64,000 bases of DNA, from the sequence record NC_021529.2; one strand, 5' to 3'. Numbering within the stretch: position 1 is the stretch's first letter; each line of letters starts with the position of its first letter. The notes beneath the pieces were generated by a model. That model saw only the letters and a list, made by a program, of their open reading frames with translations. It ran no database searches and was not told the DNA's origin. The translations under genes and the position numbers were made by a program. Positions 1 to 64,000 of this stretch are shown here, piece after piece.

Positions 1-293
1 TTCTATACATGCGCGTAACGCTTCGTAAGAGTGCGTATAGATGATTGTGTCATCACTGAGTGACTTAATCACAAGAGCGTTTGCTTTGTAGTCGTTAAAT
101 GCTCTATTCGTCAACACGAAATCGCACCCAAAATCCCAACTGCTCATATGCGGGCATTTGTCATCACCGAAGATGATAACCTTGACATCACAGTTGTAAC
201 TTTTCATAAGTCGAATGTGATCTTGCAAGAATGTATAGATACCGCCACCGATGCCAAGCATGAAATCAGTGACCACGTATCGAATTTTTTCAT
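1..293 (-). CDS. Partial gene running off the left edge, GT-B glycosyltransferase-like N-terminus, apparent 1-nt frameshift in the A6 run after ATG
   Basis: GGAG SD and ATG at 293; adding one A gives MKKIRYVVTDFMLGIGGGIYTFLQDHIRLMKSYNCDVKVIIFGD, open to position 1. Confidence 0.4.
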
Positions 294-362
294 AAAAGTG
301 TTGACTCCACGTGTCTTAATATGTAGACTATATTTTATCGCAACAAGTACGAGATTTAAACA

Positions 363-566
363 ATGCGCAAGGCATCAGAAGACTTAATTCGAATGAGAGT
401 AGAATCCCTCCCTTTCGTGAGAATTAATGTTGATAATCAAATCAAGATATGCGAATATCTGTACTCGCTTGACGATGACGTTATCTATGCACTTGAGAAG
501 CATACTGAAACTTCAGACGGTGCGCGTAAAATATTAAAATTTCTATTGAAGAAAATTGGAGACTAA
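363..566 (+). CDS. Hypothetical protein
   Basis: 67-aa ORF co-oriented with and abutting the next gene. Confidence 0.55.
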   Translation: MRKASEDLIRMRVESLPFVRINVDNQIKICEYLYSLDDDVIYALEKHTETSDGARKILKFLLKKIGD

Positions 567-570
567 AATT

Positions 571-1047
571 ATGGCATATGAATCAGTATTCAACGGCACA
601 AATCGTTATAAAGTTCTGCGTGAAGGCAGAGAATACATCAACAAAGTTGCTGAGCGTCATGGCGCAGTAGCAAACGGCATTTATGTGACAATGGATCATC
701 ACATCGTTGATCGCATTATGGATCACTCGTTTCCAGCACGTGTGTTTGAAATCATCGTAGGTCGATTGATCAAAAATCACCAAGATGAAATTCTAAAACT
801 AGCAAACATGCCAGCAGAAAAACGCCCGAAGCATATCAATGTATACGGCAACAAGCCAGATTCACCGTACATGGTAGGCATAACAGTAAACAAAGCACAG
901 ACAGGTAAAGTTTATGTAAACTTACGTACGTGTTATAAAGAACGTAACAGTAAATATCGTCAACGCATCATCGAAGCATACAAGATTCGCGTGAAATCAT
1001 CATCTGAACTTGAGAACGCAGAAAGTGAGGTTGATTCAGATCAATAA
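571..1047 (+). CDS. Hypothetical protein
   Basis: ORF with GGAGA SD before ATG 571. Confidence 0.7.
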   Translation: MAYESVFNGTNRYKVLREGREYINKVAERHGAVANGIYVTMDHHIVDRIMDHSFPARVFEIIVGRLIKNHQDEILKLANMPAEKRPKHINVYGNKPDSPYMVGITVNKAQTGKVYVNLRTCYKERNSKYRQRIIEAYKIRVKSSSELENAESEVDSDQ

Positions 1048-1077
1048 ATAGAAAACAATTAAACAAATGAGGGAATT

Positions 1078-3306
1078 TTGATGCTTGTAGTGAAGTCTTC
1101 TGGCATTACAGAAGAATTTGAAAAAAGTAAATTGGCGCGTGTTTTAGTAGATGCTTGTAGAAACACAACAATCGACCCGTACCAATTACTTGACCGCGTT
1201 ATAGCTCAACTTAGCGACGGTATGACGAGCAAAGACATTCAAAAGGCAGCGATTAAAATCGCTGCCGATAGCATTTCAGTAGACGAGCCAGACTATCAAT
1301 ATGTCGCGGCTCGTCTTGCTATGTATGGTCTTCGCAAAGATGTATATGGGCAATTTGACCCAATTCCATTCAAACAACTAATCGAGAAAAACATCGAACT
1401 CGGTGTTTATGACCCTGAAATTCTTCAGAAATGGTCAGATTCAGAGATTGAATTCATTGAAACACAAGTTATGCACGAGCGTGATTTTGATTTCGCCTAC
1501 GCTGGTGTAATGCAGTTCAAGGAAAAATACTTGTGTAAAAACCGTGGTACTGGTGCAATCTACGAAACACCGCAATACGCTTACATGCTAATTGCAATGT
1601 GTCTGCACCAAGAAGAGAAATTCGACAGAATCAAGCACGTAATCAACTTTTACAACGCTGTATCAAATCAGAAACTTTCTTTACCAACCCCGATCATGGC
1701 AGGTGTTCGTACGCCAACTCGACAATTTAGCTCATGTGTTAAAATCGAATCTGGCGACTCTCTGCATTCAGTCAACAAAGTAGCCGAAGCAATCATCAAC
1801 TATATCAGTAAACGTGCTGGTATCGGTGTTAATGGCGGTGCTATTCGTGCTGAAGGCTCGGTTGTTCGAGCAGGTGAAATTCGACACACTGGTGTAATCC
1901 CATTCTGGAAACACTTTCAGACTGCTGTGAAGTCATGTTCACAAGGTGGTGTTCGTGGTGGTGCTGCAACGCTAACTTACCCGATTTGGCATTTAGAAGT
2001 TGAAAAACTTTTGGTGCTGAAGAACAACAAAGGCGTTGAAGAAAACCGTATTCGTCATCTTGACTACAGTGTGTCTATCAGTCGCTTGATGATGCAACGT
2101 CTAGCAACAAATGATTACATCACGTTGTTTAGCCCAGATGAACGTAATGGCGCACTTTATGGTGAATATCACACGAACCCTGAGAAGTTCGAAGAGCTTT
2201 ATCTAGAACTCGAAGCTGACCCGACAGTTCGTAAGAAGCGTATCAAAGCTACTGAGTTATTCAGCATGTTTTGTCAAGAGCGTACAAGTACAGGTCGAAT
2301 CTACCCGATCTTTGTTGACAACTTGAACTCTCAATCGCCATACATCGAAGCTATCAAGCAATCGAACTTGTGTATGGAAATCGCGTTACCGACGTACCCA
2401 CTTGGTAGTGCTGATGAAGAGATCGCACTTTGTACACTTGCTGCTTACAACTTAGGCGCAATGGAATCTGCAAGTGAATTTGCACATCTAGCACCGATTG
2501 TTATGCGTGCGTTAGATAACTTGCTTGATTATCAAGATTATCCTGTTGCTGCTGCTGAGACTGCGAAATATCGTCGTGCTCTAGGTGTTGGTATTACCAA
2601 CTTTGCTTACTTCTTGGCTAAGAACTTTGTTGGATATGATGCGTCTGCTAAATATCTTGTGCATGAGTGGATGGAAGCAATGTCGTACTACAACATTAAA
2701 GCATCTAATCAGCTTGCGAAAGAACGTGGCGCTAATAAATGGCATCGTAAGACCCGTTGGGCTCAAGGCAAACTACCAATCGATTGGTACAATAAAAATG
2801 TTGATAAGCTTGTAAAACCGCATTACAATTTAGACTGGGAATCACTACGAGAAGACGTGATTCGCTATGGTATGCGCAACGATACAACATCTGCATTCAT
2901 GCCGTGTGAAAGTAGTTCACAAATCAGTAACAGTACAAATGGCATCGAGCCGCCACGCGATCTAGTATCGACTAAGCAGTCAAAAGATGGTGTATTCAAC
3001 CAAGTAGTTCCTGAAGTTGATTTGCTGAAAGATGAATACGGTCTAGCGTGGAAAGTTTGTGCGAAAGACAACTATGGTTATCTGACTCTAGTTGCAATTA
3101 TGCAGAAATTCGTTGACCAGAGCATCTCCGCTAATGAATACCACGATCCTTCACAGATCGAAGATGGTAAAATTCAAATGGAAAGTCTTTTCAAGACTCT
3201 TGCTTTCTGTAGTCATTACGGTATTAAAACGCTGTACTACTCAAATACAAGAGACGGTGCTGACGGCACAGAAGACGGTGAAGATTGCGACGGTTGCAAG
3301 GTTTAA
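1078..3306 (+). CDS. nrdA: Class Ia ribonucleotide reductase alpha subunit with N-terminal ATP cone
   Basis: VVKSSG ATP cone, PTPIMAG, FSSC, SNLCMEI, C-terminal CDGCKV. Confidence 0.97.
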   Translation: MMLVVKSSGITEEFEKSKLARVLVDACRNTTIDPYQLLDRVIAQLSDGMTSKDIQKAAIKIAADSISVDEPDYQYVAARLAMYGLRKDVYGQFDPIPFKQLIEKNIELGVYDPEILQKWSDSEIEFIETQVMHERDFDFAYAGVMQFKEKYLCKNRGTGAIYETPQYAYMLIAMCLHQEEKFDRIKHVINFYNAVSNQKLSLPTPIMAGVRTPTRQFSSCVKIESGDSLHSVNKVAEAIINYISKRAGIGVNGGAIRAEGSVVRAGEIRHTGVIPFWKHFQTAVKSCSQGGVRGGAATLTYPIWHLEVEKLLVLKNNKGVEENRIRHLDYSVSISRLMMQRLATNDYITLFSPDERNGALYGEYHTNPEKFEELYLELEADPTVRKKRIKATELFSMFCQERTSTGRIYPIFVDNLNSQSPYIEAIKQSNLCMEIALPTYPLGSADEEIALCTLAAYNLGAMESASEFAHLAPIVMRALDNLLDYQDYPVAAAETAKYRRALGVGITNFAYFLAKNFVGYDASAKYLVHEWMEAMSYYNIKASNQLAKERGANKWHRKTRWAQGKLPIDWYNKNVDKLVKPHYNLDWESLREDVIRYGMRNDTTSAFMPCESSSQISNSTNGIEPPRDLVSTKQSKDGVFNQVVPEVDLLKDEYGLAWKVCAKDNYGYLTLVAIMQKFVDQSISANEYHDPSQIEDGKIQMESLFKTLAFCSHYGIKTLYYSNTRDGADGTEDGEDCDGCKV

Positions 3307-3315
3307 GGTAGATAA

Positions 3316-4440
3316 ATGTCTAAAACAATTTTTAATAAAAATAAGGTTGACCATCTTGGTCAACCTCTTTTCTTGGGCGAAGACCCGAATATTTCACGTT
3401 TCGAAACAGTAAAGCACGCTGTATTTGATCAGCTCACTGAAAAGCAGCTTTCATTCTTCTGGCGACCAGAAGAAGTCGATTTGACTCGTGACGCACAAGA
3501 CTTCGACCGTATGCCAGAACATTGGCAATACGTGTTCACACAGAATCTAAAATATCAATCACTATTAGACTCGGTTCAAGGGCGCGCTCCTAATATCGCG
3601 TTCTTGCCAATCTGTAGCGACAACGCATTCGAAAACTGGGTGACAACTTGGGACTTCAGTGAGACGATTCACAGTCGTTCATACACTCACATCATGCGTA
3701 ACTTGTACTCGAACCCGAGTGCTGTGTTTGATGAAATCGTTCTTGATAAGTCAATCATGGCGCGTGCTGAAGCGGTTACAGAGCATTATGACCGTCTAAT
3801 CGCAGAAACGCAGAAGCTACAGCAGCTTAAAGGCATGAATTGCGCACAGAGCATTCTACGCATTCAAGAAACTGCTGTCAAAGAAGCACTTTACTTGTGT
3901 ATGCACGCAGTAAACGCGCTTGAAGCAATTCGTTTCTATGTTTCATTTGCATGTACTTTCAACTTTGCTGAACAAGGCATCATGGAAGGCAACGCGAAAG
4001 TAATGAAACTGATTGCACGTGATGAGCAGCTTCACTTGAAAGGCACACAAGCGTTAATCAATATCTGGCACTCTGGTAAAGATGATCCAGAAATGGTAGA
4101 AATTGCTCGTCGTCTGAAACCAGAAGCTGAGAAGATTTTCATTGATGTAGCTGAGCAAGAAAAAGGGTGGGCACATTCATTATTTGCTAAAGGCACAGTT
4201 CCTGGCTTAAATGCAAATATGCTATGCGAATACGTTGAGTATCTTTCTGACAGTCGTATGCGTTCAGTGGGATTGGATAGCCCGTTTGTTCGTCGTAAGC
4301 ACCCTTTCCCATGGATTCGAAAGTGGCTAAATAGTGATTCAGTACAAGTTGCAGCACAAGAAGCTGAGCTAAGTTCATACCTAGTTGGTCAAATCAACTC
4401 GACGGTACGAGCTGAATTCCTAGAAACGTTAGAGGTGTAA
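3316..4440 (+). CDS. nrdB: Class Ia ribonucleotide reductase beta subunit
   Basis: FFWRPEEVDL, ETIHSRSY, EAIRFYVSFA, RDEQLH, QEAELSSY. Confidence 0.97.
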   Translation: MSKTIFNKNKVDHLGQPLFLGEDPNISRFETVKHAVFDQLTEKQLSFFWRPEEVDLTRDAQDFDRMPEHWQYVFTQNLKYQSLLDSVQGRAPNIAFLPICSDNAFENWVTTWDFSETIHSRSYTHIMRNLYSNPSAVFDEIVLDKSIMARAEAVTEHYDRLIAETQKLQQLKGMNCAQSILRIQETAVKEALYLCMHAVNALEAIRFYVSFACTFNFAEQGIMEGNAKVMKLIARDEQLHLKGTQALINIWHSGKDDPEMVEIARRLKPEAEKIFIDVAEQEKGWAHSLFAKGTVPGLNANMLCEYVEYLSDSRMRSVGLDSPFVRRKHPFPWIRKWLNSDSVQVAAQEAELSSYLVGQINSTVRAEFLETLEV

Positions 4441-4441
4441 A

Positions 4442-4741
4442 TTGTTAGAAATATTTGGTTGGGACGAAGACGATTTTCGTTGTGTTCCATGCTTAAAAGC
4501 AAAACGACTAGCTGAGACTCGTGGATTGATTTTTGATTTCATTCCACTTGCAAAAGAAAAAATCACAGAATCACATGCACACAATCGAGAAGAACTCGAA
4601 AGGCGTATGCATGAAATGGGTAAAGAGCTGAAGACTCTACCACAAGTATTCTTTGATGGTATTCACGTCGGTGGATTCGACGACTTCAAAACCAAGATTC
4701 ATGAGCTTGAAGAAGCTCGTTGGGAATCAAGACTGAAATAA
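4442..4741 (+). CDS. nrdC: Phage glutaredoxin/thioredoxin
   Basis: CVPC active site, TLPQVF..G.HVGGFDD, follows nrdB. Confidence 0.9.
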   Translation: MLEIFGWDEDDFRCVPCLKAKRLAETRGLIFDFIPLAKEKITESHAHNREELERRMHEMGKELKTLPQVFFDGIHVGGFDDFKTKIHELEEARWESRLK

Positions 4742-4748
4742 ATTAAGA

Positions 4749-4777
4749 AAAGGGTTGACATATGTCAGCCCTTTTTT
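4749..4777 (+). terminator. Rho-independent terminator
   Basis: AAGGGTTGAC-ATAT-GTCAGCCCTT followed by a T run. Confidence 0.75.
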
Positions 4778-4812
4778 GTATTCTGTGTTTGTTAAAACTA
4801 GATGAGTGAGAT

Positions 4813-5373
4813 ATGAAGAAGTTAATTGCGCTATTATTAGCTACGTGTGCGTTCAGCGCATCAGCGAGTCAATGTAAAGTAAATGGTCAAACGCTATCAG
4901 AGAAGCAATGGCACAACGTGCGTGCAGTGTTTGTGAACGGGTGGTATTATGATCTGAGCTGGTCGCTTGCTGCAATTGCAATAGTTGAGTCTAGTGCAGG
5001 CGAGAACATGATCAATCATCGAACGAAAGATTACGGCTTGATGCAGAATAACATAAAAACTGCAACAACACGTTTGAAGCGTTGGCGACAAGCAGGTAGA
5101 GATTTTGCACCGTACAACATTGACAATCCAGAAGATGTAAAGACGATATTGCTTACAGACAGAACAGTTTCTGTTCAGCTTGCAATTGAAGAACTCGAAT
5201 TCTGGAAAGGTGTTCGAGGCGACAACTGGCGTGAAATCTACTCAAGCTACAACGGTGGATATTACAAAGGTCAAAAATGGGAAAAGCGTGCTAGTAAGTA
5301 TGCAGACAAAATTGTTAATACGATGCGAGATCTAAAATCTTGCAGAAACGAACTAATGAGAGGGTTATATTAA
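4813..5373 (+). CDS. Secreted SLT/lysozyme-like protein (T4 Vs.1-like)
   Basis: Signal peptide, AIAIVESS catalytic Glu, YGLMQ, SYNGG. Confidence 0.75.
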   Translation: MKKLIALLLATCAFSASASQCKVNGQTLSEKQWHNVRAVFVNGWYYDLSWSLAAIAIVESSAGENMINHRTKDYGLMQNNIKTATTRLKRWRQAGRDFAPYNIDNPEDVKTILLTDRTVSVQLAIEELEFWKGVRGDNWREIYSSYNGGYYKGQKWEKRASKYADKIVNTMRDLKSCRNELMRGLY

Positions 5374-5558
5374 TGAGTAGTGTAATGATCTGGGCAGCCG
5401 CGTGGGCTATTCTGATGAACAATCAGTGGCTATTGAGAGTCTTTTGCTTATTCGGTTGGCACACATGGGAATATACGAAAGGTAGTAAGCGTGTATGTAA
5501 GCATTGTCAAAAGCGTCAAAGCCTAGTTCGCGTTGGCAAAGATAGCGATTGGCAATAA
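5373..5558 (+). CDS. Small hypothetical protein (DUF1660-like C.FGWH.W, CxxC)
   Basis: TAATG overlap with the upstream stop; CLFGWHTW and CKHC. Confidence 0.5.
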   Translation: MSSVMIWAAAWAILMNNQWLLRVFCLFGWHTWEYTKGSKRVCKHCQKRQSLVRVGKDSDWQ

Positions 5559-5583
5559 ATTACCAAAAGGTGGTAAAAAGTGC

Positions 5584-5612
5584 TTGCAATGGTTAACCGA
5601 TATCTGTAATAT
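5584..5612 (+). promoter_or_regulatory. Sigma70-type early promoter
   Basis: TTGCAA-17-TAATAT with an A-rich upstream element. Confidence 0.6.
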
Positions 5613-5681
5613 TGTCTACATCGAAACGAGAGACGAAAACAAAACGTCAATCACAAGACATAAACGAAGAGAGAATATTAC

Positions 5682-6713
5682 ATGTACGCAATCATCAAAA
5701 ACGCACTAAACAAAGACGAAATCGTAAACGGCACTTTTGAAGTAGTTACAAAACATCGTTGTGATAAAGCTAAAGCTCCAAAAGATGGTCGCATTCGTGT
5801 GATGATTAACGGTGAAGCAACTACTCTACGTGCTGATCGTCAAGATGTTTCTTACACTGATACAATCGACGGTGCACCGATGCAAGTTCACAGAACTCCA
5901 GTTGCTGAATCTGTAGCAGCATCGTTCGAACCTGAAGTTAAAGAAACAGAAGAAGAAATCGCACAGCGCATCGATCAAGCATTTGAAGCAATGGATATCT
6001 TTTCTGAAGGCGCTATTGAAGGTCACGTAACATCACTAATCATTTCTGGTGCTGCTGGTGTTGGTAAAACGTTTACTCTAGAGCGTGACTTGAAAGCTGC
6101 TGAAGCAAAAGGTAAGATTGAATTCAAGAAAGTCGCTGGTAAATGTACAGGTCTTGGTCTGTTCACTAAACTTTGGGAGTGTCGTCATCCAGGTTCGGTT
6201 CTTCTTCTAGATGACGTAGACGTATTCAAAGACGAAGATCAGCTAAACTTGCTTAAAGCAGCACTAGACACTGGTGAAGAGCGTTGGGTTTCGTGGGCAT
6301 CATCATCGTCTTACTTCGAAGAGCAAGGCATTGATCAAGAATTCTTGTTCGAAGGCACTGTAATCTTTATCTCTAACAAAGACTTTGATCGTGAACTTCA
6401 AGCTGGTACTAAACTAGCTCCACACTTTCAAGCACTGATTTCTCGTAGCGTTTACCTTGATTTAGGCGTTCACTCAAAAGAAGAAATCATGGTTCGCATC
6501 AAACAAGTTGTTCGCTCAACTACAATGCTTCAAGATCTTGGTCTGCAAGAACCACTAATCTCTGAAATGCTAGTTTGGATTGAAGATAACATTGCTGGTC
6601 TACGTGAATTGTCTCTACGTACTTGTTTAAAGATTGCAAACATGATGCTAACATCACCTACTAAATGGGAAATGCTTGCTAAGATGACAATGCTATCTAA
6701 GAAGCGTAAATAA
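5682..6713 (+). CDS. AAA+/P-loop ATPase
   Basis: Walker A GAAGVGKT, Walker B LLLDD, SRS arginine finger. Confidence 0.85.
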   Translation: MYAIIKNALNKDEIVNGTFEVVTKHRCDKAKAPKDGRIRVMINGEATTLRADRQDVSYTDTIDGAPMQVHRTPVAESVAASFEPEVKETEEEIAQRIDQAFEAMDIFSEGAIEGHVTSLIISGAAGVGKTFTLERDLKAAEAKGKIEFKKVAGKCTGLGLFTKLWECRHPGSVLLLDDVDVFKDEDQLNLLKAALDTGEERWVSWASSSSYFEEQGIDQEFLFEGTVIFISNKDFDRELQAGTKLAPHFQALISRSVYLDLGVHSKEEIMVRIKQVVRSTTMLQDLGLQEPLISEMLVWIEDNIAGLRELSLRTCLKIANMMLTSPTKWEMLAKMTMLSKKRK

Positions 6714-6759
6714 ACTCTTTAACGGGGCTGAAAAGCCCCGATAATCATTTGAGGGGAAT

Positions 6760-8046
6760 ATGCAACGAACATTATCAAGTATCGTTAATTGCGAAGCGTT
6801 AGAATACGCTATGTACACAATCGAAAATCGAGCAATTGCAAACGGAATCGATGGACTCAAACCAGTTCATCGATTTGTTTTGTATAACGTCATAAAAGAC
6901 GCTGCAACGAGCTTTGACAAGGTTGCTGCGTTAGGTAGCTCAGTATCAAAGATTGGTTACAATCACGGCGAGACGGCAGCACAAGACGCTCTAGCACTAA
7001 TGGCAGCAGAGTGGACAAACAACGTTCCGATTATACAAGGTCGCGGTAACTTCGGTTCGCGAATGGTTAAAGAATCTGCATCAGCTCGTTATGTTTACGC
7101 GAAGTTGCATGAAAATTTCGACAAGTACTTTAAAGACATTCATTTGTCTCCAGTGCATAGAGACGTTGAACACATACCACCACAGTTTTATGTTCCAGTA
7201 TTGCCGATGATTCTAATGAATGGTATATTCGGCGTTGCGACTGGTTTCGCATGTAACATATTACCACATGACCCTGAATGGGTGAAAAAAGCAGTGTTAG
7301 AATGCATTGCAGGCAAAGAAATCAGCGAACCTGTTATTAAGTTCCCTGAGTTTCGTGGTAAAATTGAAAAGCTAGAACACAACAAGTATGCGCAAATCGG
7401 CACTGTTGAAATCAGCGGGTTGACTGCGGTTGTTACTGAAATCCCAACAGGGTTTGATCACTCAAAATACATCACCGAGCTTGACAAACTAGTTGAAAAG
7501 GGTAAAATAAGCAGCTATGTTGATGAGACTAGCGACACGTTTCAGTTTCGAGTTCGATTCAAGCGCGGTGCGAAGATGTCTGAAGAATCGGTCATCAAAA
7601 CACTGAAGCTACAAAGCAACTTCACTCAGAATATCAACGTTACTGATGAGAACTATCAGATTCGTCATTTTGACGACGTGAGAGAACTTGTGAAGTGGTT
7701 TGTTGACTTTCGTATGTCGTTCTTACCGAAACGTATTGACGACGCTCAGAAGCGCACAGAGAAGCGTTCTTCACTTGCGTGTGCAAAAGTCGAGTTCATC
7801 AAAAAAGTAATATCAGGTGACATAGTTCTATTCGGTAAAAAGCGTGCTGAAGTGTCAGCAGAGCTTAAAGAAAACGAACTATTTAAAGAGCATGTAAATG
7901 ATCTTCTAAACATGTCAGTTGATAAAATGACTGACGACGAAATTGCTAGACTTGAGAAAGACGCTGAAGCAGCGCAAAAAGAACTTACGTACTGGCAGAA
8001 CACAACTGTACAGAAAGAGTTTATCAAAGACATTAAGGCGTTATAA
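6760..8046 (+). CDS. gp52: DNA topoisomerase II medium subunit (GyrA-like)
   Basis: DGLKPVHR, YNHGE, GNFGS, SARY catalytic Tyr. Confidence 0.95.
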   Translation: MQRTLSSIVNCEALEYAMYTIENRAIANGIDGLKPVHRFVLYNVIKDAATSFDKVAALGSSVSKIGYNHGETAAQDALALMAAEWTNNVPIIQGRGNFGSRMVKESASARYVYAKLHENFDKYFKDIHLSPVHRDVEHIPPQFYVPVLPMILMNGIFGVATGFACNILPHDPEWVKKAVLECIAGKEISEPVIKFPEFRGKIEKLEHNKYAQIGTVEISGLTAVVTEIPTGFDHSKYITELDKLVEKGKISSYVDETSDTFQFRVRFKRGAKMSEESVIKTLKLQSNFTQNINVTDENYQIRHFDDVRELVKWFVDFRMSFLPKRIDDAQKRTEKRSSLACAKVEFIKKVISGDIVLFGKKRAEVSAELKENELFKEHVNDLLNMSVDKMTDDEIARLEKDAEAAQKELTYWQNTTVQKEFIKDIKAL

Positions 8047-8288
8047 TGAACATAATCGTTGAGAATGGGAACATTCAACCGAACGATCAGAAGACGCTAT
8101 TTGGTGATGAAGAAGTCGTGAGAGTGCCTAGCACTTTCACGCTCACTGATTTAGTGTGTCATCTAGATCTTTACAAATCTAAAACGCAAGCTCGACAAGC
8201 AAATCGAGTAGGTGCAATTCCAGATGGATGGTCTGTATTCAAAGGCAATAAGAAAACACCACTATACGTCTGGAACCCAACAGAGTAG
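8046..8288 (+). CDS. Small protein with an S4-like RNA-binding motif
   Basis: LTDLVCHLDLYKSKTQARQANRVGAI resembles the TyrRS S4 motif. Confidence 0.5.
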   Translation: MNIIVENGNIQPNDQKTLFGDEEVVRVPSTFTLTDLVCHLDLYKSKTQARQANRVGAIPDGWSVFKGNKKTPLYVWNPTE

Positions 8289-8295
8289 GTAAATT

Positions 8296-9171
8296 ATGCA
8301 GGTAAAATGGACAGAAATGTTCTATTCAGTTCAAGGCGAAGGCAAATACACTGGTCAAGCTAGTTTATTCTTTCGCTTCTGGGGCTGTAATCTAGAATGT
8401 CATGGCTTTGGTCAAGAAGATCCGACGAATAAAGACACGTGGGTATTAGACTTCAAAGACTACGACCCAAAAGCGAATAACGTAACTTCAGTCGAAGAAC
8501 TGCCTGTATGGACTCGTGGTTGTGATTCTTCATACACGTGGGCTAAAAAGTATGCTCATCTTGCTTCTAAGTCTGAAGCTTCAGACGTGTGCGAAGCAAT
8601 GCTTGACAAACTGCCTAATCGAGTATGGGGAGATATTCACTGGGTTATTACTGGTGGTGAGCCGTTGATGAATCAGCAGCAAATCATCGACATGATGAAG
8701 TACTTTGTTTCAATCAACAACTACCCGAAGAACATCACAATTGAAACGAACGGGACTAAAACACTAAACTCAGAGTTCACCGACGTTTGGTCAATTATTC
8801 AAGAAGAACTTGATGTGACGCTTTCATTCAGCGTATCAGCAAAACTGTTTAATGTCACTGGTGAAGTGCATGAAAAAGCAATCAAGCCAGATGCTGTAGA
8901 ATCATACGCTAGACAAGGTGAAGTATGGTTAAAGCCAGTTGTTGTTGATACTGAAGAGTGTTGGGACGAGCTTGACGAAGTAATAGCAAAGTTCAAAGCA
9001 AAACGCTTGTTACATGATGTTCCAGTTTATATTATGCCATGTGGTGCTACTCAGGAAGAGCAAGAGCAAGATGGTTATATGGCGTCAATTGCTGAGAAAG
9101 CATTGGCTCGCGGTTATAACGTTTCTGTGCGTGTACACGTGTGGATTTGGGGTAACGCTGTGGGTACGTAA
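8296..9171 (+). CDS. queE: 7-carboxy-7-deazaguanine synthase, radical SAM
   Basis: FYSVQGEG, RFWGCNLEC...CDS, ITGGEPL, IETNGT, SAKL, RVHVWIWG. Confidence 0.9.
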   Translation: MQVKWTEMFYSVQGEGKYTGQASLFFRFWGCNLECHGFGQEDPTNKDTWVLDFKDYDPKANNVTSVEELPVWTRGCDSSYTWAKKYAHLASKSEASDVCEAMLDKLPNRVWGDIHWVITGGEPLMNQQQIIDMMKYFVSINNYPKNITIETNGTKTLNSEFTDVWSIIQEELDVTLSFSVSAKLFNVTGEVHEKAIKPDAVESYARQGEVWLKPVVVDTEECWDELDEVIAKFKAKRLLHDVPVYIMPCGATQEEQEQDGYMASIAEKALARGYNVSVRVHVWIWGNAVGT

Positions 9172-9200
9172 GTACCCTTCATTTAAAGTGAGAAATTAAT

Positions 9201-9455
9201 ATGATTCTATTTGGTCACGTAGTTGGTACTATCGGCATGATTCTAATCTGTCTGGCATTCTGGATGGTGACGAGTGAGAAATACAAGCCTACAGACGATA
9301 CGTACTTGTGGACTAATATGTCTGGTGCAATACTGCTGACGATTAGCTTGCTAATCAATTTCAACTTAGGTAGCTTTATGATTGAGCTATTCTGGATGTA
9401 CATCAGTGGCACATCACTATACAAAAACTACAAAGAGCGTAAAAACTCTAAATAA
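9201..9455 (+). CDS. Small 3-TM membrane protein (CBU_0592-like)
   Basis: Three hydrophobic segments; Y..N..GA.LL and N...F.IELFW..IS pattern. Confidence 0.65.
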   Translation: MILFGHVVGTIGMILICLAFWMVTSEKYKPTDDTYLWTNMSGAILLTISLLINFNLGSFMIELFWMYISGTSLYKNYKERKNSK

Positions 9456-9458
9456 ATG

Positions 9459-9486
9459 TTGAATAGATTGCTGGTTCGTGTATAAT
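9459..9486 (+). promoter_or_regulatory. Sigma70-type promoter
   Basis: TTGAAT-16-TATAAT. Confidence 0.55.
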
Positions 9487-9520
9487 CAACTGCGAATCAG
9501 CACATTAACGGAGAATTGAC

Positions 9521-9676
9521 ATGTCAAAAAATAAGCAAAGCAACAAACCTCAAAACTTCGTTGCGAAGCACATGAACACTTTCAATCATGCTTCAGTCGA
9601 AGAAGATCGAAAGAAGAAATCGAAGCGTTTGACAAAGCGTAAAATGAAACACAAAGGGAAAGCCTATGACGATTGA
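9521..9676 (+). CDS. 51-aa basic protein absent from the ORF track
   Basis: GGAGA SD; MSKNKQSNKPQNFVAKHMNTFNHASVEEDRKKKSKRLTKRKMKHKGKAYDD. Confidence 0.7.
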   Translation: MSKNKQSNKPQNFVAKHMNTFNHASVEEDRKKKSKRLTKRKMKHKGKAYDD

Positions 9677-9965
9677 GGTATCACCAACTTTACCATTTCC
9701 GAAGCCTAAGCCTAAATTCATCCCTGAATCTGACGATCATGAATTCTTTCATGACTGTGCGAGTTTTGACTGGTACTACAAATTCAGTGATAGCTACGAC
9801 GTTGAACTACGCGGTGAACGTGCGTTATCGAAGCTTAAAAGCAGAATAACAAGCGAACGTCGAAATCTAATCTATGAAGCATGGTGTCAGTACATGTTCA
9901 GTGGTCCGAACTACGGGCTAGAGCAGTTACCAGAGCCGAAATGGGAAGATTTCAAAGATGCATAA
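9666..9965 (+). CDS. Hypothetical protein
   Basis: Operon-like overlapping ORF. Confidence 0.7.
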   Translation: MTIEVSPTLPFPKPKPKFIPESDDHEFFHDCASFDWYYKFSDSYDVELRGERALSKLKSRITSERRNLIYEAWCQYMFSGPNYGLEQLPEPKWEDFKDA

Positions 9966-10227
9966 AGACGTACTAGGCAACGTAATCGAAATGAAAGATA
10001 TTGTGTTTCGTCTTTCAAAAGAGCGTTTGTGCGTTGAACCATGCATCGTAACTGGATTTACAGAACACAAAGTTTTATTAAATGACGGTAGACAGTGCGA
10101 CCCAAATCGCGTAGTCGTCGTGACAGAGCAAATTCAAAACAATGGTATTGATTTGTGGTCAAACACACTCGAATTTAAATACCGGGATTACATCATCAAA
10201 GGCTACGAACGCCTAAAACATAAGTGA
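9958..10227 (+). CDS. Hypothetical protein
   Basis: Operon-like overlapping ORF. Confidence 0.65.
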   Translation: MHKDVLGNVIEMKDIVFRLSKERLCVEPCIVTGFTEHKVLLNDGRQCDPNRVVVVTEQIQNNGIDLWSNTLEFKYRDYIIKGYERLKHK

Positions 10228-10234
10228 GAAAAAC

Positions 10235-10507
10235 ATGACATTCTTCCAAAAAATCTTAGCAATTTTCAGCAACACGCCTCGCGAAACAGATGACATCTTA
10301 GATGACATGAACAAGCGAGCCAACGAACTTCGAGCGCGTGCGCAGTATGATCAAGATCAGATCTCAGCTAACGAAGCAGAGACAGTTCGAGTACGTGAAG
10401 AAGCCGAGCGACGTGCGCAAGAGCTTGAAGCTCAAAGCAACGTACGAGCACAATCAAAAGAGCGTGCAGAGCGTGTTGCGAAGCGAGTTGAAGAATTCAC
10501 AGCGTAA
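10235..10507 (+). CDS. Coiled-coil hypothetical protein
   Basis: Heptad-rich ORF followed by a terminator. Confidence 0.7.
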   Translation: MTFFQKILAIFSNTPRETDDILDDMNKRANELRARAQYDQDQISANEAETVRVREEAERRAQELEAQSNVRAQSKERAERVAKRVEEFTA

Positions 10508-10582
10508 ACGCAAGCATTTCAAAAGCCCCTTAATTGGGGCTTTTTTGTGTTCAACATAAATACACTAAAATAGGGGAACACG

Positions 10583-11689
10583 ATGAAAAATTTAAAATCA
10601 TTTATGGAAGAGCTTCAGCTAGTAACTGAAGTCTTCGTTCGTGGCGGTCGCCCACGAAACGGGTCTAAAGTTCTTGCAAACGGCAAGAACATTTGGGTGT
10701 GGAACAACGATAGAGAGTTCGAACGACTTGCGCCATTCATCAATCGCGAGTTAGGCACAGACTTTGACGAAGAATACGACGTTGATCAATGGTACGAAGA
10801 AGGCGCACAAGCGGTATACGCGACGATTGAGAACGGAAGACTAGACATGACTGGCATTTCTTCTTATCGCCCTGCTGTAACGTCTGACACACTTCGCAAG
10901 ACTGTTAAAGCTCTTAACCTGAACGGTGTTACACGTCGCACGCAATCATTCAACCCAGATTACGATGAAGTTGAACACGATTTCGAGACCAGTCGTTACG
11001 AATTCAACAAGAAGCTGTCACAGAAAACGTTCTATCACGGAACATCAACTACATTTATTGAGTCTATGCTGAAGTTCGGCTTGAAACCAAACCCAGGCGA
11101 AGCTCAATTTGACAACATTGAACATCAAGACAAAGTTTTCATCACTACTGAACTTGATAAAGCAATGTTCCATGCGACTCACTCGGCGAACAAAAACAAT
11201 TCGTTCCCTGTTATCATCGAGCTACGCATACCAGATGAAGCAAAACTTGTGTCTGACTATGATGTTGTAATTGACACAATGGGTGCTGATTCAGACGAAG
11301 CATTAGAACTTGGGTATTCAGACATATTCTATCAGTTGCCAAATTATCGCGGTGACGGTAGCAAATATGATGATATGCATCAAAGATTCGGCAAGCGTCT
11401 CGACAAATTGAGCACTCGCGTTGGTATCTTCGGGTACAAAGGTCGTATTCCTGCAAGTCATTTCAATTTCATCTTCGCTGACGGTGATGTTATCGAAGAG
11501 TCTATGCCTGAAATGTACTGGGAAATGGATGGCGAATTCGATATGTCAGAAATGCGTACGGAATCAGTAAATCATCGTTCATTCGACTACTGGGATCAAT
11601 TCAAGCCAGATAAATTCATTGCACACTTCGAAGATCTTTGGGATGATCTCAGAGACGAAGAAGATGAAGATGAAGACGATTGGGACTAA
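10583..11689 (+). CDS. Late protein with an ADP-ribosyltransferase/Tpt1-like core and acidic tail, possible internal head protein
   Basis: CATAAATA late promoter 10555-10562; MKNLKSFMEE N-terminus; FYHGTS..GLKP..VFIT motif. Confidence 0.6.
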   Translation: MKNLKSFMEELQLVTEVFVRGGRPRNGSKVLANGKNIWVWNNDREFERLAPFINRELGTDFDEEYDVDQWYEEGAQAVYATIENGRLDMTGISSYRPAVTSDTLRKTVKALNLNGVTRRTQSFNPDYDEVEHDFETSRYEFNKKLSQKTFYHGTSTTFIESMLKFGLKPNPGEAQFDNIEHQDKVFITTELDKAMFHATHSANKNNSFPVIIELRIPDEAKLVSDYDVVIDTMGADSDEALELGYSDIFYQLPNYRGDGSKYDDMHQRFGKRLDKLSTRVGIFGYKGRIPASHFNFIFADGDVIEESMPEMYWEMDGEFDMSEMRTESVNHRSFDYWDQFKPDKFIAHFEDLWDDLRDEEDEDEDDWD

Positions 11690-11730
11690 ATACTAGGGAG
11701 CAATGAAGCTCCCTTTTTAAGGATTGAATC

Positions 11731-12216
11731 ATGTATAAATGCAAACATTTCAAAATTCAAGAGATAGTCACGCCAGATATGTATTATAACTGGGGTGATG
11801 CTTGTTGGTCTCTTTTCGACGACCGTCTATTACGCACTCTAGACGCTCTCAGAGAACGTTTCGGTCCATGCACCATAAACGATTGGAGTTGGGGAGGATC
11901 GTTCAAATACAGCGGTTTCAGAGACGAGAATTACTACGGGACGACTGCTAAGTACCTTGCAAGTCGTTCTCAGCACAAATATGGTCGCGCTGCTGACTGT
12001 AAATTCCGAGATTTCACGTCTGAAGAAGTACGTAAATACATTTTAGAGAACCCAGACGAATTCCCATACGTGAAATTCATCGAATGTGGTCCGTTAGCTA
12101 ATGGTTCTCGTATGTCGTGGGTTCACATTGACGTTCGCAACAGCGAAGACGTTCAGTGCTGGTCACCACTCGAAGGGTTTATTAGTGCAGATGAAGTAAT
12201 TCGTCGCAAACTTTAG
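11731..12216 (+). CDS. Peptidase M15 (Zn D-Ala-D-Ala peptidase), endolysin candidate
   Basis: GFR..Y, SQHKYGRAAD, WVHID; TAAATA upstream. Confidence 0.8.
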   Translation: MYKCKHFKIQEIVTPDMYYNWGDACWSLFDDRLLRTLDALRERFGPCTINDWSWGGSFKYSGFRDENYYGTTAKYLASRSQHKYGRAADCKFRDFTSEEVRKYILENPDEFPYVKFIECGPLANGSRMSWVHIDVRNSEDVQCWSPLEGFISADEVIRRKL

Positions 12217-12280
12217 TTTAACAGCTATCACTTTGACGCTACTATGAATTTGTCAAACAACACAACAAAAGGTCTACTAC

Positions 12281-12988
12281 ATGGGCAAAAAGAAGAAAGA
12301 AGAACGCACAATTGAACGTGTCGAATTGCTGACTTTCAATCAAGAGCAATACGCTGAAGCATTATGGGAAGATGTTGCAGATGACGGCTCAGGCGCGTTC
12401 GTATTCGCCATTGGGTCTGCTGGTACAGGTAAGACGTGGCTAGCAACAACACTCGGCGCTGACATGTATTCAACGATGGAATATACTCAATTCATCATCT
12501 TGAAGCCAACACTTTCTTGTGGTGAAGAATTAGGCTACTTGCCTGGTACTCTTGAAGAGAAAATGGAACCGTGGATTCAAACTGTAACACAGCCATTAAA
12601 AGACCGTTTAGGTGCTGATAAATTCAAATGCGATTGGAACAAACGTATTCACGCTGAACCTATTCAGTTCGTGCGCGGTAAGACGTTTGACAATTGCTTT
12701 ATTGTAGTTGATGAAGCACAGAACTTAACTAAAACTGAAATTCAGACTATCATGACTCGTATCGGTGAAAATACGAAGATGGTATTCTGTGGCGACTTGA
12801 AGCAAGACGATCACAAGATGATTTATCGCACTGGCAAGAAAGAAGTCAGCGGTCTAGCGTGGATGATCAACGAAATTCGTATGCAGCAGCGTGCTGGCAT
12901 CGAGATCATTGAATTCACAAACAAAGACGTTGTACGTTCTGGTGCGTGTAAGCTTGCTCTTGACATTATCGACAAGGCAGACGATTAA
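12281..12988 (+). CDS. phoH: PhoH-like ATPase
   Basis: GSAGTGKT, LGYLPG, RGKTF, VDEAQN, GDLKQ.D. Confidence 0.92.
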   Translation: MGKKKKEERTIERVELLTFNQEQYAEALWEDVADDGSGAFVFAIGSAGTGKTWLATTLGADMYSTMEYTQFIILKPTLSCGEELGYLPGTLEEKMEPWIQTVTQPLKDRLGADKFKCDWNKRIHAEPIQFVRGKTFDNCFIVVDEAQNLTKTEIQTIMTRIGENTKMVFCGDLKQDDHKMIYRTGKKEVSGLAWMINEIRMQQRAGIEIIEFTNKDVVRSGACKLALDIIDKADD

Positions 12989-13296
12989 TGGGAAAACTAA
13001 TCGACAATCAAACCGTCAAGGTAACTGATATCGGTAACTTTAACTTGCTAGTCAAACACTGGTATCCAACTGAAGACAAATATCAATCAGTCGAGTTGCT
13101 TCTTGAAGTTGATGAGATTGTAAACATCAAAGTGTATGATGATGCAACTGTCCCGGGTGGTACGTATTCTGTGATAACAAAGACATCGAAGCATTACACA
13201 ACAGTGATCGGGTCGCTATTGCAAGATAGAACATCCCCTGACTACAACATCAAAAAAGATCGACACCGTATTCAGGTAACGACAAAACTCAAATAA
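12988..13296 (+). CDS. Hypothetical protein
   Basis: TAATG coupling; followed by a UUCG terminator. Confidence 0.7.
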   Translation: MGKLIDNQTVKVTDIGNFNLLVKHWYPTEDKYQSVELLLEVDEIVNIKVYDDATVPGGTYSVITKTSKHYTTVIGSLLQDRTSPDYNIKKDRHRIQVTTKLK

Positions 13297-13297
13297 C

Positions 13298-13324
13298 AAA
13301 AGCTCCTTCGGGAGCTTTTTTGTT
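13298..13324 (+). terminator. T4-type UUCG terminator
   Basis: GCTCC-TTCG-GGAGC followed by a T run. Confidence 0.85.
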
Positions 13325-13370
13325 TAGTCTGTCACAAAATTGATATAAAATACTCTGACGGGAGGTGTCA

Positions 13371-13586
13371 ATGAAAGACAAACAACAATTGAAAGTTAGA
13401 TGCTCTATTCATATCGCAGAACAACTACAGCAGTTACCCGAATTTCGTAATATGTCAGTTACGAAAATCTTCCACACAATATCTACAAATTATCTCAACA
13501 ATAGTGCGATTCAGCACATCGGGGCGATTAATGGACAGAACAGAAATCATCATTCCAACGAAACACGTTCGGAATGCGGGTTATGA
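13371..13586 (+). CDS. Possible ribbon-helix-helix DNA-binding protein
   Basis: GGAGG SD; QQLKVRC strand followed by two helices. Confidence 0.4.
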   Translation: MKDKQQLKVRCSIHIAEQLQQLPEFRNMSVTKIFHTISTNYLNNSAIQHIGAINGQNRNHHSNETRSECGL

Positions 13587-14262
13587 ATTTGAAGTAATAG
13601 ACACTAGCAAGCTAGATCATTACCACGTACGATGTGTTACAAACACACTGTATGACAATAGAATTCAAGGGTCTAAGTTAGACGGGTTTCGCGCTGAAAT
13701 AACATTAATGGATGCAGAATCGCTAATCTTCTTAAACTCGATGAATCTATATGCAAACTTCACTGAATCAAATCGAGCAAACAATGGCATGAAACGTATT
13801 AAGTCAGCTCGATACGACTTTCATCATTACTATCAAGAACAAGAAAACTGGTTCAAATCTATTCTACGACAAAATAAAATCACAGTTACATATTCTAACG
13901 GCGAAACAAGAGAAAAGCTACCTACCTTTTACACTTGTGGTCTACGATTATCAAATGTGAGACGTTCAGCGGACAAAGCGTGCGCAATGCTCGTGCTAGA
14001 TGAGAATCAAAAACCAAAGCTATATGCTTTTGCAATCGGTAAGTTGAGGTATGTTGTAGATGCGTATGACAAGACGCAAAACATTAACTGCCCTGCTCAA
14101 ATCGGGAAGAAAACGATTGACGTTATTGAGTGTTTAGATTATAATGATGAAGACGATTGGAATGACGAAAATGAACTCGAAGAAGCTCATAAGAAAATAG
14201 TCATTCCCGATGTATCAGACTTAGACAAAATATTAATGTCGCTAGACGAAGAAGAGTTTTAA
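13531..14262 (+). CDS. Hypothetical protein
   Basis: Long ORF with acidic C-terminus. Confidence 0.7.
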   Translation: MDRTEIIIPTKHVRNAGYEFEVIDTSKLDHYHVRCVTNTLYDNRIQGSKLDGFRAEITLMDAESLIFLNSMNLYANFTESNRANNGMKRIKSARYDFHHYYQEQENWFKSILRQNKITVTYSNGETREKLPTFYTCGLRLSNVRRSADKACAMLVLDENQKPKLYAFAIGKLRYVVDAYDKTQNINCPAQIGKKTIDVIECLDYNDEDDWNDENELEEAHKKIVIPDVSDLDKILMSLDEEEF

Positions 14263-14265
14263 TTT

Positions 14266-14565
14266 ATGAATGAAGTATCAACACAAACGTACAAAAGCAC
14301 CCCAGAACTAGCTCTTGATATTGCAGCATATGCATCACTGTTAGTCAAGCTCGGTTATGAGGATTGTGTCACAAATCAGAAACTCTTTGTAGAAATGTGT
14401 AACGAAGCAGGGTTTAGAACAACAACGGGCAAAGAATTCACTCAAATGTCATTCAGACAAATGTTTGCTCGACTTCCACAAGGCACAAAACGCGAAGTTC
14501 GCGAATCATTCTCGTGGGGAAATATTCCTACGAGTGAATCAATCTTAGAAAGCATTTATGTATAG
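14266..14565 (+). CDS. asiA: Anti-sigma70 factor AsiA
   Basis: ASLLVKLGYEDCVTNQKLFVEMCNEAG..SFRQ aligns to T4 ASILIKFSREDIVENRANFIAFLNEIG..SFRK. Confidence 0.85.
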   Translation: MNEVSTQTYKSTPELALDIAAYASLLVKLGYEDCVTNQKLFVEMCNEAGFRTTTGKEFTQMSFRQMFARLPQGTKREVRESFSWGNIPTSESILESIYV

Positions 14566-14572
14566 GTAAATT

Positions 14573-14866
14573 ATGGAATTTGGAAATGCGTTAGCATCGT
14601 TAAAAGCAGGTAGAAAACTCTCACGTGAGGGTTGGAATGGTAAGGGTATGTTCATTGTGTTAATGCCAGCACTTTACTTGCCGCCTTTTAACACTCAAGA
14701 CACAATGCGTAAAGTGAATGACCGTACTGCAAAACATATCGGCGAAGACACACCTTTAGATAGCCAACCGTATATCGCTATGTTTACGGCTGAACAAAAA
14801 TGGCAACCGGGATGGGTTGCGTCTCAAGCAGACATTCTAGCAGACGATTGGATTGTACACGAATAA
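14573..14866 (+). CDS. DUF2829 / Tad2-like anti-defence sponge
   Basis: FGNAL..LKAG.K..R.GWNGKGMF and W..SQ.D.LA.DW. Confidence 0.8.
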   Translation: MEFGNALASLKAGRKLSREGWNGKGMFIVLMPALYLPPFNTQDTMRKVNDRTAKHIGEDTPLDSQPYIAMFTAEQKWQPGWVASQADILADDWIVHE

Positions 14867-14897
14867 TAAAAAGGAGAGCAAATGCTCTCCTTTTTTC
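14866..14897. terminator. Bidirectional terminator between convergent genes
   Basis: A run-GGAGAGC-AAAT-GCTCTCC-T run. Confidence 0.8.
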
Positions 14898-14899
14898 GG

Positions 14900-15472
14900 T
14901 CACTGTTTCTTAGTTCGTTTGTCAATTTCTTGAACTTTACTGTCAAGATTGTCAATACGATTATTAAGTATCTCACCATCTTTCGCTGTGAAGCGGTCTG
15001 ATGAATCGACATTGATTAATGTCTCTACCCTGGCTAAATCAGTCTCAATTTTAGAGTAACGAGAATGGGTACCGTCTATCTTAGTCATGATAACATCTTG
15101 AGTGCTTTTAACACTTTCGAATGAATTGACTAGATTTTTGTCGCCCAATTCTGACGCGCTCCTCAATGCTCTTACTTCGCTTTCAAGACTACCATAGTTA
15201 ACAAGCACTTGATCTTGCTTTTTGACCATAAGAGCTTGCGCTCCTTCTAAGCCGATAAGCTGTTGTGCTTGCGTTGCGTTTGTTAGTTTGATGTCAGTTA
15301 TTTCTTGCATGATTTTAGCGTTTTGAGCAACCGCGGTTTTTCCTTGTTCTTGAACAATCTGTAATGCTTCCTGCATACCACCGTAGTTAGTCGCCACGCT
15401 CAGTGAGCTGATAGCCAGAGGGATAAGAATCGTACCTATAACAGCTAACAATATTTGCGCCATCTTACTCAT
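14900..15472 (-). CDS. Single-TM coiled-coil late protein, holin T candidate
   Basis: N-terminal TM, TATAAATA promoter about 15514-15521, sits between tail fibres and asiA as T4 gene t does. Confidence 0.45.
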   Translation of the reverse strand: MSKMAQILLAVIGTILIPLAISSLSVATNYGGMQEALQIVQEQGKTAVAQNAKIMQEITDIKLTNATQAQQLIGLEGAQALMVKKQDQVLVNYGSLESEVRALRSASELGDKNLVNSFESVKSTQDVIMTKIDGTHSRYSKIETDLARVETLINVDSSDRFTAKDGEILNNRIDNLDSKVQEIDKRTKKQ

Positions 15473-15516
15473 AGTTTTGGTCCTACGTTATCTTAATCTC
15501 TGACTCTCACCTGTAT

Positions 15517-18500
15517 TTATAATCTAAACAGCTTCTTCCACCAAGGACGTTTAAGCTCTTGTACTTCGCTCTGAAGCGTTTCAACCTTTTCATTAAGCTC
15601 TTTAGTGGCTTCAATCAAAAGACCCACTAGATTCCCGTACGCTACCGAATAATGCCCCTCTGGGTCATCATCTGTAGGGCCACCCATTACAGCTTCAGGT
15701 AGAACTTCAAGAATCTCTTGAGCAATCACACCAGTTTGACGTGGACATTCTTGATCGGTACGATCATAAGTGTAACCACTTATTTTCGAAACTTTCTCAA
15801 GTGGGTTATCAATGCGCTCGATATTTGTCTTGACTCGAATATCAGAGTACGCAGTTACGTTACCAGCAGTCCAGATGTTTTCACCCATAGCGGATTTACC
15901 GGTGCCGTTAATACACCAAACAGCTTGGTGACCGCCTGCCATGTTTCCGCCAGTCGCGTTGTTTGTATGCTTATAAGCAAACCCATACATATTGCCGAAA
16001 GTCGAACCGTCATCTGCGATCATGAACCCCGAACCCATCGACCAGATATGTCCGATCTTTGTTGAATCATAGATTCCGTACATCCCAGAACGTCTTTGAC
16101 TCGTCAGTCGAGGGTAAATTCGACCCGTTGTATCAAATTGCAGACGTTCATTACACAGATACCCGTGTTTAATCTTAGTAAATCCGTCGCTAGGACGAAC
16201 TGTAAGACCTTGGTTCTCAGATGCATACAATGTATCACCCGAGTGCCACACAAGCCCAAATGATGCAGTTGATGTACTTGTGTTAACATCTACCGTATCA
16301 GCCCATGATGCAGTCGAAGCATTACCGCTTAGTGACCCAACGAAACTACCATTTAAAGTACCACCAACAACAGATAGACTCCCGCTTGAATTACAATCCA
16401 GACGAATATCGTAATCTGCTGTGCTATCAGTAGTATGGAAGTCAATGTATCTACCCATTTCAAGCACGCCTGAAGTCGTTACTTTAGGTAGATACTTACC
16501 TGCAATAGAAGCAAATGTTGCACCTGTTGAAAATTCACTATTCTGGGCGAATCTAGAGTTTGATTCAGATTCAGTATAGTAACGACCATCATGCGTGTGA
16601 GAGTCGTTAGCAACAGCAACTGTTAAAGTAACGTTAGATCCGCCGTTTATTGATACAGACCCAGTTGCATCACCAGCTAATGTCAGAGTACGAGCAGTTG
16701 TCCACGTGTCTGCGTTTGGATGATAGTTATCCATGAAGATACGTTGTTTTGTTGCTGCCGATGTCGTATCAGACGTGTTGTTCTTGTACGCATACCACAA
16801 TTGCGCCATAGCTGCGTTATCAGCAAATGAATACAGTGTATGTCTGTACTTCGAACCACCGTTATGACCCCATTGAATCCAGTTCAAGAAATTCGACAAT
16901 CCAGATCCAGCAGGTGCACTAGTTGTACCAGTACGGAACTCTTGCGTTTGCGAGTTCCAGTTGGCGTTCATTGGATTCAATCTATTATGAGTGTGCGAAT
17001 CGTTAGTAACCTCAGCCGATAATGTAACATTTGCACTACCGTCGATTGACACTGAACCAGTCAAGTCACCCGCTAATGTAATAGTTCTAGCAGTTGTCCA
17101 TTTATCAGCATTTGGGTGGTAGTTGTCTGCGAACAAACGAGACCACGATCCAGTACCGCTACGGTGATGCATCTGACCTGATGAATTGAACGATAGCTGA
17201 TGGTTGTACGCGCCAGTATGAGTATTCAGCGTGATTACACCATTCGCGTTGTTTGTCACACCACTAGGTATGTTTGCAGCCGATGATTCATACGTCGTAT
17301 ATGACAATCCACCTTCATTTGTAAATAGTCGTGAATTCAAATCAATCGAAGAGCGAATACCTAGTATATTGGGCAATGTGACATCACCGCCAGACTTGAA
17401 GTTGACTAAGTTTGAACCCATAGTCAAGTTTCCAGTCATCGTGTCGCCACCAATATTCACGTAACGAGCATCAGATTCTGATTCAGTGAAGTAACGACCA
17501 TCGTGCGTATGAGAGTCATTAGCAACTGTAGCAGTCAGAGTTACATTAGAACCACCATTGATTGATACAGAGCCAGATAGATCCCCAGCAAGTGTTATCG
17601 TACGTGCAGTAGTCCACGTGTCTGCATTTGGATGATACGCATCATGAAATACTCTCTGATTGACTTTTGCAAAAATCTCACCTTCAACTTCTAAGCCAGC
17701 CTGAGCAACAGTACCACCATTAGAACGAATCTGAAGTGCTTGTCCATTACCGCCAGTTGTGTTAAGCTCACCGTCAGTTATTTCATGAACAAGTTCAAGA
17801 TTTTGCCCCGGGGATGTAATCCAGTTAATACCAGAATTAGTGTTAACGTAGTCAGTTTCATTAAAGCTAAGGCGACCACCTGCTTTACTAATAGCAACAT
17901 TACCCGTGAACGTATCACCTGTCACATTAGCAAAGCGTGAGTCTGCTTCTGTTTCAGTGTAGTAACGCCCATCGTGCGTGTGAGAATCGTTTACAACTGC
18001 AACTGTCAGTGTCGCATTTGATGACCCATCAATTGACACAGACCCTGTTGCATCACCAGCTAATGTCAGCGTACGAGCAGTTGTCCATTTATCAGCATTT
18101 GGGTGATATGCGTCATGAAAAACGTTGCCTCCATTGTATGTGAATACAGAAGCATTTACATTGAACGTATCTCCATTTGAAATCTGAAATGTCCCATCAG
18201 TGCGAACAAGAGAAGACCCGAAATACACACCAGTAACGTACGCAGCTTGGTCATTAATTCTCAACCAAGAATCGAAACTTCTAATCGTTGTCTTGTCGTT
18301 CATATCAAGATTCGACAAGTTCAAATTCAAATTGTCAGTTGCAATGCGCATTCTAGTTGTAGCAGTTGTATCCTCACGAATACTCAACGTGCTATTATCA
18401 GCAATAACAAACCATTGTTTGTTCGTTGCATCAGTTTCTTTCAATAACAGACGTGGTGATGTACCATTGATCTCGATTTCATTAGCTGAGTTTATCAGCT

Positions 18501-18756
18501 TACCTGTCATCGTATCACCGTCTTTCTTGACATATCCGCCTGCATGAATCGGAGCGAATAAAGCATTAGATTCAGTTTTCGTATACGCAGAAGTAGTTCC
18601 ACCATTGCCTAGTTCGCCTGGCAGCGGTGTATCAAATTCTGTGTATATCTTGTAGCCTTGGTACAGAATCGTGTCGCCTTGGGGATCAAAGCGAAGATTT
18701 CCTCCGTGCCAGACTATATTACCGCCAATTGCAGTAGTAGATCTTAGTTCTGCCAT
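15517..18756 (-). CDS. Tail fibre with repeats and C-terminal peptidase S74 chaperone
   Basis: 4 YHPNADxWTTART repeats; SDIRVKTNI..GVIAQE..VAYGNLVGLLIEA. Confidence 0.9.
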   Translation of the reverse strand: MAELRSTTAIGGNIVWHGGNLRFDPQGDTILYQGYKIYTEFDTPLPGELGNGGTTSAYTKTESNALFAPIHAGGYVKKDGDTMTGKLINSANEIEINGTSPRLLLKETDATNKQWFVIADNSTLSIREDTTATTRMRIATDNLNLNLSNLDMNDKTTIRSFDSWLRINDQAAYVTGVYFGSSLVRTDGTFQISNGDTFNVNASVFTYNGGNVFHDAYHPNADKWTTARTLTLAGDATGSVSIDGSSNATLTVAVVNDSHTHDGRYYTETEADSRFANVTGDTFTGNVAISKAGGRLSFNETDYVNTNSGINWITSPGQNLELVHEITDGELNTTGGNGQALQIRSNGGTVAQAGLEVEGEIFAKVNQRVFHDAYHPNADTWTTARTITLAGDLSGSVSINGGSNVTLTATVANDSHTHDGRYFTESESDARYVNIGGDTMTGNLTMGSNLVNFKSGGDVTLPNILGIRSSIDLNSRLFTNEGGLSYTTYESSAANIPSGVTNNANGVITLNTHTGAYNHQLSFNSSGQMHHRSGTGSWSRLFADNYHPNADKWTTARTITLAGDLTGSVSIDGSANVTLSAEVTNDSHTHNRLNPMNANWNSQTQEFRTGTTSAPAGSGLSNFLNWIQWGHNGGSKYRHTLYSFADNAAMAQLWYAYKNNTSDTTSAATKQRIFMDNYHPNADTWTTARTLTLAGDATGSVSINGGSNVTLTVAVANDSHTHDGRYYTESESNSRFAQNSEFSTGATFASIAGKYLPKVTTSGVLEMGRYIDFHTTDSTADYDIRLDCNSSGSLSVVGGTLNGSFVGSLSGNASTASWADTVDVNTSTSTASFGLVWHSGDTLYASENQGLTVRPSDGFTKIKHGYLCNERLQFDTTGRIYPRLTSQRRSGMYGIYDSTKIGHIWSMGSGFMIADDGSTFGNMYGFAYKHTNNATGGNMAGGHQAVWCINGTGKSAMGENIWTAGNVTAYSDIRVKTNIERIDNPLEKVSKISGYTYDRTDQECPRQTGVIAQEILEVLPEAVMGGPTDDDPEGHYSVAYGNLVGLLIEATKELNEKVETLQSEVQELKRPWWKKLFRL

Positions 18757-18824
18757 GTTATGTTCTCATTTGTTCATTTATCATGTATTTATGCAGATAT
18801 AAAAAAGCTCCCGAAGGAGCTTAA

Positions 18825-21800
18825 TTAACTTATTAATGATTCGAGTCTTGCAAGTCGCTCTTCTAGTGCTTCACGCTTGCGCTTCTCTTCTTTGATGCCT
18901 TCGATCAAAAGACCAACCATGTTTCCGTATGCTACTGAATACATACCATCATCATCTTCGATTACTGCTTCAGGTAGTACTTTTAGAACTTCTTGAGCAA
19001 TAACACCCGTTTGACGTTCTTCGATATCGGTACGGTCATATGTGTAACCGTTTAGTTCATCAATCTTATCAAGCGGGTTAACGATTTTCTCAACATTTGT
19101 CTTCAAACGTGAATCTGAGTATGCAGTTACGTTACCGGATGCAGTCAATGCGCCAGTAACAGTCACACCAGCAGATGTTGTTTCTATCCTATTGGCACTG
19201 TTGTAATACAGACGAACACCAGCATTTTCAGTCATCTGAACAGCCCAGTCGCCATTCTGATCATCGTAAATACCACACGTCGCGCCGTCTGTCATGAACG
19301 ACCAGATACCCTCGTTTGCAGAGTTTGATATCTGCAAACCACCCCATGCAGAAGTAGAACTCTTAATCATCAACAAGTCAGTACGGTCAGTTGATTCATT
19401 TAGAACAACTTCACCACCAAGCTTCAATTCATTGATGATCATCCCGGTGCCATAGTACCACCCACCAGTTGAGATTCGCGCAACGGGTGAATCGAAGTTT
19501 GAGAATAACCAACCACTCAGACCACTACCACTAGCACGGAAACGACACCAGTAACCAGCGACACCAGTATCGCTCCTAATCTGCATCAGATTTTGATAGC
19601 CGCTGTTAGATACGCCTAAAGCAGCACCATCTGCGTTTAATGTTCCGTTTGTAATCGTACTGCTTCCGCTTGTCTTCACATACTGAGTATCGTGAGTGTG
19701 CGAATCGTTTGCAACAGCAGCCGTCAATGTTACATTAGACCCACCATTGATTGATACAGAACCAGATAGATCGCCAGCTAATGTCAGAGTACGCGCAGTA
19801 GTCCACGTGTCTGCATTTGGGTGATAGTGATTGCTATATCCAGTTCGCCACCCAGGAGAATAAGTCGAACCGTTGTCAATGTATATAAACTCGCGGCGTG
19901 TATTACCACCGCCTGAGCTAGTAGTCGCCGTTGTAACTCTAATCGTACACCCGGTTTGCGATTTGCCGATTACTTCAATGACTGAACCAGCAGTTCCGAA
20001 TTTGCCAACACCGGTGTCAACCACAACTTGAGCAGCATACGACCAAGAACCACGACAAACCCAATATTGAGTTGAAAATGCACCTTTAGTATTCAACAGA
20101 GATAAAAATTCAGCAGTAGTTACAGCTTGACCAGTACCAAACGATATGTTTGCATCACCTTCAGCTCCAGTCAGTTCTTCAGGAGACCATGACACGTTAG
20201 CAGTACCGTCAAATGACTTTGCAGTATTTCCGATAGTGAACGTTCTTGATGTTAGCAACTTAGTTGCAGATGATGCATTGCCACTAAGAGCCCCGGTGAA
20301 TGTAGGTGCAGTTACAGTGTGTAGAAATGTAGCTGTACCGTTTTCATTCAATCTAAAGTCTTCAGTGCCACCATTGTATCTAAATGCCATAACACCATTC
20401 TGGTGATCTAGCTGCCAGTAGTTGTCGCTGTATGTCGAATCCATCAAGTTCAACTGAACGTTAGTATGGCGAATTGTCACCTGACCATTAATCGTCCCAC
20501 CTGTATCAGAGCGCAAGAGCTGTGTACTTTGTAGACCATCAAGTAGGTCTGCATCAAGACCACTACCAGAACCATCATTGCCAGCATGCCATACTGCATT
20601 TCCTCTATACGTGATAGAACCACTTGAGAAATTCAATAAATTAACGGGCGCACCCGCACTCATGTATCTGAAGGTATATGCTGACGAATCACCATCATCA
20701 TCGTTATTATGAGTGAAGAATAATTCAGTATCTGTCAGATGTACAGTTACGTTATCGTCTTGTCCAGTCTGAGCGAAGCTGTTTCGCTGTATTCTAAATG
20801 GAGTCGAACCATCATTAGTGTTTACGTTAAAGCCAGCAGCGCGGTTTACTGTCACCGGAAGAGTGACATTACCTGAACCATCTATAGCAACAGAACCAGA
20901 CACGTCACCAGATAGGCTAATTGTACGTGCAGTAGTCCACTTGTCTGCATTTGGGTGATACTCATCATCAAATACAGCAACCCAATCACCAGCAGTTGTT
21001 GCTATTGTACTTTGCCACCATAGACGCTGTGTGTTTTGACCGACTGCAAGGTTCATCGAGTAACCATTTGCATTATTATGCTCAGTATGGATACCCCATA
21101 GCCATCCAGTTTCACCTGCTGGTCTGCCTGTTACTGATGCGCCAACGTCAATGAACCCACTTCGAGTTATATCAGACACATCACCAGACGTATATTGCAT
21201 TGATCCACGAAGACCATTACTTGTACCACCAAACCCATAGATGATATTCGTAGCGTTTGCGTTTGTGTTTGGCAGTGTCAAGAAACCAGTCATTGCGTCG
21301 CCAGTAACATTCACAAATCTAGCATCTGATTCTGTTTCAGTATAGTAACGACCATCGTGCGTGTGTGAGTCATTGCCAACAACTGTAGATAATGTCACAT
21401 TAGAGCTACCATCAATCGAAACTGAACCAGTAACATCACCTGAAAGCGTCAACGTACGAGCTGTTGTCCATTTATCAGCTTCTGGGTGAAACTCTGTGTG
21501 ATATAGAGTTGACCAATCATCCCAAACACCACCGTATCGTGTTCTGAACGATATTGTACCGTTGCCAGCAGATGTCCCGTATGGTATTGCTAGTTGAGTA
21601 AGATTGCCAGATGTTCCATATGTGTAATTCTGTAGATACCAATACCCAGTTCCGTTTGGCGGCAAGTTAATAGCAGTGCTACCAACGATTTTATAATACG
21701 TACCTGCCTGAGTTAGCGCATCAAGATCTGACGTTGTATCGCCACCGTTATCAGTTTTACCCGTTGCTCGATAATTTGAATTAGACGCACTTATACCAAC

Positions 21801-22388
21801 TTCTTCAAATGTAGTATGGTTCGGTAGAACAGCATTTATCGTAACGTTTGATGTGCCGTCGATTGATACCGACCCAGTCACTTCACCTGCTAATGTCAGC
21901 GTACGTGCAGTTGTCCATTTATCTGCATTTGGGTGATAGTTGTCTGCAAAAATTCTCTGAGTTGTGTTTAAGTACCCAATACCATTAACAACGATATTGT
22001 TGTTTGAACGAGAACCGTACATTACAACATTTTCAACACCACTTTCACGCCTGATTAATTGCCACTGATTTACAGTACCGTCATAGTGATAACGAACACC
22101 ATGATTTCCATTATCTTCAGTCAAATACAAACTAGCATCTGTGTTCGCAAAGCTGCTTAAATGCAATTGTGCTGATGATTTATAAATCGTCAAATCACCG
22201 CTCATCGTATCACCAGCAAGTTTTACAACTGCTTCTGTCAAGTCTGTGTGGGGATCTGGCTTGTCGTTTTCTGTGTATAGCTTGTATCCGTTGTAAAGTA
22301 CAGTTTCGCCTTGTGGATCGAAACGTAAATTACCTCCGTGCCATACTATATTACCGCCAATTGCGGTTGTTGAGCGTAATTCTGCCAT
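18825..22388 (-). CDS. Paralogous tail fibre with S74 chaperone
   Basis: Identical N-terminal 27 aa, 4 repeats, SDSRLKTN..GVIAQE; CATAAATA promoter. Confidence 0.9.
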   Translation of the reverse strand: MAELRSTTAIGGNIVWHGGNLRFDPQGETVLYNGYKLYTENDKPDPHTDLTEAVVKLAGDTMSGDLTIYKSSAQLHLSSFANTDASLYLTEDNGNHGVRYHYDGTVNQWQLIRRESGVENVVMYGSRSNNNIVVNGIGYLNTTQRIFADNYHPNADKWTTARTLTLAGEVTGSVSIDGTSNVTINAVLPNHTTFEEVGISASNSNYRATGKTDNGGDTTSDLDALTQAGTYYKIVGSTAINLPPNGTGYWYLQNYTYGTSGNLTQLAIPYGTSAGNGTISFRTRYGGVWDDWSTLYHTEFHPEADKWTTARTLTLSGDVTGSVSIDGSSNVTLSTVVGNDSHTHDGRYYTETESDARFVNVTGDAMTGFLTLPNTNANATNIIYGFGGTSNGLRGSMQYTSGDVSDITRSGFIDVGASVTGRPAGETGWLWGIHTEHNNANGYSMNLAVGQNTQRLWWQSTIATTAGDWVAVFDDEYHPNADKWTTARTISLSGDVSGSVAIDGSGNVTLPVTVNRAAGFNVNTNDGSTPFRIQRNSFAQTGQDDNVTVHLTDTELFFTHNNDDDGDSSAYTFRYMSAGAPVNLLNFSSGSITYRGNAVWHAGNDGSGSGLDADLLDGLQSTQLLRSDTGGTINGQVTIRHTNVQLNLMDSTYSDNYWQLDHQNGVMAFRYNGGTEDFRLNENGTATFLHTVTAPTFTGALSGNASSATKLLTSRTFTIGNTAKSFDGTANVSWSPEELTGAEGDANISFGTGQAVTTAEFLSLLNTKGAFSTQYWVCRGSWSYAAQVVVDTGVGKFGTAGSVIEVIGKSQTGCTIRVTTATTSSGGGNTRREFIYIDNGSTYSPGWRTGYSNHYHPNADTWTTARTLTLAGDLSGSVSINGGSNVTLTAAVANDSHTHDTQYVKTSGSSTITNGTLNADGAALGVSNSGYQNLMQIRSDTGVAGYWCRFRASGSGLSGWLFSNFDSPVARISTGGWYYGTGMIINELKLGGEVVLNESTDRTDLLMIKSSTSAWGGLQISNSANEGIWSFMTDGATCGIYDDQNGDWAVQMTENAGVRLYYNSANRIETTSAGVTVTGALTASGNVTAYSDSRLKTNVEKIVNPLDKIDELNGYTYDRTDIEERQTGVIAQEVLKVLPEAVIEDDDGMYSVAYGNMVGLLIEGIKEEKRKREALEERLARLESLIS

Positions 22389-22477
22389 TATTATTCATTC
22401 CATCATTGAAATAGTATATGACAGTATTTATGCAAATAAAAAAGGCGCCACTAGGGCGCCAAAAATATTCAAATGAT

Positions 22478-22783
22478 TCAACTGAAAATTTCAACAAGAA
22501 ATGACAATCCAGCAGTCTCTATGAGTCGTTGAATCGCAACATCATTGTTTTCAAAAGTATTTGCGTACAACTCAATAAAACAAGCTTCACCGATATGTGG
22601 CAAAGCACCTTCATAATTCCCGATAGACGCTCTGCCGTCTTCAACACGAATATAGTTCCCATCGACTCCACCTTTATAGAACAAATAGCTGCCTCGATTG
22701 CAACGAGTTGCCTCATCCAATGTCCACTTATCGACAGAACGTTCGGTTATTCGTTTCCAGTCTTCAAATTCGTCGCGTGTCAT
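22478..22783 (-). CDS. Hypothetical protein
   Basis: ORF with GGAGG SD. Confidence 0.65.
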   Translation of the reverse strand: MTRDEFEDWKRITERSVDKWTLDEATRCNRGSYLFYKGGVDGNYIRVEDGRASIGNYEGALPHIGEACFIELYANTFENNDVAIQRLIETAGLSFLVEIFS

Positions 22784-22838
22784 AATATGTCCTCCGTTTG
22801 ATTTACAAGAAGTATATCACGCAGAGAGCATATTGCAA

Positions 22839-23363
22839 CTATTTTCTTCGACTTGCTTTATTTGCTTTTCGTTTCGCTCTTCTAAGCTCTTTACGTTTAG
22901 CAATCTTATCAGCACGTCGAACAGCATCATAATCCGCTGCACAAGACGCTGCAAACGCATCTGGCTTGAATACGGGCTCTTGACCCACATAACCCAGAAT
23001 AGTTCCCTTAGCTTCGTTATACGCGATATGAGACCGGTGTGCAGGGTCTGGGTTGATATCGACGTGAACTTCGAAGCCTCGCGGGCCACACATTGGTTTA
23101 ACTCTCAGTGCAGTTTCACCAGCTTTATAAACTTCAGTCATCAAACGACTTCGAATACCATCTTTGCTAGACATATAAGCAGGTTCAGTTTCGACAGATT
23201 TGAAAACTTGAGCACCTTTACTACCTTCAAGATGTATGATTATCACAGTAGCGTAACTGATCATGTCACTTTTACGCTTGCTATCACACCCGACGTATAT
23301 AGTACTATTCGGATGACTGTTGTTGATAGCTGTTTCTATTGCTTCCCAATCGAACATTTTCAC
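22839..23363 (-). CDS. RNase H-like YkuK (DUF458) family protein
   Basis: IYVGCDS, RLMTEV, EVHVDIN, KPDAFAAS.AAD. Confidence 0.8.
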   Translation of the reverse strand: MKMFDWEAIETAINNSHPNSTIYVGCDSKRKSDMISYATVIIIHLEGSKGAQVFKSVETEPAYMSSKDGIRSRLMTEVYKAGETALRVKPMCGPRGFEVHVDINPDPAHRSHIAYNEAKGTILGYVGQEPVFKPDAFAASCAADYDAVRRADKIAKRKELRRAKRKANKASRRK

Positions 23364-23409
23364 CTCTATTCAAAACAAAAAAGGGCAGCATAATGCCACC
23401 CTTAGTCAA

Positions 23410-24846
23410 TTAAAAACTGTATCGGTCAACGCCGACAGTTTTCAGCATGATCTTGACTGGCTCAAGTTCACCACCTAACAGTGAAGTTAGAATTGATGGA
23501 CTACAACCCGAAACCAGTGCAGTACCTGCTTCACCTGATTTAACAGGAACGTTGTCTAAACGACCGCGAATGTTCCAGAACACTAGTTGAGGCATTTCAT
23601 AACCAGCACGTGCGTACTTAGCTTTGATTGCGTCAAAGTTTGCAACTTCGCCACGACCATACCAACCACCACCGGTGTTTGCTTGATCGAATTCCATGTC
23701 ACTCATGATAAGCAACTTGGTTGGCATATCTTCTTGTGAAAGATTTGCACGACTCGCACGCTCTAAAAGAACGTCGAAACATTTCCCGATGTTAGTGCTC
23801 ATGTCTTCGCCTGAGCGATTCATGTTGTCAAGACGCTCTTTTAGTGAGCTACCGCGCAACTGGTGGAAGTGCGGATTACTTGAGAACGAAATGAATTGAT
23901 CTTTGAAGATACCTTCATTGCGCTCAGCAACGTAAATGCCTAGAGACATTGCTACTTGCTTACAAGTAACTGCGTTAGCAGCGTGTACACCGTTGATCGG
24001 CGTGCTCATAGAGCCAGACACGTCTACAACAGGGATGATACGCTCATCAGAGCCTTCCATGTAGTTCGGTAGAGCTTTCCATTGCTCGTTCGCTACAGAT
24101 GCGTTACCGCGTTCTACGCTTTTAACAACATCGTATGGGAACAATGCACCAGCGTTGATCTTCGCTTCGCCTTTTTGAAGTGATTCGATGTAGTTTGTGT
24201 AACGAGTTTCAGCGTTACGACCAAATGCTTTTTGATAACGAGCAGACGCTACAGAAGGCAACTTACCGAAGTCGATTGCATCCCAATCTTTCGCACACAT
24301 CTTTTGTTCAACAGTGTCAGACAAAAGAGCAAGAATCTTACGCCACTGCTTAGAAGTCACGCCAAGAGACTTGATTGTGCGCTTGAACACGTGACCGTTT
24401 TTGCTGTTTTCGCGAGGGAACCACTTAGCAGCAAGACCATTCTTGTCGTTGACAATCGCATTTGACCACATAGTGATCGCGTCTTTTTCAAGTTTAGTAC
24501 CGAAAGCAACGATTAAGTCATCGAAACGACCTAATTCTGGTACTTTTGACATTACAGCTCGTGCCACTTCTGGCTGTTCATTACAAAGTTTAGCGAACAA
24601 AGTACGGAAAGTACCACGTTCACCCGCACCACCTCGAACGTCACGAGACCATAGCAAGATGCGAGTCGCTAGTTCTGGGTTTTCTGCAAACGCACGACCG
24701 AACAGTGTTTTAGACTGATCGTTGCCACGCATAGCAGCAATACCGAAGAACAAGTTTAGACACTCGTTACCTGAAGTGCTGTGGGTAACTGCACCGTTTG
24801 CTGTACGTGAATCGTTTGATTGCATAGCGTTCATAAATGCTGACAT
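23410..24846 (-). CDS. DUF2828-type helical + vWA protein (Ro60/TROVE-like architecture)
   Basis: RDVRGGAGER, GRFDD, AAKWFPRE, VVDVSGSM MIDAS, SDMEFD, VFWN; GAGG SD before ATG 24846. Confidence 0.8.
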   Translation of the reverse strand: MSAFMNAMQSNDSRTANGAVTHSTSGNECLNLFFGIAAMRGNDQSKTLFGRAFAENPELATRILLWSRDVRGGAGERGTFRTLFAKLCNEQPEVARAVMSKVPELGRFDDLIVAFGTKLEKDAITMWSNAIVNDKNGLAAKWFPRENSKNGHVFKRTIKSLGVTSKQWRKILALLSDTVEQKMCAKDWDAIDFGKLPSVASARYQKAFGRNAETRYTNYIESLQKGEAKINAGALFPYDVVKSVERGNASVANEQWKALPNYMEGSDERIIPVVDVSGSMSTPINGVHAANAVTCKQVAMSLGIYVAERNEGIFKDQFISFSSNPHFHQLRGSSLKERLDNMNRSGEDMSTNIGKCFDVLLERASRANLSQEDMPTKLLIMSDMEFDQANTGGGWYGRGEVANFDAIKAKYARAGYEMPQLVFWNIRGRLDNVPVKSGEAGTALVSGCSPSILTSLLGGELEPVKIMLKTVGVDRYSF

Positions 24847-24882
24847 TGTTGATTTCCTCATATTAATTTGCTGTATAATGTC
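24842..24882 (-). promoter_or_regulatory. 5' UTR hairpin with ACAGCAA motif enclosing the SD and start codon
   Basis: GACATT-ATACAGCAAATTAAT-ATGAGG-AAATCAAC-AATGTC. Confidence 0.7.
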
Positions 24883-24894
24883 GTTGATGTGATG

Positions 24895-24923
24895 ATTATA
24901 CACGGGTTTAAACCCGTATAAAC
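24895..24923 (-). promoter_or_regulatory. T4-like early promoter with a palindromic spacer
   Basis: GTTTAT-17-TATAAT; ACGGGTTTAAACCCGT at 24902-24917. Confidence 0.7.
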
Positions 24924-24929
24924 ATCTTT

Positions 24930-25247
24930 TTAATTAAATTTCGGATGACGAATCATCATAGCACTGTTTTCGTAAATTTCGATGTTGATTACGCCAGATG
25001 TTTCATACTGAGTTCGAACATTACGATACCCGTGTGCGTCTAGCAATGATCGTACAATCGAAGCACCGCGCTTGTCTTTGTCAGATGCATGAATCGGCAC
25101 AGATATTGTGAACGGGAATGTGATATCTTCTTTCAACGCTTCAGTGAATGACAATTCACATGCGTCGCGATAGTGCTTATTCAACACAATATTGAGATCA
25201 CGCTCACGTTCGTTTATTTTCTGGCTTAACTGATCGTGTGTAATCAT
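24930..25247 (-). CDS. Hypothetical protein, paralogue of the neighbour
   Basis: FPFTISV...GYRNVRTQY. Confidence 0.65.
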   Translation of the reverse strand: MITHDQLSQKINERERDLNIVLNKHYRDACELSFTEALKEDITFPFTISVPIHASDKDKRGASIVRSLLDAHGYRNVRTQYETSGVINIEIYENSAMMIRHPKFN

Positions 25248-25576
25248 TGTTCAACTCTCTTGTGATTCTTATTGATGGTGATCTGAACATACGAATAAGA
25301 CACGTCTCGAACGTCCCTCACATCACCGTTGTACTTACCGAATTGAGCTTTGAAATTTTCAAACCCTTCTCGACGCAACACGTCTTGAACAAGAGTCATC
25401 ATTTCATCACAGCATTCGTTGTATTGCAATCGAACTTGAATAGTTACAGGGAATGAAAACCCACCAACATTACTGATTCTACGTTCAATCGCAGCTCGAA
25501 CATCAGTAATGAACTTATCTTCTCGCGCTCGTCGATTGCTATCTACTTTCTGAATTAATGTGTCATACAAATTCAT
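25244..25576 (-). CDS. Hypothetical protein
   Basis: FPVTIQV...GFENFKAQF; ATGA overlaps. Confidence 0.65.
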   Translation of the reverse strand: MNLYDTLIQKVDSNRRAREDKFITDVRAAIERRISNVGGFSFPVTIQVRLQYNECCDEMMTLVQDVLRREGFENFKAQFGKYNGDVRDVRDVSYSYVQITINKNHKRVEQ

Positions 25577-25944
25577 AGATAATCCTTAATTGTCCCCGTG
25601 AAGTGACGAATACATGAGCTGTCAAGACGTTTTCGACCATCGCCTTCTACATCTGGTAGCGTATATTCATCGTTAAATGGTTGACCGCTTTCTTTTGCGA
25701 TCTCGTAAGCATCAGCTCGATTGAAGTACTCACCACAATAGTTGATGAATCCCTGTCCACGATCACCTAGCTCACTTCGGTGTTCAATCGTACAACCAAG
25801 CTCTTTGATTAGCTTAAAAACGCTTTGCATGTTTCGACCGAAGTGGCAGCTATCAGCTACTACAACTTCACGTTTTTCACCGTTTGGTAATGTAACTCGA
25901 ATTGCGTTTGCAGCAGCAGAGATCACATTGACGTGTTCTGACAT
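25573..25944 (-). CDS. Conserved phage hypothetical protein
   Basis: QGF...GEYFNRA.AYEIA..SGQ pattern. Confidence 0.7.
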   Translation of the reverse strand: MSEHVNVISAAANAIRVTLPNGEKREVVVADSCHFGRNMQSVFKLIKELGCTIEHRSELGDRGQGFINYCGEYFNRADAYEIAKESGQPFNDEYTLPDVEGDGRKRLDSSCIRHFTGTIKDYL

Positions 25945-26282
25945 GAATCATACCTCATAAAAATAGAACCAACACGCTTGTATTGATCAGTGTTCATTAA
26001 TAGACGTGCCATTTTAGTGTGAGCAACTGGATTACTCGTCACTAGAATTACAGTCTTTGGATAATTGCCATGATCAATTGCATGAGATAAAATGTGATAT
26101 CCCTCATGACCTAGTGCATCGCCTAAGTCATTGTCCATGAATAATGTGATATCAGTTAGATTCGTGTGCTTGATGAATTTCATGCCTTCTTTATATGTTC
26201 GAAGAACTAGCTTTTCATCTTCACGAACTGTATCTGCGGTTAACTTATTAATGTCACGCAGATCATCGATCAATACATACAT
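25923..26282 (-). CDS. Cyclic-phosphate-processing receiver-like domain protein
   Basis: IDDLR, MDNDLG, GY, VTSNP. Confidence 0.65.
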   Translation of the reverse strand: MYVLIDDLRDINKLTADTVREDEKLVLRTYKEGMKFIKHTNLTDITLFMDNDLGDALGHEGYHILSHAIDHGNYPKTVILVTSNPVAHTKMARLLMNTDQYKRVGSIFMRYDSCQNTSM

Positions 26283-26343
26283 AATATTTCTCTTGCTTAT
26301 TGAATAAATACTATCATACAGTTCAAACAAAGAGAAGTCAACA

Positions 26344-26715
26344 ATGAATGATGAAAAAATCGTATCTTTTGAAGAATACCTAAATGAAGGGTGGTTTGAA
26401 AGACAATGGTCGCGTTATAAAGCAGGAGCCGACTCTAGAAGCATCAAGAAGCTCGCTAAGATGCATACAAAGCTTCTGCATATAGAACAGAAGGCAAAGC
26501 AAAACAAGTACCGCTACGACGTTGTGCGCTACAATTACGAGCATATTAAAATGAATGTGCTTGACGCGAAGCGACTTATCAACAAACTTCGATACAAGAA
26601 AGGAATTAGTCAAGAGCTAGTTCAGGCAATGGATAAACTAGATCTTGAATTGGATAGATTGAATGACTTTGCGGTCGAGGGATTGCATATGCTCATGATT
26701 AATCACAAGCTATAA
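26344..26715 (+). CDS. Late small protein, internal-protein-like
   Basis: AATAAATA about 26303; VSFEEYLNE motif; own terminator. Confidence 0.6.
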   Translation: MNDEKIVSFEEYLNEGWFERQWSRYKAGADSRSIKKLAKMHTKLLHIEQKAKQNKYRYDVVRYNYEHIKMNVLDAKRLINKLRYKKGISQELVQAMDKLDLELDRLNDFAVEGLHMLMINHKL

Positions 26716-26744
26716 GAAAGCCCCAATATGGGGCTTTTTTGTTT

Positions 26745-26957
26745 TCAGTGTGAGTGGCGTAACTTTTTCTCGATCATACGATCTACAATCGTGGAGTACA
26801 GTAAATGTTCTTTGTAATATTTCTCATCAACTCGGTTGCATTGGAATTGTCGAAAATCTTTGCGAAGACGTGCAATAAATTTATTAAGTGCTTTGCGTAC
26901 TTTGCAAACTTCAGATAGTTCCATGCTCTTTAGTGTTTCTTCAGAAAGTATTTCCAT
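26745..26957 (-). CDS. Hypothetical protein
   Basis: ORF with GAGGTG SD. Confidence 0.6.
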   Translation of the reverse strand: MEILSEETLKSMELSEVCKVRKALNKFIARLRKDFRQFQCNRVDEKYYKEHLLYSTIVDRMIEKKLRHSH

Positions 26958-26986
26958 GATTGTTCACCTCTTAGTTAATAGAATAC

Positions 26987-27031
26987 GGGAGACACGGGAA
27001 TCGAACCCATTGCCTTGACCACATATCTCCC
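26987..27031 (-). ncRNA. tRNA-like minihelix (acceptor + T arm, no anticodon arm)
   Basis: GGGAGAT/GTCTCCC and ATGGG-TTCGATT-CCCGT. Confidence 0.5.
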
Positions 27032-27053
27032 ACTGAGAAGTTACGCCAATCTG

Positions 27054-27278
27054 TTAATGTGCTAATCTCATCAAACGGCGCATACGTTCTCTTTCTGATA
27101 GCTCATCTAGATTTTCTGTTTTCACCTCTTTGACTTCTTCTGGCTGCTCATCGTCAGATGTTTTTTTCTTAGCATCTGGACCGATGTTGTCCCATAATGG
27201 GCTATTACGCCAGTTTTCGTTGTATCCGTTACCTAGCCCACGACCTTCGCGTGCGTGTGATTTTCTGTGTTGACTCAT
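27054..27278 (-). CDS. Small hypothetical protein
   Basis: ATGA-coupled to the upstream frameshifted ORF. Confidence 0.6.
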   Translation of the reverse strand: MSQHRKSHAREGRGLGNGYNENWRNSPLWDNIGPDAKKKTSDDEQPEEVKEVKTENLDELSERERMRRLMRLAH

Positions 27279-27474
27279 TCGTCGGAATTCTTCGTTACTT
27301 GTTTTACTACACCAGCGGCAGCAACAGCACCTGCTACTTTCGCACCCGTTTTCGCTTTCTTAGCTACAGACTTTGCTTTTGATTTCACCTTGTCACGCAG
27401 CTTACGTTTTTGTTATCGACTGGTTTCTTGTCTTCAATTTCCGACATGAATACGTCGAATGTTTTATCACTCAT
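27275..27474 (-). CDS. Internal-protein-like Lys/Ala-rich protein with a 1-nt frameshift in an A5 run
   Basis: MSDKTFDVFMSE... joins KRKLRDKVKSKAK...; TAAATA promoter 27507-27513. Confidence 0.5.
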
Positions 27475-27548
27475 GGCAATTCTCCATCTGTGTTTGAGTA
27501 TAACTGTATTTAGTATCAAAATAACTTAATTTGCAAACTCCATAAACA

Positions 27549-27572
27549 AAAAACCCGCTCAATGGCGGGTTC
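27549..27572 (-). terminator. Rho-independent terminator
   Basis: AACCCGC-CATTGA-GCGGGTT followed by a T run on the minus strand. Confidence 0.75.
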
Positions 27573-27587
27573 TAATGTGCAATCAAC

Positions 27588-27858
27588 AGACATTCGAGAA
27601 GTGTTTTTTCGTCTTTCCTTAAATCTCATTTGACTAGCTTGTTTCTTATACAAGCAAGCATTTGCGTATTCAGCGCAACGCCAATTCCGTTTAACGATAC
27701 GAAAATCGTCGAAGTCATTTCCTACTTCACGAGAACACCGTTCTCTTAGCTGTCAGGCTTACGTCATCACTGAGAATGCAGCTAGTACGCCCCGTTCGTT
27801 ACCGCTAGATAACTATTAATTTTAGCTTCTTTGATTAGAATATTGCTGTACAATGTCT
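27588..27858 (-). ncRNA. Long ACAGCAA-family structured RNA 1
   Basis: AGACATT/AATGTCT closing stem, TACAGCAA, GACGAAAAAACACTTC shared with 31537-31746. Confidence 0.6.
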
Positions 27859-27869
27859 TATTGCGAATT

Positions 27870-27958
27870 TGGCGGAGATACTGGGAGTCGAACCCAGAGA
27901 ACGCTATTAACGTCCGACACCTTAGCAGGGTGCTGTCATACCATTAGACCATATCTCC
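27870..27958 (-). tRNA. tRNA-Ser(GCT)
   Basis: Cloverleaf, loop CTGCTAA, long variable arm, CCA. Confidence 0.92.
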
Positions 27959-27960
27959 AG

Positions 27961-28140
27961 TTATTTCTTACCGCGTTCTGCTTTGCTAATTTCAACAGCC
28001 GCGATTTGTGCGTTTGCTTCTTCTTCAGTATCATGTGTACCAAGTACACGACCTTTAGATGAAAGAGCAACCCACTTGTTACCACGCTTCTGTACTTTCT
28101 CAGTCAGTTCGTGATATTCATCAAACGTTTTCAATTTCAT
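27961..28140 (-). CDS. Internal-protein-like small late protein
   Basis: MKLKTFDEYHELTE; TATAAATA at 28166-28173. Confidence 0.65.
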   Translation of the reverse strand: MKLKTFDEYHELTEKVQKRGNKWVALSSKGRVLGTHDTEEEANAQIAAVEISKAERGKK

Positions 28141-28461
28141 GTCTAATCCCTCAGTTAGTTTATAATATTTATAACTGAGCAACTTTTAATCAGTGGCATG
28201 CTGCTTTCATGCTCAGACATATATTTGCTCTTAATGCAGGCGTATGCCACGCGCAGCGCAGATCCCATTTGATAATTTAACGACTTACGGGACTCTTAGC
28301 AAGTCTACACATAGCCTTTCAGCTATATCTTCTTTTAAGACCATAGTGTCGTACGGTCTAATCAAGACAATTCTCACTGCCTATCGTCAGTCTAGAACTC
28401 ATAAATGAGGGAAGAAAATGACGGTCACTGACAGAAGTCATGCATAGCACGTTCTTGAATT

Positions 28462-28529
28462 TGGTAGTCACGAGGGAATCAAACCCTCACTCAACGAGTT
28501 TTAGAGGCTCAGAGCAATCATTGTGACCA
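28462..28529 (-). tRNA. Atypical tRNA with CTA anticodon (amber/Pyl-like) or pseudo-tRNA
   Basis: 7-bp acceptor, loop CTCTAAA, T arm, CCA; D arm degenerate. Confidence 0.5.
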
Positions 28530-28763
28530 TTATAATTTGAATCCGATGCTCAACACCCAACGAGATTCATTAGCTTTAGTCGTGCGGTGATAGAACTTAT
28601 CAGCACGAAACCCAAACAACCTATCTTTGATGATATGAAATGCACCATTACAGATGAATTCACCACCAGATTTAGGTTTCTTTACAACCCAATTTATTCT
28701 ATAATGAAATTTACCAGGGTCTTTGTGTTTAGGAATATATGAGTCTTTAGGATAATGAAACAA
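28530..28763 (-). CDS. Small protein with 2OG-Fe(II) oxygenase-like motifs
   Basis: IPKHKD, R.N.V, H...K...SR.VLSIG. Confidence 0.45.
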   Translation of the reverse strand: MFHYPKDSYIPKHKDPGKFHYRINWVVKKPKSGGEFICNGAFHIIKDRLFGFRADKFYHRTTKANESRWVLSIGFKL

Positions 28764-28887
28764 GTAGAAATCAAAGTGTTTGCAATAAAACAGCGTGAAT
28801 ACTCGATATCCAGTTGCCCATTTATCTAATCCCCATTTAAATCTTCTTAACGTTGGTTTTTGAGTCTACATACAAATTACCTTTAAT

Positions 28888-28964
28888 TGGTGCCCAACCC
28901 GAGATTCGAACTCGGATCATCTAGTGTTTGAAACTAGCGCCTCTGCCAATTGGACTAGTTGGGC
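28888..28964 (-). tRNA. tRNA-Leu(CAA)
   Basis: Loop TTCAAAC, CCA, short variable loop. Confidence 0.88.
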
Positions 28965-28970
28965 GAAATA

Positions 28971-29047
28971 TGGTACGCATGGGCGGATTCGAACCGCCAT
29001 CCCTGAGAATTTAAACCTCATGCCTCTGCCAATTGGACCACATGCGC
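28971..29047 (-). tRNA. tRNA-Leu(TAA)
   Basis: Loop TTTAAAT, CCA. Confidence 0.88.
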
Positions 29048-29249
29048 GTTATTGTGTCGTTATGTCGATGTTCACGACACTGCTAGGCTGCCGAGTTATC
29101 AACTCATTATACTAGCCAAGGGCTTCTTACACACTAATCACTACTCGCAAGTAGCAATTCAAACATGCTCAGTTCCGAGCGATTAACCTCTTAGACCGTA
29201 GTCTCGAACCATAACCGACCCCTATGCACATCCAACTTGTGCATCGTCT

Positions 29250-29474
29250 TTAATACTGATCTTGCAACCCGCACTTAGTGCATGTCGCAGTAATTAATTC
29301 AAACCCGCTATTATCAGCAACCATTTCATGTTCACAATCAAGTTGCTTTCTCAATTCATGCAAGTGAGCTTTTTGCTCATGCAACTTCACAGAAGTTCTT
29401 CGAATGCTATCTTCAGTCAAGCGAATTGAAAATTTAACAGATCTGTCTAAGTATTCTTTAACTTCTGGGTTCAT
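29250..29474 (-). CDS. Hypothetical coiled-coil protein with Cys/His motif
   Basis: Start after tRNA-Cys; CEH...CTKC. Confidence 0.55.
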   Translation of the reverse strand: MNPEVKEYLDRSVKFSIRLTEDSIRRTSVKLHEQKAHLHELRKQLDCEHEMVADNSGFELITATCTKCGLQDQY

Positions 29475-29491
29475 GATATAGCTCTCAAAAT

Positions 29492-29565
29492 TGGAGCCCG
29501 AACAGAGAATCGAACTCTGACCGCGGGATTTGCAATCCCTCATACTTCCATTATACGATTCGGGC
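29492..29565 (-). tRNA. tRNA-Cys(GCA)
   Basis: Loop TTGCAAA, U73, CCA. Confidence 0.88.
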
Positions 29566-29570
29566 GTTGT

Positions 29571-29873
29571 TTAGTATGTCGCAAAACGAATTTTAATGTT
29601 TTGCTCATCTACTGGCAATACTGCATACAGATAAAAATGCGCAAATTCAGACATTTCATTTTTATGTCGTTTTATCTGCTCATGTTCTATTGCTCGTTCA
29701 ATCAACCAATAGAAGTCAATTCTGTGCATATCATCAGTAATTGGTATAATCAATGAGCGAACTTCAACGTGCGCTGCGTTTAATGAACTACCATGTATAA
29801 CTTCACCAGTTCTACTATCAACAGCATTACACGGACAACAGATTAAGTGAATTTTCTTACCATGAATATACAT
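29571..29873 (-). CDS. Hypothetical protein
   Basis: ORF between tRNAs. Confidence 0.5.
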   Translation of the reverse strand: MYIHGKKIHLICCPCNAVDSRTGEVIHGSSLNAAHVEVRSLIIPITDDMHRIDFYWLIERAIEHEQIKRHKNEMSEFAHFYLYAVLPVDEQNIKIRFATY

Positions 29874-29965
29874 ACGTACCTACGGAAAATAAACTAGTGC
29901 TTCGTGATTAACTAGACCTTCGATTTCTTCTTCAGTCATAATATATTTCTCATTCAAATGTACTT

Positions 29966-30040
29966 TGGGGTGACCGACGGGAATCGAACCCGCGAGTTCC
30001 TGAATCACAATCAGGGGCATTACCACTCTGCCACAGCCAC
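29966..30040 (-). tRNA. tRNA-His(GTG)
   Basis: Loop TTGTGAT, C73, CCA; position -1 is T. Confidence 0.88.
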
Positions 30041-30115
30041 ACCAAAGTACACTTAATGAACTTTGGGATACATTTACGTGGATCATTCGAGCGTAGCACT
30101 ACTACGCTAGTAAGT

Positions 30116-30427
30116 TTATTTGATTTTTGATAGCATTTTATGCATATCTTTCGTGTTGTTTAGAAAGTCAACATAATGAGCAAAATCAACGTCTCTGTCG
30201 TATTGACGAACTAGAGAACTAGTCTTTGCTAGCCACTCATCAGTGATGATATCATTCAACCCGAAGTTTTTCTTCAGAGCCATTAAGCGTCGCTCGTAAT
30301 CATCACCGTCGATGTTCATTGGATCAGGAGCGATATAGTCAGAAAGGATCTCAGCATTTTTGTCGATACGTTTCATATCGAACTTTTCATCAAGTTGAGA
30401 TTCAGTGTATTCTTTAAATGATTGCAT
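30116..30427 (-). CDS. Internal-protein-like late protein
   Basis: MQSFKEYTESQLDE; AATAAATA upstream. Confidence 0.6.
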   Translation of the reverse strand: MQSFKEYTESQLDEKFDMKRIDKNAEILSDYIAPDPMNIDGDDYERRLMALKKNFGLNDIITDEWLAKTSSLVRQYDRDVDFAHYVDFLNNTKDMHKMLSKIK

Positions 30428-30451
30428 AGTTTTATCTCTTGTCTTAAAAAC

Positions 30452-30694
30452 TTATTTATTGTTCTTGAGATAGATACTATCACTCGAAAGCTCTCTTGTA
30501 AACATATTTTTGAAATAAATTTCAATATCGTCTGAAGTAGTAGAAGATTCAATGCTCAATGCAAGTTCTAGAATCTTACCACGTTTATAACCGGCACGCC
30601 AACAGTCAAACATAAGTCTGTCCATTTGTTTCAGTTTTTCAACTTGATTTGGGTGTACGTATTCGTGAGATTCTAGCAAAGCTGGTGTGTTCAT
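30452..30694 (-). CDS. Hypothetical protein
   Basis: ORF with GAGA SD. Confidence 0.55.
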   Translation of the reverse strand: MNTPALLESHEYVHPNQVEKLKQMDRLMFDCWRAGYKRGKILELALSIESSTTSDDIEIYFKNMFTRELSSDSIYLKNNK

Positions 30695-30719
30695 AATATA
30701 ATTCTCATTTAAAAATGAA

Positions 30720-30793
30720 TGGTAGCCCCTGTCGGATTCGAGCCGACTCTACTTCTGTGTAAGAGAAGCGTACTCCCATTATACTAAGGGGCT
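30720..30793 (-). tRNA. tRNA-Val(TAC)
   Basis: Loop CTTACAC, CCA. Confidence 0.88.
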
Positions 30794-30794
30794 A

Positions 30795-30938
30795 TTAGAC
30801 TGGATAATTGTATTTCCATTGATCTGGATCTGGTCTACCACAACGAGTACACGATGTGCCTAACCAATTTTTCTGACCACAAACACAAGTGTAACCTTGT
30901 TGTTCGAAGTTTTCACCACCGATACTAAGAATTTTCAT
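30795..30938 (-). CDS. 47-aa zinc-ribbon-like peptide absent from the ORF track
   Basis: MKILSIGGENFEQQGYTCVCGQKNWLGTSCTRCGRPDPDQWKYNYPV. Confidence 0.45.
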   Translation of the reverse strand: MKILSIGGENFEQQGYTCVCGQKNWLGTSCTRCGRPDPDQWKYNYPV

Positions 30939-30953
30939 ACAATCACCAAAAAT

Positions 30954-31028
30954 TGGAGCGGGTACACGGACTCGAACCGAGACGAACGACTTGGAAGGAC
31001 ATCATGCTACCAATTACATCATACCCGC
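30954..31028 (-). tRNA. tRNA-Gly(TCC)
   Basis: Loop CTTCCAA, U73, CCA. Confidence 0.85.
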
Positions 31029-31320
31029 ATTGTTTAATCTGAAGCGTCGAACAAATCACGTATTGCACGTAGATTCGTAAGCTCTACTGTAAGTGTTCTA
31101 ATAAAGAACGGGTTAGTCTCTTTAGCGAGACGATTTTCAACATAACGAATTTTATCGCGTATGTTGCCCTTGCTTAGTGTAAAGTAGTCATGCTTCTTTC
31201 TCTTCGTTTGAAGTTAGTATTTGGAAAACTTGTTCATCGATTTCTTCTTGAAGTAGCCACTGTTGATAAACATATTCGGCATATTCTAAAGTTTCATTCA
31301 TAAACAAGCCTTTTTGAATT

Positions 31321-31396
31321 TGGTGGAGACACCGATACTCGAAATCGGATCTAACGCCGTATGAAAGCGCCGCTCTACCACTTGAGCTACATCTCC
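31321..31396 (-). tRNA. tRNA with CAT anticodon (elongator Met probable)
   Basis: Loop TTCATAC, CCA. Confidence 0.82.
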
Positions 31397-31536
31397 ATAT
31401 CTTGGTTTTGTATGTTTTACATGACGATAACCAGAAACGTGCATAATAATGCCACGTGATACATCCTATATCACGGCTAACTGAGTTAGCATATCGTGCC
31501 TTGCGGCTGTAGTGTCGTTTCCGACGAATTAAGTAC

Positions 31537-31746
31537 AGACAATACCGAAGTGTTTTTTCGTCTTTGACATGAATCGGAGTTGACTATCTTATTGGTTCTC
31601 AACAAGCAAATATCGTCTGTTTCAGCGACGCGCCTATCTGACTATTTCTAGACAGAGAGAATCTTTCCTTTCAAGCTGCACCGAAGCACTTCCCAGGTTA
31701 AGACAATCACCTTTTTAAGTAAGTAATTGGTTGCTGTATATTGTCT
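31537..31746 (-). ncRNA. Long ACAGCAA-family structured RNA 2
   Basis: AGACAATA/TATTGTCT closing stem, ATACAGCAACCAATT, GACGAAAAAACACTTC. Confidence 0.6.
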
Positions 31747-31811
31747 AACTATCTGCACTCGTACGAATCTCGAAAGGTATCGTAGTTGTCGTGCAGAAGT
31801 TCTTAAATCTT

Positions 31812-32048
31812 TTACTCGTCCATCAATCCGTCGTAGAAATCATCCAATGCTGAATGCACACGACGTAAACGATCAACGTTCCCACGACCGTAGTTCATGT
31901 CAGTTTCACGCGCCCAATCCATCATTGCACTAGATTGCATGATTGAATAAGCCTTGTGAAAGAAGTCTTCAAACTGTTCTGACGATTCAAACTCACGTGG
32001 TAATGTTCTTGCTTCGTTTAATTTCTTAAACTCGTTATATGTTTTCAT
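31812..32048 (-). CDS. Internal-protein-like late protein
   Basis: MKTYNEFKKLNE; TATAAATA at 32070-32077. Confidence 0.7.
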   Translation of the reverse strand: MKTYNEFKKLNEARTLPREFESSEQFEDFFHKAYSIMQSSAMMDWARETDMNYGRGNVDRLRRVHSALDDFYDGLMDE

Positions 32049-32085
32049 GAGATTCTCCTATTAAAAACATATTTATACAAGAACT

Positions 32086-32161
32086 TGGCATCCCCACTAG
32101 GATTCGAACCTAGAACCACATCCTTAGAAGGGACGTGCTCTTCCAATTGAGCTATGAGGAC
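32086..32161 (-). tRNA. tRNA-Arg(TCT)
   Basis: Loop CTTCTAA, CCA. Confidence 0.92.
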
Positions 32162-32235
32162 ATTAAAAAGATTCGATCCATAAGCTCGTGCAGATGATGG
32201 TAGTAAAGAGAATCCGCGCTCATGTGATCGAAATT

Positions 32236-32311
32236 TGGTGGAAATGACGAGACTCGAACTCGCAACCTCCTACTTGCAAGGCAGGTGCTCTCCCAATTGA
32301 GCTACATCCCC
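32236..32311 (-). tRNA. tRNA-Ala(TGC)
   Basis: Loop CTTGCAA, G3:U70, CCA. Confidence 0.92.
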
Positions 32312-32713
32312 ATTATACAGTCTGTGAACAATCGCATGGCAATTCGGACACAGTGGTATTAAATTTGTTATGTCATTATTCGTGCGGTCGTTGTCTATAT
32401 GATGTACATCAATTACTACATCAAAACCACAATTTGCGCACTTCTTTTCATAATGCTGAAAGCAAATAGTCGTATAGCATTTGGCATTATCGTTCCAGTA
32501 TGCTTGTCTATTGTTCGCACATGAGCGACTACAGAAACGTGAACGTTCATACGCTTTTGTATTTCGTCTGCCAACGAAGATATAAAGTTCACCACAACAC
32601 TCACATCGTTTAGTATGCGTTTTAACTGCACCTAGTCTTCTATCGACTGCTTCTGCTCTGCGTTGTTTGTATTGTTCTGTATGATATTTACCGTTATTCA
32701 TGATGATTCCCAT
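32270..32713 (-). CDS. HNH endonuclease with zinc motifs, overlapping tRNA-Ala
   Basis: CECCG, FCSRSC, VHHIDNDRTNN..NL..LCPNCH. Confidence 0.85.
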   Translation of the reverse strand: MGIIMNNGKYHTEQYKQRRAEAVDRRLGAVKTHTKRCECCGELYIFVGRRNTKAYERSRFCSRSCANNRQAYWNDNAKCYTTICFQHYEKKCANCGFDVVIDVHHIDNDRTNNDITNLIPLCPNCHAIVHRLYNGDVAQLGEHLPCK

Positions 32714-32794
32714 ATTAGTTTAAAATATAGGATCTCATGCTAACTGAGTAGATTCCACCACTTACTTTTGAAAGAAGCAAGAAACTCATATTTA

Positions 32795-33004
32795 TTACAA
32801 CTGCGTGATTGTGATATGATCCCAGCCATATAGACCATCAAGCTCTTCAATCGGCTCACACACAATGTCAGAAATATACTCAGCAACTTTTGCTTCAATT
32901 TCTTCATCAGATAGTTTTTCATCAACGGAAAAAGCATCTTCGTTATTGTTGCCACCGAAATAACCGCCAATGTCATATTCACACCATATTGAAATATATT
33001 TCAT
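32795..33004 (-). CDS. Acidic hypothetical protein
   Basis: GAGA SD; start after tRNA-Thr. Confidence 0.55.
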   Translation of the reverse strand: MKYISIWCEYDIGGYFGGNNNEDAFSVDEKLSDEEIEAKVAEYISDIVCEPIEELDGLYGWDHITITQL

Positions 33005-33029
33005 GTTATTCTCACAGTTGTTTTGAAAA

Positions 33030-33105
33030 TGGTGCCCTGACACGGATTTGAACCGCGAACCTGCTCATTACAAGTGAGCTGCACTGCCAGTTGTGCTATC
33101 AGGGC
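33030..33105 (-). tRNA. tRNA-Thr(TGT)
   Basis: Loop CTTGTAA, CCA. Confidence 0.92.
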
Positions 33106-33110
33106 GATAC

Positions 33111-33223
33111 TGAGTGTCATTACTTGCGCCATCCGAGACTAGAGATACCAACTCTAAACGGGATTCGAACCCGAAACATTTCTTTTATCGGAAGAATTTG
33201 TAATTGTTTGCTGAAAACACTCA
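33111..33223 (-). ncRNA. ACAGCAA-family RNA enclosing an Ile-type anticodon arm and a T arm
   Basis: TGAGTGT/ACACTCA; CAGCAAACAATT; TTCTT-CCGATAA-AAGAA; CGGG-TTCGAAT-CCCG. Confidence 0.65.
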
Positions 33224-33231
33224 ATGGTATT

Positions 33232-33305
33232 TGGCTGGGATATAGAGATTCGAACTCTAACTGACGGAATCAAAATCCGTAGTGCTACCATTACACCATA
33301 TCCCA
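33232..33305 (-). tRNA. tRNA-Gln(TTG)
   Basis: Loop TTTTGAT, U1:A72, CCA. Confidence 0.92.
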
Positions 33306-33312
33306 ATTGTTC

Positions 33313-33561
33313 TTATCGCTGAAAATAGCCGTGACTCATTTTGATCTTATCGGCAAATTCGCGAAGCATACGGTCTGCAAGTTCAAACGATAACTCTTTA
33401 TCAGCGTCACCTTGTTGCTGCAAATCGTGTGCAATTTTACTTCGAAGCTCTTCTGGCTTGTACCCGAACACTTGTTTACCCCAGTGTTCTTTAACTCTAT
33501 GGTACGATTCCATCGAAATGCTATCTCGTCTAGCTTCTTGAAATTCTGAAAATGTTTTCAT
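33313..33561 (-). CDS. Internal-protein-like late protein
   Basis: MKTFSEFQE; TATAAATA at 33585-33592. Confidence 0.65.
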   Translation of the reverse strand: MKTFSEFQEARRDSISMESYHRVKEHWGKQVFGYKPEELRSKIAHDLQQQGDADKELSFELADRMLREFADKIKMSHGYFQR

Positions 33562-33601
33562 GATTATTACCTTTCGTAAAATCATATTTATAAATTATCT
33601 T

Positions 33602-33677
33602 TGGCGGAACCGACGGGGCTCGAACCCGCTTCCTTTCCCGTGACAGGGGAATATGCACCCAGTTACACCTCGGCTCC
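33602..33677 (-). tRNA. tRNA-Asp(GTC)
   Basis: Loop CTGTCAC, G73, CCA. Confidence 0.9.
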
Positions 33678-33896
33678 CCAAAGACAACTTACGTTGCTTT
33701 GTGCTCGTGCAAACCAAACACTAGCTAAACGACTTCTTGATTTCTTAGTTGTACTATACATTCCCTGCTAAGGGCATCATCGTTCTTGTTTTTAGCAAAT
33801 GTCATGAAAGTGAGATCTTGTTATGCAGGAGGTTTCAAATCTCTGCATACAAGCAGACATAACAACCAATGCTCTCATACATTGTCATGGTCAAAT

Positions 33897-33972
33897 TGGC
33901 GCTTCATGTTGGGCTCGAACCAACGACTCACGGATTAACAGTCCGTCACTCTACCGACTGAGTTAATGAAGC
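33897..33972 (-). tRNA. tRNA-Asn(GTT)
   Basis: Loop CTGTTAA, CCA. Confidence 0.92.
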
Positions 33973-33977
33973 AAATA

Positions 33978-34052
33978 TGGCGACGAAGGAGAATTTCGAA
34001 ATCTCGACCTGCGGGTTAACAGCCCGCTGCTCTGCCTCTGAGCTACTCCGTC
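33978..34052 (-). tRNA. tRNA-Asn(GTT), second copy
   Basis: Loop CTGTTAA, CCA. Confidence 0.88.
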
Positions 34053-34064
34053 ATTAAATTAAAC

Positions 34065-34123
34065 AGTAATCGTTTTTTGCTTTTTTAAAATAAAAGTTTT
34101 GTATTGTTTGCTGCAAGATTACT
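34065..34123 (-). ncRNA. Minimal ACAGCAA-family RNA with a Lys-type anticodon stem-loop
   Basis: AGTAATC/GATTACT; CAGCAAACAAT; CTTTT-ATTTTAA-AAAAG; CAAAAAAC. Confidence 0.6.
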
Positions 34124-34128
34124 TAAAC

Positions 34129-34202
34129 TGGCAGGGACATAGAGATTCGAACTCTAACGAACGGGTTTGGAATCCGTCATGCTGCCGTTACATCATGTCC
34201 CT
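34129..34202 (-). tRNA. tRNA-Trp(CCA)
   Basis: Loop TTCCAAA, G73, CCA. Confidence 0.88.
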
Positions 34203-34208
34203 AAAATT

Positions 34209-34282
34209 TGGTAGCCCCAGACAGACTCGAACTGTCAACGTGCGATTATCGGTCGCGTGTTTTACCGTTAAACTATGGAGCT
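34209..34282 (-). tRNA. tRNA-Ile(GAT) with C33
   Basis: Loop CCGATAA, CCA. Confidence 0.85.
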
Positions 34283-34344
34283 AAAGTGAGCACCGAAGTG
34301 CTCTTGTTAATCGGTTAAGTGACTAAACTCCCCGGTTAACAAAT

Positions 34345-34443
34345 TGGCGGAAGACTAGGGATTCGAACCCTAACAGGCATTCCCATGCCCCGACGGTTTT
34401 CAAGACCGTTGCCGCTACCCCGAATCTTTCGGCTAAGCCTTCC
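34345..34443 (-). tRNA. tRNA-Ser(TGA) with enlarged D loop
   Basis: Loop CTTGAAA, long variable arm, CCA. Confidence 0.82.
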
Positions 34444-34449
34444 TTAATT

Positions 34450-34526
34450 TGGATGCGTGAGGTTGGATTCGAACCAACGACCTCCAGCTTATGAGACTGG
34501 TGAGCTGACCACTGCTCTACTCCGCA
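34450..34526 (-). tRNA. tRNA-Met(CAT), initiator-like D arm, bulged acceptor
   Basis: Loop CTCATAA, CCA. Confidence 0.7.
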
Positions 34527-34536
34527 TTTATTCAAC

Positions 34537-34623
34537 AGCTTGCGTTCTTTGGTCTGTTTATCGCTGTCTGAGTCATGCCCGTCGAGCGATCAATAGATTA
34601 AGTATTTTTGCAGTATGCAAGCT
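34537..34623 (-). ncRNA. Variant ACAGCAA-family RNA
   Basis: AGCTTGC/GCAAGCT; ATACTGCAAAAAT; ATCGCT/AGCGAT hairpin; CAAAGAAC. Confidence 0.45.
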
Positions 34624-34628
34624 AAATC

Positions 34629-34715
34629 TGGTGGTCCGCCTAGGACTCGAACCTAGAAGCCCGATTAAGGGCGAGGGATTTACAATCCCCTGACTTACCA
34701 TTAGTCTAACGAACC
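34629..34715 (-). tRNA. tRNA-Tyr(GTA)
   Basis: Loop TTGTAAA, long variable arm, CCA. Confidence 0.9.
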
Positions 34716-34721
34716 AGAATT

Positions 34722-34796
34722 TGGTTCACCCGACGAGATTCGAACTCGCGCATACTTCCTTGAAAGGGAAGTGACCTACCATTAGTCTACGGGTGA
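34722..34796 (-). tRNA. tRNA-Glu(TTC)
   Basis: Loop CTTTCAA, CCA. Confidence 0.88.
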
Positions 34797-34860
34797 ATTA
34801 TATTGTATATTGATTTGCAAGCTAATCAACTTGCAAAGCGATACACAATGTATCTGAATT

Positions 34861-34934
34861 TGGTGGGTCCACAGAGATTCGAACTCTGACTGAAGGATTA
34901 AAAGTCCCATATGCTACCATTACATCATAGACCC
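34861..34934 (-). tRNA. tRNA-Lys(TTT)
   Basis: Loop CTTTTAA, CCA. Confidence 0.9.
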
Positions 34935-35022
34935 AATTTGATTTTCATGTTAAGAGCGTTTGCAAAATAACTCAAAACTAAAATCTCTTGCTTGATTTAA
35001 CTCTTACAAACAAGCTATAATT

Positions 35023-35098
35023 TGGTGCACCCTACGGCTATCGAGACCGTGACCTGCGGGACTTCAATCCGCCGCTCTACCAACTGAGCTAAGGGTGC
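35023..35098 (-). tRNA. tRNA-Phe(GAA), atypical T loop
   Basis: Loop TTGAAGT, T loop CTCGATA, CCA. Confidence 0.78.
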
Positions 35099-35150
35099 AA
35101 TGTGCGAAGATTTATGTTTTAAGTCAGCTATCGCATACAGACTACATGTT

Positions 35151-35228
35151 TGGTACGCATGAAGAGATTCGAACTCTTAACTTCTGGTTTCTAAGACCAG
35201 TGCCTCTGCCAGATTGGGCTACATGCGC
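35151..35228 (-). tRNA. tRNA-Leu(TAG)
   Basis: Loop CTTAGAA, CCA. Confidence 0.9.
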
Positions 35229-35253
35229 ATTAAATTGTAAACTTCTTTTCTTC

Positions 35254-35357
35254 ATTATACATGATGTTTTTATCGTTGTAAACATCTTTTTTAATTTATT
35301 TTGAAGAACTTCGTTTTTCTATGTGTTAATACTAACACTCACTCAAGACATCTTAAA
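35254..35357 (-). promoter_or_regulatory. Two tandem early promoters driving the tRNA cluster
   Basis: TTTACA-17-TATAAT (35282-35254) and TTTAAG-17-TAGTAT (35357-35329). Confidence 0.7.
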
Positions 35358-35434
35358 CACTAATTTGTGAAAAAGTTCGTTAAATTCTATCGTCTCGACA
35401 GTACTTAACGAGATACGGTCCTAAGCGTATCAAC

Positions 35435-35510
35435 TGGCACCCAATACAAGATTCGAACTTGTAACCTTCGCCTTCGTAGGGCGCTGCTCTTCCAATTGAG
35501 CTAATCGGGC
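35435..35510 (-). tRNA. tRNA-Arg(ACG)
   Basis: Loop CTACGAA, CCA. Confidence 0.92.
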
Positions 35511-35517
35511 ATTAATA

Positions 35518-35594
35518 TGGTCCGTGACAAGCGATTCGAACGCTTAACTTCTCCGCCCCAAACGGAGTACTCTACCAGATTGAGCTAGTCACGG
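35518..35594 (-). tRNA. tRNA-Pro(TGG)
   Basis: Loop TTTGGGG, C1:G72, A73. Confidence 0.92.
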
Positions 35595-35603
35595 TTTTTA
35601 AAT

Positions 35604-35679
35604 TGGTCGGTGTGAAGAGATTCGAACTCTTTCCGCTCGCTCCCAAAGCGACCATGCTCCCATTAAACACCACACACCG
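35604..35679 (-). tRNA. tRNA-Pro(TGG), second copy
   Basis: Loop TTTGGGA, C1:G72, A73. Confidence 0.85.
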
Positions 35680-35992
35680 TTTGTTCTTTAACTTTGTTTA
35701 TGATACTCTGCAATCAAAGTACGATAAACAAAATTTTCAATTTATTTTCATTTTATTCAGATAATAAAAAGGACGCTATTTGCGTCCTCAAGTATACTTC
35801 TATGTTATACTATCGGACTACAAGAGGGGATCCCAGTTTTGTTTCGCACACGGATTCGCTAGATACACGAATTCTGAGCGCAGAAAATCGCTGCGTAAAA
35901 TCTCAGTTGAATGTGTAATCGAATGTGTCATTGAATGCTCTCTTGCAAAAATTAAAATTGTTTTTCTTCTTTATTTTATTTATATTCGTGTT

Positions 35993-36901
35993 TCAATCGT
36001 ATAGACAAATTTTACCATGTTTTTCAAAATATTTTAAAATTTCTTCATATTCAACGTCAGAAAGTGTGCGAAATTCACGAAATCCGTCACCAGTAGAAGC
36101 GTCGTAAGGAAGTCTTGTGTATTTTTTATGCAAGTACGATTCATGCATACGAGCATCATTAACAGTTATAGACAATAAATTGTGTATATCAGTCCCACGT
36201 TTTCTCGCACATTCATACACTCTCTGTTTGACACGATAACTATTGCAAATTCCAATCTTACAATTTCCAGCATCATCAGTCCACATGTATAACCCATCGT
36301 GATTTCGATTTGAACATCCCGGACACCCAGAATAAAACTTCAGATTGGCTATTACAGGATTCCACGTCAATTCACACACATGACATGTATGCTCCCATGT
36401 CTTCCCAGAATTAGTGCCCCACGCATCGTTGTAAGGCGAAACAGTCAATGAAGGGTGTCTAGATTTTATAAATTCAACATATTCATCGTACGTATTCTTA
36501 CGACGGCACTCGGGACAGGAATATTTAGAAGTCCACGATACATTTCGCGAGTATTCACTACCACAGTCATGACAATGAAATTCAACTCTATTTCTGCCTC
36601 CTTTACCGTTACCAATATGAACGTATTCATGTTTGATAAGTTCGATTTGAGGATATTTTTCCTCGTGGGTTATGCGAAATTCTTCAAATTTCTCGTTGCG
36701 AACACATCGTTCACATGGCACAGTACCGTGCTTTGAAATTCGAGAATCTGACACTATATGAAAATCACCGCAAACAATACATTCTAGATAGTGATATGAA
36801 TCTAGAATTCTATGTTCCCCAAACCCATCAATAATATCACAACTTTGCTCAATTTCTGGTTTGAGTTCGGGATCTGAACATGAGCACTTATACGATATCA
36901 A
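35993..36901 (-). CDS. Zinc-ribbon repeat + GIY-YIG/T5orf172-type endonuclease
   Basis: Several CxxC pairs; LYMW..CKIGI..R..E..LH..Y..G..E.F. Confidence 0.7.
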   Translation of the reverse strand: MISYKCSCSDPELKPEIEQSCDIIDGFGEHRILDSYHYLECIVCGDFHIVSDSRISKHGTVPCERCVRNEKFEEFRITHEEKYPQIELIKHEYVHIGNGKGGRNRVEFHCHDCGSEYSRNVSWTSKYSCPECRRKNTYDEYVEFIKSRHPSLTVSPYNDAWGTNSGKTWEHTCHVCELTWNPVIANLKFYSGCPGCSNRNHDGLYMWTDDAGNCKIGICNSYRVKQRVYECARKRGTDIHNLLSITVNDARMHESYLHKKYTRLPYDASTGDGFREFRTLSDVEYEEILKYFEKHGKICLYD

Positions 36902-37181
36902 AGATTCTACAGCACGTCTAGCACCGTTTGTTTTCTTCAGTTCAATTTCACCAAAAGCAATTCACAGTCACTCTATCAATCTCAGGTGACATTTCTAATT
37001 TAGTCACACTTAGTCGTTCGAGTCCGGAAATGATAAATTCATAGCGCGCCAATTTAGATTTAGTTGGCGCGCTCATGCAGCCATTAGTTTTAGAGTGATT
37101 GTCAATTATAATCATAACATCTCATTCAATTATGAAGTTCTCAATATAATGTATCACAATTGACATATACTTGCAAATTAA

Positions 37182-37415
37182 TTAACCTAGATGCTTACGC
37201 TTATTCATTTCAACTAGAATTTCATCGTTGTAATGCTTGTTAAGCTGTACAAACTTCTTGTGTTGATCTTCTGTCAACTCATTCGTGTCATTTAGGTGCT
37301 TCAAGAACCCAAGAGGCTTACGAAACGACTTACGATACTCGTTCAGACGTTCATCTGTTAGATTATGCAACTGTTTCGGAGTAAGCAGTACTTTATTAAT
37401 ATCAAAATTACTCAT
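37182..37415 (-). CDS. Hypothetical protein
   Basis: GAGG SD. Confidence 0.6.
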   Translation of the reverse strand: MSNFDINKVLLTPKQLHNLTDERLNEYRKSFRKPLGFLKHLNDTNELTEDQHKKFVQLNKHYNDEILVEMNKRKHLG

Positions 37416-37440
37416 GTGTAACCTCTCTTTGTTTGTAAAA

Positions 37441-37556
37441 TGGTAGTCGGGGCTGGATTCGAACCAGCGACCACGTGCTTAACAGGCAATTGAAAGAGTG
37501 CTGGAGCGATACTTGACAGTATCATTCTTCGTGCTCTACCACTGAGCTACCCGACT
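37441..37556 (-). tRNA. tRNA-Asn(GTT) with a 41-nt insertion between nt 28 and 29
   Basis: Removing 37489-37529 gives a 75-nt cloverleaf with CGTGC/GCACG stem and CCA. Confidence 0.75.
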
Positions 37557-37561
37557 GTAAA

Positions 37562-37852
37562 TTATATGTTGAACTCACCACGTTCGAACGCTGCTAAGAA
37601 CTCAGCAGTTGAATCAAATGCAATGTATTCTTTACCAGTATGTTCTTTTGTTCGAACTCTAACTTTACCACCGCGAACTGCAACTTCGAATTGCCCGTGT
37701 TTAACATGAGCGTCTTTACGAACTGAACCTGACATCATTTTCTCAAGTTTCTTCGCAAAGTTTACGTCGTTGACGGTAGTAGGATTCTGTGGCATAAGTT
37801 TATCCCAACGAGAATCGCGCATTTCTGTAACAAACTCATCGAAAGTTTTCAT
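37562..37852 (-). CDS. Internal-protein-like late protein
   Basis: MKTFDEFVTE; CATAAATA at 37875-37882. Confidence 0.7.
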   Translation of the reverse strand: MKTFDEFVTEMRDSRWDKLMPQNPTTVNDVNFAKKLEKMMSGSVRKDAHVKHGQFEVAVRGGKVRVRTKEHTGKEYIAFDSTAEFLAAFERGEFNI

Positions 37853-37877
37853 TGTACTCTCCTTTTAAAGAAAGTAT

Positions 37878-38405
37878 TTATGTTCGAAGTTTGAACTTCA
37901 GATTTCGCCATTCAAATTTGGATACGTTTCGATTATGATAAAACGAATCCCAGTCAATTGAAATAGGACAATTCTTACTACCAACACGAGCTATGAATAC
38001 GTCGTGAGTCTTTCCGTATCGCTTTCTAAGCTCGTTTACGCGCTTATCGTAGTTAGCGATATAATCAGAGCAAGCTTTGTTATACGCAGCTTTAGAGAAG
38101 CGTTCAGTGCCTGCAAAACTACCGCTTAGATACGGACGGATTACTCGTACACGTTCAGTCGACCATCCCATATTGAAACTGTTCTCAATTTCACCCATGA
38201 TCTTGCCAGTCTTTTTACAACGAGCTAGAATAACCCAACAACGCTCACGTCGAAAATCTTTTCGAGTGTACACATTAACATGTTCTTCGACATAATTAGC
38301 GTGTTTGTTGTTGTAAATCGCTCGAAGACGCTTTCTCTCTTCAGGATCCATTGCAGCACGTTCTTCTTTAGAGAACGCTTGCGCAAATGTCATCGGCACA
38401 TTCAT
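37878..38405 (-). CDS. Hypothetical protein
   Basis: 175-aa ORF with ATGA coupling. Confidence 0.7.
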   Translation of the reverse strand: MNVPMTFAQAFSKEERAAMDPEERKRLRAIYNNKHANYVEEHVNVYTRKDFRRERCWVILARCKKTGKIMGEIENSFNMGWSTERVRVIRPYLSGSFAGTERFSKAAYNKACSDYIANYDKRVNELRKRYGKTHDVFIARVGSKNCPISIDWDSFYHNRNVSKFEWRNLKFKLRT

Positions 38406-38611
38406 ATCATACCTCGCTTACGCTTCAACTGACTTCGCTCAATCTGAGTAGTAATTTGCTTGTCTTTAGCTTTACTGCGACGAGAATTACCCCATCGAAA
38501 CCCAGCGCATAATCCGTGTTGATCACGCTTTAGCTTTTTTGCAAGCCAATGCGGGATATCTTCACCTTTACGCTGGTAATGCTTAGCAATATCAGTATAC
38601 GTTTTACCCAT
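38402..38611 (-). CDS. Small basic protein
   Basis: GGAGA SD. Confidence 0.6.
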   Translation of the reverse strand: MGKTYTDIAKHYQRKGEDIPHWLAKKLKRDQHGLCAGFRWGNSRRSKAKDKQITTQIERSQLKRKRGMI

Positions 38612-38622
38612 AATATTCTCCG

Positions 38623-38861
38623 TGGACGGGTGGGAGAATCGAACTCCCTACTGGCGCAACACATCGTCAACCCGATAAGAGTTTCGAAGTAAGAGCCTAT
38701 CAGCATATCAAATTCATTGTCTTTATTTCAACACACGACATTTCGACCTGTCAATGTGTCTTTTCTCGACACGTCCGAGTGATTCAGCACCATCACAGAT
38801 AGCGAATCTGCAACTGTACTAATGTTCGGCATACACTGCACACAGAGCACCAAGCCCCGCC
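38623..38861 (-). ncRNA. About 240-nt RNA with a 3' T arm and acceptor-like stem (tmRNA/T4 rnaC-D-like)
   Basis: 5' GGCGGGG, 3' GGGAG-TTCGATT-CTCCC-ACCCGTCCA. Confidence 0.45.
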
Positions 38862-38872
38862 ATAATAAATTG

Positions 38873-38950
38873 TGGTGACCCCAACAGGACTCGAACCTGT
38901 AACCTACCGATTATGAGTCGGTTGCTCTAACCGAGTTGAGCTATAGGACC
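38873..38950 (-). tRNA. tRNA CAT, probably Ile2 (lysidine type)
   Basis: Loop CTCATAA, ileX-like body, CCA. Confidence 0.85.
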
Positions 38951-38954
38951 ACGA

Positions 38955-39323
38955 TTATCTTTCAAGAAATCGACCAATCTTCGCTGCAAAAATGTTCTCT
39001 TCTTCTGCAATCAGAGCAACAGATTTTACTTGATGAAATACATCTTGATCATGTAAGTTATCTAGTTTACCTGCACATTTTGTCAGTTCTTTGATTGTAC
39101 GTCTAATCTCTATGCCGTCATGCTGACTTACTTCAGGATGCGTGTTGAGATTATCCATAACGGGAATTATTTTACCATAACATCCCATTCCGATAAAGTT
39201 TATCACAAGTCTATACTGCATTTCAACAGCAAATGAGCAATATTTTCTAAGATTGCGCTTTACAATTTCACAGCGATGTAAAATGCAATCTAACTCGCTG
39301 TTTATCTCATCAAACTTATTCAT
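38955..39323 (-). CDS. Hypothetical protein
   Basis: GAGG SD before MNKFDE. Confidence 0.6.
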   Translation of the reverse strand: MNKFDEINSELDCILHRCEIVKRNLRKYCSFAVEMQYRLVINFIGMGCYGKIIPVMDNLNTHPEVSQHDGIEIRRTIKELTKCAGKLDNLHDQDVFHQVKSVALIAEEENIFAAKIGRFLER

Positions 39324-39341
39324 AAACCCTCGTTTAAATCT

Positions 39342-39456
39342 GAGGTGAAGTGCAGGACTCGAACCTGCGACATCCGGCGTGCATGTGAATGCAGCATGAA
39401 ATCTTATCAGACTTCTTTTTTGGGCCGGCGCTCTAACCAACTGAGCTAACTTCACC
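39342..39456 (-). ncRNA. tRNA-like RNA with a 45-nt two-hairpin insert replacing the anticodon loop
   Basis: Canonical D and T arms, CCGGC/GCCGG stem, G-1:C73, ends TCA. Confidence 0.65.
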
Positions 39457-39469
39457 ATTGTAAAAACAC

Positions 39470-39599
39470 ATTGATGCGGGTGCAGGATTCGAACCTGCGT
39501 CACGATCTTATGAATGATATGCGAATTGATTGCCGTACAGATTCTTAACAGAATCAGTTTTTTGCTACGTGTGCTGCCACTACACCAACCCGCATCAAT
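39470..39599 (-). ncRNA. tRNA-like RNA (CAT, 8-nt loop) with a 49-nt insertion at 28/29
   Basis: 12-bp terminal stem, D and T arms, TACGGCAATCAATT motif. Confidence 0.65.
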
Positions 39600-39867
39600 A
39601 TGTTTTCGAGAGTGCTTGCATAGACCTAACGGTAATTCCCTACACAAGCACCAAAAAATCCTATTATATTTGCCTTAGCTAATCACAACACAACCTGGAG
39701 TCGTGCGCTTTAAGTACGGGTTGATTGACCCGTTCGCGTATGATTAGCGTAAAAGTATGATTACGCACCTTTTCTTCTTCAATGTCCAAGGCAAAAAGGA
39801 CGATGAATACTAGTGCGAGAAGATATACAATCAAATTGTTCACCTCGCTTAAACAGTGAGAGTACAT

Positions 39868-39990
39868 TGGTCGAGTGTAACAGAATCGAACTGTTCCCAC
39901 GATCTCCCTATGATATGCGTAAATTGGTTGCTGAATATAATCATGTCTGATTACAGTATGCTACGTGTGCTGCCACTACACCAACACTCG
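39868..39990 (-). tRNA. tRNA-Pro(AGG)-like with a 49-nt insertion at 28/29
   Basis: C1:G72, A73, CCA, loop ATAGGGA; 74-nt cloverleaf once the insert is removed. Confidence 0.7.
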
Positions 39991-40005
39991 ACCAATGTAC
40001 TCTCG

Positions 40006-40156
40006 ATATTTTAAATGTGCGCTACTTGCACGCCGACTGAGCGAATTTTAACTCAGCTAGTTTTTGTTCGTGAGCTAGTCCGCTAAGACTTCTCGCTGCT
40101 CGGCAGAACTTACCTGCCCCTATGTATTCATTGCGGCTAACGCACATTTAAAATAT
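40006..40156 (-). ncRNA. Multibranch structured RNA closed by a 16-bp stem
   Basis: ATATTTTAAATGTGCG/CGCACATTTAAAATAT with internal hairpins. Confidence 0.45.
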
Positions 40157-40160
40157 TACT

Positions 40161-40260
40161 CATCTTCAGCAAAGAGACAGAAACGATGAGTCTAGTCTGT
40201 TTATCAAAGTGTTCATCTTCAAGAAGAGGCGAAAACGATGAACTTAGTTCGCTTAATCAA
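40161..40260 (-). repeat. Two 47-nt tandem leader repeats with covarying stems
   Basis: 40161-40207 and 40214-40260. Confidence 0.6.
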
Positions 40261-40265
40261 CTGTG

Positions 40266-40400
40266 TTAATCTTAACATCTTTTCAGTGTAAGTCAACAAC
40301 TTTTTTCATTTATTTCATCGAGTTGAAAGTTTTTGTTTCTGTTTCTGTCTCTCGACTCGATGAAATACATTCTACAGACTTATTTTCGAAAGTCAACAAC
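40266..40400 (-). promoter_or_regulatory. Two strong tandem early promoters at the head of the RNA cluster
   Basis: GTTGTTGACT-17-TAAGAT and GTTGTTGACT-17-TAGAAT, with A-rich UP elements. Confidence 0.75.
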
Positions 40401-40414
40401 TTTTTCAAATTAAT

Positions 40415-40669
40415 TTAAACAGAAAGAATAATACCGCTTTCTGTCTCACCGCGCTCAAGCGCAGCATGTTTGATCTGTAGTTGTGATACCGCTTGTTGAA
40501 GCTCAAGAATAGCTTTGTCATAAAGCTTGTTGTTCTCTTTAAGCAAAGTAATCTGATCAGTCTGTAAGCCGACAATATACGTCAATAGAACGACGCTCTC
40601 ATCTGAATTAAGTGATTCAGGGTCTTCTTGATACTTCTTCAATACTGCTTCGGTAGATAGATCAGTCAT
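40415..40669 (-). CDS. Coiled-coil hypothetical protein
   Basis: Overlaps the 57B stop. Confidence 0.65.
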   Translation of the reverse strand: MTDLSTEAVLKKYQEDPESLNSDESVVLLTYIVGLQTDQITLLKENNKLYDKAILELQQAVSQLQIKHAALERGETESGIILSV

Positions 40670-41117
40670 TGTTAGCAACCCAATTTAAGTCTAGTGGTTC
40701 GATGTATTCATCAACAAGCCGAACTTCAGCGTTAACAAACATCGGTGTGATAACGTCATCATAAGATAACGTAACGTGAGGTTGATAGTCAGGGTAATCG
40801 TGTGTACCACCGATAGAGATAAGGTCTTCGTGACGCTCGACAAGTTCAGGACATGTCATTTTAGCAACAACTGCGTGCTTACCGTCTTGCGTTTTCCAGC
40901 AGTCAATTTGTTCGACAGTGGCAACGAAAGTTGTATCTACGGTAGGAACATCAATTTGTTTGCGACTAAAAAGCACAGTCACATGAAAATCATCTGGATC
41001 TAGCGGATTTTGCAGACGAAGCGTTTTCTGCAATTGAATAAGTTCTTGCTTACTCGCTTCGTCTACTTTGATACCAACGTAAGTTCCCTGACTTTCAAGG
41101 AACTTAGATAGTTTCAT
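40662..41117 (-). CDS. gp57B: 2H phosphoesterase, T4 gp57B/Acb1 homologue
   Basis: HVT x2; LRLQNP..HVT..FSR aligns to T4 57B; syntenic with 57A and gene 1. Confidence 0.85.
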   Translation of the reverse strand: MKLSKFLESQGTYVGIKVDEASKQELIQLQKTLRLQNPLDPDDFHVTVLFSRKQIDVPTVDTTFVATVEQIDCWKTQDGKHAVVAKMTCPELVERHEDLISIGGTHDYPDYQPHVTLSYDDVITPMFVNAEVRLVDEYIEPLDLNWVANND

Positions 41118-41392
41118 TATTCAGCTTCTTCTTCTGTTGGTTCAGCAGGAGTTTCACCGGCAACTGGGCGCTCAGCCTTACCAGTAATGAAAGCGATTTC
41201 GTCAACATAGTTCTGTAGTGAACTTGCTTTTTCCTGATCGAAATCAAGTAGTTGCGCTAGTACGTTAACGAATTGACCGAAAGAGCTACGTTCTGCTTGA
41301 AGTGCTTCTTGTAGGTCAAAGGTACGAACTTTAAGATCTTTGATTACTTCGCCTTGCTGTTCGATTACTTGTTCTGGAGTTTGTTGTGACAT
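41117..41392 (-). CDS. gp57A: Tail fibre chaperone gp57A-like
   Basis: Coiled coil, acidic tail, position between gene 1 and 57B. Confidence 0.6.
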   Translation of the reverse strand: MSQQTPEQVIEQQGEVIKDLKVRTFDLQEALQAERSSFGQFVNVLAQLLDFDQEKASSLQNYVDEIAFITGKAERPVAGETPAEPTEEEAE

Positions 41393-41401
41393 TTCTTCAC
41401 C

Positions 41402-42040
41402 TTAAAATAAATTGTTAATTTGTTCATGTAGTTCTTCAAGAGAACCATTATTGTCTATTTGAATCGCGTCATTGATGTGACCCAACTCAGTATCGCTAAT
41501 GTGATTTGATGCAAGCGAACCGTCTCTGGTTACCTGAAGCATCGTGCCACCAAGCTCTTGTACTAATTGCAATTCGTTTTCAAAACGAACATCAGTAATT
41601 ATAAAGACTAAATTAGGATTGTTAAACACTAGCTCATTGTATTTATTGCGTGCGTAATTTATCCAATGCTGATCGTCAAGTGAACGAGCGACATCAGTAC
41701 CAGTCATTTGCAATAAATCTCGAATACTGAACAATCCAGTATGTCGTAAAAGCGAGTAATACACATAATTATAATCAGCATCAACCTTTGCGTATTCACA
41801 GCAAGTCAATACGATTTCTACCGCTTCGTCGAAAGTGAATGTAGGGACTTCTCTATCAAAATTGTTTTGCCCGTCGATGTCTGCGTACTCATAGCCATAT
41901 TCTTTCAGTTTAATAAACAAACCCTCTTTAATCGGGTCTGCAAATTTGTAAATGTAAGCATTGTCACTATGAGATTCTTTTAGGATTTCAGCGACTGTAT
42001 CTTTGCCAGAACGCTTCTGCCCATTGATTCCTATTATCAT
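41402..42040 (-). CDS. gp1: Deoxynucleoside monophosphate kinase
   Basis: GQKRSGKDT, RDLLQ..GT, ITDVRF.NE. Confidence 0.9.
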   Translation of the reverse strand: MIIGINGQKRSGKDTVAEILKESHSDNAYIYKFADPIKEGLFIKLKEYGYEYADIDGQNNFDREVPTFTFDEAVEIVLTCCEYAKVDADYNYVYYSLLRHTGLFSIRDLLQMTGTDVARSLDDQHWINYARNKYNELVFNNPNLVFIITDVRFENELQLVQELGGTMLQVTRDGSLASNHISDTELGHINDAIQIDNNGSLEELHEQINNLF

Positions 42041-42254
42041 AATGAGTTACCAGTCAATTATTGTTTCGTGTCTTGATTATACGACGAAAGTGGAGTTATC
42101 TAAACAGAACTCCATTCTCATTCCCTAATATCTCTAATTCCTCTAACTTCACTAAAACCCCTAATACTACTAAGATGATGCGGAATTTTTCCGCCTCACC
42201 AACTTCAATCTCCGCTTCGCTCAGTTTCAGATACAAAAAAGCCCCGAAGGGGCT

Positions 42255-42794
42255 TTAAAGACTGTCAGTATAAGGTGAGATAGTAATCTCTTTCCCATCG
42301 ACTTTATGAATCATTTCGAAGTAAGCATATTCGAACTCAACATCACAAGTTACAGTTTCAACATCACCAGATTCAGTATAGTTCCATTCTATTGCACTTA
42401 GTGACTTTGGGAATGGGTTGATGAATCGATATGTTGCTATGACTTTATCTTTGTTGTTGTCTAATACATGCAATAGCATCGTTACTGGAACTTTACCATC
42501 ACTGTTACTAGGTCCTGTTGGGTTATTCATGGTGATCATCCACTTGTATAACTCAGCATAGGTACGCATTTCTTCATCGACTAGAAATTGAATTGATAAG
42601 TCATCATAAGAAGTACCAGACCCTGCTATATTGTTGTTAGCTAGTTTTGAATACTTCGGTCCGCGACTAACACTTGCAACTTCCATGTTAACACCAGGAA
42701 TAGTGGCAGTTTGTATCTGCCACTGAAATGTTTCTGTTGCACCATTATCTGGAATGTCGATTCGGAAATTATTCTTCATCGTCAAGTTTTTCAT
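42255..42794 (-). CDS. gp3: Tail tube terminator
   Basis: Q..TIPG, YD.L...FLVDE.M..Y..LY.WM. Confidence 0.85.
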   Translation of the reverse strand: MKNLTMKNNFRIDIPDNGATETFQWQIQTATIPGVNMEVASVSRGPKYSKLANNNIAGSGTSYDDLSIQFLVDEEMRTYAELYKWMITMNNPTGPSNSDGKVPVTMLLHVLDNNKDKVIATYRFINPFPKSLSAIEWNYTESGDVETVTCDVEFEYAYFEMIHKVDGKEITISPYTDSL

Positions 42795-44734
42795 TAGTTA
42801 ACATTCCCTCTTGTTGGGTTAGAGATCTTAGCTTGACCACCACTTGTAATAGGGTGAGAAAGATTCGTCGTGTTCTGAACGCTGTTAACAGCTTGATTAA
42901 CGAAGTTTGTTCCCACTTCTCTAGTTTGCTGTGCTGCTCTAGCTGCTGCTTCACGAGCTGCAACGGCTTCTAATATGACTGAACGCTTAATCTCTTGATA
43001 CGGCTTGATAACACCTTCATCAAGCATACGCTTCATTTCAGCAGCGACGATTGCATCTTCTTGCATTTGCTTCTTCTCAACTTCTGCTGCTAAGAATGCG
43101 TCAAGAGATTCCGCAGATGATGCAAGTTGCTTAGCTGGATCTTTGATGCTTTCCATTACGCCTTTAGCACCGTCTACAACCGCTTGTGCGCTGTTCTTAG
43201 CGCCGTTGACGATAGCATCTTTAGCGTTGTTCAAATAATCCGTTTGATAGCGTGCAGTGAGTCTAGCGTTAACTTCTGCTTTGTCTGCTTCCAACTTATT
43301 GCGATCAGCAGATAGTTTATCTTTCCCTAGCATTTCAGGTCTATCAATTCCCGGTATCCAGTCAATGATACTACCAGCAACTTCTTTGATGTTTAACATC
43401 ATGTTTTCTATTGCTATCATAAGCAATCTAAACGAGTCTGGTATTGACAAGAAACTTGCGATTATTTGGTTGACAGCAGTTACATACATGTTGAACGCTT
43501 TCTCGACGAAAGAAGTCAGCTTCTGGAACCCAGAAACAACACCTTCGACTGCACCTTCTGGTACTGCATCAACGATATTATCACCTACTAATCCAAACCA
43601 GTCAGCAATTCCCTGAACCATATCGTTGAACCAGTTCGATACTATGCTGAATAGCATTTCTCGTTTATCTGAATCACTGAATATGCTTTTTAGTGACACG
43701 AATATTCTGTCTATCTCGTCTTCGAATACTTTGTAAATTGAGTAACCAGCTAGGATTGCAATTAATCCGGGACCTGACAACATCATGCCTACCATTCGAC
43801 CTAGACCTAAAAATGCTTGTCTAACAACAACCATCATCCATTTCTTGATCGTTCCACTCATATCATCAGCTAATGATTGAATGACATTACCAGTACCTTT
43901 AGTAAATTTTCCGAATCCTAGTAGTATCATTGATGCGATACGACCTAGTTTCCCGAATTTACTAGCAGCAGCGGCAGCGGTTGCTAAGTTCCCAGCTAAA
44001 CCGATAACTTGAGTACCTAAGAACGCAACTCCTACACCAAGAATTTGAAATAGTCTAGCAATCCATCCAAGTTTTTTGCCTGTAAGATGTATTGCGATTT
44101 TCTTCAAATCACTTGCTTGGTTTCGCTGAACTTTCATGTTCTCTTTGTAACGATGGAGTTCAGTTTTGCGATTTCTCGACTCGGTCATTACTTGATACGC
44201 GAATATCTTCTTGTATAACGCACTGATAAAGCCCACAGTCAACGGAGCGTTGTTACCCGCACCATTCTGTAGAAAACTATTCAAATCGTCAGCAGCCGTC
44301 TTCTGAAGCCCGATGACGCGCTTCATGTCATTGACTCTGAAGATCAATCTTTCAAACCAACGAGTAAACCCCTCCTGTAAACGAGCAAATTGCATTTTAG
44401 CTGTAAGTTGAAGTTGTTGAATTCCGTTATTGATTCGAGAAAGATGACCCTTGAAGTCCAGAGTTGATTTGATGATATCGGTTAACGATAAGATCGCAGC
44501 GCGAACTTTATTGGATGATTGCTCGAAGTTTTCAACGACACGTTGAAACAACCCTTTTTGCTGTGTAACTGCTTTTTCATTTGTTTTGAAAACCGATTCC
44601 ATTGTCTTCATCATGGACGTCGTAGTCACATCAATATTACTAATATGACGTGCTACACGTTGCATGGTATAGACTTCTGGTCGGTCTTCTTGTTGTAAAA
44701 TGATGAGATCTAATCTTCCGATTATCTCATTCAT
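42794..44734 (-). CDS. Tape-measure/hub gp29-like protein
   Basis: 646 aa, helical with Gly/Ala-rich hydrophobic core, in the tail module. Confidence 0.5.
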   Translation of the reverse strand: MNEIIGRLDLIILQQEDRPEVYTMQRVARHISNIDVTTTSMMKTMESVFKTNEKAVTQQKGLFQRVVENFEQSSNKVRAAILSLTDIIKSTLDFKGHLSRINNGIQQLQLTAKMQFARLQEGFTRWFERLIFRVNDMKRVIGLQKTAADDLNSFLQNGAGNNAPLTVGFISALYKKIFAYQVMTESRNRKTELHRYKENMKVQRNQASDLKKIAIHLTGKKLGWIARLFQILGVGVAFLGTQVIGLAGNLATAAAAASKFGKLGRIASMILLGFGKFTKGTGNVIQSLADDMSGTIKKWMMVVVRQAFLGLGRMVGMMLSGPGLIAILAGYSIYKVFEDEIDRIFVSLKSIFSDSDKREMLFSIVSNWFNDMVQGIADWFGLVGDNIVDAVPEGAVEGVVSGFQKLTSFVEKAFNMYVTAVNQIIASFLSIPDSFRLLMIAIENMMLNIKEVAGSIIDWIPGIDRPEMLGKDKLSADRNKLEADKAEVNARLTARYQTDYLNNAKDAIVNGAKNSAQAVVDGAKGVMESIKDPAKQLASSAESLDAFLAAEVEKKQMQEDAIVAAEMKRMLDEGVIKPYQEIKRSVILEAVAAREAAARAAQQTREVGTNFVNQAVNSVQNTTNLSHPITSGGQAKISNPTRGNVN

Positions 44735-44753
44735 CTTTTTTCGTCAGCCGCCA

Positions 44754-44921
44754 TTATTGCTGTTCCTTACTCTTTTCTTGAATGTGGTGAATAAGCTGTG
44801 CGGCATAGATTTCACGCTCGAATAGAACCATAGTTTCTAGATCGTGAAGAGAAAAATTGCCATGAGTGATCATGGCAAAGTTTTCTTTGTAATACTCTTC
44901 AAGTGAGTATCTACCGAGCAT
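44754..44921 (-). CDS. gp51: Baseplate hub assembly catalyst gp51-like
   Basis: Y...F.M..H..FSL.DLE.M..FEREIY. Confidence 0.7.
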   Translation of the reverse strand: MLGRYSLEEYYKENFAMITHGNFSLHDLETMVLFEREIYAAQLIHHIQEKSKEQQ

Positions 44922-45769
44922 TATACGAAAAAATCTTCTATGCCTTGTAGTGTTACTTTTTCGTGATTCCCGCACTTAGGACATGTTACGTCGATGTGAG
45001 TTGTCACACGCGGCACTGAGTCTACAAATGACTGAACTTTCTTGAACGCTGCTGTATCAAGTTCGCCCATGATGTCAACAAGTTTTTCTTGTGCTGCTAA
45101 TTCTTCTTTCGTGTATACAGTATCACCAACATGAACTTCATGAATCGATTCAACTGCGATATTAAACAACCCTTGTGGTGTATTTGGATCGTTATTCTCG
45201 TACACTCGAATACCTGGGTGTTTTAAAATAATTGCGACGTTTTTGTTTACTTTGACGAGATTTTCGCCATTAAACTCTGGGACGAATGCTGCATTCAAGT
45301 CAATAAATGCAGTGATTTTCTCACCACACAGATGTTTATCTGGTGCAAGAACTTTTTCAATCGCCTCTTCATCTGATTGTTGCATAATCTCAGCAAACAA
45401 ATCATCGGCAGTTTTTTCTAGTTCGGCTTCTTCCTCTTCAGAAAGTGCTTGCAACTCTTCTTCTGGTTTGTCAGCACAGCAGTTGTACTCTGCTTTGATT
45501 TCTGACACGCCATTACTATTCATATACATGTGGATGAACAGATATTCAGCGTCCCCTACTGACAAATCTTCCATTTTAATGTCTGAAACGATACAGTTTT
45601 CTAGGCATTGCTCAATCGCATCAACTTTAGCGTCGGATTCGTTTGCTATGAGTAGTGCTTTATGCTCTTTCGCAAGCATTGCACGCAGCTTCACTTCTTC
45701 GCCTGTTGATGGTAGTGTTACAGTATATTGTGGCGCAGCGAGTACGCTAATATCAAATGCTTTAGTCAT
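44921..45769 (-). CDS. gp26: Baseplate hub subunit
   Basis: LPSTG..V..R....KE.K.LL; CPKCG; GIEDFF. Confidence 0.85.
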   Translation of the reverse strand: MTKAFDISVLAAPQYTVTLPSTGEEVKLRAMLAKEHKALLIANESDAKVDAIEQCLENCIVSDIKMEDLSVGDAEYLFIHMYMNSNGVSEIKAEYNCCADKPEEELQALSEEEEAELEKTADDLFAEIMQQSDEEAIEKVLAPDKHLCGEKITAFIDLNAAFVPEFNGENLVKVNKNVAIILKHPGIRVYENNDPNTPQGLFNIAVESIHEVHVGDTVYTKEELAAQEKLVDIMGELDTAAFKKVQSFVDSVPRVTTHIDVTCPKCGNHEKVTLQGIEDFFV

Positions 45770-45778
45770 GATGTTACC

Positions 45779-46525
45779 TTAAAATAAATTTGAGAATGTT
45801 TCAGATGCAGTATTGTAAATGCTGTTGTAAGTCTTCTCGAAATTCTGAGTTATGTTAAGTGAATCTGCGATTGTGTTTGACAAGTCTTCACTCATATATG
45901 TTGCACTTTCGTAAACGAATTCAACTTCGAATTCAGCTACCGCGTTGTTATTTTCATAACCAAGTTGCACACCACCTACACGAATAGGGAAAGCGTTTTT
46001 CAAACTGGTCATAGTTGCCATATTTGAGTTGCGGTCGTACGTGTAGATCTCGATTGTTCTTGCATAGTTTGCAAAGAATCCGACTTGTGCAGAGTCATTC
46101 GAATAGATCTGTTTAAACCACCCCATAAGCATTTTTCTTTCTGGGTGTGACGGCGACAAGTACAGCGACATCGTAACCGTCTCGTCTGTTTTTGCCTTTA
46201 CTACGTGATGTGGGCGACGGCGCGTTTTGTCAACGTCAGTTTCGTATGATGAACCTGGTAAATTGACTGATTTAACCATCATCCCAATGTTTCGTTCAAG
46301 CTCAAACCCAGTACCAAATAATGCCGCTGTTGATGCGAGTGCGTCTTTAACTCCGATACCTTTTATCACGTCGATATCAGAGTTTAAAAACGATTCACCC
46401 GTGTTCATTATCTGTTTTGCTGTATCTTGCAGCGATGCAAATCGCACCGCATACAAGTTCTGTCTTGCTAAGTCGTTCTTAGACACATGAGATAAGAACT
46501 TCTTAACATCTATACCGATTGCCAT
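45779..46525 (-). CDS. gp54: Baseplate tail-tube initiator (gp54/gp19-like fold)
   Basis: DLAR.N.Y, VNLPG, NAFPI.V..V.L.YE. Confidence 0.65.
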   Translation of the reverse strand: MAIGIDVKKFLSHVSKNDLARQNLYAVRFASLQDTAKQIMNTGESFLNSDIDVIKGIGVKDALASTAALFGTGFELERNIGMMVKSVNLPGSSYETDVDKTRRRPHHVVKAKTDETVTMSLYLSPSHPERKMLMGWFKQIYSNDSAQVGFFANYARTIEIYTYDRNSNMATMTSLKNAFPIRVGGVQLGYENNNAVAEFEVEFVYESATYMSEDLSNTIADSLNITQNFEKTYNSIYNTASETFSNLF

Positions 46526-46528
46526 TCG

Positions 46529-47125
46529 TTATCTCCTTCTATAACGATCATCGTAAGCACGAACAGCAGAAATGTTACGACCATTTTTAGCAACGAATTG
46601 TTGCAACGGCATGTGAATAACATTGTACCAGTCATGTGGCTTCACTTCTTCAAGAGAGCCTTTGATCCTCTTCATGATGTAAAGCTTCACCATGTGCTTA
46701 CTAAACTTAATGTTCTTAACTCGACCCCAATCTATAACCAATCGAGTAGAGTTTGAAACTGTTTTTGTGTTTGCATAACGAAGTAGTGTAGTCAAGAACT
46801 TTTCACGTTCTTTTGGTGGGATATAATGCAAGTTAAGCCCTAGCATATAACCTTTCTGCTGACCAAGACAAAGAATACATGGGAATTTATCCCAGTATGG
46901 CAGTTTATCTTTAGTTTTTGCGTCGTATGCAAATACGTACATGTTTCCCTTGTACGGCACTTGCACTTTTCTGCTTCGTATAGCGTCGTGTACTTTCTTT
47001 TTGAACCAAGCAAACGATTTGCGTTGATTTTTTGCTATCGGTTGACGACCAAGCTCGTGAGTTTGAGCTTTGAAGCTGTCAAGAAGACTCTCTTTCTTCT
47101 TCTTTGCGCGTTCTGTTCTAGCCAT
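46529..47125 (-). CDS. gp2: DNA end protector
   Basis: Y.F.YDAK.KD.LPYWD.FP, GLNLHY. Confidence 0.9.
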   Translation of the reverse strand: MARTERAKKKKESLLDSFKAQTHELGRQPIAKNQRKSFAWFKKKVHDAIRSRKVQVPYKGNMYVFAYDAKTKDKLPYWDKFPCILCLGQQKGYMLGLNLHYIPPKEREKFLTTLLRYANTKTVSNSTRLVIDWGRVKNIKFSKHMVKLYIMKRIKGSLEEVKPHDWYNVIHMPLQQFVAKNGRNISAVRAYDDRYRRR

Positions 47126-47580
47126 TACACTCTCAGTCCTATTAGTTTTCTCAACCCATGCTCAGTAAGCACGCGAAAAATCCAACCCTTTTGTTTAGCG
47201 AATTTAATCGCTGCTTCCCACTTGTCTTGATTTACTTGGAATGTGTAAACTTCTTTGAGTAGACGTTTCTTAGCCTTCTCAGTAAGACGTTGTGGTTTTT
47301 CGGGTGGCATTGTTTCTTTATGAGGTTTTATCTCGAATATGAACTTTCTACCGTCATCAAACTCGACGTAAAAGTCCATAAAATATCTACGTTTTTTACC
47401 GCCATCCGCAGAGCTAACATACGGTATGACTATTTCTTCTGAGTTCCAACGAACAACGTGCGTGTTGTTATCACACCAGCGCATAAAAGACAATTCCCAC
47501 GAGCTTCGATACTCGATTTTCTGATAATTGCCTTTGTACTTTGACTTGTTCGACGGTACAAATTTTCCAGAGTATGCCAT
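47125..47580 (-). CDS. gp4: Head completion nuclease
   Basis: Y.G.F.P.N..KYKG, YRSSWE, W.SEE, RYF.DF, EIKP. Confidence 0.92.
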   Translation of the reverse strand: MAYSGKFVPSNKSKYKGNYQKIEYRSSWELSFMRWCDNNTHVVRWNSEEIVIPYVSSADGGKKRRYFMDFYVEFDDGRKFIFEIKPHKETMPPEKPQRLTEKAKKRLLKEVYTFQVNQDKWEAAIKFAKQKGWIFRVLTEHGLRKLIGLRV

Positions 47581-47597
47581 ATTTACGCCTCCTTTCT

Positions 47598-47622
47598 ATT
47601 ATTTAGTTCTTCTCTAAATACA
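47598..47622. promoter_or_regulatory. Divergent late promoters
   Basis: TAAATA on both strands between gp4 and gp48. Confidence 0.6.
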
Positions 47623-47649
47623 GATATAGATTTATACGGAGACGATAAA

Positions 47650-48807
47650 ATGGGATTACTAGATGGGCTATTTAGCCCAATTAGCGCAAAGACTAGAGAG
47701 GGACTAAACCGAATTGAGACTGTTGGTGGTGTTGATAGCACAACAACTGAGGAAGTGACTTCTGAGACAGACCAAGGTCGTGTAAGTCAATCTGGATCCG
47801 TTGCGCACACTTACCCGTCTAACTTAGGCGCTAGATCGGGACACCCGAACTTTTTCATATTCCGCGCTTATGATATGGCTAGTATTACAAAACAGCACTA
47901 CACGACTATGAGGCAGTCATTCAGCTCACGCACACAAGACGATGAGCAAGGTGCTGCTATTAGCGGCACATTAATGGCTACTCTTGCGCTGTATGCTCCT
48001 AACTTAGTCGAAGAGGTTTCACATGAGTTTGACAAGACGACGACATCAGTTCTGAAAGACTTCTTGGCAGATGCCGCAGACATTCGCGGTGCTGATTCAG
48101 CAGGAGAAGCATATGATGCAGGTAAACGAGCCGCAACGACTGCTGCTGGTGCAGCTATTGCTCAGATTCAGCGTTCATTCATTCAGTCAAATGCCGCTGC
48201 TGCTCTTGAGCGTGGTGGTCAAGTAGTAACTGATAACGTTTCAGTGACTGCATACAAGGGAACCGCTCAAAGAACGCAAACAATGATGTATCAGTTCCAT
48301 CCAAAATCACTTGAAGAGTTGAAAGAAGTTGCTGGTGTGATCAAGACGTTTTATCGTCTATCTCTACCTGTAAAAGGCAAATTTGATTCAGAACTGATTA
48401 AAGCGGGCACGGAAGTTTTCGGTAGTGGCTTTGCAGCAGGCGCTAGTAAATTTGCGACTGTATTAAAAGCACCTCCAGTATGGATGATTGAAGAAGTGTC
48501 AGACACTGATGCTGATAGATACACACCAAGGTTTGTATTCGGTCCTGCTGGCATCACATCAGTTAAATTAAACAGAACACCAGATCAATACTGGAGAACA
48601 TTCAGAGGTACAGCGGGTGATCCTGCTGGTATTGAACTTGAAGTTACATTCACTGAATTGATCTCACTAGACCGCGCTCTATACGATAACGACATTGCTT
48701 CGTCATCACGTGGGTATGATAAGGGATATGAGACTCAGAATGGAACAAATACAAACTCTGGTTCGTTCTTTGGTGATATTACTGGTACAATTAGCGGGTT
48801 ATTCTAA
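47650..48807 (+). CDS. gp48: Baseplate tail-tube cap
   Basis: F.P.S..E...V..I..F; PP.W; L...FTE...L.R. Confidence 0.7.
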   Translation: MGLLDGLFSPISAKTREGLNRIETVGGVDSTTTEEVTSETDQGRVSQSGSVAHTYPSNLGARSGHPNFFIFRAYDMASITKQHYTTMRQSFSSRTQDDEQGAAISGTLMATLALYAPNLVEEVSHEFDKTTTSVLKDFLADAADIRGADSAGEAYDAGKRAATTAAGAAIAQIQRSFIQSNAAAALERGGQVVTDNVSVTAYKGTAQRTQTMMYQFHPKSLEELKEVAGVIKTFYRLSLPVKGKFDSELIKAGTEVFGSGFAAGASKFATVLKAPPVWMIEEVSDTDADRYTPRFVFGPAGITSVKLNRTPDQYWRTFRGTAGDPAGIELEVTFTELISLDRALYDNDIASSSRGYDKGYETQNGTNTNSGSFFGDITGTISGLF

Positions 48808-49385
48808 TGATTTTTTCAATATTTGACAAGACTGAGTATCTTGGGTTGAATACTGCTGATATTTTCAAGAACTTGAATTACTATCATAAGCAAATCATAC
48901 CAGGATACACGACAATACAATATAAAATTAGGGGCGATTATCGCCCTGAACAAATTGCATACGAGTTATACGGCGACACGTCTCTTTACTGGCTGATTAT
49001 GCTTCTTAATAGAAGAGTTGACCCGTATTACGATTGGATTCAACCAAACGAAACTGTATCTGAAAATTCAATATATCGCTATCAATATGTTGGTGGTAAT
49101 GAGCAAGTTCATCATTACGTCGATGAGGGCGGTCGTTGGTGGTTCGATATGATAGAAGATCCAGAAAACCCACGAAATTGGTATAATAAATTCGACTGGG
49201 AAAATAATGCGCCTGAAGAAGGGCAGGAAGATTATAGGGAAATTCTATATCACGGTGTTATGATACCAGTTTCGATTGATGAACATGAGTTTAATAAAAA
49301 TGAAGAACTGCGAGTTATTGACGTACTTTCGAGTGATGATGTCAGCACATATATAAACTCGTTTTTGAGATTAGCAGGGGTATAA
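48807..49385 (+). CDS. gp53: Baseplate wedge subunit
   Basis: RPEQIAYELYG...YW.I.L.N...DPY.DW. Confidence 0.9.
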   Translation: MIFSIFDKTEYLGLNTADIFKNLNYYHKQIIPGYTTIQYKIRGDYRPEQIAYELYGDTSLYWLIMLLNRRVDPYYDWIQPNETVSENSIYRYQYVGGNEQVHHYVDEGGRWWFDMIEDPENPRNWYNKFDWENNAPEEGQEDYREILYHGVMIPVSIDEHEFNKNEELRVIDVLSSDDVSTYINSFLRLAGV

Positions 49386-49386
49386 A

Positions 49387-50658
49387 ATGTTTGAAATGCG
49401 CTCAGCTAACCCAGTTGAAAACTTTGTGGTTAGCAAAATTCGCGTGAGGGGATTGAATTTCTCAGCATCTGTTGAGAATGAAATAACGCATCTTGAAGTG
49501 TATGAATCTCTTGATGGATTAATATCAGGCGTATTTATGTTCAAGGACTCCATTGGTGTTGTTGATACTCTTAGAATTTCCGGCTTTGAGGCAGTCGATC
49601 TTGAATTTGCGTCATACGTCGGTGCGAGGGCGCATAAAGTATACCAGAGATCATTTCGCGTAACTGGTATATCACGAATGCCGTCGAGAACTGGTGGGTT
49701 CGAATCTACTATTATTCGTTTCACAAATAACTTGATTACTCTGAACGATTATGTTAAACGCCCTTATGTATTCAAGAAGACAAGTATTTCTAATATTATA
49801 AAGACGATATTGGATGGTCTTGGTGATGAAGCACCGCAATACGAACTCGAATCGTCGCTTTATCAGAGAGATTTTGTGACTGGAATTGCTAGACCTTATA
49901 ACGTGATCAGAAGTGTTGTTGATTACGCAAGTACTGACGTGAACAACAGTTGCAAATTCTTCTTTTATGAAGATCGCGATTCCATCAAGTTTGCATCACT
50001 TGGTACTATACGCAATAAAGATTACGAGTTTATTATTCGTAAAGGTGCTGATACTGGTGATGTCAAATGGACATCAGGAGACACGAATGTAATAACTGCA
50101 TTGCGTGTTGTTGTGAAAGAACAGTCTAACATGCATGAGATTTCTAGTGGATTATTCGGCTCAAGAACATATTCGCATAGTTTAGTTCGTAAAAAGTTGA
50201 CGACGAAGGATGTGCGTCGAAACGACTATATTCAGCAAGTTGGCATATTGAACGACGTTGCTCATATGTACACGACTGACGATGAATTTCCTAGTGAAGT
50301 TGAAGAGACATTGCAGCCTCTAAACAGCATTCAGCTTGTGTCTAACGATGGGTTTTATTCAAACGATAATAAGCACACGCTTGGGTCTATTCATGGTGTG
50401 TCGCTTATGGAAGAGACGTATCTAAACGCGAAACAAATACTTGTTGAGATACCCGGGAATACGAACATTACTGTTGGTGATGTCGTGTTCTTAGATTATC
50501 ACTCAGTGACTGGTGACAATCACTCTAGTTTAGATGCATCAGGTCGTTGGATTGTACACGAATTGAAGCACAGAGTCGAGCCAAATTCATTCATCACGAC
50601 ACTTGAGTTGTCATCTGATTCATCAGTAAATACGGCAGTATCTGGGAGCGAAAAATAA
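49387..50658 (+). CDS. gp27: Baseplate hub protein
   Basis: YE.L.G..G...F.D..G; FFFYED; IPG...I.VG. Confidence 0.7.
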   Translation: MFEMRSANPVENFVVSKIRVRGLNFSASVENEITHLEVYESLDGLISGVFMFKDSIGVVDTLRISGFEAVDLEFASYVGARAHKVYQRSFRVTGISRMPSRTGGFESTIIRFTNNLITLNDYVKRPYVFKKTSISNIIKTILDGLGDEAPQYELESSLYQRDFVTGIARPYNVIRSVVDYASTDVNNSCKFFFYEDRDSIKFASLGTIRNKDYEFIIRKGADTGDVKWTSGDTNVITALRVVVKEQSNMHEISSGLFGSRTYSHSLVRKKLTTKDVRRNDYIQQVGILNDVAHMYTTDDEFPSEVEETLQPLNSIQLVSNDGFYSNDNKHTLGSIHGVSLMEETYLNAKQILVEIPGNTNITVGDVVFLDYHSVTGDNHSSLDASGRWIVHELKHRVEPNSFITTLELSSDSSVNTAVSGSEK

Positions 50659-51827
50659 TGTTTATGGGATTAGAAGGGTTTGAATGGTGGACTGGTGTTG
50701 TCGAAGATCGCACATCAGACCCTCTCAAGCTCGGTAGAATTAAAGTTAGGATGATTGGATTGCACCCTGAGAAGAAAAGCTCAGAGCAAGGTATTAGAAC
50801 TGAAGAGTTGCTATGGGTTCACCCTATGCAATCGATTGATAACGCTGCAATGAATGGTATCGGCAAGACATCACTCGGCGTTGTTGAAGGGACATGGGTT
50901 TTTGGGTTTTTCAGAGATAAATTACGTCAAGATGCAGTCGCAATGGGAGTGTTCCCTGGCATACCAGAAGACATCCCAAATGGAAGCAACGGGTTTAATG
51001 ACCCAAATGAGAAATATCCACTTGCAGACAAATTAAATGAGCCAGACACAAATCGCCTAGCTCGTAACGATGTCGATCCAGATGCGTATGACGAATCGCA
51101 ATCGCAATCGAATTTTGACAGCGGTGAAGCAGAATACGTCTATAGACCGCATCCTGTTATCGCTAGTAAGCGTTCGATGGAAGAGAAAGGCATTACAACT
51201 GCGGGGTATAACGCTTCTGGTCAGACGTACGATGAACCCGCAACACCGTACGCAGCTCAATATCCATTTAATCACGTTCATGAATCTGAGTCTGGTCACA
51301 TTCATGAAATTGATGACACAGAAGGCGCAGAGCGTCTACACACGTATCATAGAACAGGTACATTTGAAGAGATACATCCAGATGGTAGTCGTGTTACTAA
51401 AATCGTAGGTGATGACTTTGAGATAATCCATACCAATAAGAATGTGCTAATAAAAGGGAATCTTAACATTACTGTTGATGGTGACGCGACATTTTACTGC
51501 AAGCAGAATGTAACTCAGCAGATTGATGGTGACTTGAAGCAGCACATTAAAGGTAACGTAGAACAGCACGTTGAAATGAATGTTACGCAAACTGTTGACC
51601 AAAATGTAACTCAAACAGTTGGTGGTAATGTCCAGAGCAATGTATCAGGTGATTACACTCAACATGTTAGTGGGAATTACACTATTACAGTTGGTGGTTC
51701 TATGTCTGAGAGTGTCAGTTCGTCATATACTCGCTCGGCATCATCAATTAGTGATAACGGTGGTGGCGCGACGTTAGACTTAGCTGGATCTGCGTCATTA
51801 GACGGTACGACAGTGAATCTAGGGTGA
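50658..51827 (+). CDS. gp5: Baseplate hub/needle, OB-fold + beta-helix, no lysozyme domain seen
   Basis: GVVEDR.DP.KLGR.KVR; YPFNHV.ESESGHI.E.DDT; V.GN repeats. Confidence 0.9.
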   Translation: MFMGLEGFEWWTGVVEDRTSDPLKLGRIKVRMIGLHPEKKSSEQGIRTEELLWVHPMQSIDNAAMNGIGKTSLGVVEGTWVFGFFRDKLRQDAVAMGVFPGIPEDIPNGSNGFNDPNEKYPLADKLNEPDTNRLARNDVDPDAYDESQSQSNFDSGEAEYVYRPHPVIASKRSMEEKGITTAGYNASGQTYDEPATPYAAQYPFNHVHESESGHIHEIDDTEGAERLHTYHRTGTFEEIHPDGSRVTKIVGDDFEIIHTNKNVLIKGNLNITVDGDATFYCKQNVTQQIDGDLKQHIKGNVEQHVEMNVTQTVDQNVTQTVGGNVQSNVSGDYTQHVSGNYTITVGGSMSESVSSSYTRSASSISDNGGGATLDLAGSASLDGTTVNLG

Positions 51828-51831
51828 TTAA

Positions 51832-52317
51832 ATGGCTAGCATATTACCATTAACACTAGCAACAATCGCAGAAGGGGAGAACGTCGATGTGACGTTCTCT
51901 GCTGTTTTAGAGGTAGGCGAAACGCTAGTTGACATCAACATAACAGATCATCGAGCTAATACGGGTATAACCGTTACTGGTGCTAGATATCACGGGCAAT
52001 ATCAAGACTCATTTGATCTAGGGCCGAGTGGGTTGAAATATCGAGATACACGAGATAATACTTATCATACAGTTGGTAAATTCAGTGATCTTCCCGCTAA
52101 TCCAGCTCACGGTCACGTTTATAGATTTGAAGCACCAAGTCCATTATCAACTGATTACTTTTACGAAGTGACGGTTAATTATACATACGAAGATCCACTT
52201 GTACCAGGCGTTATCGATGAACTTCAGATAGTTCAAACGTTCACGCAGACTGTGAAAGGTAAATGGGATAATTGGGCTACACAACTTAGAAATTATATAG
52301 CAGCAGGGAGTACATAA
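51832..52317 (+). CDS. gp5.1-like baseplate-associated protein
   Basis: Position after gp5; W.....LR.Y C-terminus. Confidence 0.6.
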   Translation: MASILPLTLATIAEGENVDVTFSAVLEVGETLVDINITDHRANTGITVTGARYHGQYQDSFDLGPSGLKYRDTRDNTYHTVGKFSDLPANPAHGHVYRFEAPSPLSTDYFYEVTVNYTYEDPLVPGVIDELQIVQTFTQTVKGKWDNWATQLRNYIAAGST

Positions 52318-52925
52318 TGCCAGCATTAGCAGGAGCAAACGAACCGACAACAGGTCATGAAACATATCCACCAACTGAAGTTACTGGTGGTAGTTCTAAG
52401 GGATAACGAACTGAGTCGGAGACACGCTGTTTTAGAGGTAGGCGAAACGCTAGTTGACATCAACATAACAGATCATCGAGCTAATACGGGTATAACCGTT
52501 ACTGGTGCTAGATATCACGGGCAATATCAAGACTCATTTGATCTAGGGCCGAGTGGGTTGAAATATCGAGATACACGAGATAATACTTATCATACAGTTG
52601 GTAAATTCAGTGATCTTCCCGCTAATCCAGCTCACGGTCACGTTTATAGATTTGAAGCACCAAGTCCATTATCAACTGATTACTTTTACGAAGTGACGGT
52701 TAATTATACATACGAAGATCCACTTGTACCAGGCGTTATCGATGAACTTCAGATAGTTCAAACGTTCACGCAGACTGTGAAAGGTAAATGGGATAATTGG
52801 GCTACACAACTTAGAAATTATATAGCAGCAGGGAGTACATAATGCCAGCATTAGCAGGAGCAAACGAACCGACAACAGGTCATGAAACATATCCACCAAC
52901 TGAAGTTACTGGTGGTAGTTCTAAG
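51901..52925 (+). repeat. Exact 500-bp direct duplication separated by 25 nt of barcode + adapter (artefact)
   Basis: 51901-52400 equals 52426-52925; CTGAGTCGGAGACACGC is the reverse complement of the 454/Ion A adapter end. Confidence 0.92.
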
Positions 52926-53138
52926 GTGTTTGTACAAGGTAAGCAAGCGTTATCGAAAGATAATCTAGTGCATATCACACACTGTAACACAGTAGAACCA
53001 CATGATTGTCATGCAGGTAGCGCAGCGACGTATAGTCCGAAAGTGTTCATAGAAGGGAGCAATGCAATCCGCATCGGCGACACATTAACGTGCGGCGACA
53101 CGGTTGCAGGTGGTTCAGGGAAGGTATCTAGTTCGTAG
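52842..53138 (+). CDS. gp5.4: PAAR spike tip
   Basis: GH..PPT..T.GS.KVF..G; HC..H; RIGD.L.CGD.V..GS. Confidence 0.9.
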   Translation: MPALAGANEPTTGHETYPPTEVTGGSSKVFVQGKQALSKDNLVHITHCNTVEPHDCHAGSAATYSPKVFIEGSNAIRIGDTLTCGDTVAGGSGKVSSS

Positions 53139-53487
53139 CTGAGTGATTTTTGATTAGCTCTTCACTTTTGAGTGTAGTGACATCAACTTCTTCTGGAGTG
53201 AATGCGTTGTTTTTCATCACTGGTGCTTCGATCTTTTTGAATTCATCTACTTTGTGCTTGTGTACATCGGTAACGACTTCAGTCGCAGTAGGTCGAGTGA
53301 TTGGTGACGTTGCAATTTTGTAACCACTGAACACTAGAGTCAGAAGAACAGATGCAGCAATGATTTTACCGTATGGTAATACAACTTTAATTTTAAAGAT
53401 TGATGAGATTATGTATACGATCAGAAGTGCTAGTAATACCACTGAAAGTAGTCCGACAACCGGTGCAACGACAAGTAAGAATTCCAT
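53128..53487 (-). CDS. 2-TM membrane protein
   Basis: Two hydrophobic segments. Confidence 0.65.
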   Translation of the reverse strand: MEFLLVVAPVVGLLSVVLLALLIVYIISSIFKIKVVLPYGKIIAASVLLTLVFSGYKIATSPITRPTATEVVTDVHKHKVDEFKKIEAPVMKNNAFTPEEVDVTTLKSEELIKNHSATN

Positions 53488-53540
53488 TATATTTTCCTTT
53501 TTGAAGAGAGGGCAGCGACATGCTGCCCTTTTTGTTTTGA

Positions 53541-54416
53541 TTATTTAATCGGAGTTTGTACTGCGATATCGTCTAGCATTTCAGTCGGGATGAACACTTT
53601 GTTCGTAGATTTAGCAAGCTCACGTAGAGTTTTTTGCTCTTCTAGGAAACGTACGTTTGCGTTCATCAGCTTGTCAGCAACCAGTTTCTTGGTTTCAGCT
53701 TCGTACAGTTCGATCTCACGCTCACGTTTCGACACTTCTTCGCGAGTTGCGATTGTTAGTAAGTCTAGCTTACGCTGTGCTTTAAGCGTATCTTCTGCTT
53801 GACGACGTTCAGCAGACTTAACTTGTGCGTCGGTGATCGTTGGTGGATACACGACATCAGTAACGCCTACGACTTTAAGTACGAACGGTGTATCTGATAG
53901 CTCTTTATTCAGTCGATCTTTAACGAACTGATTCAGTGCTTCACGACTCGATGCCACCTCTGCAATGCTGTATTCAGCGATGATCGATGGGATGATTGTA
54001 TTCAGCTTAGCTCGTGCATAGCGAACGAACACGTCTTTCTGTGAAATCACACCGAGTTGATCTGTTTTCGCAGCAAACGGAACTTTCGCAAACACGAAGT
54101 TGTACTTCGCAGGATCTACAGTCATCGTCATTTCAACGTCGTAGTCAAGCATCAGTTCGTCTTTCGGCATGAACGTTTTGAACTTCATTTCGTAGAAGCT
54201 ATCTGACACATCTAGAAGAACTAGACGATCAGGGTAGCGCCATGCGTAGTCAAGACGGAATTTTGATGGTTGACGCGGTTCAGCACTCAAGTCGAAGCCA
54301 TCTTTCGTTTGAATCTTGCCGACGAAACCAGTTGGAATTTCAGCAGGTGTACCACAGCCAACAAGTGCTAGACCTAGACCAGCGACTGCAAGTAGTTTTG
54401 AAAATTTCTTAATCAT
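53541..54416 (-). CDS. SPFH/band-7 domain lipoprotein
   Basis: Lipobox LVGC, SPFH core, C-terminal coiled coil. Confidence 0.75.
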   Translation of the reverse strand: MIKKFSKLLAVAGLGLALVGCGTPAEIPTGFVGKIQTKDGFDLSAEPRQPSKFRLDYAWRYPDRLVLLDVSDSFYEMKFKTFMPKDELMLDYDVEMTMTVDPAKYNFVFAKVPFAAKTDQLGVISQKDVFVRYARAKLNTIIPSIIAEYSIAEVASSREALNQFVKDRLNKELSDTPFVLKVVGVTDVVYPPTITDAQVKSAERRQAEDTLKAQRKLDLLTIATREEVSKREREIELYEAETKKLVADKLMNANVRFLEEQKTLRELAKSTNKVFIPTEMLDDIAVQTPIK

Positions 54417-54495
54417 GTATTGCTCTCTTAGTTAATGAAGTTTAAATCACAATCTCGTTTGTTTGTGCGCTTCGTTGCGCTGACGAGATACATAT

Positions 54496-54524
54496 TATTC
54501 AAAACGTATCGCAGTGTCAACACT
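54496..54524 (-). promoter_or_regulatory. Sigma70-type early promoter for the SPFH cassette
   Basis: TTGACA-17-AATAAT. Confidence 0.6.
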
Positions 54525-54557
54525 TTTTTATAAATAATTTTAAATTAGGAGAAAACT

Positions 54558-54977
54558 ATGGCTATAGCAGAGCTAAACACACTGAAGCCGGGACACTACT
54601 ACTATAGTGATATCCCTGCTAACTTTAGCAAAAGCGTTGTTAATAATGACATCAGTGCATCGTATGACTTAAAAGCAATACAAGAATCAATTGTCGGCAT
54701 CGTAGGGACGAAGAAAGGCGATAGACCGTTCAATCCCGAATTCGGATGTGATATCAGCAATCAACTTTTTGAAAACATTTCAGCGGCAAGCGCGTTTGCT
54801 ATCAAATACAGCATCGAGAACGCGATCTCTAAATGGGAGCCGCGTGTAATCATCAAAAAGATTGAAGTTCTACCGTTATATGAACAAAACACGTACGAAG
54901 TTGTTGTTCAGTATCACTTACGAACGAACTTCGACCGATTGTTCGCACTGAAAACAAGTCTCAACAATAGACTTTAA
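54558..54977 (+). CDS. gp25: Baseplate wedge subunit
   Basis: AI..SI..I..T.KG.RPF.P.FG; I..WEPRV; TATAAATA upstream. Confidence 0.92.
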   Translation: MAIAELNTLKPGHYYYSDIPANFSKSVVNNDISASYDLKAIQESIVGIVGTKKGDRPFNPEFGCDISNQLFENISAASAFAIKYSIENAISKWEPRVIIKKIEVLPLYEQNTYEVVVQYHLRTNFDRLFALKTSLNNRL

Positions 54978-55055
54978 CAATAGCCCGCAATAGCGGGCTT
55001 TTTTGTGCATTAAATATAAGAAACGAAAATACAAATTTACCAACAGGGGAATAAC

Positions 55056-57014
55056 ATGGCAACTAACTCGAATTTACCTGTTAGTTCTGGCTCATTTGAG
55101 ACAATCAAACAAGACTTGATTCAATTCCTAAAAGGACAGGATGAGTTTAAAGATTACGATTTCACGGGAAGTCGTCTTAATGTACTGACAGATTTGCTTG
55201 CATACAACACAATGTATATTCAGCACTACTCGAATGCAGCGTTGTTCGAGGGTTTCATGCGAACAGCACAGAAACACAGCAGTGTTGTTCAACACGCACA
55301 AGACATGGGATATGCACCAAGCTCGTTGTCAGCAGCAACACACACAATTGGCATCAAAGCATATCACGCAGCTAACCCAGTTGAGATCACACTAGGCACT
55401 GGTACTCGTTTCAGTGCAGACGTTGATGGTATTGATTACTACAGCTACATCGTATGGGAACCGCATATTCTAATCGGTGCTAAGCAAGACCCGCTAAATC
55501 CTGCTAGTCCGTTGATCTATCAAGATCAGATTGATTTGGTTCAAGGTACGCTAGGTCGATATGAAACGTTGTTTAGCGAAACCGAAGCAATTACAATCAA
55601 AGATCCAGATTTAGATCGCAACTATGTTCGCGTATTCGTTGACAATGCAGAGTGGACAAACTGGACAGACAAATCGATTGTAAACGTTACAGGCGGTTCT
55701 AGCGTGTTTTATCTTCGCGAAACAGTAGACGGGTACACAGAAGTGTACTTCGGTGAAGGCGAATTGACTGATTTTACAGAGAATGCGGGAGCGTATAACC
55801 CTGGCTATATTGGTGGTCTACGACCAGTTGAAGGTCAGCGTATTCGTGTTCAATATGTTAAAACATCTGGTCCGCTTGCTAACGGCTCTAAGAACTTCAC
55901 GTGGGCTGATGACATTCCGAATTTCCAATTAGATGATAAGAACATCGACGACAACCCAAATGACGATGAGAACTTCGTAGGGTCAATTGGTGGTGGTTTC
56001 GCAGAAGGCACAGAACGTATTCGTGAACTTGCGCCTATATTCCGCGAGTCTCAACGTCGTTGTGTTACAAAACTTGACTATGAAACGTTCGTTTCGCAGA
56101 AGTTTGGTAATATAGTTCAAGCAGTACAGGCGTTCGGTAGCTCAGATAAACCGGGATATGTTTTCATTTCGATCAAACCTAAGAGCGGATTGACATTGCC
56201 GCAAGTAGCTCGTAATGACATCGAAGATTATCTTAAAGAGTTCAACATCGTTACAGTTACGCCAAAAGTTGTAGACCCTGACTATCTGTACATTAAGCAT
56301 AATCTACGCATTAACTACAGAACTGGCTCATTAACTGAAGGTGCTGACTATCTTAAAGCTCAGATAATCAATGCTATTTCTGACTATTACTACAACGAAG
56401 TAGAGATTTTCAACGCATCGTTTCATGTATCTAAGATGCTTAGCTATGTTGATGAAGCGCACACATCGATTCTAGGTTCTCGCTGTGACATCAGTCTTGT
56501 TCGAGAACTGAGAAACTTCGCTCAAACGCCGATGAGTGGATATAGCTTCTTGAACCCAGTAGAAGAACGTTCTGTTCGTTCTGAAGATATTAGATTCTTA
56601 CCTGAAGGGTATGACGTACAGATCAGAACTACTGATGCAAGAACTGCACCAACACAAGAAAACATCGGTACTGTGTTGTTAGGTCCATTCGCAGCAGGCG
56701 ATATTACGTCACCAATAGACCCAGAAACTGGTCTTGCTACTGGCGCATATACAGCAAACGATTTTGATCGTACGGTTGTTGGTGGTCGTAGTCTGTACTA
56801 CAGAGTCGGGACAATAAACTATGAATCTGGGTTGATGGATTATGATTTCATAAACTTGGGAATTAACTCATCGGATTGGGATGTTACAGGTAATCTAATC
56901 GTTACTGCATCACCAGATCGCGTGAATATATACACAGAAGATGGTAGCTTGATTGTATATGAGAACGAGCTCCGTCCTCAATACACTGACATCGTTCTAG
57001 AAGGTATTTCATAA
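55056..57014 (+). CDS. gp6: Baseplate wedge subunit
   Basis: Q.EF.DYDF.GS..NVL.DLLAYNT; Q.RCVT..DYE. Confidence 0.93.
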   Translation: MATNSNLPVSSGSFETIKQDLIQFLKGQDEFKDYDFTGSRLNVLTDLLAYNTMYIQHYSNAALFEGFMRTAQKHSSVVQHAQDMGYAPSSLSAATHTIGIKAYHAANPVEITLGTGTRFSADVDGIDYYSYIVWEPHILIGAKQDPLNPASPLIYQDQIDLVQGTLGRYETLFSETEAITIKDPDLDRNYVRVFVDNAEWTNWTDKSIVNVTGGSSVFYLRETVDGYTEVYFGEGELTDFTENAGAYNPGYIGGLRPVEGQRIRVQYVKTSGPLANGSKNFTWADDIPNFQLDDKNIDDNPNDDENFVGSIGGGFAEGTERIRELAPIFRESQRRCVTKLDYETFVSQKFGNIVQAVQAFGSSDKPGYVFISIKPKSGLTLPQVARNDIEDYLKEFNIVTVTPKVVDPDYLYIKHNLRINYRTGSLTEGADYLKAQIINAISDYYYNEVEIFNASFHVSKMLSYVDEAHTSILGSRCDISLVRELRNFAQTPMSGYSFLNPVEERSVRSEDIRFLPEGYDVQIRTTDARTAPTQENIGTVLLGPFAAGDITSPIDPETGLATGAYTANDFDRTVVGGRSLYYRVGTINYESGLMDYDFINLGINSSDWDVTGNLIVTASPDRVNIYTEDGSLIVYENELRPQYTDIVLEGIS

Positions 57015-60000
57015 TGGCGAATCTATTACAGGCACCTCCAATTATGGAGGTGTCAATCGACAAATTGACGCGAAATTACGCTGAATTGTCGTGGACAACT
57101 GTCGGCATGAATTTCAGATACGAAATTCATGTTCGTTCAGCGAGTAGCGCGGAAAGTGTATCGTCGCAACTGTACACGCCACTATACCCAAACCCATTCA
57201 CTAGCGAAACTCGACTTTTCACTGGTATCAACCCGTCAGTTCGTTACTACCAGTGGCGTATTCGTTCTGTATATAAAGGCTTTGAGCCTAGCGAATGGAT
57301 TGAATCTGATATTGGGTATGCGTCTAGTACAAACGACTATGATGTTAATAGTCAAGTCGAGTTTACTCCAGCTACATCGTTTATCGAGGCTAGACTGAAC
57401 AACGACAACGACCAATATCTGAACAGTCGAAATCAAATACAAGCGACACTAGTACGTCCAGGGTTTGAATTCGACCCAAACATGCTTAATGCTGATTCTG
57501 CATCTTACTGGTTCGTAACAAACCCTGGGTTTAGTGCAAACTACGGTAAAGTGCCATCAGTTTGTCAGTCAAACACTCGCGTAATCCCGTCTGTGATTGA
57601 TGACGTTGTATATGCATTCGAGCGTTGGCAAGAAGTTTGTAAAATATCGAATGATGGTGGTCAAACTTGGCAAACATATCGAGCAACTAACACTCGACTT
57701 GGAAATCCAGTATACGATTGTATTTGTCAGCAGTCAAACACGTTTAGTTACTTGCTTGGGTATGATTACTTGATTCAAGGCGTATCGTCAACCGATATCG
57801 ACTATTCACATGATAATGGTCTTGAGTATTCACATGCTTCGGTTGATCTAACATTCGACCGCCTTGACTTTGACCTTGGATTTGGTTATGAAGTAGAACG
57901 CTTCAAAGATCTAGCTATTCTTCCGCCTCAAGTTCGTCAAAAAGCAGATGCATTTGGCGTCGATGACGTAATGACAGTCGTAACGTATGCAAACACATAC
58001 GTATGGCATAATAACAGAATCCCAAGAATCTTTGATAACGTTTTATCTGATTTATATGGTGAGCGTATTTTCGAAACGACTGGTGAATTGAATAATGAAC
58101 CTGTTTACTTCGAAGGTAAAGTTGTTCTAAACGACATCAGTCGTCCTGATTTCGACGAAGACACAGCAGACGTTTGTGTAAAGAAAATTCAGTACTATGA
58201 TGACCCGTCGCAAGGTCTAGATTATCAAGACGGAAACATGTATGCGCTTGTTATCGGCGAATGGGAACATGACTCTAATGGAAAACGTATCGGAACATCC
58301 GATCCGAATAACATTCGAGGCGTGTATCGTCTAAATCGAACAGCAATAATGGATTCTGCGATTGTAATAGGGTACGAAAATCTTGCGTGGGAGCGCGTAT
58401 ACGGTAATATACAAGAAGAGCGTGACTTGTTAAATGAACGTTCTGTTATCTCTCGTGATACCACACACTTGATTGTGGGACATGATCTGACTAAGAACTA
58501 TGGCGAAGAGGGAAATCCTGCATACGACAATCGCCAAGAATCAAGTGGTGCACCGGGAAATTATCACTCACTACCGGGAAGTCACTACGGTACTATCGAT
58601 GACCCAGATTTAGTTCTTGAAAATCCAGATGTCAGCGAAGCAGTTCGTATGTTCTCGAAGCCATTCTTCACAACGTACGTTAAGCCGATGTCTCAGATTA
58701 TCGCGACTACAGATGGTGATACGTGGGATTATAAACCTCAAGATTACTACGGTGCTGCTCATTTTAACTGGATGCAACGTTCTCAGACTCGTGATTGGAA
58801 ATCATGGATAAATGAGATCATGTACTACAAACAAGAGTCTATTTTCAGACGTGATTTCGCAGATGGGCAAGATGTTCGTTGGAAAGAAACGTACAACGAA
58901 GGCGAATATTTGTTTGAAGCACCAAACTTGACAATCTTCGGATTCAACGGCTATGCAGCAGGCGCGATTATTCATTCTAAGAATGATAACAAAGTGATTG
59001 GGTACTACAAGTTCACTTATCGCGTAGACATTACTGCTCCGATACGTTGGTCTCCAGAGCGTAGAGTAATGGATGCTAGTTTGTCGAATTACACGCCAGT
59101 TATAATTGAACAACCAGCGCCAGACCCAACATCTATCATAGACCCAACACTAACACCGTTAGTCTACAAGATGATGCCTGAAAACTACTTGGATTCAGAT
59201 GGATTCTACAAGCAATTTGCGAAGTATTATCTTGATTTCATCAGTAAAGGTGATGGTACAGCATACAACAATGTGTACAACTTGTTGAATAGCAAAAACC
59301 CACTTGATGACCATTACACTGAGTATCTACACAAGCTAGTATACGAGCGTAACCGAATTCTAGAACCTGAAAAACGTGATGCAGTTGTTAAGTTCTTCTT
59401 AGCAAGACGCGCAGACTTCTACAGCACGAAGGGTATTCTTGATTCGTACAAGTTCTTGTTTAAATTGCTATACAATGAACAAGTTGATGTTGAGATCGAG
59501 TCGCTTAATACGTTCGAATATTCAATCGTTGTAAACTCTAATGATGTAACCGATGACATTGTTGGTCTTCGAATATTCACAGACACGGGTAATGCTGATG
59601 TGACATACGTTGATCGCCATTACATCGATGGTAAACGCTATTGGAAATTGACTCTTAACAACTTGATTGGTGAGTTGAATATCGGCGATTCTCTGCAAAT
59701 TGATGGACTTGATTTCACTGCAACTGCTATCACTGGTGTGCAAGGTGACAGAATCGACTATGATTCGAATGAATTTCTAGATAGAAGCAAATCGTACTAT
59801 GTTATGAAATTGCGTTCAGAGCTTCAATTGAGTCAGTACAAAGATGACGTAATTCGATTTGTACATCCAATCGGGTTTGGATTCTTGGGAATCACGCTAT
59901 TAACTGTGTTGATTAATCATGGTATTTCAGTTGATCATCATGAAACTGTTGTTGACTCGTATCGTTTAGTTCGTTACGACAATGGAATTGGGTTGAACTT

Positions 60001-60511
60001 CACTGAAGAAACATCATTGCTTGATTTCAACGATGAGAGAGTGTACAACTCGTTTGGCGAACTTCAACTGAAGCCTAACCCGCTTGCACTAGAAGATCCG
60101 TTAGATCATGCTATTCAAGATAGACTTACAAACACACAAGGTGTGACTATCACTGAATACAACGACTACTGGAGCAACGAGCGTATCATTGCGCTTGACG
60201 AATATACAGCGATTGATGAGCAACGATATATAGAAACAAGTACTGGCGATATAAACGACGAATGGGGCGGCATACAACGTACTATCAACCCTGATTATAA
60301 CCCAACTGCTAAAGTTCACGAAGCGGATGCAAACGGTTCTATTCAGTGGGGCATGACACCGTATGAGCGTGCACCTGCATTTATGTTTGACTGGTCGACT
60401 GGCGCAATGAGTATTTCAGACATGTACGAAGATAGCGACAACAGACTGAAAGATAACATTGGCAACCCGTATGACCCAGAAACGCCGACTCAAAAACAAA
60501 TAGGTGAATAA
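57014..60511 (+). CDS. gp7: Baseplate wedge initiator
   Basis: FN3-like N-terminus; FY..KG...SYKFLFK.LYN; HP.GF; synteny. Confidence 0.85.
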   Translation: MANLLQAPPIMEVSIDKLTRNYAELSWTTVGMNFRYEIHVRSASSAESVSSQLYTPLYPNPFTSETRLFTGINPSVRYYQWRIRSVYKGFEPSEWIESDIGYASSTNDYDVNSQVEFTPATSFIEARLNNDNDQYLNSRNQIQATLVRPGFEFDPNMLNADSASYWFVTNPGFSANYGKVPSVCQSNTRVIPSVIDDVVYAFERWQEVCKISNDGGQTWQTYRATNTRLGNPVYDCICQQSNTFSYLLGYDYLIQGVSSTDIDYSHDNGLEYSHASVDLTFDRLDFDLGFGYEVERFKDLAILPPQVRQKADAFGVDDVMTVVTYANTYVWHNNRIPRIFDNVLSDLYGERIFETTGELNNEPVYFEGKVVLNDISRPDFDEDTADVCVKKIQYYDDPSQGLDYQDGNMYALVIGEWEHDSNGKRIGTSDPNNIRGVYRLNRTAIMDSAIVIGYENLAWERVYGNIQEERDLLNERSVISRDTTHLIVGHDLTKNYGEEGNPAYDNRQESSGAPGNYHSLPGSHYGTIDDPDLVLENPDVSEAVRMFSKPFFTTYVKPMSQIIATTDGDTWDYKPQDYYGAAHFNWMQRSQTRDWKSWINEIMYYKQESIFRRDFADGQDVRWKETYNEGEYLFEAPNLTIFGFNGYAAGAIIHSKNDNKVIGYYKFTYRVDITAPIRWSPERRVMDASLSNYTPVIIEQPAPDPTSIIDPTLTPLVYKMMPENYLDSDGFYKQFAKYYLDFISKGDGTAYNNVYNLLNSKNPLDDHYTEYLHKLVYERNRILEPEKRDAVVKFFLARRADFYSTKGILDSYKFLFKLLYNEQVDVEIESLNTFEYSIVVNSNDVTDDIVGLRIFTDTGNADVTYVDRHYIDGKRYWKLTLNNLIGELNIGDSLQIDGLDFTATAITGVQGDRIDYDSNEFLDRSKSYYVMKLRSELQLSQYKDDVIRFVHPIGFGFLGITLLTVLINHGISVDHHETVVDSYRLVRYDNGIGLNFTEETSLLDFNDERVYNSFGELQLKPNPLALEDPLDHAIQDRLTNTQGVTITEYNDYWSNERIIALDEYTAIDEQRYIETSTGDINDEWGGIQRTINPDYNPTAKVHEADANGSIQWGMTPYERAPAFMFDWSTGAMSISDMYEDSDNRLKDNIGNPYDPETPTQKQIGE

Positions 60512-61535
60512 AGTGGCAAAAATTTACAGATCGACAATCACAACAGAGTATCGAGTTAACAACTTGATGAACTTCTACAATAACGTAGGTGATGGAGACG
60601 ACCAGAACACAATTTACCTCATGTTCGGTCGCAATGAACCATGGTCAGATCGCGAAGATGAAATAAACTTCGCGCCGCCATATCCGAACGATAGCCCAGA
60701 TGGAAAAGCTGATGTTTGGGCTCGTTCTCTTGGTATGATCAAAATACCTAAATCTCAGCTTCGCCCTGTACTTCCTCGTAAGGATTGGGGCGACCCTGAT
60801 TTGACAGATCCGCTACGTTTCACTTTTGGTGATATTGTAACAGTTAACACACTGAACATCAATAGTCACCCAAGTGCTCTTAGCGGTTATATGGTATATC
60901 GATGCGTTGATATACCTGAAACTGATCCTAATAACACGAATATTAGAGGGACGTGTTCAATCGTTACTGTGACAGACAAAAACGACTGTGTTGCAGTCGG
61001 TGGTACGTGGAATGCTCCATCATCGCCGGGTAACCAAGAGAACATCCCTCATGGTACAGGGAATGCAATAGAAACTGGCGACGGGTATGTATGGGAATAT
61101 CTGTACACAATACCGCCAAGTGAAGTGTTGACTAGTGTAACACGAGAATACATTGTTTGTCCATTCCCAGAAGATGTTATTTCAAATCGTGAGGCGTGGG
61201 GATTAGATCAGAACATCGTATTCAATGAGAATTATGATGAAACGATCTTCAGTGTTGGCGCAGTTCAGCTACGTTTTAGAGCAAAACTTGCAGGATCTGA
61301 TTTCATACACTTATTCGGACCTGGAAATCAGGGATATCGTCAACTTTCGCTTGTTCAAAACCCTCTTCTAATTCGAGAAGAAGGTGAAACATCAGACACA
61401 AAAGCGACAGCAACGAGATACAACCCTCACGAGATTCAAGAAGGTACGGGTCAGATAATTTACATGGAAAATCGTCAACCGATAAGAAAGACGCTCGACC
61501 AAGTAGAAGAGTTCAACTTGATCTACAACTTCTAA
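60504..61535 (+). CDS. gp8: Baseplate wedge subunit
   Basis: FGR.EPW; R.DW; GDGY.WEYLYTI; IY.ENR.PI. Confidence 0.9.
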   Translation: MNKVAKIYRSTITTEYRVNNLMNFYNNVGDGDDQNTIYLMFGRNEPWSDREDEINFAPPYPNDSPDGKADVWARSLGMIKIPKSQLRPVLPRKDWGDPDLTDPLRFTFGDIVTVNTLNINSHPSALSGYMVYRCVDIPETDPNNTNIRGTCSIVTVTDKNDCVAVGGTWNAPSSPGNQENIPHGTGNAIETGDGYVWEYLYTIPPSEVLTSVTREYIVCPFPEDVISNREAWGLDQNIVFNENYDETIFSVGAVQLRFRAKLAGSDFIHLFGPGNQGYRQLSLVQNPLLIREEGETSDTKATATRYNPHEIQEGTGQIIYMENRQPIRKTLDQVEEFNLIYNF

Positions 61536-61590
61536 TAAATATAGTAAATAACTCATTAGGCGCGAGTTCGCGCCTTTCTTGGAGATTAAG

Positions 61591-62547
61591 ATGGGACGAC
61601 AAAGATTAGAAACTGGTACTGCTGGTTCAGTAGGTACTGGTGACACTATTCACAACGGTGGTAACAAGCTTCGCGATAATTCAGATGAATTTTATCACAT
61701 CAATGCGGATTTTGAGCTAACCGACGCAGGGGAAAACTACATCCCTGCATATAACGACAACGCGCCTAGACCTCATGCAGGTGGTTATTGGAATAGAATA
61801 CCACCAAGTTCAACAGCAGGTGGTTCTGGTGGACCAAACAATACAAACTTGCTAACGTCTATCGTTACAGGTGGTAAGTACGATATCGACACATCAGCGT
61901 TAGGTGGCGGTGCTTCGATGACGTTAAATCTTCCTAAGATTGGTACGTCAGCAGGTCAAGCGAAACGCGGCGAGCGTATTGAGTTTCAGAATACAACAGC
62001 AACACTTGACACAAACCCGATTACAATTCAAGCGTCTGCGGGTGATGCGATTGTATCTGCATCTGAATTGAACGGCACTCACATCGTCAGAACTAATTAC
62101 TGTCATATTGTATGTACAGTAATCGATGATGGTACTGGATTAGCAGGTACTCCTCAATGGGGCATTAAGATAAACCCACTTGTAGGTGATTTTAGCGCGC
62201 CTGTTAATGACACGATATTTTCTATTCCAGATACTGTAACAGCAACCATGCCATTGTTCGATATACTTTCATTTGCATCATGTAAATTGATGGTTTATGC
62301 AGAGAACAGCGACCCGCTACAAGGTGGTGCTGTAACTCGAAGAATGACATCGGAAATATTGCTGCTAAATAATATAACAGATGTCTATATTGATGAATAT
62401 TCAGTAGTCAATACAGATAAAGAATTCGGCAACTTGATTCTGATTGAACCACGTGTTGATAACGGCGTAATCGTTCTTGATATCACATCAAATGACGACA
62501 ACGTTTCAATTGCTATCAAATCAATCGAAACAATCAGACTATCATAA
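61591..62547 (+). CDS. gp9: Baseplate tail-fibre connector
   Basis: G..GS.GTGD....GG.KL..N; follows gp8. Confidence 0.8.
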   Translation: MGRQRLETGTAGSVGTGDTIHNGGNKLRDNSDEFYHINADFELTDAGENYIPAYNDNAPRPHAGGYWNRIPPSSTAGGSGGPNNTNLLTSIVTGGKYDIDTSALGGGASMTLNLPKIGTSAGQAKRGERIEFQNTTATLDTNPITIQASAGDAIVSASELNGTHIVRTNYCHIVCTVIDDGTGLAGTPQWGIKINPLVGDFSAPVNDTIFSIPDTVTATMPLFDILSFASCKLMVYAENSDPLQGGAVTRRMTSEILLLNNITDVYIDEYSVVNTDKEFGNLILIEPRVDNGVIVLDITSNDDNVSIAIKSIETIRLS

Positions 62548-62556
62548 GGGACAGCA

Positions 62557-64000
62557 ATGAAACAGACTATCAACGTCGGGCAAATTGTCGATGACGGTAC
62601 TGGTGACTACCTTCGTCAAGGTGGCATCAAGACACGTGACAATTTCGACGAAATATACAGTCATTTAGGCGACGGTAGCAGACTATATGCTGCCGGTGCT
62701 TGGCGAACTTGGAAGTATGCTTCCACATATCTTAACGGCGATACATCATACAACTCTGCTAATGCTGACCTATATTTCGACGAGTACGGTGATGGTCAAG
62801 GCCCAGAGCTTCATGCAAACTTCGGTGAATCATGGACTATCGATACTACACTAGGTGATGTCGATGTTTATCTGCCAGCAGGTGTTGAAGAAGCGGACTA
62901 CGGCAAAGCGATTCGCATACGCGACGTGAAGGGCGTTTGGGATAAGAACATAGTAACAGTCTACCCAGACTCTAAAGACTCTATAAAGCGCGTTGCAGCG
63001 TCTACACAGACGGATCTGGGTACAGGGGCTGAGTTTACTAACGCTTATCAAGATCTAGAGCTTGTTTTCACTCCGCCACGTCACTGGGAATATGTTGCTC
63101 AGAAATACGTTAACGGGTTGACTTTTGGTGATGTGCCTAGCGTTCTTCGTAGAGCAATAATTTCACGTCAAGGTCAACGTGATTTCAACATGTCACTAGA
63201 GCTTAATGGTGGTATTTACAACCAAGCAGCAGTTGAAGTTTATCGTCGAGGAAACTTGATGTACTTCGGTGACGATCTTAGTGATTTCAGCGACTACGGT
63301 TCAATCCCACTACACACAGTCGAAGATTGGGTTGAAAATAACCCAGAGACGTATTACGTAGGTGACTTAGTTCGTGGTGATGACATCACAGGGCGTGACG
63401 ACCGTATCTGGCAATGTATCGTAGAGCATAACAGCATCGGTGCATGGGAAGAAACAAAATGGGCTGAATTTGCAGATTTCCCGGACTATGCGTATCACGC
63501 TGGATCTACTGCATATAGCGTAGGCGATATTGTTCTTCAAGATCACGATGGGTATGTTCAATCATTTGAATGTTTGATTTCACATACATCAGCATCTGGA
63601 TATACAGATTTAACAGCAGATAGTCGATGGAAGCAGTTGACTAATGACGATCTAGCGCCTCTTGATGGACGCACGATTCGATTGCGTTTAGCAGCGAATG
63701 CAGGCGACCCGCTTGCTATGGTAACATATCTAAGTGATGTGTCAAGCTTCCGTAGCAGCTATATGCTGAAATCAATTAAGTTAATCGATGAAAATAACTA
63801 CGGCGTAGACGAACAGCCAGGCGCAGTTGTTAAGAAAGAATTTGTGCCGGGAATGTCGTTAAATCTAGTTGACTTCGGTCTTCCAGATTACACACAGTAC
63901 AACACTGAAACTCTAGAAGTGCTTGTCAACGGTAGTCAACTTACTCGTGCTAATACAGCAGGCAACGGTGATAGTGAGAATGGTGGCGAATATGACTTCG
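62557..64000 (+). CDS. gp10: Baseplate wedge/tail pin, partial
   Basis: MKQTINVGQIVDDGTGDYLRQGG matches the T4 gp10 N-terminus; open to the window end. Confidence 0.9.
   Translation, partial: MKQTINVGQIVDDGTGDYLRQGGIKTRDNFDEIYSHLGDGSRLYAAGAWRTWKYASTYLNGDTSYNSANADLYFDEYGDGQGPELHANFGESWTIDTTLGDVDVYLPAGVEEADYGKAIRIRDVKGVWDKNIVTVYPDSKDSIKRVAASTQTDLGTGAEFTNAYQDLELVFTPPRHWEYVAQKYVNGLTFGDVPSVLRRAIISRQGQRDFNMSLELNGGIYNQAAVEVYRRGNLMYFGDDLSDFSDYGSIPLHTVEDWVENNPETYYVGDLVRGDDITGRDDRIWQCIVEHNSIGAWEETKWAEFADFPDYAYHAGSTAYSVGDIVLQDHDGYVQSFECLISHTSASGYTDLTADSRWKQLTNDDLAPLDGRTIRLRLAANAGDPLAMVTYLSDVSSFRSSYMLKSIKLIDENNYGVDEQPGAVVKKEFVPGMSLNLVDFGLPDYTQYNTETLEVLVNGSQLTRANTAGNGDSENGGEYDF

What the first reader, a model, noticed from the sequence alone, without database searches (positions are those of the whole stretch)
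22839..40004. Candidate phage Ro60-like protein + ACAGCAA RNA / tRNA-mimic system
Seen: about 9-10 minus-strand elements share stem-(T)ACAGCAAnCAAT ... (C)AAAAAAC-stem (24842, 27588, 31537, 33111, 34065, 34537, 37441, 39470, 39868, more weakly 39342 and about 34950). The stems differ in sequence but keep pairing, and in most copies an anticodon-like hairpin follows the motif. One copy caps the start codon of a helical+vWA DUF2828 gene. Known: Ro60/Rsr is a helical TROVE + vWA protein that binds Y RNAs, some of which mimic tRNA, and it is linked to RNA repair and decay. Inference: the phage protein binds this motif and presents tRNA/anticodon mimics, for example as decoys for anticodon nucleases or as repair/processing substrates.
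Basis: partly seen in the sequence, partly recalled or inferred. Interest (0 to 1): 0.92.

Follow-up and report, generated by a model that had tools for sequence, protein, structure and literature searches.

The report
Phage Ro60-like protein and partner RNAs
Vibrio phage nt-1 encodes a Ro60-like RNA-binding protein and about ten small RNAs, four of them whole tRNAs with a 42-base insert, that share one short structured motif; the same motif sits beside the same protein gene in very different phages, so it probably marks that protein's RNA partners.

Summary
The window is Vibrio phage nt-1. Ten minus-strand elements, plus one weak one, share a covarying helix flanked by "nnn-CNGCAA" on one side and an A-rich strand on the other.

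- **Element types:** four tRNA genes (E1-E4) with the motif grafted as a hairpin-capped ~42-nt module into the anticodon stem, called tRNA pseudogenes in KVP40; one YrlA-like RNA; two small hairpins; two 210-270-nt RNAs; one hairpin over the ribosome site and start codon of the DUF2828 gene.
- **Protein:** the DUF2828/DUF7788 model matches Ro60 over its full length (E ~5e-7).
- **Co-occurrence:** a motif-only scan of viral contigs gave 73 loci, 26 with a DUF2828-like gene nearby. A reversed-motif control gave 0 of 13. The motif also flanks DUF2828 genes in Felix O1-like, Listeria P100-like, cluster-L mycobacterial, Aeromonas and cyanobacterial phages.
- **Novelty:** no Rfam 15 family reaches its gathering score on these RNAs, apart from tRNA on two of them.

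Most likely this is a divergent Ro60/Y-RNA-type particle with its own binding motif, probably autoregulated. Binding itself, and any decoy or repair role, are untested.

The parts
23410..24846 (-). Ro60-like protein gene (ORF169; DUF2828 + DUF7788/vWA, 478 aa)
   Evidence: Pfam PF11443 (3.8e-29) and PF25043 (1.3e-46). PHROG 850 'RNA-binding protein'. AF2 model pLDDT 77. Foldseek PDB full-length hits are Ro60 only: 9l5y and 1yvr, E ~5e-7, TM 0.55-0.59. MIDAS residues D275/S277/S279/T351/D383 are invariant in 32 homologues.
24840..24882 (-). Motif hairpin in the 5'UTR/start of the Ro60-like gene (putative translational operator): GACAUU-AUA-CAGCAAAU-[SD GAGG]-AAAUCAAC-AAUGUC
   Evidence: Coordinates. 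Conserved in KVP40, VH7D, F86 and 1.081.O. In D479 it sits in a different register (GAAAU/AUUUC over the SD). Also present in unrelated loci L032, L034, L040, L042, L063 and L078.
27587..27857 (-). Large motif-bounded RNA L1 (~270 nt): AA-GACAUU-GUA-CAGCAAU ... GACGAAAAAACACUUCUCG-AAUGUC-UG, followed by a terminator
   Evidence: Homologues in KVP40 and F86 keep the helix and the motif.
31535..31746 (-). Large motif-bounded RNA L2 (~210 nt), paralogue of L1: AGACAAU-AUA-CAGCAAC ... GACGAAAAAACACUUCGGU-AUUGUCU
   Evidence: Helix X covaries in relatives: GGCAAU/AUUGCC in F86 and GAUAAU/AUUAUC in 1.081.O.
33110..33222 (-). YrlA-like RNA O4: helix GAGUGU/ACACUC + UUU-CAGCAAAC, then a T-arm-like and a D-arm-like hairpin in permuted order (T before D). 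The second junction strand is not A-rich.
   Evidence: Four-phage alignment A3. In the RNAalifold consensus, 6 of 20 predicted pairs, four of them in the T-like and D-like hairpins, keep pairing through changes on both sides.
34064..34122 (-). Small open-form motif hairpin O1: AA-GUAAUC-UUG-CAGCAAAC ... CAAAAAAC-GAUUAC-UG
   Evidence: Helix covaries: GCAAU/AUUGC in KVP40, GAAUG/CAUUC in 1.081.O.
34536..34622 (-). Small open-form motif RNA O2: GCUUGC-AUA-CUGCAAAA ... CCAAAGAAC-GCAAGC-UG
   Evidence: 88% identical over 100 nt in KVP40, with the same helix.
34949..35006 (-). Weak, doubtful copy: UAAGAG ... CAAGCAAG ... CUCUUA
   Evidence: The motif is imperfect (AAGCAA) and there is no A-rich strand. 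Not confirmed.
37441..37556 (-). E1: tRNA-Asn(GUU)-type gene with the 41-nt motif module inserted between positions 28/29 of the anticodon stem. Module core 37493-37535.
   Evidence: Rfam tRNA 49.8 bits over 113 nt. ARAGORN intron mode. R1 33.7 bits. Parse. Equals KVP40 tRNA-Pseudo-3.
39342..39456 (-). E2: tRNA-like gene with an intact 5-bp anticodon stem. The module plus a second hairpin replace the anticodon loop. Module core 39384-39426.
   Evidence: Rfam tRNA 55.9 bits. R1 40.3 bits. Equals KVP40 tRNA-Pseudo-5.
39473..39594 (-). E3: tRNA-like gene (CAU-type, 8-nt loop) with the module. Module core 39525-39567.
   Evidence: ARAGORN intron mode. R1 50.6 bits. In VH7D helix X is wholly replaced with pairing kept (CAAGC/GUUUG against GAUUC/GAAUC).
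39868..39990 (-). E4: tRNA-like gene with the module (loop AGACAU variant). Module core 39923-39965.
   Evidence: ARAGORN intron mode. R1 37.5 bits. Conserved in KVP40.
22839..23357 (-). RNase H-like protein (PF04308/DUF458) directly downstream of the Ro60-like gene; possible accessory component
   Evidence: Pfam 3.9e-17. Homologues lie in 12 loci fetched through the Ro60-like gene or the motif, including cyanophage BUCT-ZZ01 and L062.
27870..38950 (-). Cluster of 28 ordinary tRNA genes in which the motif RNAs are interspersed (context)
   Evidence: ARAGORN and Rfam. DUF2828 genes lie beside same-strand tRNA clusters in many other phages.

Best explanation
The DUF2828/DUF7788 protein is a divergent Ro60 (helical ring plus vWA/MIDAS domain). 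The ten motif-bearing RNAs are its Y-RNA-type partners.

The shared motif is most likely the protein's docking site. It consists of a short helix X with 'nnn-CNGCAA' on the 3' side of one strand and an A-rich strand on the 5' side of the other. It is analogous to, but different from, the GNCGAA site of bacterial YrlA.

The rest of each RNA is a variable 'cargo' module:
- nothing (small hairpins)
- a permuted tRNA-like body (the YrlA architecture)
- a 210-270-nt domain
- in E1-E4, a complete tRNA cloverleaf, with the docking module grafted as a GNNA-capped side arm into the anticodon stem next to the anticodon loop

A copy of the site over the ribosome-binding site and AUG of the protein's own mRNA would let excess free protein repress its own translation.

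What is shown: the fold similarity, the motif and its covariation, the several architectures, and the genomic co-occurrence. What is inferred: binding, autoregulation, and the downstream role. That role is presumably tethering or gating of RNA/tRNA-handling enzymes during infection, possibly as counter-defence.
For: 1. Protein.
- Foldseek's only full-length PDB matches are Ro60 proteins: 9l5y from phage phiLo and 1yvr from Xenopus, E ~5e-7, TM 0.55-0.59. Every other hit covers only the vWA domain.
- BFVD returns 'Ro-like RNA binding protein' and 'TROVE' phage proteins at E ~3e-6.
- The MIDAS residues are invariant in 32 homologues.

2. RNA-first search.
- A pattern made only of the module plus a T-arm found 73 viral-contig loci. 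Pairing was not imposed, yet 57 of 77 matches have a complementary hairpin of widely varying sequence.
- 26 of the 73 loci carry a DUF2828-like ORF in the few kb held, often less than 500 nt away on the same strand.
- The reversed-motif control gave 13 loci, 1 of 13 complementary and 0 of 13 with DUF2828.

3. Protein-first search.
- In 79 DUF2828 loci the open-form signature occurs 70 times on the gene strand, in 36 loci, against 6 times on the other strand. Shuffles give 6-11 for both strands together.
- CNGCAA within 500 nt upstream or 1000 nt downstream occurs 209 times sense against 81 antisense, over a background of 0.85 per kb. 78 of 79 loci have at least one.

4. Distant phage groups. 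Motif RNAs abut the gene in Felixounavirus wV8 (4 copies, one of them a permuted tRNA-like RNA), Listeria phage LP-064 (3 tandem copies directly upstream) and mycobacteriophage Jobypre (3 copies; the middle one scores 39.3 bits against Rfam YrlA, E 1.8e-5). They also abut it in cyanophage BUCT-ZZ01 and lie within about 2.5 kb of it in Aeromonas phage PX29.

5. Covariation of helix X.
- 63 cells changed on both sides against 15.2 +/- 3.0 in shuffles (the seeds were chosen as paired).
- Compensatory swaps occur between close relatives for O1, L2 and E3.

6. 5'UTR copies occur in two registers in KVP40-like phages and in six unrelated loci.

7. Literature.
- Homologues of this protein have been called Ro60/Rsr-like, with a guess that Y RNAs lie nearby.
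- Bas63 gp130 lies upstream of tRNA genes and counters the Ppl defence (PMC11482910).
- Listeria phage CKA15_055 lies downstream of highly abundant unannotated transcripts (PMC12282133).
Against: - There is no direct binding, expression or processing data for nt-1.
- The motif differs from the canonical Ro60 site GNCGAAN0-1G (PMC4201824), and Pfam TROVE does not match the protein even at E <= 10.
- The AF2 model is of moderate confidence (pLDDT 77).
- In nt-1 the tRNA-embedded copies lie 12-15 kb from the gene.
- The hairpin-capped form was found near only 2 of the 80 best DUF2828 loci.
- The A-rich strand is variable and is absent in O4.
- The open-form detection was done with regular expressions that require pairing, so its support rests on the strand and shuffle controls rather than on a formal covariation test.
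- DUF2828 genes sit beside tRNA clusters in general, which could inflate co-occurrence with anything that is tRNA-linked.
Confidence: 0.7

Rival explanations
1. E1-E4 are tRNA genes with a small intron. The module is excised, perhaps by the neighbouring RNase H-like protein or a host nuclease plus a ligase, to give ordinary tRNAs. The motif would then be a splicing or processing signal, not a stable protein dock.
For: Removing the module restores a perfect 5-bp anticodon stem and a canonical 7-nt loop in E1 and in many metagenomic relatives. Annotators have called some of these genes intron-containing tRNAs (PX29 tRNA-Leu, joined from 2 pieces).
Against: - The same motif occurs in RNAs that have no tRNA to restore: small hairpins, 210-270-nt RNAs, the 5'UTR, and permuted tRNA-like RNAs without an anticodon loop.
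- E1 (GUU) and E3 (CAU) duplicate anticodons already supplied by normal tRNA genes in the cluster.
- E2 has no recoverable anticodon loop.
- No group I intron or other ribozyme family matches in Rfam.
- By inspection, the insertion site at 28/29-29/30 has no bulge-helix-bulge geometry.
Confidence: 0.1
2. The motif is a strand-specific RNA processing or stability signal, or the binding site of another factor such as the PF04308 RNase H-like neighbour or a host protein. It would be typical of phage tRNA-cluster transcripts, and its link to DUF2828 would be indirect, through shared location beside tRNA clusters.
For: The elements lie between tRNAs in long polycistronic clusters. A PF04308 homologue co-occurs in 12 of the loci.
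Against: - The motif directly flanks DUF2828 genes where no tRNA intervenes: the LP-064 upstream triplet, L006-L027 downstream, and Jobypre.
- It sits on the TIR of DUF2828 mRNAs in two registers.
- PF04308 was found in only 12 of about 160 loci.
- The reversed-motif control, anchored on the same T-arm, gave 0 of 13 with DUF2828.
Confidence: 0.15
3. E1-E4 are decaying tRNA pseudogenes, as annotated in KVP40, and the repeated CAGCAA string is shared ancestry or chance.
For: KVP40 annotates the homologues as tRNA-Pseudo-3/4/5. T4-like phage papers list such genes as tRNAscan pseudogenes (PMC1524935).
Against: - The acceptor, D and T arms are intact.
- The module is conserved, with compensatory helix changes, across Vibrio, Aeromonas and cyanobacterial phages and dozens of metagenomic contigs.
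- There are 2-5 copies in every KVP40-like genome examined.
Confidence: 0.03

Closest known systems
Bacterial and phage Ro60 (Rsr, TROVE) with YrlA/Y RNAs (Chen et al. 2014, PMC4201824; phage phiLo Ro60-Yrl1/2, PMC12135203)
   Same: - A ring-type helical domain plus a vWA/MIDAS domain.
- Small RNAs encoded beside the gene, several per genome.
- A terminal helix carrying a short conserved single-strand or bulge motif near its 5' strand.
- Cargo domains that imitate tRNA, with the T-arm before the D-arm and the acceptor stem capped by a loop. Examples: O4 here; L034, L063, wV8 and Jobypre elsewhere.
   Different: - The protein belongs to a different sequence family (DUF2828/DUF7788), with no TROVE Pfam match.
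- The RNA motif is CNGCAA plus an A-rich strand, not GNCGAAN0-1G.
- Rfam YrlA scores stay below its gathering score: 23.5 bits (spurious) in the window, 39.3 bits in Jobypre, against a cut-off of 69.
- Cargo diversity is wider and includes complete, normally oriented tRNAs with anticodon loops (E1-E4) and 210-330-nt RNAs.
- An operator-like copy lies on the protein's own mRNA.
Bas63 gp130 (Felixounavirus) and Listeria phage CKA15_055, described as Ro60/Rsr-like (PMC11482910; PMC12282133)
   Same: By position and description they belong to the same protein family. wV8 gp047 (45% identical to the nt-1 protein) and LP-064_077 (34% identical) are DUF2828 proteins beside tRNA clusters. Both papers guessed that Y RNAs lie nearby.
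   Different: Neither paper defines the RNAs or a motif. Here the RNAs are located (wV8 L162 6755-7531; LP-064 L163 3666-3927) and shown to share the nt-1 motif. That gp130 and CKA15_055 are orthologues of these genes is inferred from the papers' descriptions and was not checked on their own sequences.
T4 species 1 and 2 stable RNAs (rnaC, rnaD) in the tRNA cluster
   Same: Stable tRNA-like RNAs of unknown function encoded inside a T4-type tRNA cluster.
   Different: Read by eye, they do not contain the helix + CNGCAA + A-rich motif. Whether T4 has a DUF2828 gene was not checked here.
Autogenous translational operators (for example T4 gp32, RegA, ribosomal proteins; own knowledge)
   Same: A copy of the protein's RNA target overlaps the SD/AUG of its own mRNA.
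   Different: For DUF2828 this is only inferred from sequence. No repression has been measured.

Membership tests
Ro60/TROVE proteins | Helical (HEAT-like) ring domain followed by a vWA domain, seen as full-length structural similarity to solved Ro60 | tested here: met
   Foldseek against PDB: 9l5y_A E 4.4e-7 (TMq 0.57, 512 columns) and 1yvr E 5.3e-7 (TMq 0.59). No other full-length hit.
Ro60/TROVE proteins | Sequence match to the TROVE domain profile (PF05731) | tested here: not met
   Pfam scan at E <= 10 lists only DUF7788, DUF2828 and VWA_CoxE. A profile search of PDB gives the phiLo TROVE protein only at E 0.75, over the MIDAS stretch.
Ro60/TROVE proteins | MIDAS motif (DxSxS ... T ... 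D) in the vWA domain | tested here: met
   D275, S277, S279, T351 and D383 are invariant in the 32-sequence alignment A1.
Ro60/TROVE proteins | Binds Y RNAs on the outer surface and RNA 3' ends in the central hole | not testable with these tools
   Needs EMSA, CLIP or a solved structure.
YrlA / bacterial Y RNA (RF02553) | Score at or above the Rfam gathering score (69 bits) | tested here: not met
   Window: only a 23.5-bit hit spanning the E3 T-arm and the E2 D-arm, which is an artefact. Jobypre motif RNA: 39.3 bits, E 1.8e-5.
YrlA / bacterial Y RNA (RF02553) | Encoded next to the Ro60-type gene, same strand | tested here: met
   Adjacent in BUCT-ZZ01, wV8, LP-064, Jobypre and many metagenomic loci, and within about 2.5 kb in PX29. 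In nt-1: the 5'UTR copy plus copies 2.7-15 kb upstream on the same strand.
YrlA / bacterial Y RNA (RF02553) | Ro60-binding module with a GNCGAAN0-1G motif in the 5' strand of the terminal stem | tested here: not met
   The conserved string here is CNGCA(A/U/C), 3-4 nt after the 5' strand of helix X. The definition of the canonical motif is from PMC4201824.
YrlA / bacterial Y RNA (RF02553) | tRNA-like domain in permuted order (T-arm, capped acceptor-like stem, D-arm) | tested here: inconclusive
   Met by O4 in part: it has T-like and D-like hairpins with covariation but no acceptor stem. Met fully by relatives in L034, L063, wV8 and Jobypre. Not met by E1-E4 (normal tRNA order) or by O1, O2, L1 and L2 (no tRNA-like domain).
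tRNA (RF00005) | Cloverleaf with acceptor, D and T arms scoring above the gathering score | tested here: met
   E1 49.8 bits and E2 55.9 bits against a cut-off of 29. E3 and E4 are found only by ARAGORN in intron mode.
tRNA (RF00005) | Uninterrupted 5-bp anticodon stem with a 7-nt loop | tested here: not met
   A 41-47-nt module interrupts the 5' strand of the stem at 28/29-29/30 (E1, E3, E4) or replaces the loop (E2). E3 has an 8-nt loop.
Self-splicing or self-cleaving RNA (group I intron, hammerhead, pistol, twister and others) | Match to the family covariance model | tested here: not met
   No such Rfam hit at E <= 5 in window 22000-41500.

The most novel reading that the evidence does not exclude
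DUF2828/DUF7788 proteins occur in 711 of 50,697 phage records, and relatives occur in giant viruses. They may form a second, sequence-distinct branch of Ro60-type ribonucleoproteins with their own RNA code: helix + CNGCAA + A-rich strand.

Phages would use this code as a portable tag, clipped onto very different RNAs. These include bona fide tRNAs with live anticodon loops, permuted tRNA mimics, large structured RNAs, and the protein's own mRNA.

The tagged-tRNA forms would be a new class of RNA: a decoding-type tRNA body held by a Ro-like ring at the anticodon stem. They could serve in tRNA-centred conflicts with host defence systems.
Probability: 0.5. Interest if true: 0.85.

Novelty: new variant of a known kind. 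Interest (0 to 1): 0.8.

Why it matters
- **It assigns RNA partners to a common phage protein.** This protein has been annotated only as 'RNA-binding protein', 'vWFA' or 'DUF2828'. The proposal is a concrete, testable recognition motif and a list of RNA partners.
- **It reinterprets 'tRNA pseudogenes'.** The elongated tRNA genes of KVP40-like, Aeromonas and cyanobacterial phages become conserved functional RNAs.
- **It sharpens two published guesses.** The Bas63 gp130 and Listeria CKA15_055 papers guessed that Y RNAs lie nearby. The exact RNAs can now be named in relatives of those phages.
- **It links Ro60 biology to phage tRNA clusters and counter-defence.** According to the PhageMaP preprint, gp130 counters the Ppl system.
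- **It shows a modular RNA tag.** The same tag appears in four RNA architectures, which is useful for RNA family curation (Rfam has no model) and for understanding how Y RNAs evolve from tRNAs.

Tried and rejected
- **Rfam.** Gathering and E-value scans of the window and of 12 related loci gave only tRNA and tmRNA, a sub-threshold YrlA hit in Jobypre and a sub-threshold ROOL hit in LP-064. Nothing covers the motif.
- **Sequence search of PDB.** Neither the protein nor its profile gave a significant Ro60 hit. Only fold comparison shows the relationship.
- **T4 rnaC/rnaD** were read as possible homologues; the motif is absent.
- **The GNNA-capped hairpin as an anticodon mimic.** Rejected: its loop is U-GNNA-A with free NN, and the real anticodon loop lies downstream.
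- **ARAGORN intron mode on the 80 DUF2828 loci.** It found few elements and many tandem-tRNA artefacts.
- **Model R1 (capped form) on the same loci.** It hit only L058 and L062 strongly. That led to recognising the open, permuted form.
- **The 27588/31537 elements.** First taken for an unrelated two-copy repeat or a middle promoter. They are the 3' ends of two large motif-bounded RNAs.
- **Permissive helix scans of the window.** These give many chance hits on both strands. Window-level support for the open forms therefore rests on cross-phage conservation, not on those scans.
- **A long-intron tRNA at 38612-38872.** Not called by ARAGORN.

Full report
**Identity and context.** The window is Vibrio phage nt-1, a KVP40-like T4-type myovirus (NC_021529.2; window position = record position - 62000). 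From 27.8 to 39.0 kb the minus strand carries 28 ordinary tRNA genes. The RefSeq record annotates none of them. At 23410-24846 (-) lies ORF169, with Pfam domains DUF2828 + DUF7788. RefSeq and PHROG 850 name it 'RNA-binding protein'. It is followed by an RNase H-like PF04308 gene.

**The observation.** All share three features:
- a 5-7 bp helix X whose sequence differs from copy to copy;
- 'nnn(n)-CNGCA(A/U/C)' immediately 3' of one helix strand;
- an A-rich strand (typically AAAAAnn) immediately 5' of the other strand, which is usually followed by UG.

The heptamer ACAGCAA alone is hardly enriched (20 matches against 12.4 expected). CAGCAANCAAT with up to one mismatch gives 15 matches against 6.2 +/- 2.5, reached by 0 of 100 shuffles. 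All four exact copies lie on the minus strand between 31726 and 39933.

**Two topologies.**

*Capped form.* In four copies helix X is closed by a U-GNNA-A loop, so the order is A-rich strand, hairpin, CNGCA strand. These four (E1 37441-37556, E2 39342-39456, E3 39473-39594, E4 39868-39990) are complete tRNA cloverleaves of 115-123 nt.
- Rfam's tRNA model scores E1 and E2 at 49.8 and 55.9 bits with a long insert.
- ARAGORN finds all four only when introns are allowed.
- Read by eye, the 41-47-nt module sits in the 5' strand of the anticodon stem. In E1 the sequence is CG|module|UGC-CUGUUAA-GCACG, which gives a perfect 5-bp stem and a canonical Asn GUU loop once the module is looped out.
- E2 keeps its 5-bp stem, and the module plus a second hairpin replace the loop.
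- KVP40 annotates the homologues as tRNA-Pseudo-3/4/5.

*Open form.* In the other copies the RNA enters and leaves through helix X, and the two junction strands enclose a variable interior:
- 27-55 nt in O1 (34064-34122) and O2 (34536-34622);
- a T-arm-like plus a D-arm-like hairpin in O4 (33110-33222);
- about 180-240 nt in L1 (27587-27857) and L2 (31535-31746);
- the Shine-Dalgarno sequence in the 5'UTR copy (24840-24882), whose helix includes the AUG of ORF169.

The copy near 34950 is weak.

**Is the capped module real?** A pattern holding only AAAA, the UGNNAA loop, CNGCA and a T-loop, with no pairing imposed, found 73 loci in IMG/VR.
- In 57 of 77 matches the ten free bases flanking the loop form at least 4 of 5 pairs, with many different stem sequences.
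- The same pattern with the motif reversed (ACGNC) found 13 loci, only one of them complementary.
- On a 40-sequence alignment all six pairs show changes on both sides: 63 cells against 15.2 +/- 3.0 in shuffles, and 100% paired against 37-56% when the partner is slid. The seeds had been chosen as paired, so the unselected 57 of 77 is the cleaner figure.
- A covariance model (R1) finds exactly E1-E4 in the window, at 33.7-50.6 bits; the next hit scores 12.7 bits.
- R1 finds 2-5 copies in each of four other KVP40-like genomes.
- Close relatives show compensatory swaps. In E3, GAUUC/GAAUC in nt-1 becomes CAAGC/GUUUG in VH7D.

**The protein.** An AlphaFold2 model built on 32 homologues (pLDDT 77, pTM 0.75) matches Ro60 over its full length: phage phiLo 9l5y and Xenopus 1yvr, E ~5e-7, TM 0.55-0.59. 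All other PDB hits cover only the vWA domain.
- BFVD returns DUF2828 proteins of phages and giant viruses, then 'Ro-like RNA binding protein' and 'TROVE' phage proteins at E ~3e-6.
- The MIDAS residues are invariant.
- By sequence there is no TROVE match.

So this is a Ro60-like fold in a separate sequence family.

**Co-occurrence, RNA-first.** Of the 73 loci fetched through the RNA pattern alone, 26 contain a DUF2828-like ORF in the few kb held. It is commonly on the same strand and less than 500 nt away. None of the 13 control loci does.

**Co-occurrence, protein-first.** In 79 loci fetched through the protein:
- The capped form is rare, with only L058 and L062 hit strongly.
- The open form is common. 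A strict signature gives 70 hits in 36 loci on the gene strand against 6 on the other strand; shuffles give 6-11 for both strands together.
- CNGCAA within 500 nt upstream or 1 kb downstream occurs 209 times in sense against 81 in antisense, over a background of 0.85 per kb on both strands. 78 of 79 loci have at least one.
- Inspection shows small hairpins, permuted tRNA-like RNAs (T-arm, loop-capped acceptor stem, D-arm, for example L034 6725-6839 and L063 7790-7898) and ~330-nt RNAs. All are bounded by helix X + CAGCAA and lie directly beside the gene.

**Distant phage groups.** The protein family occurs in 711 phage records. The motif RNAs abut the gene in several groups:
- Felixounavirus wV8: L162 6755-6822, 6921-6980, 7317-7386, and the permuted tRNA-like 7404-7531.
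- Listeria phage LP-064: three tandem copies at L163 3666-3927, just upstream of the gene.
- Cluster-L mycobacteriophage Jobypre: L164 4485-4741. Its middle copy scores 39.3 bits, E 1.8e-5, against Rfam YrlA, below the 69-bit cut-off.
- Cyanophage BUCT-ZZ01, with two capped-in-tRNA copies directly downstream of the gene; in Aeromonas phage PX29 the copies lie about 2.5 kb from it.

**5'UTR copies.** In nt-1, KVP40, VH7D, F86 and 1.081.O the ORF169 leader folds as GACAU(U)...CAGCA(A/U)...SD...AUGUC, including the start codon. In D479 the helix is GAAAU/AUUUC and covers the SD instead. Six unrelated DUF2828 genes have a minimal motif hairpin ending just before or at their SD. A target-like site on a protein's own translation start is the classic arrangement for autogenous repression. 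This reading is an inference.

**Other conserved structure.**
- O4 is conserved in four phages. Its helix X and UUU/UUA-CAGCA are invariant, and its T-like and D-like hairpins carry compensatory changes; 6 of 20 predicted pairs, four of them in those hairpins, changed on both sides.
- L1 and L2 are paralogues. Helix X covaries among relatives: GACAAU/AUUGUC, GGCAAU/AUUGCC, GAUAAU/AUUAUC.
- O1 covaries too: GUAAU, GCAAU, GAAUG.

**Comparison with the known.**
- Ro60/Rsr with YrlA-type Y RNAs is known in bacteria and some phages. Its RNA has a terminal stem with GNCGAAN0-1G and a permuted tRNA-like domain (PMC4201824; phiLo, PMC12135203).
- Aravind's group noted ROT/TROVE proteins with tRNA-like partners in jumbo phages (PMC7824862).
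- Two recent papers called homologues of the present protein Ro60/Rsr-like and guessed at nearby Y RNAs without defining them. Bas63 gp130 lies upstream of the tRNA genes and counters the Ppl defence (PMC11482910). Listeria phage CKA15_055 lies downstream of three very abundant unannotated transcripts and was found in virions (PMC12282133).
- A full-text search for DUF2828 found no phage or RNA paper.
- No Rfam 15 family reaches its gathering score on these RNAs, apart from tRNA on E1 and E2.

What appears new is the motif itself, its use in four RNA architectures, the grafting into whole tRNAs with anticodon loops, and the operator-like copies.

**Mechanism and limits.** The best-supported reading is a Ro60-type particle. 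The protein docks on helix X and its two junction strands, and the rest of each RNA is the effector part. Excess protein represses its own mRNA.

In the tagged tRNAs the dock lies on the anticodon stem beside the loop. The anticodons of such RNAs in metagenomes are very diverse (Asn, Thr, Gly, Ser, Glu, Asp, Arg, Lys, Pro, Met/Ile). In nt-1 they duplicate ordinary tRNA genes. This argues against a simple decoding role and does not single out one nuclease target.

Binding, expression, processing and biological role were not testable here.

**Rivals.** The alternatives considered are a spliced intron, a processing signal or another binder, and pseudogenes. Each is weighed in its own section. The presence of the same motif in RNAs with no tRNA body, and on the protein's own mRNA, is the main argument against them.

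Noticed in passing
window 27870-38950 (-): ARAGORN and Rfam find 28 tRNA genes here, but the RefSeq record of nt-1 lists no tRNA feature in this stretch. Several short 'hypothetical protein' CDSs overlap tRNAs or the motif RNAs.
   Followed up: partly
window 40662-41117 (-): The gene annotated 'RNA ligase / gp57B' matches the Acb1 anti-CBASS family (PF23474, 7.4e-47), a 2H phosphoesterase. This is a counter-defence gene at the edge of the RNA region.
   Followed up: no
window 22839-23357 (-): An RNase H-like PF04308 (DUF458) gene lies directly downstream of the Ro60-like gene. Homologues recur in 12 loci fetched via the protein or the RNA motif, including cyanophage BUCT-ZZ01. It may be a third component.
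   Followed up: partly
L163 2471-3022 (Listeria phage LP-064): A ROOL-like large RNA (87.4 bits, E 1.6e-16, just under the 99.1-bit gathering score) lies about 1 kb upstream of the DUF2828 gene. An RtcB-like ligase gene lies 1.3 kb downstream.
   Followed up: no
L028 8605-9054: A phage-encoded tmRNA (75.4 bits) lies in the tRNA cluster next to a DUF2828 gene and four motif RNAs.
   Followed up: no
window 38612-38872 (-): A 261-nt spacer with a strong predicted fold (-79.9 kcal/mol) ends in a T-arm-like hairpin (GGGAGUUCGAUUCUCCC) plus ACCCGUCCA. ARAGORN does not call it, even with long introns. Its nature is unknown.
   Followed up: partly
window 39991-40414 (-): Two copies of GAAAAAGTTGTTGACTT (a promoter-like TTGACT box) precede highly structured spacer RNA upstream of E4.
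   Followed up: no
L006-L027, L045, L046 (about 100-900 nt downstream of the DUF2828 gene): A conserved ~330-nt RNA is bounded by GGAUCG-GUA-CAGCAAAAAGUAC ... CGAUCC and followed by a terminator. A second small motif hairpin precedes it. No Rfam match was found in the one such locus scanned (L009).
   Followed up: partly
window 32270-32713 (-): An HNH endonuclease gene sits inside the tRNA cluster and overlaps the 3' part of tRNA-Ala by annotation. HNH genes occupy similar positions in F86, D479 and wV8.
   Followed up: no

What the first reader, a model, noticed from the sequence alone, without database searches (positions are those of the whole stretch)
24842..24882. The RNA motif sequesters the SD and start codon of the Ro60-like gene
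Seen: a few nt after the promoter, the leader reads GACATT-ATACAGCAAATTAAT-ATGAGG-AAATCAAC-AATGTC. GACATT pairs with AATGTC, which contains the ATG, and the GAGG SD lies in the loop. It has the same layout as the elements in the tRNA cluster. Inference: translational autorepression by the protein, with the cluster RNAs titrating it. This is the strongest link between protein and RNA family.
Basis: partly seen in the sequence, partly recalled or inferred. Interest (0 to 1): 0.85.

Follow-up and report, generated by a model that had tools for sequence, protein, structure and literature searches.

The report
mRNA leader mimics phage Y-like RNAs
The start of a Ro60-shaped phage gene carries a short copy of the end-helix and CAGCAA motif found on two neighbouring non-coding RNAs, which suggests (but does not prove) that the protein controls its own translation by binding an imitation of its RNA partners.

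Summary
The window is Vibrio phage nt-1. The described sequence is there, on the minus strand: GACATT (24882-24877), ATA, CAGCAA, a loop holding the GAGG Shine-Dalgarno, then AATGTC (24847-24842), which contains the annotated ATG. On its own the hairpin is trivial (-1.4 kcal/mol, no better than shuffles), and the SD is unpaired.

Comparative evidence shows it is not chance. The 15-nt motif GACAWTNNNCAGCAA occurs exactly three times in the window. The other two copies head two paralogous 210-280-nt non-coding RNAs (S, M) in the tRNA operon. Their 5' and 3' ends form the same helix, with compensatory changes.

The leader module persists in relatives down to 59% protein identity:
- one has a compensatory pair;
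- two have a changed 5' arm that pairs next to the SD instead of at the ATG.

It is absent in homing-endonuclease alleles, in one relative, and in all homologues at 54% identity or less.

The protein (Pfam DUF2828+DUF7788) has a Ro60 fold in a predicted model. Autorepression by Y-RNA mimicry is therefore a reasonable model, but it is untested. No such RNAs or operator turned up in my literature searches or in Rfam.

The parts
24895..24922 (-). T4-type early promoter of the gene: -35 TTTATA at 24922-24917 and -10 TATAAT at 24900-24895. A covarying hairpin (24917-24902) sits in the spacer.
   Evidence: Promoter scan scored 10 of 12. GTTTAC...TATAAT is conserved in relatives, always 9-15 nt upstream of the 5' arm. 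The transcription start has not been mapped.
24877..24882 (-). 5' arm GACAUU of the leader helix.
   Evidence: It is invariant in 10 distinct leaders while its flanks vary. It is GACAUA in the P0013 contig and GAAAUU in D479 and the P0010 contig.
24868..24876 (-). 3-nt spacer AUA followed by the CAGCAA motif.
   Evidence: The spacing of 3 nt is the same as in the S and M RNAs. CAGCA is invariant in 13 aligned leaders.
24856..24859 (-). Shine-Dalgarno GAGG, unpaired inside the loop, 9 nt before the ATG.
24842..24847 (-). 3' arm AAUGUC, which contains the start codon (24846-24844).
   Evidence: 94.9% of cells paired over 13 leaders, with one compensatory pair.
23410..24846 (-). ORF169, a 478-aa protein that Pfam assigns to DUF2828+DUF7788. 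It has a Ro60-like fold (TROVE-type helical repeats plus a vWA domain with a DxSxS MIDAS motif).
   Evidence: Pfam, PHROG 850 'RNA-binding protein', AlphaFold2 pLDDT 80.6. Foldseek top 10 hits are all Ro60/TROVE, E 4e-8 to 2e-5, TM 0.53-0.58. D275, S277, S279, T351 and D383 are invariant.
27588..27858 (-). S RNA, a non-coding RNA directly after tRNA-Ser(GCU). Its 5' end is AGACAUU-GUA-CAGCAA (27858-27843) and its 3' arm is AAUGUCU (27594-27588). A terminator follows at 27573-27550.
   Evidence: The terminal helix is kept in 7 phages although the insert varies from 126 to 248 nt.
31537..31746 (-). M RNA, a paralogue of S. Its 5' end is AGACAAU-AUA-CAGCAA (31746-31731) and its 3' arm is AUUGUCU (31543-31537).
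   Evidence: Relative to S and the leader, its helix carries a compensatory change at the sixth pair (U-A to A-U).
34055..34125 (-). W hairpin between tRNA-Trp and tRNA-Asn: AGUAAUC-UUG-CAGCAAACAA...GAUUACU. It has the same layout but different arms.
   Evidence: 97.6% paired, 4 of 7 pairs compensatory, 0 of 500 shuffles reach the covariation score.
34529..34625 (-). Candidate second W-type element after tRNA-Tyr: AGCUUGC-AUA-CUGCAAAAA...GCAAGCU.
   Evidence: Found only by the covariance model built from W elements, at 14.3 bits and E = 1, which is not significant.

Best explanation
The leader of ORF169 carries a miniature copy of the module that closes two phage non-coding RNAs, S and M. That module is a 6-7-bp helix GACAUU/AAUGUC whose 5' strand runs, after exactly 3 nt, into single-stranded CAGCAA. 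In S and M the helix joins the two ends of a 210-280-nt RNA. This is the architecture of Y RNAs: a 5'-3' stem next to a conserved motif on the 5' strand.

In the mRNA, the 3' strand of the helix is the start codon itself. In two lineages it is instead the 6 nt directly after the SD. I infer that one trans-acting factor binds this module on S, M and the mRNA. The most likely factor is the Ro60-fold protein encoded right there. Bound to the mRNA, it would clamp an otherwise negligible helix inside the 30S binding site and repress its own translation. S and M (and perhaps the W-type hairpins) would compete for the protein, so synthesis would follow the amount of free protein.

Shown here: the shared module, its conservation and covariation, its position at the very 5' end of the mRNA over the initiation region, and the Ro60 fold of the protein. 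Inferred: that S and M are expressed as stable RNAs, that the protein binds any of these RNAs, and that binding represses translation.
For: - The exact 15-nt motif occurs 3 times in 64 kb, all in one orientation. Allowing one mismatch there are 4 matches against 0.57 expected. There is no exact copy in another 50 kb of the genome.
- All three copies have complementary 3' arms.
- RNAalifold on 11 S and M RNAs keeps only the terminal helix: 77 of 77 cells paired and 2 pairs compensatory, despite inserts of 126-287 nt.
- G-U pairs in 1.081.O S and D479 M fit an RNA helix, not DNA inverted repeats.
- The leader module is conserved in 10 distinct leaders while flanking bases vary.
- The P0013 contig has GACAUA/UAUGUC, a compensatory change at the non-coding -1 position.
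- D479 and the P0010 contig have GAAAUU pairing with GAUUUC next to the SD. In the P0010 contig the S RNA helix also changed, to AGAAAUU/AAUUUCU.
- Homing-endonuclease alleles lose the helix but still carry ACAGCAA abutting the AUG.
- The 5' arm is always 9-15 nt after the -10 element.
- W-type hairpins have the same layout with strongly covarying stems.
- The protein's fold matches Ro60, including the Ro60 of Thermus phage phiLo.
- Published Ro60 partners are RNAs encoded near the gene, with a 5'-3' stem flanking a conserved motif (PMC4201824; PMC12135203).
Against: - No experiment or expression data were available.
- The helix alone is -1.4 kcal/mol and no better than shuffles. All orthologous leaders fold weakly.
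- The 3' arm is fixed by coding (AUG UCN), so its conservation carries little information. Formal covariation for the leader is one pair (43 of 500 shuffles reach it).
- The motif CAGCAA differs from the known Ro60 site GNCGAA/CGAA.
- The protein matches neither Pfam TROVE nor Ro60 at sequence-profile level.
- Twelve of 51 related phages live with a leader that lacks the helix.
- In D479 the leader arm (GAAAUU) differs from the M arm (GACAGU), so S and the leader do not always change together.
- A covariance model built from W elements alone finds the leader only at E = 1.8.
- Homologues at 54% identity or less show nothing comparable.
Confidence: 0.45

Rival explanations
1. The module is a recognition or processing signal for a different factor. 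That factor could be a host endoribonuclease (RNase E/G type) or the phage RNaseH-like DUF458 protein encoded directly downstream. It would define the ends of S and M after excision from the tRNA precursor, and on the mRNA it would control 5'-end trimming or stability rather than autoregulation by the Ro-like protein.
For: The modules sit exactly at the ends of S and M, 12-14 nt after a tRNA 3' end, and at the 5' end of the mRNA. A DUF458/RNaseH-like gene follows the DUF2828 gene in five of the eight metagenomic relatives fetched, and in CZ01 and phi-Grn1. GACAUU contains an A/U-rich stretch of the kind RNase E prefers (my own knowledge, not tested here).
Against: A 6-7-bp helix is too short for RNase III-type processing. 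The constant 3-nt spacing and the invariant CAGCAA look like a binding site rather than a cleavage site. Nothing ties the nuclease to the motif.
Confidence: 0.2
2. The 5' motif (GACAUU-NNN-CAGCAA) is functional as a single-stranded or 5'-terminal element, but its complementarity to the start codon is coincidental and no leader helix forms in vivo.
For: The hairpin is not more stable than shuffles. AAUGUC is dictated by the preceding A, the AUG and a serine codon. ATGTCA starts also occur in distant homologues that lack the motif. Homing-endonuclease alleles keep ACAGCAA without any helix.
Against: The chance of the exact 6-mer complement falling within about 40 nt is roughly 1%. The P0013 contig changes both partners. 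D479 and the P0010 contig changed the 5' arm and have a new partner beside the SD. S and M use the same helix.
Confidence: 0.15
3. The interaction is RNA-RNA in trans. The arms of S or M (AGACAUU and AAUGUCU) pair with the complementary arms of the leader, so that S and M act as antisense regulators or sponges of the mRNA without a need for the protein.
For: The arms are mutually complementary between molecules. In the P0010 contig both S and the leader carry GAAAUU, which keeps trans pairing possible.
Against: Only 6-7 nt are available, and they are already paired within S and M. In D479 the leader arm and the M arm differ. This model does not explain the conserved CAGCAA or the fixed spacing.
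Confidence: 0.1
4. The motif is a DNA-level element. Its reverse complement, TTGCTGTATAATGTC, looks like an antisense -10 promoter element. Alternatively it could be a homing-endonuclease target or a terminal inverted repeat of a mobile element.
For: The reverse complement contains TATAAT in nt-1 and D479. A GIY-YIG endonuclease gene inserts exactly here in 12 related phages.
Against: The key -10 positions are not conserved among copies (TTTAAT, AAAAAT, GACACT). No -35 element was found by the scan. The distant 3' arms of S and M, their compensatory and G-U pairs, and their conserved syntenic positions are not explained.
Confidence: 0.05

Closest known systems
Ro60 (Rsr) with Y RNAs, including phage examples (YrlA next to phage Ro60 genes; Thermus phage phiLo Ro60 with Yrl1/Yrl2)
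   Same: The protein has a ring-type helical-repeat plus vWA/MIDAS fold. The candidate partner RNAs are encoded a few kb upstream on the same strand. Each has a 5'-3' terminal stem with a conserved short motif on the 5' strand next to it (literature). They lie among tRNA and tRNA-like genes.
   Different: There is no Pfam TROVE hit and no sequence-profile similarity to Ro60. The motif is CAGCAA, not GNCGAA/CGAA. S and M have no detectable tRNA-like domain and no Rfam YrlA or Y_RNA hit. They are longer (210-280 nt against 80-130 nt). No operator in a Ro60 mRNA turned up in the papers searched.
Translational autoregulation by molecular mimicry (E. coli thrS operator imitating tRNA-Thr; ribosomal-protein operators imitating rRNA sites; T4 gp32, gp43 and RegA operators). 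Recalled from my own knowledge, not checked here.
   Same: A short element over the ribosome-binding site copies the sequence and shape of the protein's presumed primary RNA ligand, so free protein would shut off its own synthesis.
   Different: Here, binding and repression are not demonstrated. The mimic copies only the closing helix and the adjacent motif. The paired element shifts between the AUG and the SD flank in different lineages.
T4 species 1 and 2 RNAs (rnaC, rnaD) at the end of the T4 tRNA operon
   Same: They are stable small RNAs of unknown function in the same syntenic place (57B ... tRNA cluster ... small RNAs) as S in nt-1 and KVP40.
   Different: They have no GACAUU/CAGCAA module and no evident sequence similarity. 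They are shorter (119 and 139 nt).

Membership tests
Ro60 / TROVE protein family | Match to the TROVE domain model (Pfam PF05731), or sequence-level similarity to Ro60 | tested here: not met
   Pfam gives only DUF2828 and DUF7788. phmmer and a 30-sequence profile against PDB sequences give no significant Ro60 hit; the best TROVE E-value is 0.87, over the MIDAS region only.
Ro60 / TROVE protein family | Helical-repeat TROVE module followed by a vWA domain, matching solved Ro60 structures over the full length | tested here: met
   AlphaFold2 model with pLDDT 80.6 and pTM 0.80. The Foldseek top 10 hits are all Ro60/TROVE (9kop, 9l5y, 1yvr, 1yvp, 2i91, 9nep ...), E 4e-8 to 2e-5, TM 0.53-0.58, 505-570 aligned columns. 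Ring closure as such was not examined.
Ro60 / TROVE protein family | MIDAS motif (DxSxS ... T ... D) in the vWA domain | tested here: met
   D275-V-S277-G-S279, T351 and D383 are invariant in 30 homologues.
Ro60 / TROVE protein family | Binds Y RNA and misfolded RNA | not testable with these tools
   Needs biochemistry or RIP/CLIP.
Y RNA / YrlA (Rfam RF00019, RF02553), applied to the S and M RNAs | 5' and 3' ends form a terminal stem | tested here: met
   A 7-bp helix is kept in 11 of 11 S and M RNAs, with 2 pairs compensatory.
Y RNA / YrlA (Rfam RF00019, RF02553), applied to the S and M RNAs | Conserved Ro60-binding motif GNCGAAN0-1G (bacteria) or GGUCCGA (animals) on the 5' strand | tested here: not met
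   The 5' strand reads GACAUU-NNN-CAGCAA. The literature motif was taken from PMC4201824.
Y RNA / YrlA (Rfam RF00019, RF02553), applied to the S and M RNAs | Covariance-model match at or above the gathering score; tRNA-like domain | tested here: not met
   No Rfam hit on S or M at E up to 5. The only YrlA hit is 23.5 bits (gathering score 69), at 39430-39502, on a different tRNA-like RNA.
Y RNA / YrlA (Rfam RF00019, RF02553), applied to the S and M RNAs | Encoded close to the Ro60 gene | tested here: met
   S lies 3 kb and M 7 kb upstream of ORF169, on the same strand.
Translational operator by mimicry of the regulator's RNA ligand | The element overlaps the ribosome-binding site | tested here: met
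   The 3' arm is A+AUG+UC in 11 leader types and is the 6 nt after the SD in two.
Translational operator by mimicry of the regulator's RNA ligand | The element resembles another RNA that is a candidate primary ligand | tested here: met
   The leader has the same 15-nt 5' module, the same helix and the same 3-nt spacing as S and M.
Translational operator by mimicry of the regulator's RNA ligand | The encoded protein binds both RNAs and represses its own translation | not testable with these tools
   No binding, reporter or expression data were available.

The most novel reading that the evidence does not exclude
DUF2828 proteins returned more than 7,800 homologues in the protein search, apparently mostly from phage-like contigs, and often sit beside tRNA or tmRNA genes. 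They may be a large unrecognised branch of Ro60-like ring proteins with their own Y-like RNA partners. In KVP40-type phages those partners would be the S and M RNAs, and perhaps the W hairpins and tRNA-like RNAs carrying CAGCAA. The gene would be autoregulated by a Y-RNA mimic at its start codon. That would be the first operator of this kind for any Ro-family protein, and a direct handle on the RNA specificity of the whole family.
Probability: 0.35. Interest if true: 0.8.

Novelty: new variant of a known kind. Interest (0 to 1): 0.66.

Why it matters
DUF2828 is one of the larger phage protein families without a function. The few papers that mention it did not appear, from their titles and abstracts, to address its function. 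A leader element that copies the closing module of neighbouring non-coding RNAs gives a concrete and cheap hypothesis for what the protein binds: a helix, 3 nt, then CAGCAA. It identifies two new conserved RNAs in the tRNA operon of KVP40-type vibriophages. It would also extend both Ro60/Y-RNA biology and the principle of autoregulation by RNA mimicry to a new protein family. If the protein does not bind these RNAs, the S/M/W family still stands as unexplained conserved RNA structure in a well-studied phage group.

Tried and rejected
- Rfam at gathering score and at E up to 5 gave nothing on the leader, S or M. It found only tRNAs, one weak YrlA hit elsewhere and chance hits.
- An exact-pattern scan of IMG/VR for the leader module gave 51 hits, roughly what I estimate chance would give. 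Only KVP40 and VH7D precede a DUF2828 gene.
- The metagenome scan returned only homologues at 54% identity or less, so it added no clade members. None of their 63 distinct leaders has CWGCAA.
- A search for words shared between distant homologues' leaders and their own neighbourhoods found only promoter-like repeats.
- A loose 'stem + CWGCAH + stem' descriptor has a background rate of about 7%, so the layout alone is not significant.
- A covariance model trained on W elements ranks the leader 4th in the window, but at E = 1.8.
- The antisense-promoter reading was rejected because the -10 positions vary and the distant 3' arms are left unexplained.
- The upstream in-frame ATG (24862-24860) was rejected as the start: it is out of frame in KVP40 and has no SD.
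- The T4 rnaC and rnaD RNAs lack the motif.
- The tRNA-like RNAs A and B carry CAGCAAC, but there it is predicted to be paired, so I do not count them as the same module.
- Literature searches found nothing on DUF2828 function or on KVP40 small RNAs.
- The rest of the nt-1 genome (50001-62000 and 126001-247511) was not scanned.

Full report
**Origin and gene.** The window is Vibrio phage nt-1 (NC_021529.2), bases 62001-126000, at 100% identity. The gene in question is ORF169, on the minus strand at 23410-24846, annotated 'RNA-binding protein'. Pfam assigns it DUF2828 plus DUF7788, and PHROGs assigns phrog_850. It has no sequence-level similarity to any solved structure, either alone or as a 30-sequence profile. 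An AlphaFold2 model (pLDDT 80.6, pTM 0.80) matches Ro60/TROVE structures over its whole length. The ten best Foldseek hits are all Ro60/TROVE, including the Ro60 of Thermus phage phiLo and Xenopus Ro60 (E 4e-8 to 2e-5, TM 0.53-0.58). The vWA MIDAS residues are invariant in the family. 'Ro60-like' therefore holds for the fold but not for the Pfam family.

**The observation.** On the minus strand the leader reads GACATT (24882-24877), ATA, CAGCAA (24873-24868), ATTAATAT, GAGG (24859-24856), AAATCAAC, AATGTC (24847-24842), with the ATG at 24846-24844. A T4-type early promoter ends 12 nt before the 5' arm. The annotated start is supported by the conserved N-terminus. The upstream in-frame ATG is not conserved. 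The six-base-pair stem closes a 29-nt loop in which the SD is unpaired. The stem is worth only -1.4 kcal/mol, no better than shuffled sequence (z = +0.47), and the wider leader is not structured either. Taken alone, the hairpin is what chance would give, and it could not hinder a ribosome.

**Related elements in the window.**
- The 15-nt string GACAWTNNNCAGCAA occurs exactly three times in the window, all on the minus strand: the leader (L), 27857-27843 (S) and 31745-31731 (M). Allowing one mismatch there are 4 matches against 0.57 expected. There is no exact copy in the first 50 kb of the genome.
- S begins 12 nt after tRNA-Serine(GCU). Its arm AGACAUU pairs with AAUGUCU about 260 nt downstream, and a terminator follows.
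- M has AGACAAU pairing with AUUGUCU about 200 nt downstream.
- S and M are paralogues. They also share a 3' block (AUAGUCAA ... AAAGACGAAAAAACACUUC).
- For 11 S and M RNAs from seven phages, RNAalifold keeps exactly one consensus element, the 7-bp terminal helix. All 77 cells are paired and two pairs show compensatory changes, although the enclosed insert ranges from 126 to 287 nt. The occasional G-U pairs argue for RNA pairing rather than DNA inverted repeats.
- A third type, W, sits between tRNAs. It has the layout stem, 3-4 nt, C(A/U)GCAAACA, loop, stem, with unrelated arm sequences. Its stem is 97.6% paired across six phages, with 4 of 7 pairs compensatory and no shuffle reaching the covariation score.
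The match is most exact for S and M: same arm, same 3-nt spacer, same hexamer.

**Conservation of the leader module.** I collected leaders from phage records and from metagenomic contigs encoding proteins 59-93% identical to ORF169.
- Ten distinct leaders keep GACAUU-NNN-CAGCA(A/U) and AAUGUC over the AUG, while the bases around and between them vary. The loop ranges from 24 to 45 nt.
- The 5' arm always lies 9-15 nt after the -10 element, that is, at the very 5' end of the mRNA.
- The P0013 contig has GACAUA with UAUGUC. This is a compensatory change involving the non-coding base before the AUG.
- D479 and the P0010 contig have GAAAUU. This cannot pair with the start codon but pairs with GAUUUC directly after the SD.
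- In the P0010 contig the S RNA helix is also changed, to AGAAAUU/AAUUUCU. In D479, however, M keeps GACAGU and no S was found. S and the leader therefore change together in one genome only.
- Twelve of 51 related records carry a GIY-YIG homing-endonuclease gene upstream and a replaced leader. That leader has no helix, although it reads GGAGCUUACAGCAAUG, with the motif touching the start codon.
- The P0012 contig has neither the leader motif nor an S-type module after its tRNA-Serine.
- No homologue at 54% identity or less has the motif.
- Formal covariation for the leader helix is thin: 94.9% paired, one compensatory pair, 43 of 500 shuffles as good. This is expected, because the 3' arm is fixed by coding.

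**Most likely mechanism.** The shared module (a helix, a fixed spacer and an invariant single-stranded hexamer) looks like a protein-binding site. S and M have the general architecture of Y RNAs, which are described as a 5'-3' stem flanking a conserved motif, encoded next to Ro60 genes, also in phages (PMC4201824; PMC12135203). The simplest model is that the Ro60-fold protein binds this module on S and M. The copy on its own mRNA then acts as an operator: bound protein stabilises a helix that holds the start codon (or the SD flank) and blocks initiation, while S and M compete for the protein. This is the principle known from thrS, ribosomal-protein operons and T4 gp32/gp43/RegA (my own knowledge). 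I give it 0.45. The RNA homology and its functional conservation I hold at about 0.8. The identity of the binder and the regulatory outcome are inference only.

**Rival explanations.**
- The module is a processing or stability signal read by a nuclease. A DUF458/RNaseH-like gene is conserved just downstream.
- The 5' motif is functional, but its complementarity to the AUG is accidental.
- The S or M arms pair in trans with the leader arms.
- It is a DNA-level element. The reverse complement contains TATAAT, but its key positions vary and the distant 3' arms are not explained.

**Comparison and novelty.** The protein fails the sequence definition of TROVE but meets the fold and MIDAS criteria. 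S and M meet the terminal-stem and gene-proximity criteria of Y RNAs. They fail the binding-motif, tRNA-like-domain and Rfam criteria. T4's rnaC and rnaD occupy the same syntenic position but share no motif. I found no literature on DUF2828 function, on these RNAs, or on an operator in a Ro-family mRNA. I rate this a new variant of known kinds: a Ro/Y-RNA-like particle and autoregulation by mimicry. The S/M/W RNA family is a new set of conserved phage RNAs.

**Limits.** There are no expression or binding data. The transcription start is predicted, not mapped. Only 114 of 247 kb of nt-1 were scanned for the motif. The clade available for comparison is small, and part of the leader conservation may simply reflect relatedness.

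Noticed in passing
window 27588-27858 (-) and 31537-31746 (-): Two paralogous, unannotated non-coding RNAs (S and M) lie in the tRNA operon. Each is closed by a conserved 7-bp 5'/3' helix and shares a 3' block (AUAGUCAA...AAAGACGAAAAAACACUUC). They are conserved in 4-7 related phages and have no Rfam match.
   Followed up: yes
window 34055-34125 (-) and 34529-34625 (-): W-type hairpins sit between tRNA genes with the layout stem, 3 nt, C(A/U)GCAAACA, A/U-rich loop with an inner hairpin, stem. The stem covaries strongly across six phages. The second copy is only a weak covariance-model hit.
   Followed up: partly
window 39868-39991 (-) and 39471-39595 (-): Two 124-nt tRNA-like RNAs have acceptor, D and T arms and a roughly 50-nt insert in place of the anticodon arm, made of a covarying hairpin followed by UAUUCAGCAACC. 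In the consensus fold, 15 of 36 pairs show compensatory changes. KVP40 also annotates several 113-124-nt 'pseudo-tRNAs' in this part of the cluster; I did not map which correspond to these two.
   Followed up: partly
window 39344-39455 (-) and 37444-37556 (-): Two 112-113-nt sequences score as tRNA in Rfam (55.9 and 49.8 bits) but are not called by ARAGORN. They carry an insertion of about 40 nt in the anticodon-loop region. In D479 the counterpart insert contains a hairpin followed by GUUACAGCAAUUAC.
   Followed up: no
window 33150-33225 (-): CAGCAAACAAUUAC directly after tRNA-Gln is followed by what looks like a partial tRNA: an anticodon-type hairpin and a covarying T arm, with no acceptor or D arm.
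   Followed up: no
L082 863-1456 (CZ01); also L083, L084: A GIY-YIG homing-endonuclease gene is inserted on the opposite strand directly upstream of the DUF2828 gene in 12 of 51 related phages. The insertion replaces the leader and the first codons (MSAF becomes MTSLF). The same cassette sits in nt-1-like, KVP40-like and D525-like backgrounds.
   Followed up: partly
loci L020, L026, L033, L040, L041, L055, L064, L067, L070-L079: In unrelated phage lineages the DUF2828 gene often lies within 6 kb of a tRNA cluster or a tmRNA gene on the same strand (20 of 42 loci scanned). In some, the tRNA cluster starts about 170 nt after its stop codon.
   Followed up: partly
window 22839-23363 (-): A DUF458/YkuK RNaseH-like gene directly follows the DUF2828 gene. 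This pairing is conserved in metagenomic relatives down to 59% identity.
   Followed up: no
window 24902-24917 (-): A hairpin (ACGGGUUUAAACCCGU) lies in the spacer between the -35 and -10 elements of the gene's promoter. Its sequence differs in each relative but stays self-complementary, so it may be the terminator of the upstream gene overlapping the promoter.
   Followed up: no
window 24798-24806 (-): GUACAGCAAAC occurs again inside the coding region (codons for T-A-N, which are conserved residues). It is not conserved in VH7D (CAGUAA), so it is probably a by-product of coding.
   Followed up: partly

Follow-up and report, generated by a model that had tools for sequence, protein, structure and literature searches.

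Small tRNA-array genes of Vibrio phage nt-1 that have late-promoter boxes and a T4-type capsid-targeting leader probably encode internal head proteins

Introduction

Internal proteins (IPs) of the T4 type are a known kind of head protein. Phage T4 has three to four of them, which are small, have unrelated bodies and are encoded beside tRNA genes and gene 57B (ipI lies between the two), and their N-terminal consensus MKT(Y/F)xEF(I/L)xE↓A ends in a Glu cleavage motif (↓), in a phage with a gp21-type protease and a gp22 core. IPI* is an anti-restriction protein that inhibits GmrSD, while Alt is a packaged and injected ADP-ribosyltransferase. Polymorphic IP genes defined by their capsid-targeting sequence (CTS) were reportedly treated by Repoila in 1994 and Comeau in 2007, who are said to have covered T-even and pseudo-T-even coliphages. 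In T4-like phages such genes are located in hyperplastic regions (PMC3012670, PMC4122927); they are variable, cassette-like orphans recognisable only by the conserved CTS, and they differ between close relatives.

The window analysed here is a stretch of 64,000 nucleotides of record NC_021529.2, which comes from Vibrio phage nt-1, a KVP40-like relative of T4. The nt-1 genome paper, from the same group as that IP work, names IPs for PST and T4 and none for nt-1 or KVP40, and T4-type internal proteins have so far gone unannotated in this phage group. We found a set of ORFs in the nt-1 tRNA array that resembles the T4 IP genes in N-terminal consensus, small unrelated bodies and location, and we put the probability that they encode T4-type internal head proteins at about 0.78.

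Leader-bearing ORFs in the tRNA array

The original prediction named seven ORFs with a T4-like N-terminus in this region, and all seven N-termini are present. They are given below together with the related ORF157 (aa, amino acids; ↓, predicted cleavage).

ORF196, 37562-37852, minus strand: 96 aa, N-terminus MKTFDEF, leader MKTFDEFVTE↓M; late box CATAAATA at 37882-37875
ORF192, 33313-33561, minus strand: 82 aa, N-terminus MKTFSEF, leader MKTFSEFQE↓A; late box TATAAATA (perfect) at 33592-33585
ORF188, 31812-32048, minus strand: 78 aa, acidic, N-terminus MKTYNEF, leader MKTYNEFKKLNE↓A; late box TATAAATA (perfect) at 32077-32070
ORF184, 30116-30427, minus strand: 103 aa, N-terminus MQSFKEY, leader MQSFKEYTESQLDE↓K; late box AATAAATA at 30460-30453
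ORF179, 27961-28140, minus strand: 59 aa, N-terminus MKLKTFDEY, leader MKLKTFDEYHELTE↓K; late box TATAAATA (perfect) at 28173-28166
ORF178, 27385-27474, minus strand: 29 aa, N-terminus MSDKTFDVF
ORF178 plus ORF177, 27275-27474, minus strand: a single gene, Lys/Ala-rich and ~66 aa long (MSDKTFDVFMSE...); late box ACTAAATA at 27514-27507
ORF174, 26344-26715, plus strand: 123 aa, basic, N-terminal leader MNDEKIVSFEEYLNE↓G; late box AATAAATA at 26303-26310
ORF157, 10583-11689, plus strand: 368 aa, PARP/Tpt1-like, leader MKNLKSFMEELQLVTE↓V; late box CATAAATA 20 nt upstream

GenBank enters every one of these ORFs as hypothetical. In five of the seven the N-terminus plainly copies the T4 capsid-targeting sequence, whereas ORF178 is the 5' half of a split gene and ORF174, the sole plus-strand member in the region, has a longer and less canonical leader. 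The leader of ORF157, which lies outside the region, is likewise longer and less canonical. The set also reaches beyond the region with ORF006, ORF010, ORF332 and ORF403.

The leader consensus, MKT-F-x-E-F-L-x-E-A, agrees with the T4 capsid-targeting sequence, and the T4 sequences quoted in the prediction are correct (ipII and ipIII start MKTYQEFIAEA, ipI starts MKTFKEF). BLASTP against T4 ipI, ipII and ipIII aligned only residues 1-12 with residues 1-12, at 58-86% identity. ORF188, ORF192 and ORF196 fit MKT-Y/F-x-E-F exactly, with an aromatic or hydrophobic residue at positions 4 and 7; ORF179, ORF178 and ORF184 fit it with an offset of one to two residues or with Q-S for K-T, and ORF174 fits from residue 8 only. 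The aromatics at positions 4 and 7, which mutagenesis in T4 marked as the targeting residues (PMC9026906), are invariant in the leaders. The core [KQ][TS][FY]x[ED][FY] occurs seven times in real nt-1 genes and nowhere but at residues 2-5, against an N-terminal expectation of 0.025 (Poisson P about 1e-15). ORF255 (MFSFNEY) and ORF247 (MEYTEY) were left out of the set, having neither a cleavage site nor other support.

A different view of the common N-terminus is that it is no protein signal: late promoter, leader and first codons would form a cassette at the DNA or mRNA level, retained either because it makes translation efficient or because it offers a junction for recombination that shuffles small genes among tRNA genes. 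Compared with KVP40, promoter, Shine-Dalgarno site and first codons do move jointly in discrete insertions, an A-rich second codon helps translation, and recombination in CTS-coding DNA was reportedly proposed for T-even IP loci by Repoila et al. in 1994. However, every conserved leader residue varies in its synonymous codons (ACA/ACT/ACG, TTT/TTC, GAA/GAG), which points to selection on the protein; moreover, homologues at only 23-50% identity retain the aromatics and the Glu, and ORF006 and ORF403 share the leader though they have no nearby late box. We regard the cassette view as very improbable, and targeting of the proteins to the capsid by a T4-type leader is well supported.

Late promoters

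Each of the seven ORFs had been predicted to have its own TAAATA box, and such a box indeed stands 27-39 nt ahead of the ATG in all seven, a spacing that suits a late promoter. The region has 22 ORFs on the minus strand, where a box at -27 to -38 precedes 6/6 motif ORFs and 0/16 others (Fisher P=1.3e-5). The whole genome of 247.5 kb contains merely 16 TATAAATA and 39 ATAAATA boxes, most of the remaining ones standing before gp18, gp22, gp23, gp24, gp25, wac, the tail fibres and alt, while seven of the 11 genome-wide candidates possess one of the 39 (P about 1e-15). A sigma-70 promoter scan of the region gave background level only. One TATAAATA, at 35984 on the minus strand, has no convincing ORF behind it.

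Late promoters in a tRNA array might simply drive late transcription of the downstream tRNA genes, in which case some of the small ORFs would not be genes. ORF179, ORF192 and ORF196 stop 2-7 nt ahead of a tRNA or tRNA-like gene, and the box at 35984 also suits this idea. Yet a correctly spaced Shine-Dalgarno site precedes every motif ORF, the motif is beyond chance, ORFs and leaders are kept in CZ01 and other relatives, and two of the families have been seen as proteins (see below), so that we find the idea scarcely credible.

Distribution among related phages

The distribution of the leader genes is patchy and cassette-like, as in T-even IP genes, with nt-1 and CZ01 differing from QD01, KVP40 and 6E35.1a, and the ORFs occupy the place that matches that of T4 ipI. 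First, ORF184, ORF188 and ORF196 are confined to nt-1 and CZ01. Compared with KVP40, ORF184 has been inserted where the ORF185 homologue is followed by tRNA-His, between these two. ORF196 corresponds to an insertion of ~320 bp relative to KVP40; its late box overlaps the ORF197 stop codon, a 113-nt tRNA-like element lies 5 nt downstream, and its site in phi-Grn1, ValKK3 and XZ1 holds a 30%-identical homologue that starts MKTFGEFLIE. Second, ORF192, flanked by tRNA-Asp and tRNA-Gln, has a 50%-identical homologue in 6E35.1a, p0246, with MKTLAEFLGE↓A, TATAAATA and the same inter-tRNA site. Third, other members are more widely kept. ORF179, with tRNA-Ser beginning 2 nt past its stop codon, is kept together with its promoter in KVP40 (0311), phi-Grn1, QD01 and CZ01. 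ORF178 and ORF177 are halves of a conserved gene that a frameshift at an A5 run has divided in nt-1 and that is unbroken in CZ01 (66 aa), KVP40 (68 aa) and 6E35.1a (74 aa). ORF174 is kept in KVP40, phi-Grn1, QD01 and 6E35.1a, and its aromatic-x-x-aromatic-L-x-E persists even at 35% identity. In ORF157, the [LI]-x-E near residue 16 hardly varies across 21 homologues.

Bodies of the leader-bearing proteins

As predicted, the bodies are unrelated: pairwise similarity among them is absent, and most are orphans. ORF184 and ORF188 are acidic, while several other bodies are basic (pI 9.6-10). In BLASTP against T4 ipI the leader alone aligns, and the bodies have no sequence similarity to IPI. Pfam and PHROGs gave no functional match for ten leader-bearing proteins, homologue searches with ORF196 and with ORF184 each returned the query alone, and in ESM Atlas ORF184 yielded nothing usable and the ORF179 body no more than a DUF2188-like lead. 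In a full HMMER search ORF196 had only weak matches, to the Ig-like repeats of an inverse autotransporter and to Kelch repeats, and these were set aside because repeat number inflates such scores. ORF332, guessed to be a methyltransferase from a DxGxG-like motif, found no support in Pfam or in a PDB sequence search. The original prediction took the ORFs for an array of anti-defence proteins that are injected. This reading is partly supported: genes with late-promoter boxes and a T4-type leader are there, while injection and anti-defence action would be putative properties, no body being like IPI or a known anti-defence protein in these searches.

Predicted cleavage sites and head-assembly genes

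The leaders are closed by a predicted prohead-protease site, (L/I/V)-x-E, namely VTE in ORF196, LNE in ORF188 and ORF174, LTE in ORF179 and LDE in ORF184, with MSE in ORF178; the predicted site of ORF192 is only FQE, which is atypical. The maturation site of nt-1 gp23, GLNE↓A, aligns with T4 FLTE↓A, and its LNE also closes the leaders of ORF188, ORF006 and ORF174. The phage has genes for gp21, gp22, gp67, gp68 and gp55, and its gp21 is 51% identical to that of T4 (108/212 residues shared).

Prohead targeting is also a property of assembly or core components such as gp67, gp68 and IPIII, and the leader-bearing proteins might be of this kind, degraded to peptides or DNA-bound in the head instead of being injected effectors. 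The N-termini of nt-1 gp68 (MKFITE↓A) and gp22 (MQIKEQLLE↓A) are alike, the conserved family of ORF178/177, which is rich in Lys, resembles DNA-neutralising proteins, as do several basic bodies (pI as above), and T4 IPIII affects head morphogenesis (PMC9026906). On the other hand, ORF184, ORF188, ORF192 and ORF196 are orphans of one or two phages, which suits an accessory role and not assembly; the bodies of ORF184 and ORF188 are acidic; and enzyme-like cargo (ORF157, Alt) suggests action in the host. An assembly role for the set therefore appears unlikely to us.

Leader-bearing proteins in particles of a related phage

For a related phage, 6E35.1a, a proteome of its particles has been published (PMC12028318, Tables S4 and S8), whose tables give spectral counts only, without N-terminal peptides. 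Leader-bearing proteins occur in these particles: seven of the eight motif-predicted 6E35.1a proteins were detected (P=1.1e-4), in a PEG-precipitated sample where some replication enzymes are also listed at low counts, so that abundant late proteins may have co-precipitated. The detected set includes homologues of nt-1 ORF192, ORF178/177, ORF006, ORF157 and ORF332. The counts are 12 and 13 for p0246 (ORF192 homologue), 14 and 15 for p0252 (ORF178/177 homologue), and 18 and 4 for p0276 (ORF157 homologue), which was found alongside Alt (PMC12028318). The ORF174 homologue is marginal (3 and 0 counts; PMC12028318), and p0055 (MKTLVNY), a loose-pattern match, is absent. ORF179, ORF184, ORF188 and ORF196 have no homologue in 6E35.1a, and the particle data concern that phage, not nt-1.

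Absence from virions had been named as the observation that would refute the predicted array; in 6E35.1a the ORF192 and ORF178/177 homologues are present and the ORF174 homologue is marginal. Leader-bearing proteins in particles also speak against a leader that acts only as DNA or mRNA. The proteome paper never mentions internal proteins (PMC12028318).

Proposed pathway and comparison with T4

Since small unrelated late genes share the T4 head-loading tag, their products are probably cargo injected along with the DNA, as far as can be judged from sequence. Each gene would be a self-contained cassette of ~300 bp (gp55-type late promoter, Shine-Dalgarno site and ORF) placed between tRNA genes. 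Its product, synthesised late in infection, would begin with a leader some 10-17 residues long (M-K-T-F-x-E-F-L-x-E), equivalent to the T4 capsid-targeting sequence, which during prohead assembly would dock the protein on the scaffolding core (gp22, gp67, gp68). The gp21 prohead protease would then cleave after the Glu of [LIV]-x-E, leaving the mature body free within the head, and in the next infection the body would exit with the DNA and act before the expression of any phage gene. We infer leader removal by cleavage, ejection and the function of each body, whether anti-defence or host take-over.

The nt-1 set shares with the T4 IPs the N-terminal consensus, the small unrelated bodies, the position beside tRNA genes and 57B, a gp21-type protease with a gp22 core and, by prediction, the Glu motif that closes the leader. 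It differs in that its bodies share no sequence with T4 IPs, in number (at least 11-12 per genome versus three to four in T4), and in having a near-consensus late promoter for each gene, TATAAATA being absent from the 60 nt upstream of T4 ipI, ipII and ipIII. Moreover, several nt-1 genes are wedged immediately before tRNA genes, and cleavage and injection are predicted features in nt-1. Like T4 Alt, ORF157 is a late protein of the ART superfamily with an N-terminal [LI]-x-E leader, but it belongs to the H-Y-E (PARP/Tpt1) branch and not to the Alt branch.

More tentatively, and at slightly less than even odds, KVP40-/nt-1-like vibriophages may carry an unusually large, sequence-predictable head cargo of at least a dozen leader-tagged proteins. 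Besides the PARP/Tpt1-like enzyme, this cargo would comprise many orphans and a protein whose sequence includes a hydrophobic stretch rich in Gly and Ala. Variable members would sit in plug-in cassettes, each of a private late promoter and an ORF directly before a tRNA gene, and the tRNA array would double as a landing pad where phages exchange injected proteins for counter-defence or take-over.

The leader lets the packaged or injected protein set of these broad-host-range marine vibriophages, members of which are under study for aquaculture phage therapy, be read from sequence. It shortlists the orphans ORF179, ORF184, ORF188, ORF192, ORF196, ORF010 and ORF403, together with ORF157 and ORF332, as good candidates for first-minute take-over or anti-defence, and it assigns a function to genes that all records of this phage group list as hypothetical. 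Several hypothetical proteins in the published virion proteome are accounted for as well.

Capsid-targeting-like leaders and late promoters in the tRNA array

The window is bases 62001–126000 of the genome of Vibrio phage nt-1 (NC_021529.2), with 100% identity over the 12.5 kb compared and the entire window present in the rebuilt genome. This phage is a KVP40-like relative of T4 with a 247.5-kb genome, and its tRNA array holds 28 tRNA genes, every one on the minus strand, interspersed with small ORFs that are designated as hypothetical in the GenBank records of both nt-1 and KVP40. Seven ORFs of this region were predicted to begin with a leader like the T4 capsid-targeting sequence (CTS), each behind its own late promoter. 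All seven N-termini are indeed present, TAAATA lies 27–39 nt upstream in 7/7, and a Shine-Dalgarno site was found before each.

ORF179, minus strand, N-terminus MKLKTFDEY
ORF184, minus strand, N-terminus MQSFKEY
ORF188, minus strand, N-terminus MKTYNEF
ORF192, minus strand, N-terminus MKTFSEF
ORF196, minus strand, N-terminus MKTFDEF
ORF178, minus strand, N-terminus MSDKTFDVF
ORF174, plus strand, N-terminus MNDEKIVSFEEYLNE

The perfect box TATAAATA precedes ORF179, ORF188 and ORF192, and the stop codon of ORF197 overlaps with the box of ORF196. Past residue 18 the bodies share no mutual similarity, as had been claimed. Synonymous codons differ at the conserved leader residues, so the conservation acts at the protein level.

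A chance origin of this pattern is excluded on three counts. First, real nt-1 genes contain the leader core [KQ][TS][FY]x[ED][FY] seven times, in every case at residues 2–5, against about 0.025 occurrences expected at N-termini (P about 1e-15). Second, the region has 22 minus-strand ORFs, and the box precedes 6/6 of those with the motif and 0/16 of those without it (P=1.3e-5). Third, the box is rare, with 16 copies of TATAAATA and 39 of ATAAATA in the whole nt-1 genome. The remaining boxes mostly precede gp18, gp22, gp23, gp24, gp25, wac, tail fibres, alt, uvsW and segD, and nt-1 encodes gp55; the box thus behaves as a T4-type late promoter.

Two of the genes needed correction. The MSDKTFDVF start exists, but ORF178 (29 aa) is merely the front half of a gene whose other half is ORF177; together they form one Lys/Ala-rich gene (window 27275–27474, minus strand) whose reading frame shifts at an A5 run (GATAACAAAAACG); the gene is unbroken in the related phages CZ01, KVP40, QD01 and 6E35.1a. 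Since nt-1 was pyrosequenced, the split is probably a homopolymer error in its record. The gene described as starting VSFEEYLNE (ORF174) does have a leader-like N-terminus, but it lies on the opposite strand and carries five extra N-terminal residues; its aromatic-x-x-aromatic-L-x-E is kept in a 35%-identical 6E35.1a homologue.

Genome-wide scans of nt-1 found leader members beyond the region, four of them in the stretches L003 and L007 outside the window.

ORF006, L003:4819–5292, minus strand, MKIKTFDEY...LNE/A followed by a hydrophobic Gly/Ala-rich stretch
ORF010, L003:7243–7596, plus strand, MKTFNQFVSE, with TATAAATA
ORF332, L007:4159–4806, plus strand, MKKFDTFLTE/V
ORF403, L007:44851–45159, plus strand, MKTFNEFLAE/A
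ORF157, window 10583–11689, plus strand, looser leader, late box CATAAATA

Similarity to T4 internal proteins

The T4 sequences bear out the quoted N-terminus of ipII and ipIII, MKTYQEFIAE/A; ipI starts MKTFKEF...ITE/A. The consensus M-K-T-F-x-E-F-L-x-E-A emerged from 26 leaders of T4, nt-1, phi-Grn1 and 6E35.1a in an anchored alignment, and BLASTP alignments of nt-1 proteins with T4 internal proteins (IPs) are confined to residues 1–12 of both. Mutagenesis in T4 mapped targeting to residues 4 and 7 and processing to residues 8 and 10 (PMC9026906, a review), which are the invariant positions of these leaders. The protease gp21 of nt-1 has 108 of 212 residues in common with that of T4, and the gp23 maturation site GLNE/A of nt-1 aligns with FLTE/A of T4. 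This LNE also terminates the leaders of ORF188, ORF006 and ORF174, and similar x-x-E/A N-termini are found in nt-1 gp22 and gp68. The predicted cut would fall behind VTE10 in ORF196 and behind LNE12 in ORF188. The gene order is tRNAs, trna.2–4, ipI, 57B, 57A, 1, 3, 2, 4 in T4 and tRNAs with the motif ORFs, 57B, a chaperone gene, 1, 3 ... 2, 4 in nt-1, so that the motif ORFs are syntenic with ipI.

T4 itself has a fourth CTS-like N-terminus, in gp61.1 (54 aa; T4 stretch L032:667–831, minus strand), which starts MKTFKEFIKE and is annotated only as hypothetical.

Detection in 6E35.1a particles

Mass spectrometry of particles of 6E35.1a (there called 6E351A) identified 94 proteins (Table S4), with GenBank tags mapped in Table S8 (PMC12028318). 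A leader-pattern scan of the whole 6E35.1a genome gave eight candidates, the mapping of three being not yet known at the scan. Seven of the eight are in the particles, against a background of 94/442 genes (P=1.1e-4); the counts come from two replicates of PEG-precipitated particles that also hold a few replication enzymes at low counts, and the tables report no N-terminal peptides (PMC12028318).

p0246, MKTLAEFLGE, homologue of ORF192, counts 12 and 13
p0245, MKTLQEFLAE/A, no nt-1 homologue, counts 6 and 10
p0252, Lys-rich, homologue of ORF178/177, counts 14 and 15
p0027, MELKTFDEF...LDE/A, homologue of ORF006, counts 7 and 21
p0039, MKKFNEFAKELEE/A then YHGTS, no nt-1 homologue, counts 12 and 17
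p0106, MAKSLNDFLTE/V, homologue of ORF332, counts 31 and 79
p0276, PARP/Tpt1-like, homologue of ORF157, counts 18 and 4

The eighth, p0055, is the weakest pattern match, has no nt-1 homologue and was not detected in the particles. Of the originally predicted genes, ORF192 and ORF178/177 have homologues detected in these particles; the ORF174 homologue is marginal (counts 3 and 0).

We consider it likely (probability about 0.78) that the set represents internal head proteins of the T4 type, which would be synthesised late in infection, dock onto the scaffolding core through the leader, be trimmed of it by gp21 and be carried in the head. Among T4-like phages, CTS leaders and polymorphic IPs are an already known kind. 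The novelty lies in their recognition in the KVP40/nt-1 group, the size of the set, the enzyme-like cargo, the fit to a published proteome and the arrangement of one promoter per cassette among tRNA genes. Internal proteins go unmentioned in the 6E35.1a proteome paper (PMC12028318), and the paper on the nt-1 genome lists IPs of PST and of T4 but none for nt-1 or KVP40.

Beside alt in nt-1 lies ORF324 (stretch L006:46660–47547, plus strand), whose N-terminus reads MIIFEHQDSLVE/A; a TATAAATA box lies 23 nt upstream of it. The 6E35.1a particles are rich in the homologue of ORF324, VP6E351A_0094 (16 and 61 counts), and paralogues are present at other places in the KVP40 and 6E35.1a genomes.

Probable cargo and distribution

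The central domain of ORF157 matches Pfam PARP at a sub-threshold E of 3e-5, and a profile built from 21 homologues fits the Tpt1/KptA (RNA 2'-phosphotransferase) motif YHGT...GLKP. In this family YHGT is invariant and [LI]-x-E near residue 16 almost so, and distant relatives start MKKFQDFLAE or MKHIKRFNEFILNE. ORF157 is a candidate for a second packaged ADP-ribosyltransferase (ART) besides Alt. The 197-aa p0039 (6E35.1a stretch L033:20004–20597, minus strand), in which YHGTS directly follows the leader, may represent a further small ART-like cargo; nt-1 and KVP40 yielded no homologue of it in tblastn.

Distribution of the leader-bearing families
ORF006, ORF174, ORF332, ORF157 and the Lys-rich gene: core, common to nt-1, KVP40 and 6E35.1a
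ORF179: core, in nt-1, KVP40, phi-Grn1, QD01 and CZ01, absent from 6E35.1a
ORF184 and ORF188: narrowest, nt-1 and CZ01 only
ORF196: variable, nt-1 and CZ01, distant homologues in phi-Grn1, ValKK3 and XZ1
ORF192: variable, nt-1, CZ01 and V. crassostreae phages
ORF010 and ORF403: variable, nt-1 clade

Compared with KVP40, three genes are inserted as discrete pieces, each about 300 bp long: ORF184 between ORF185 and tRNA-His, ORF192 between tRNA-Asp and tRNA-Gln, and ORF196 between ORF197 and a tRNA-like element. Database searches with the leader-bearing bodies allowed no function to be assigned to any of them. By analogy with IPI* and Alt, and given that the variable members are orphans with a patchy occurrence, the proteins may be ejected into the host for anti-defence or take-over. 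The most serious rival to such a role would make some members, above all the conserved basic ones, parts of the head that are structural or associated with DNA, and not effectors.

Neighbouring tRNA-like elements and transcripts

ORF179, ORF192 and ORF196 stop 2–7 nt ahead of a tRNA or tRNA-like gene (27958–27961, 33305–33313 and 37556–37562). Late transcripts from their promoters would hence continue into the tRNAs, and RNase P processing would define the 3' end of these mRNAs. Two tRNA-like elements of 112–113 nt, called by Rfam and missed by ARAGORN, appear to be tRNAs carrying an insertion of about 40 nt.

37444–37556, minus strand, tRNA-like element, beginning 5 nt past ORF196; KVP40 counterpart annotated as a 116-nt pseudo-tRNA
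39344–39455, minus strand, tRNA-like element

A perfect TATAAATA at 35984 (minus strand) is followed by no convincing ORF, only by a 37-aa frame 45 nt downstream that is conserved in CZ01. With a terminator-like hairpin downstream at 35789–35769 (minus strand), 35984–35769 may be transcribed late, into an RNA of about 200 nt immediately upstream of the tRNA-Pro/Pro/Arg block.
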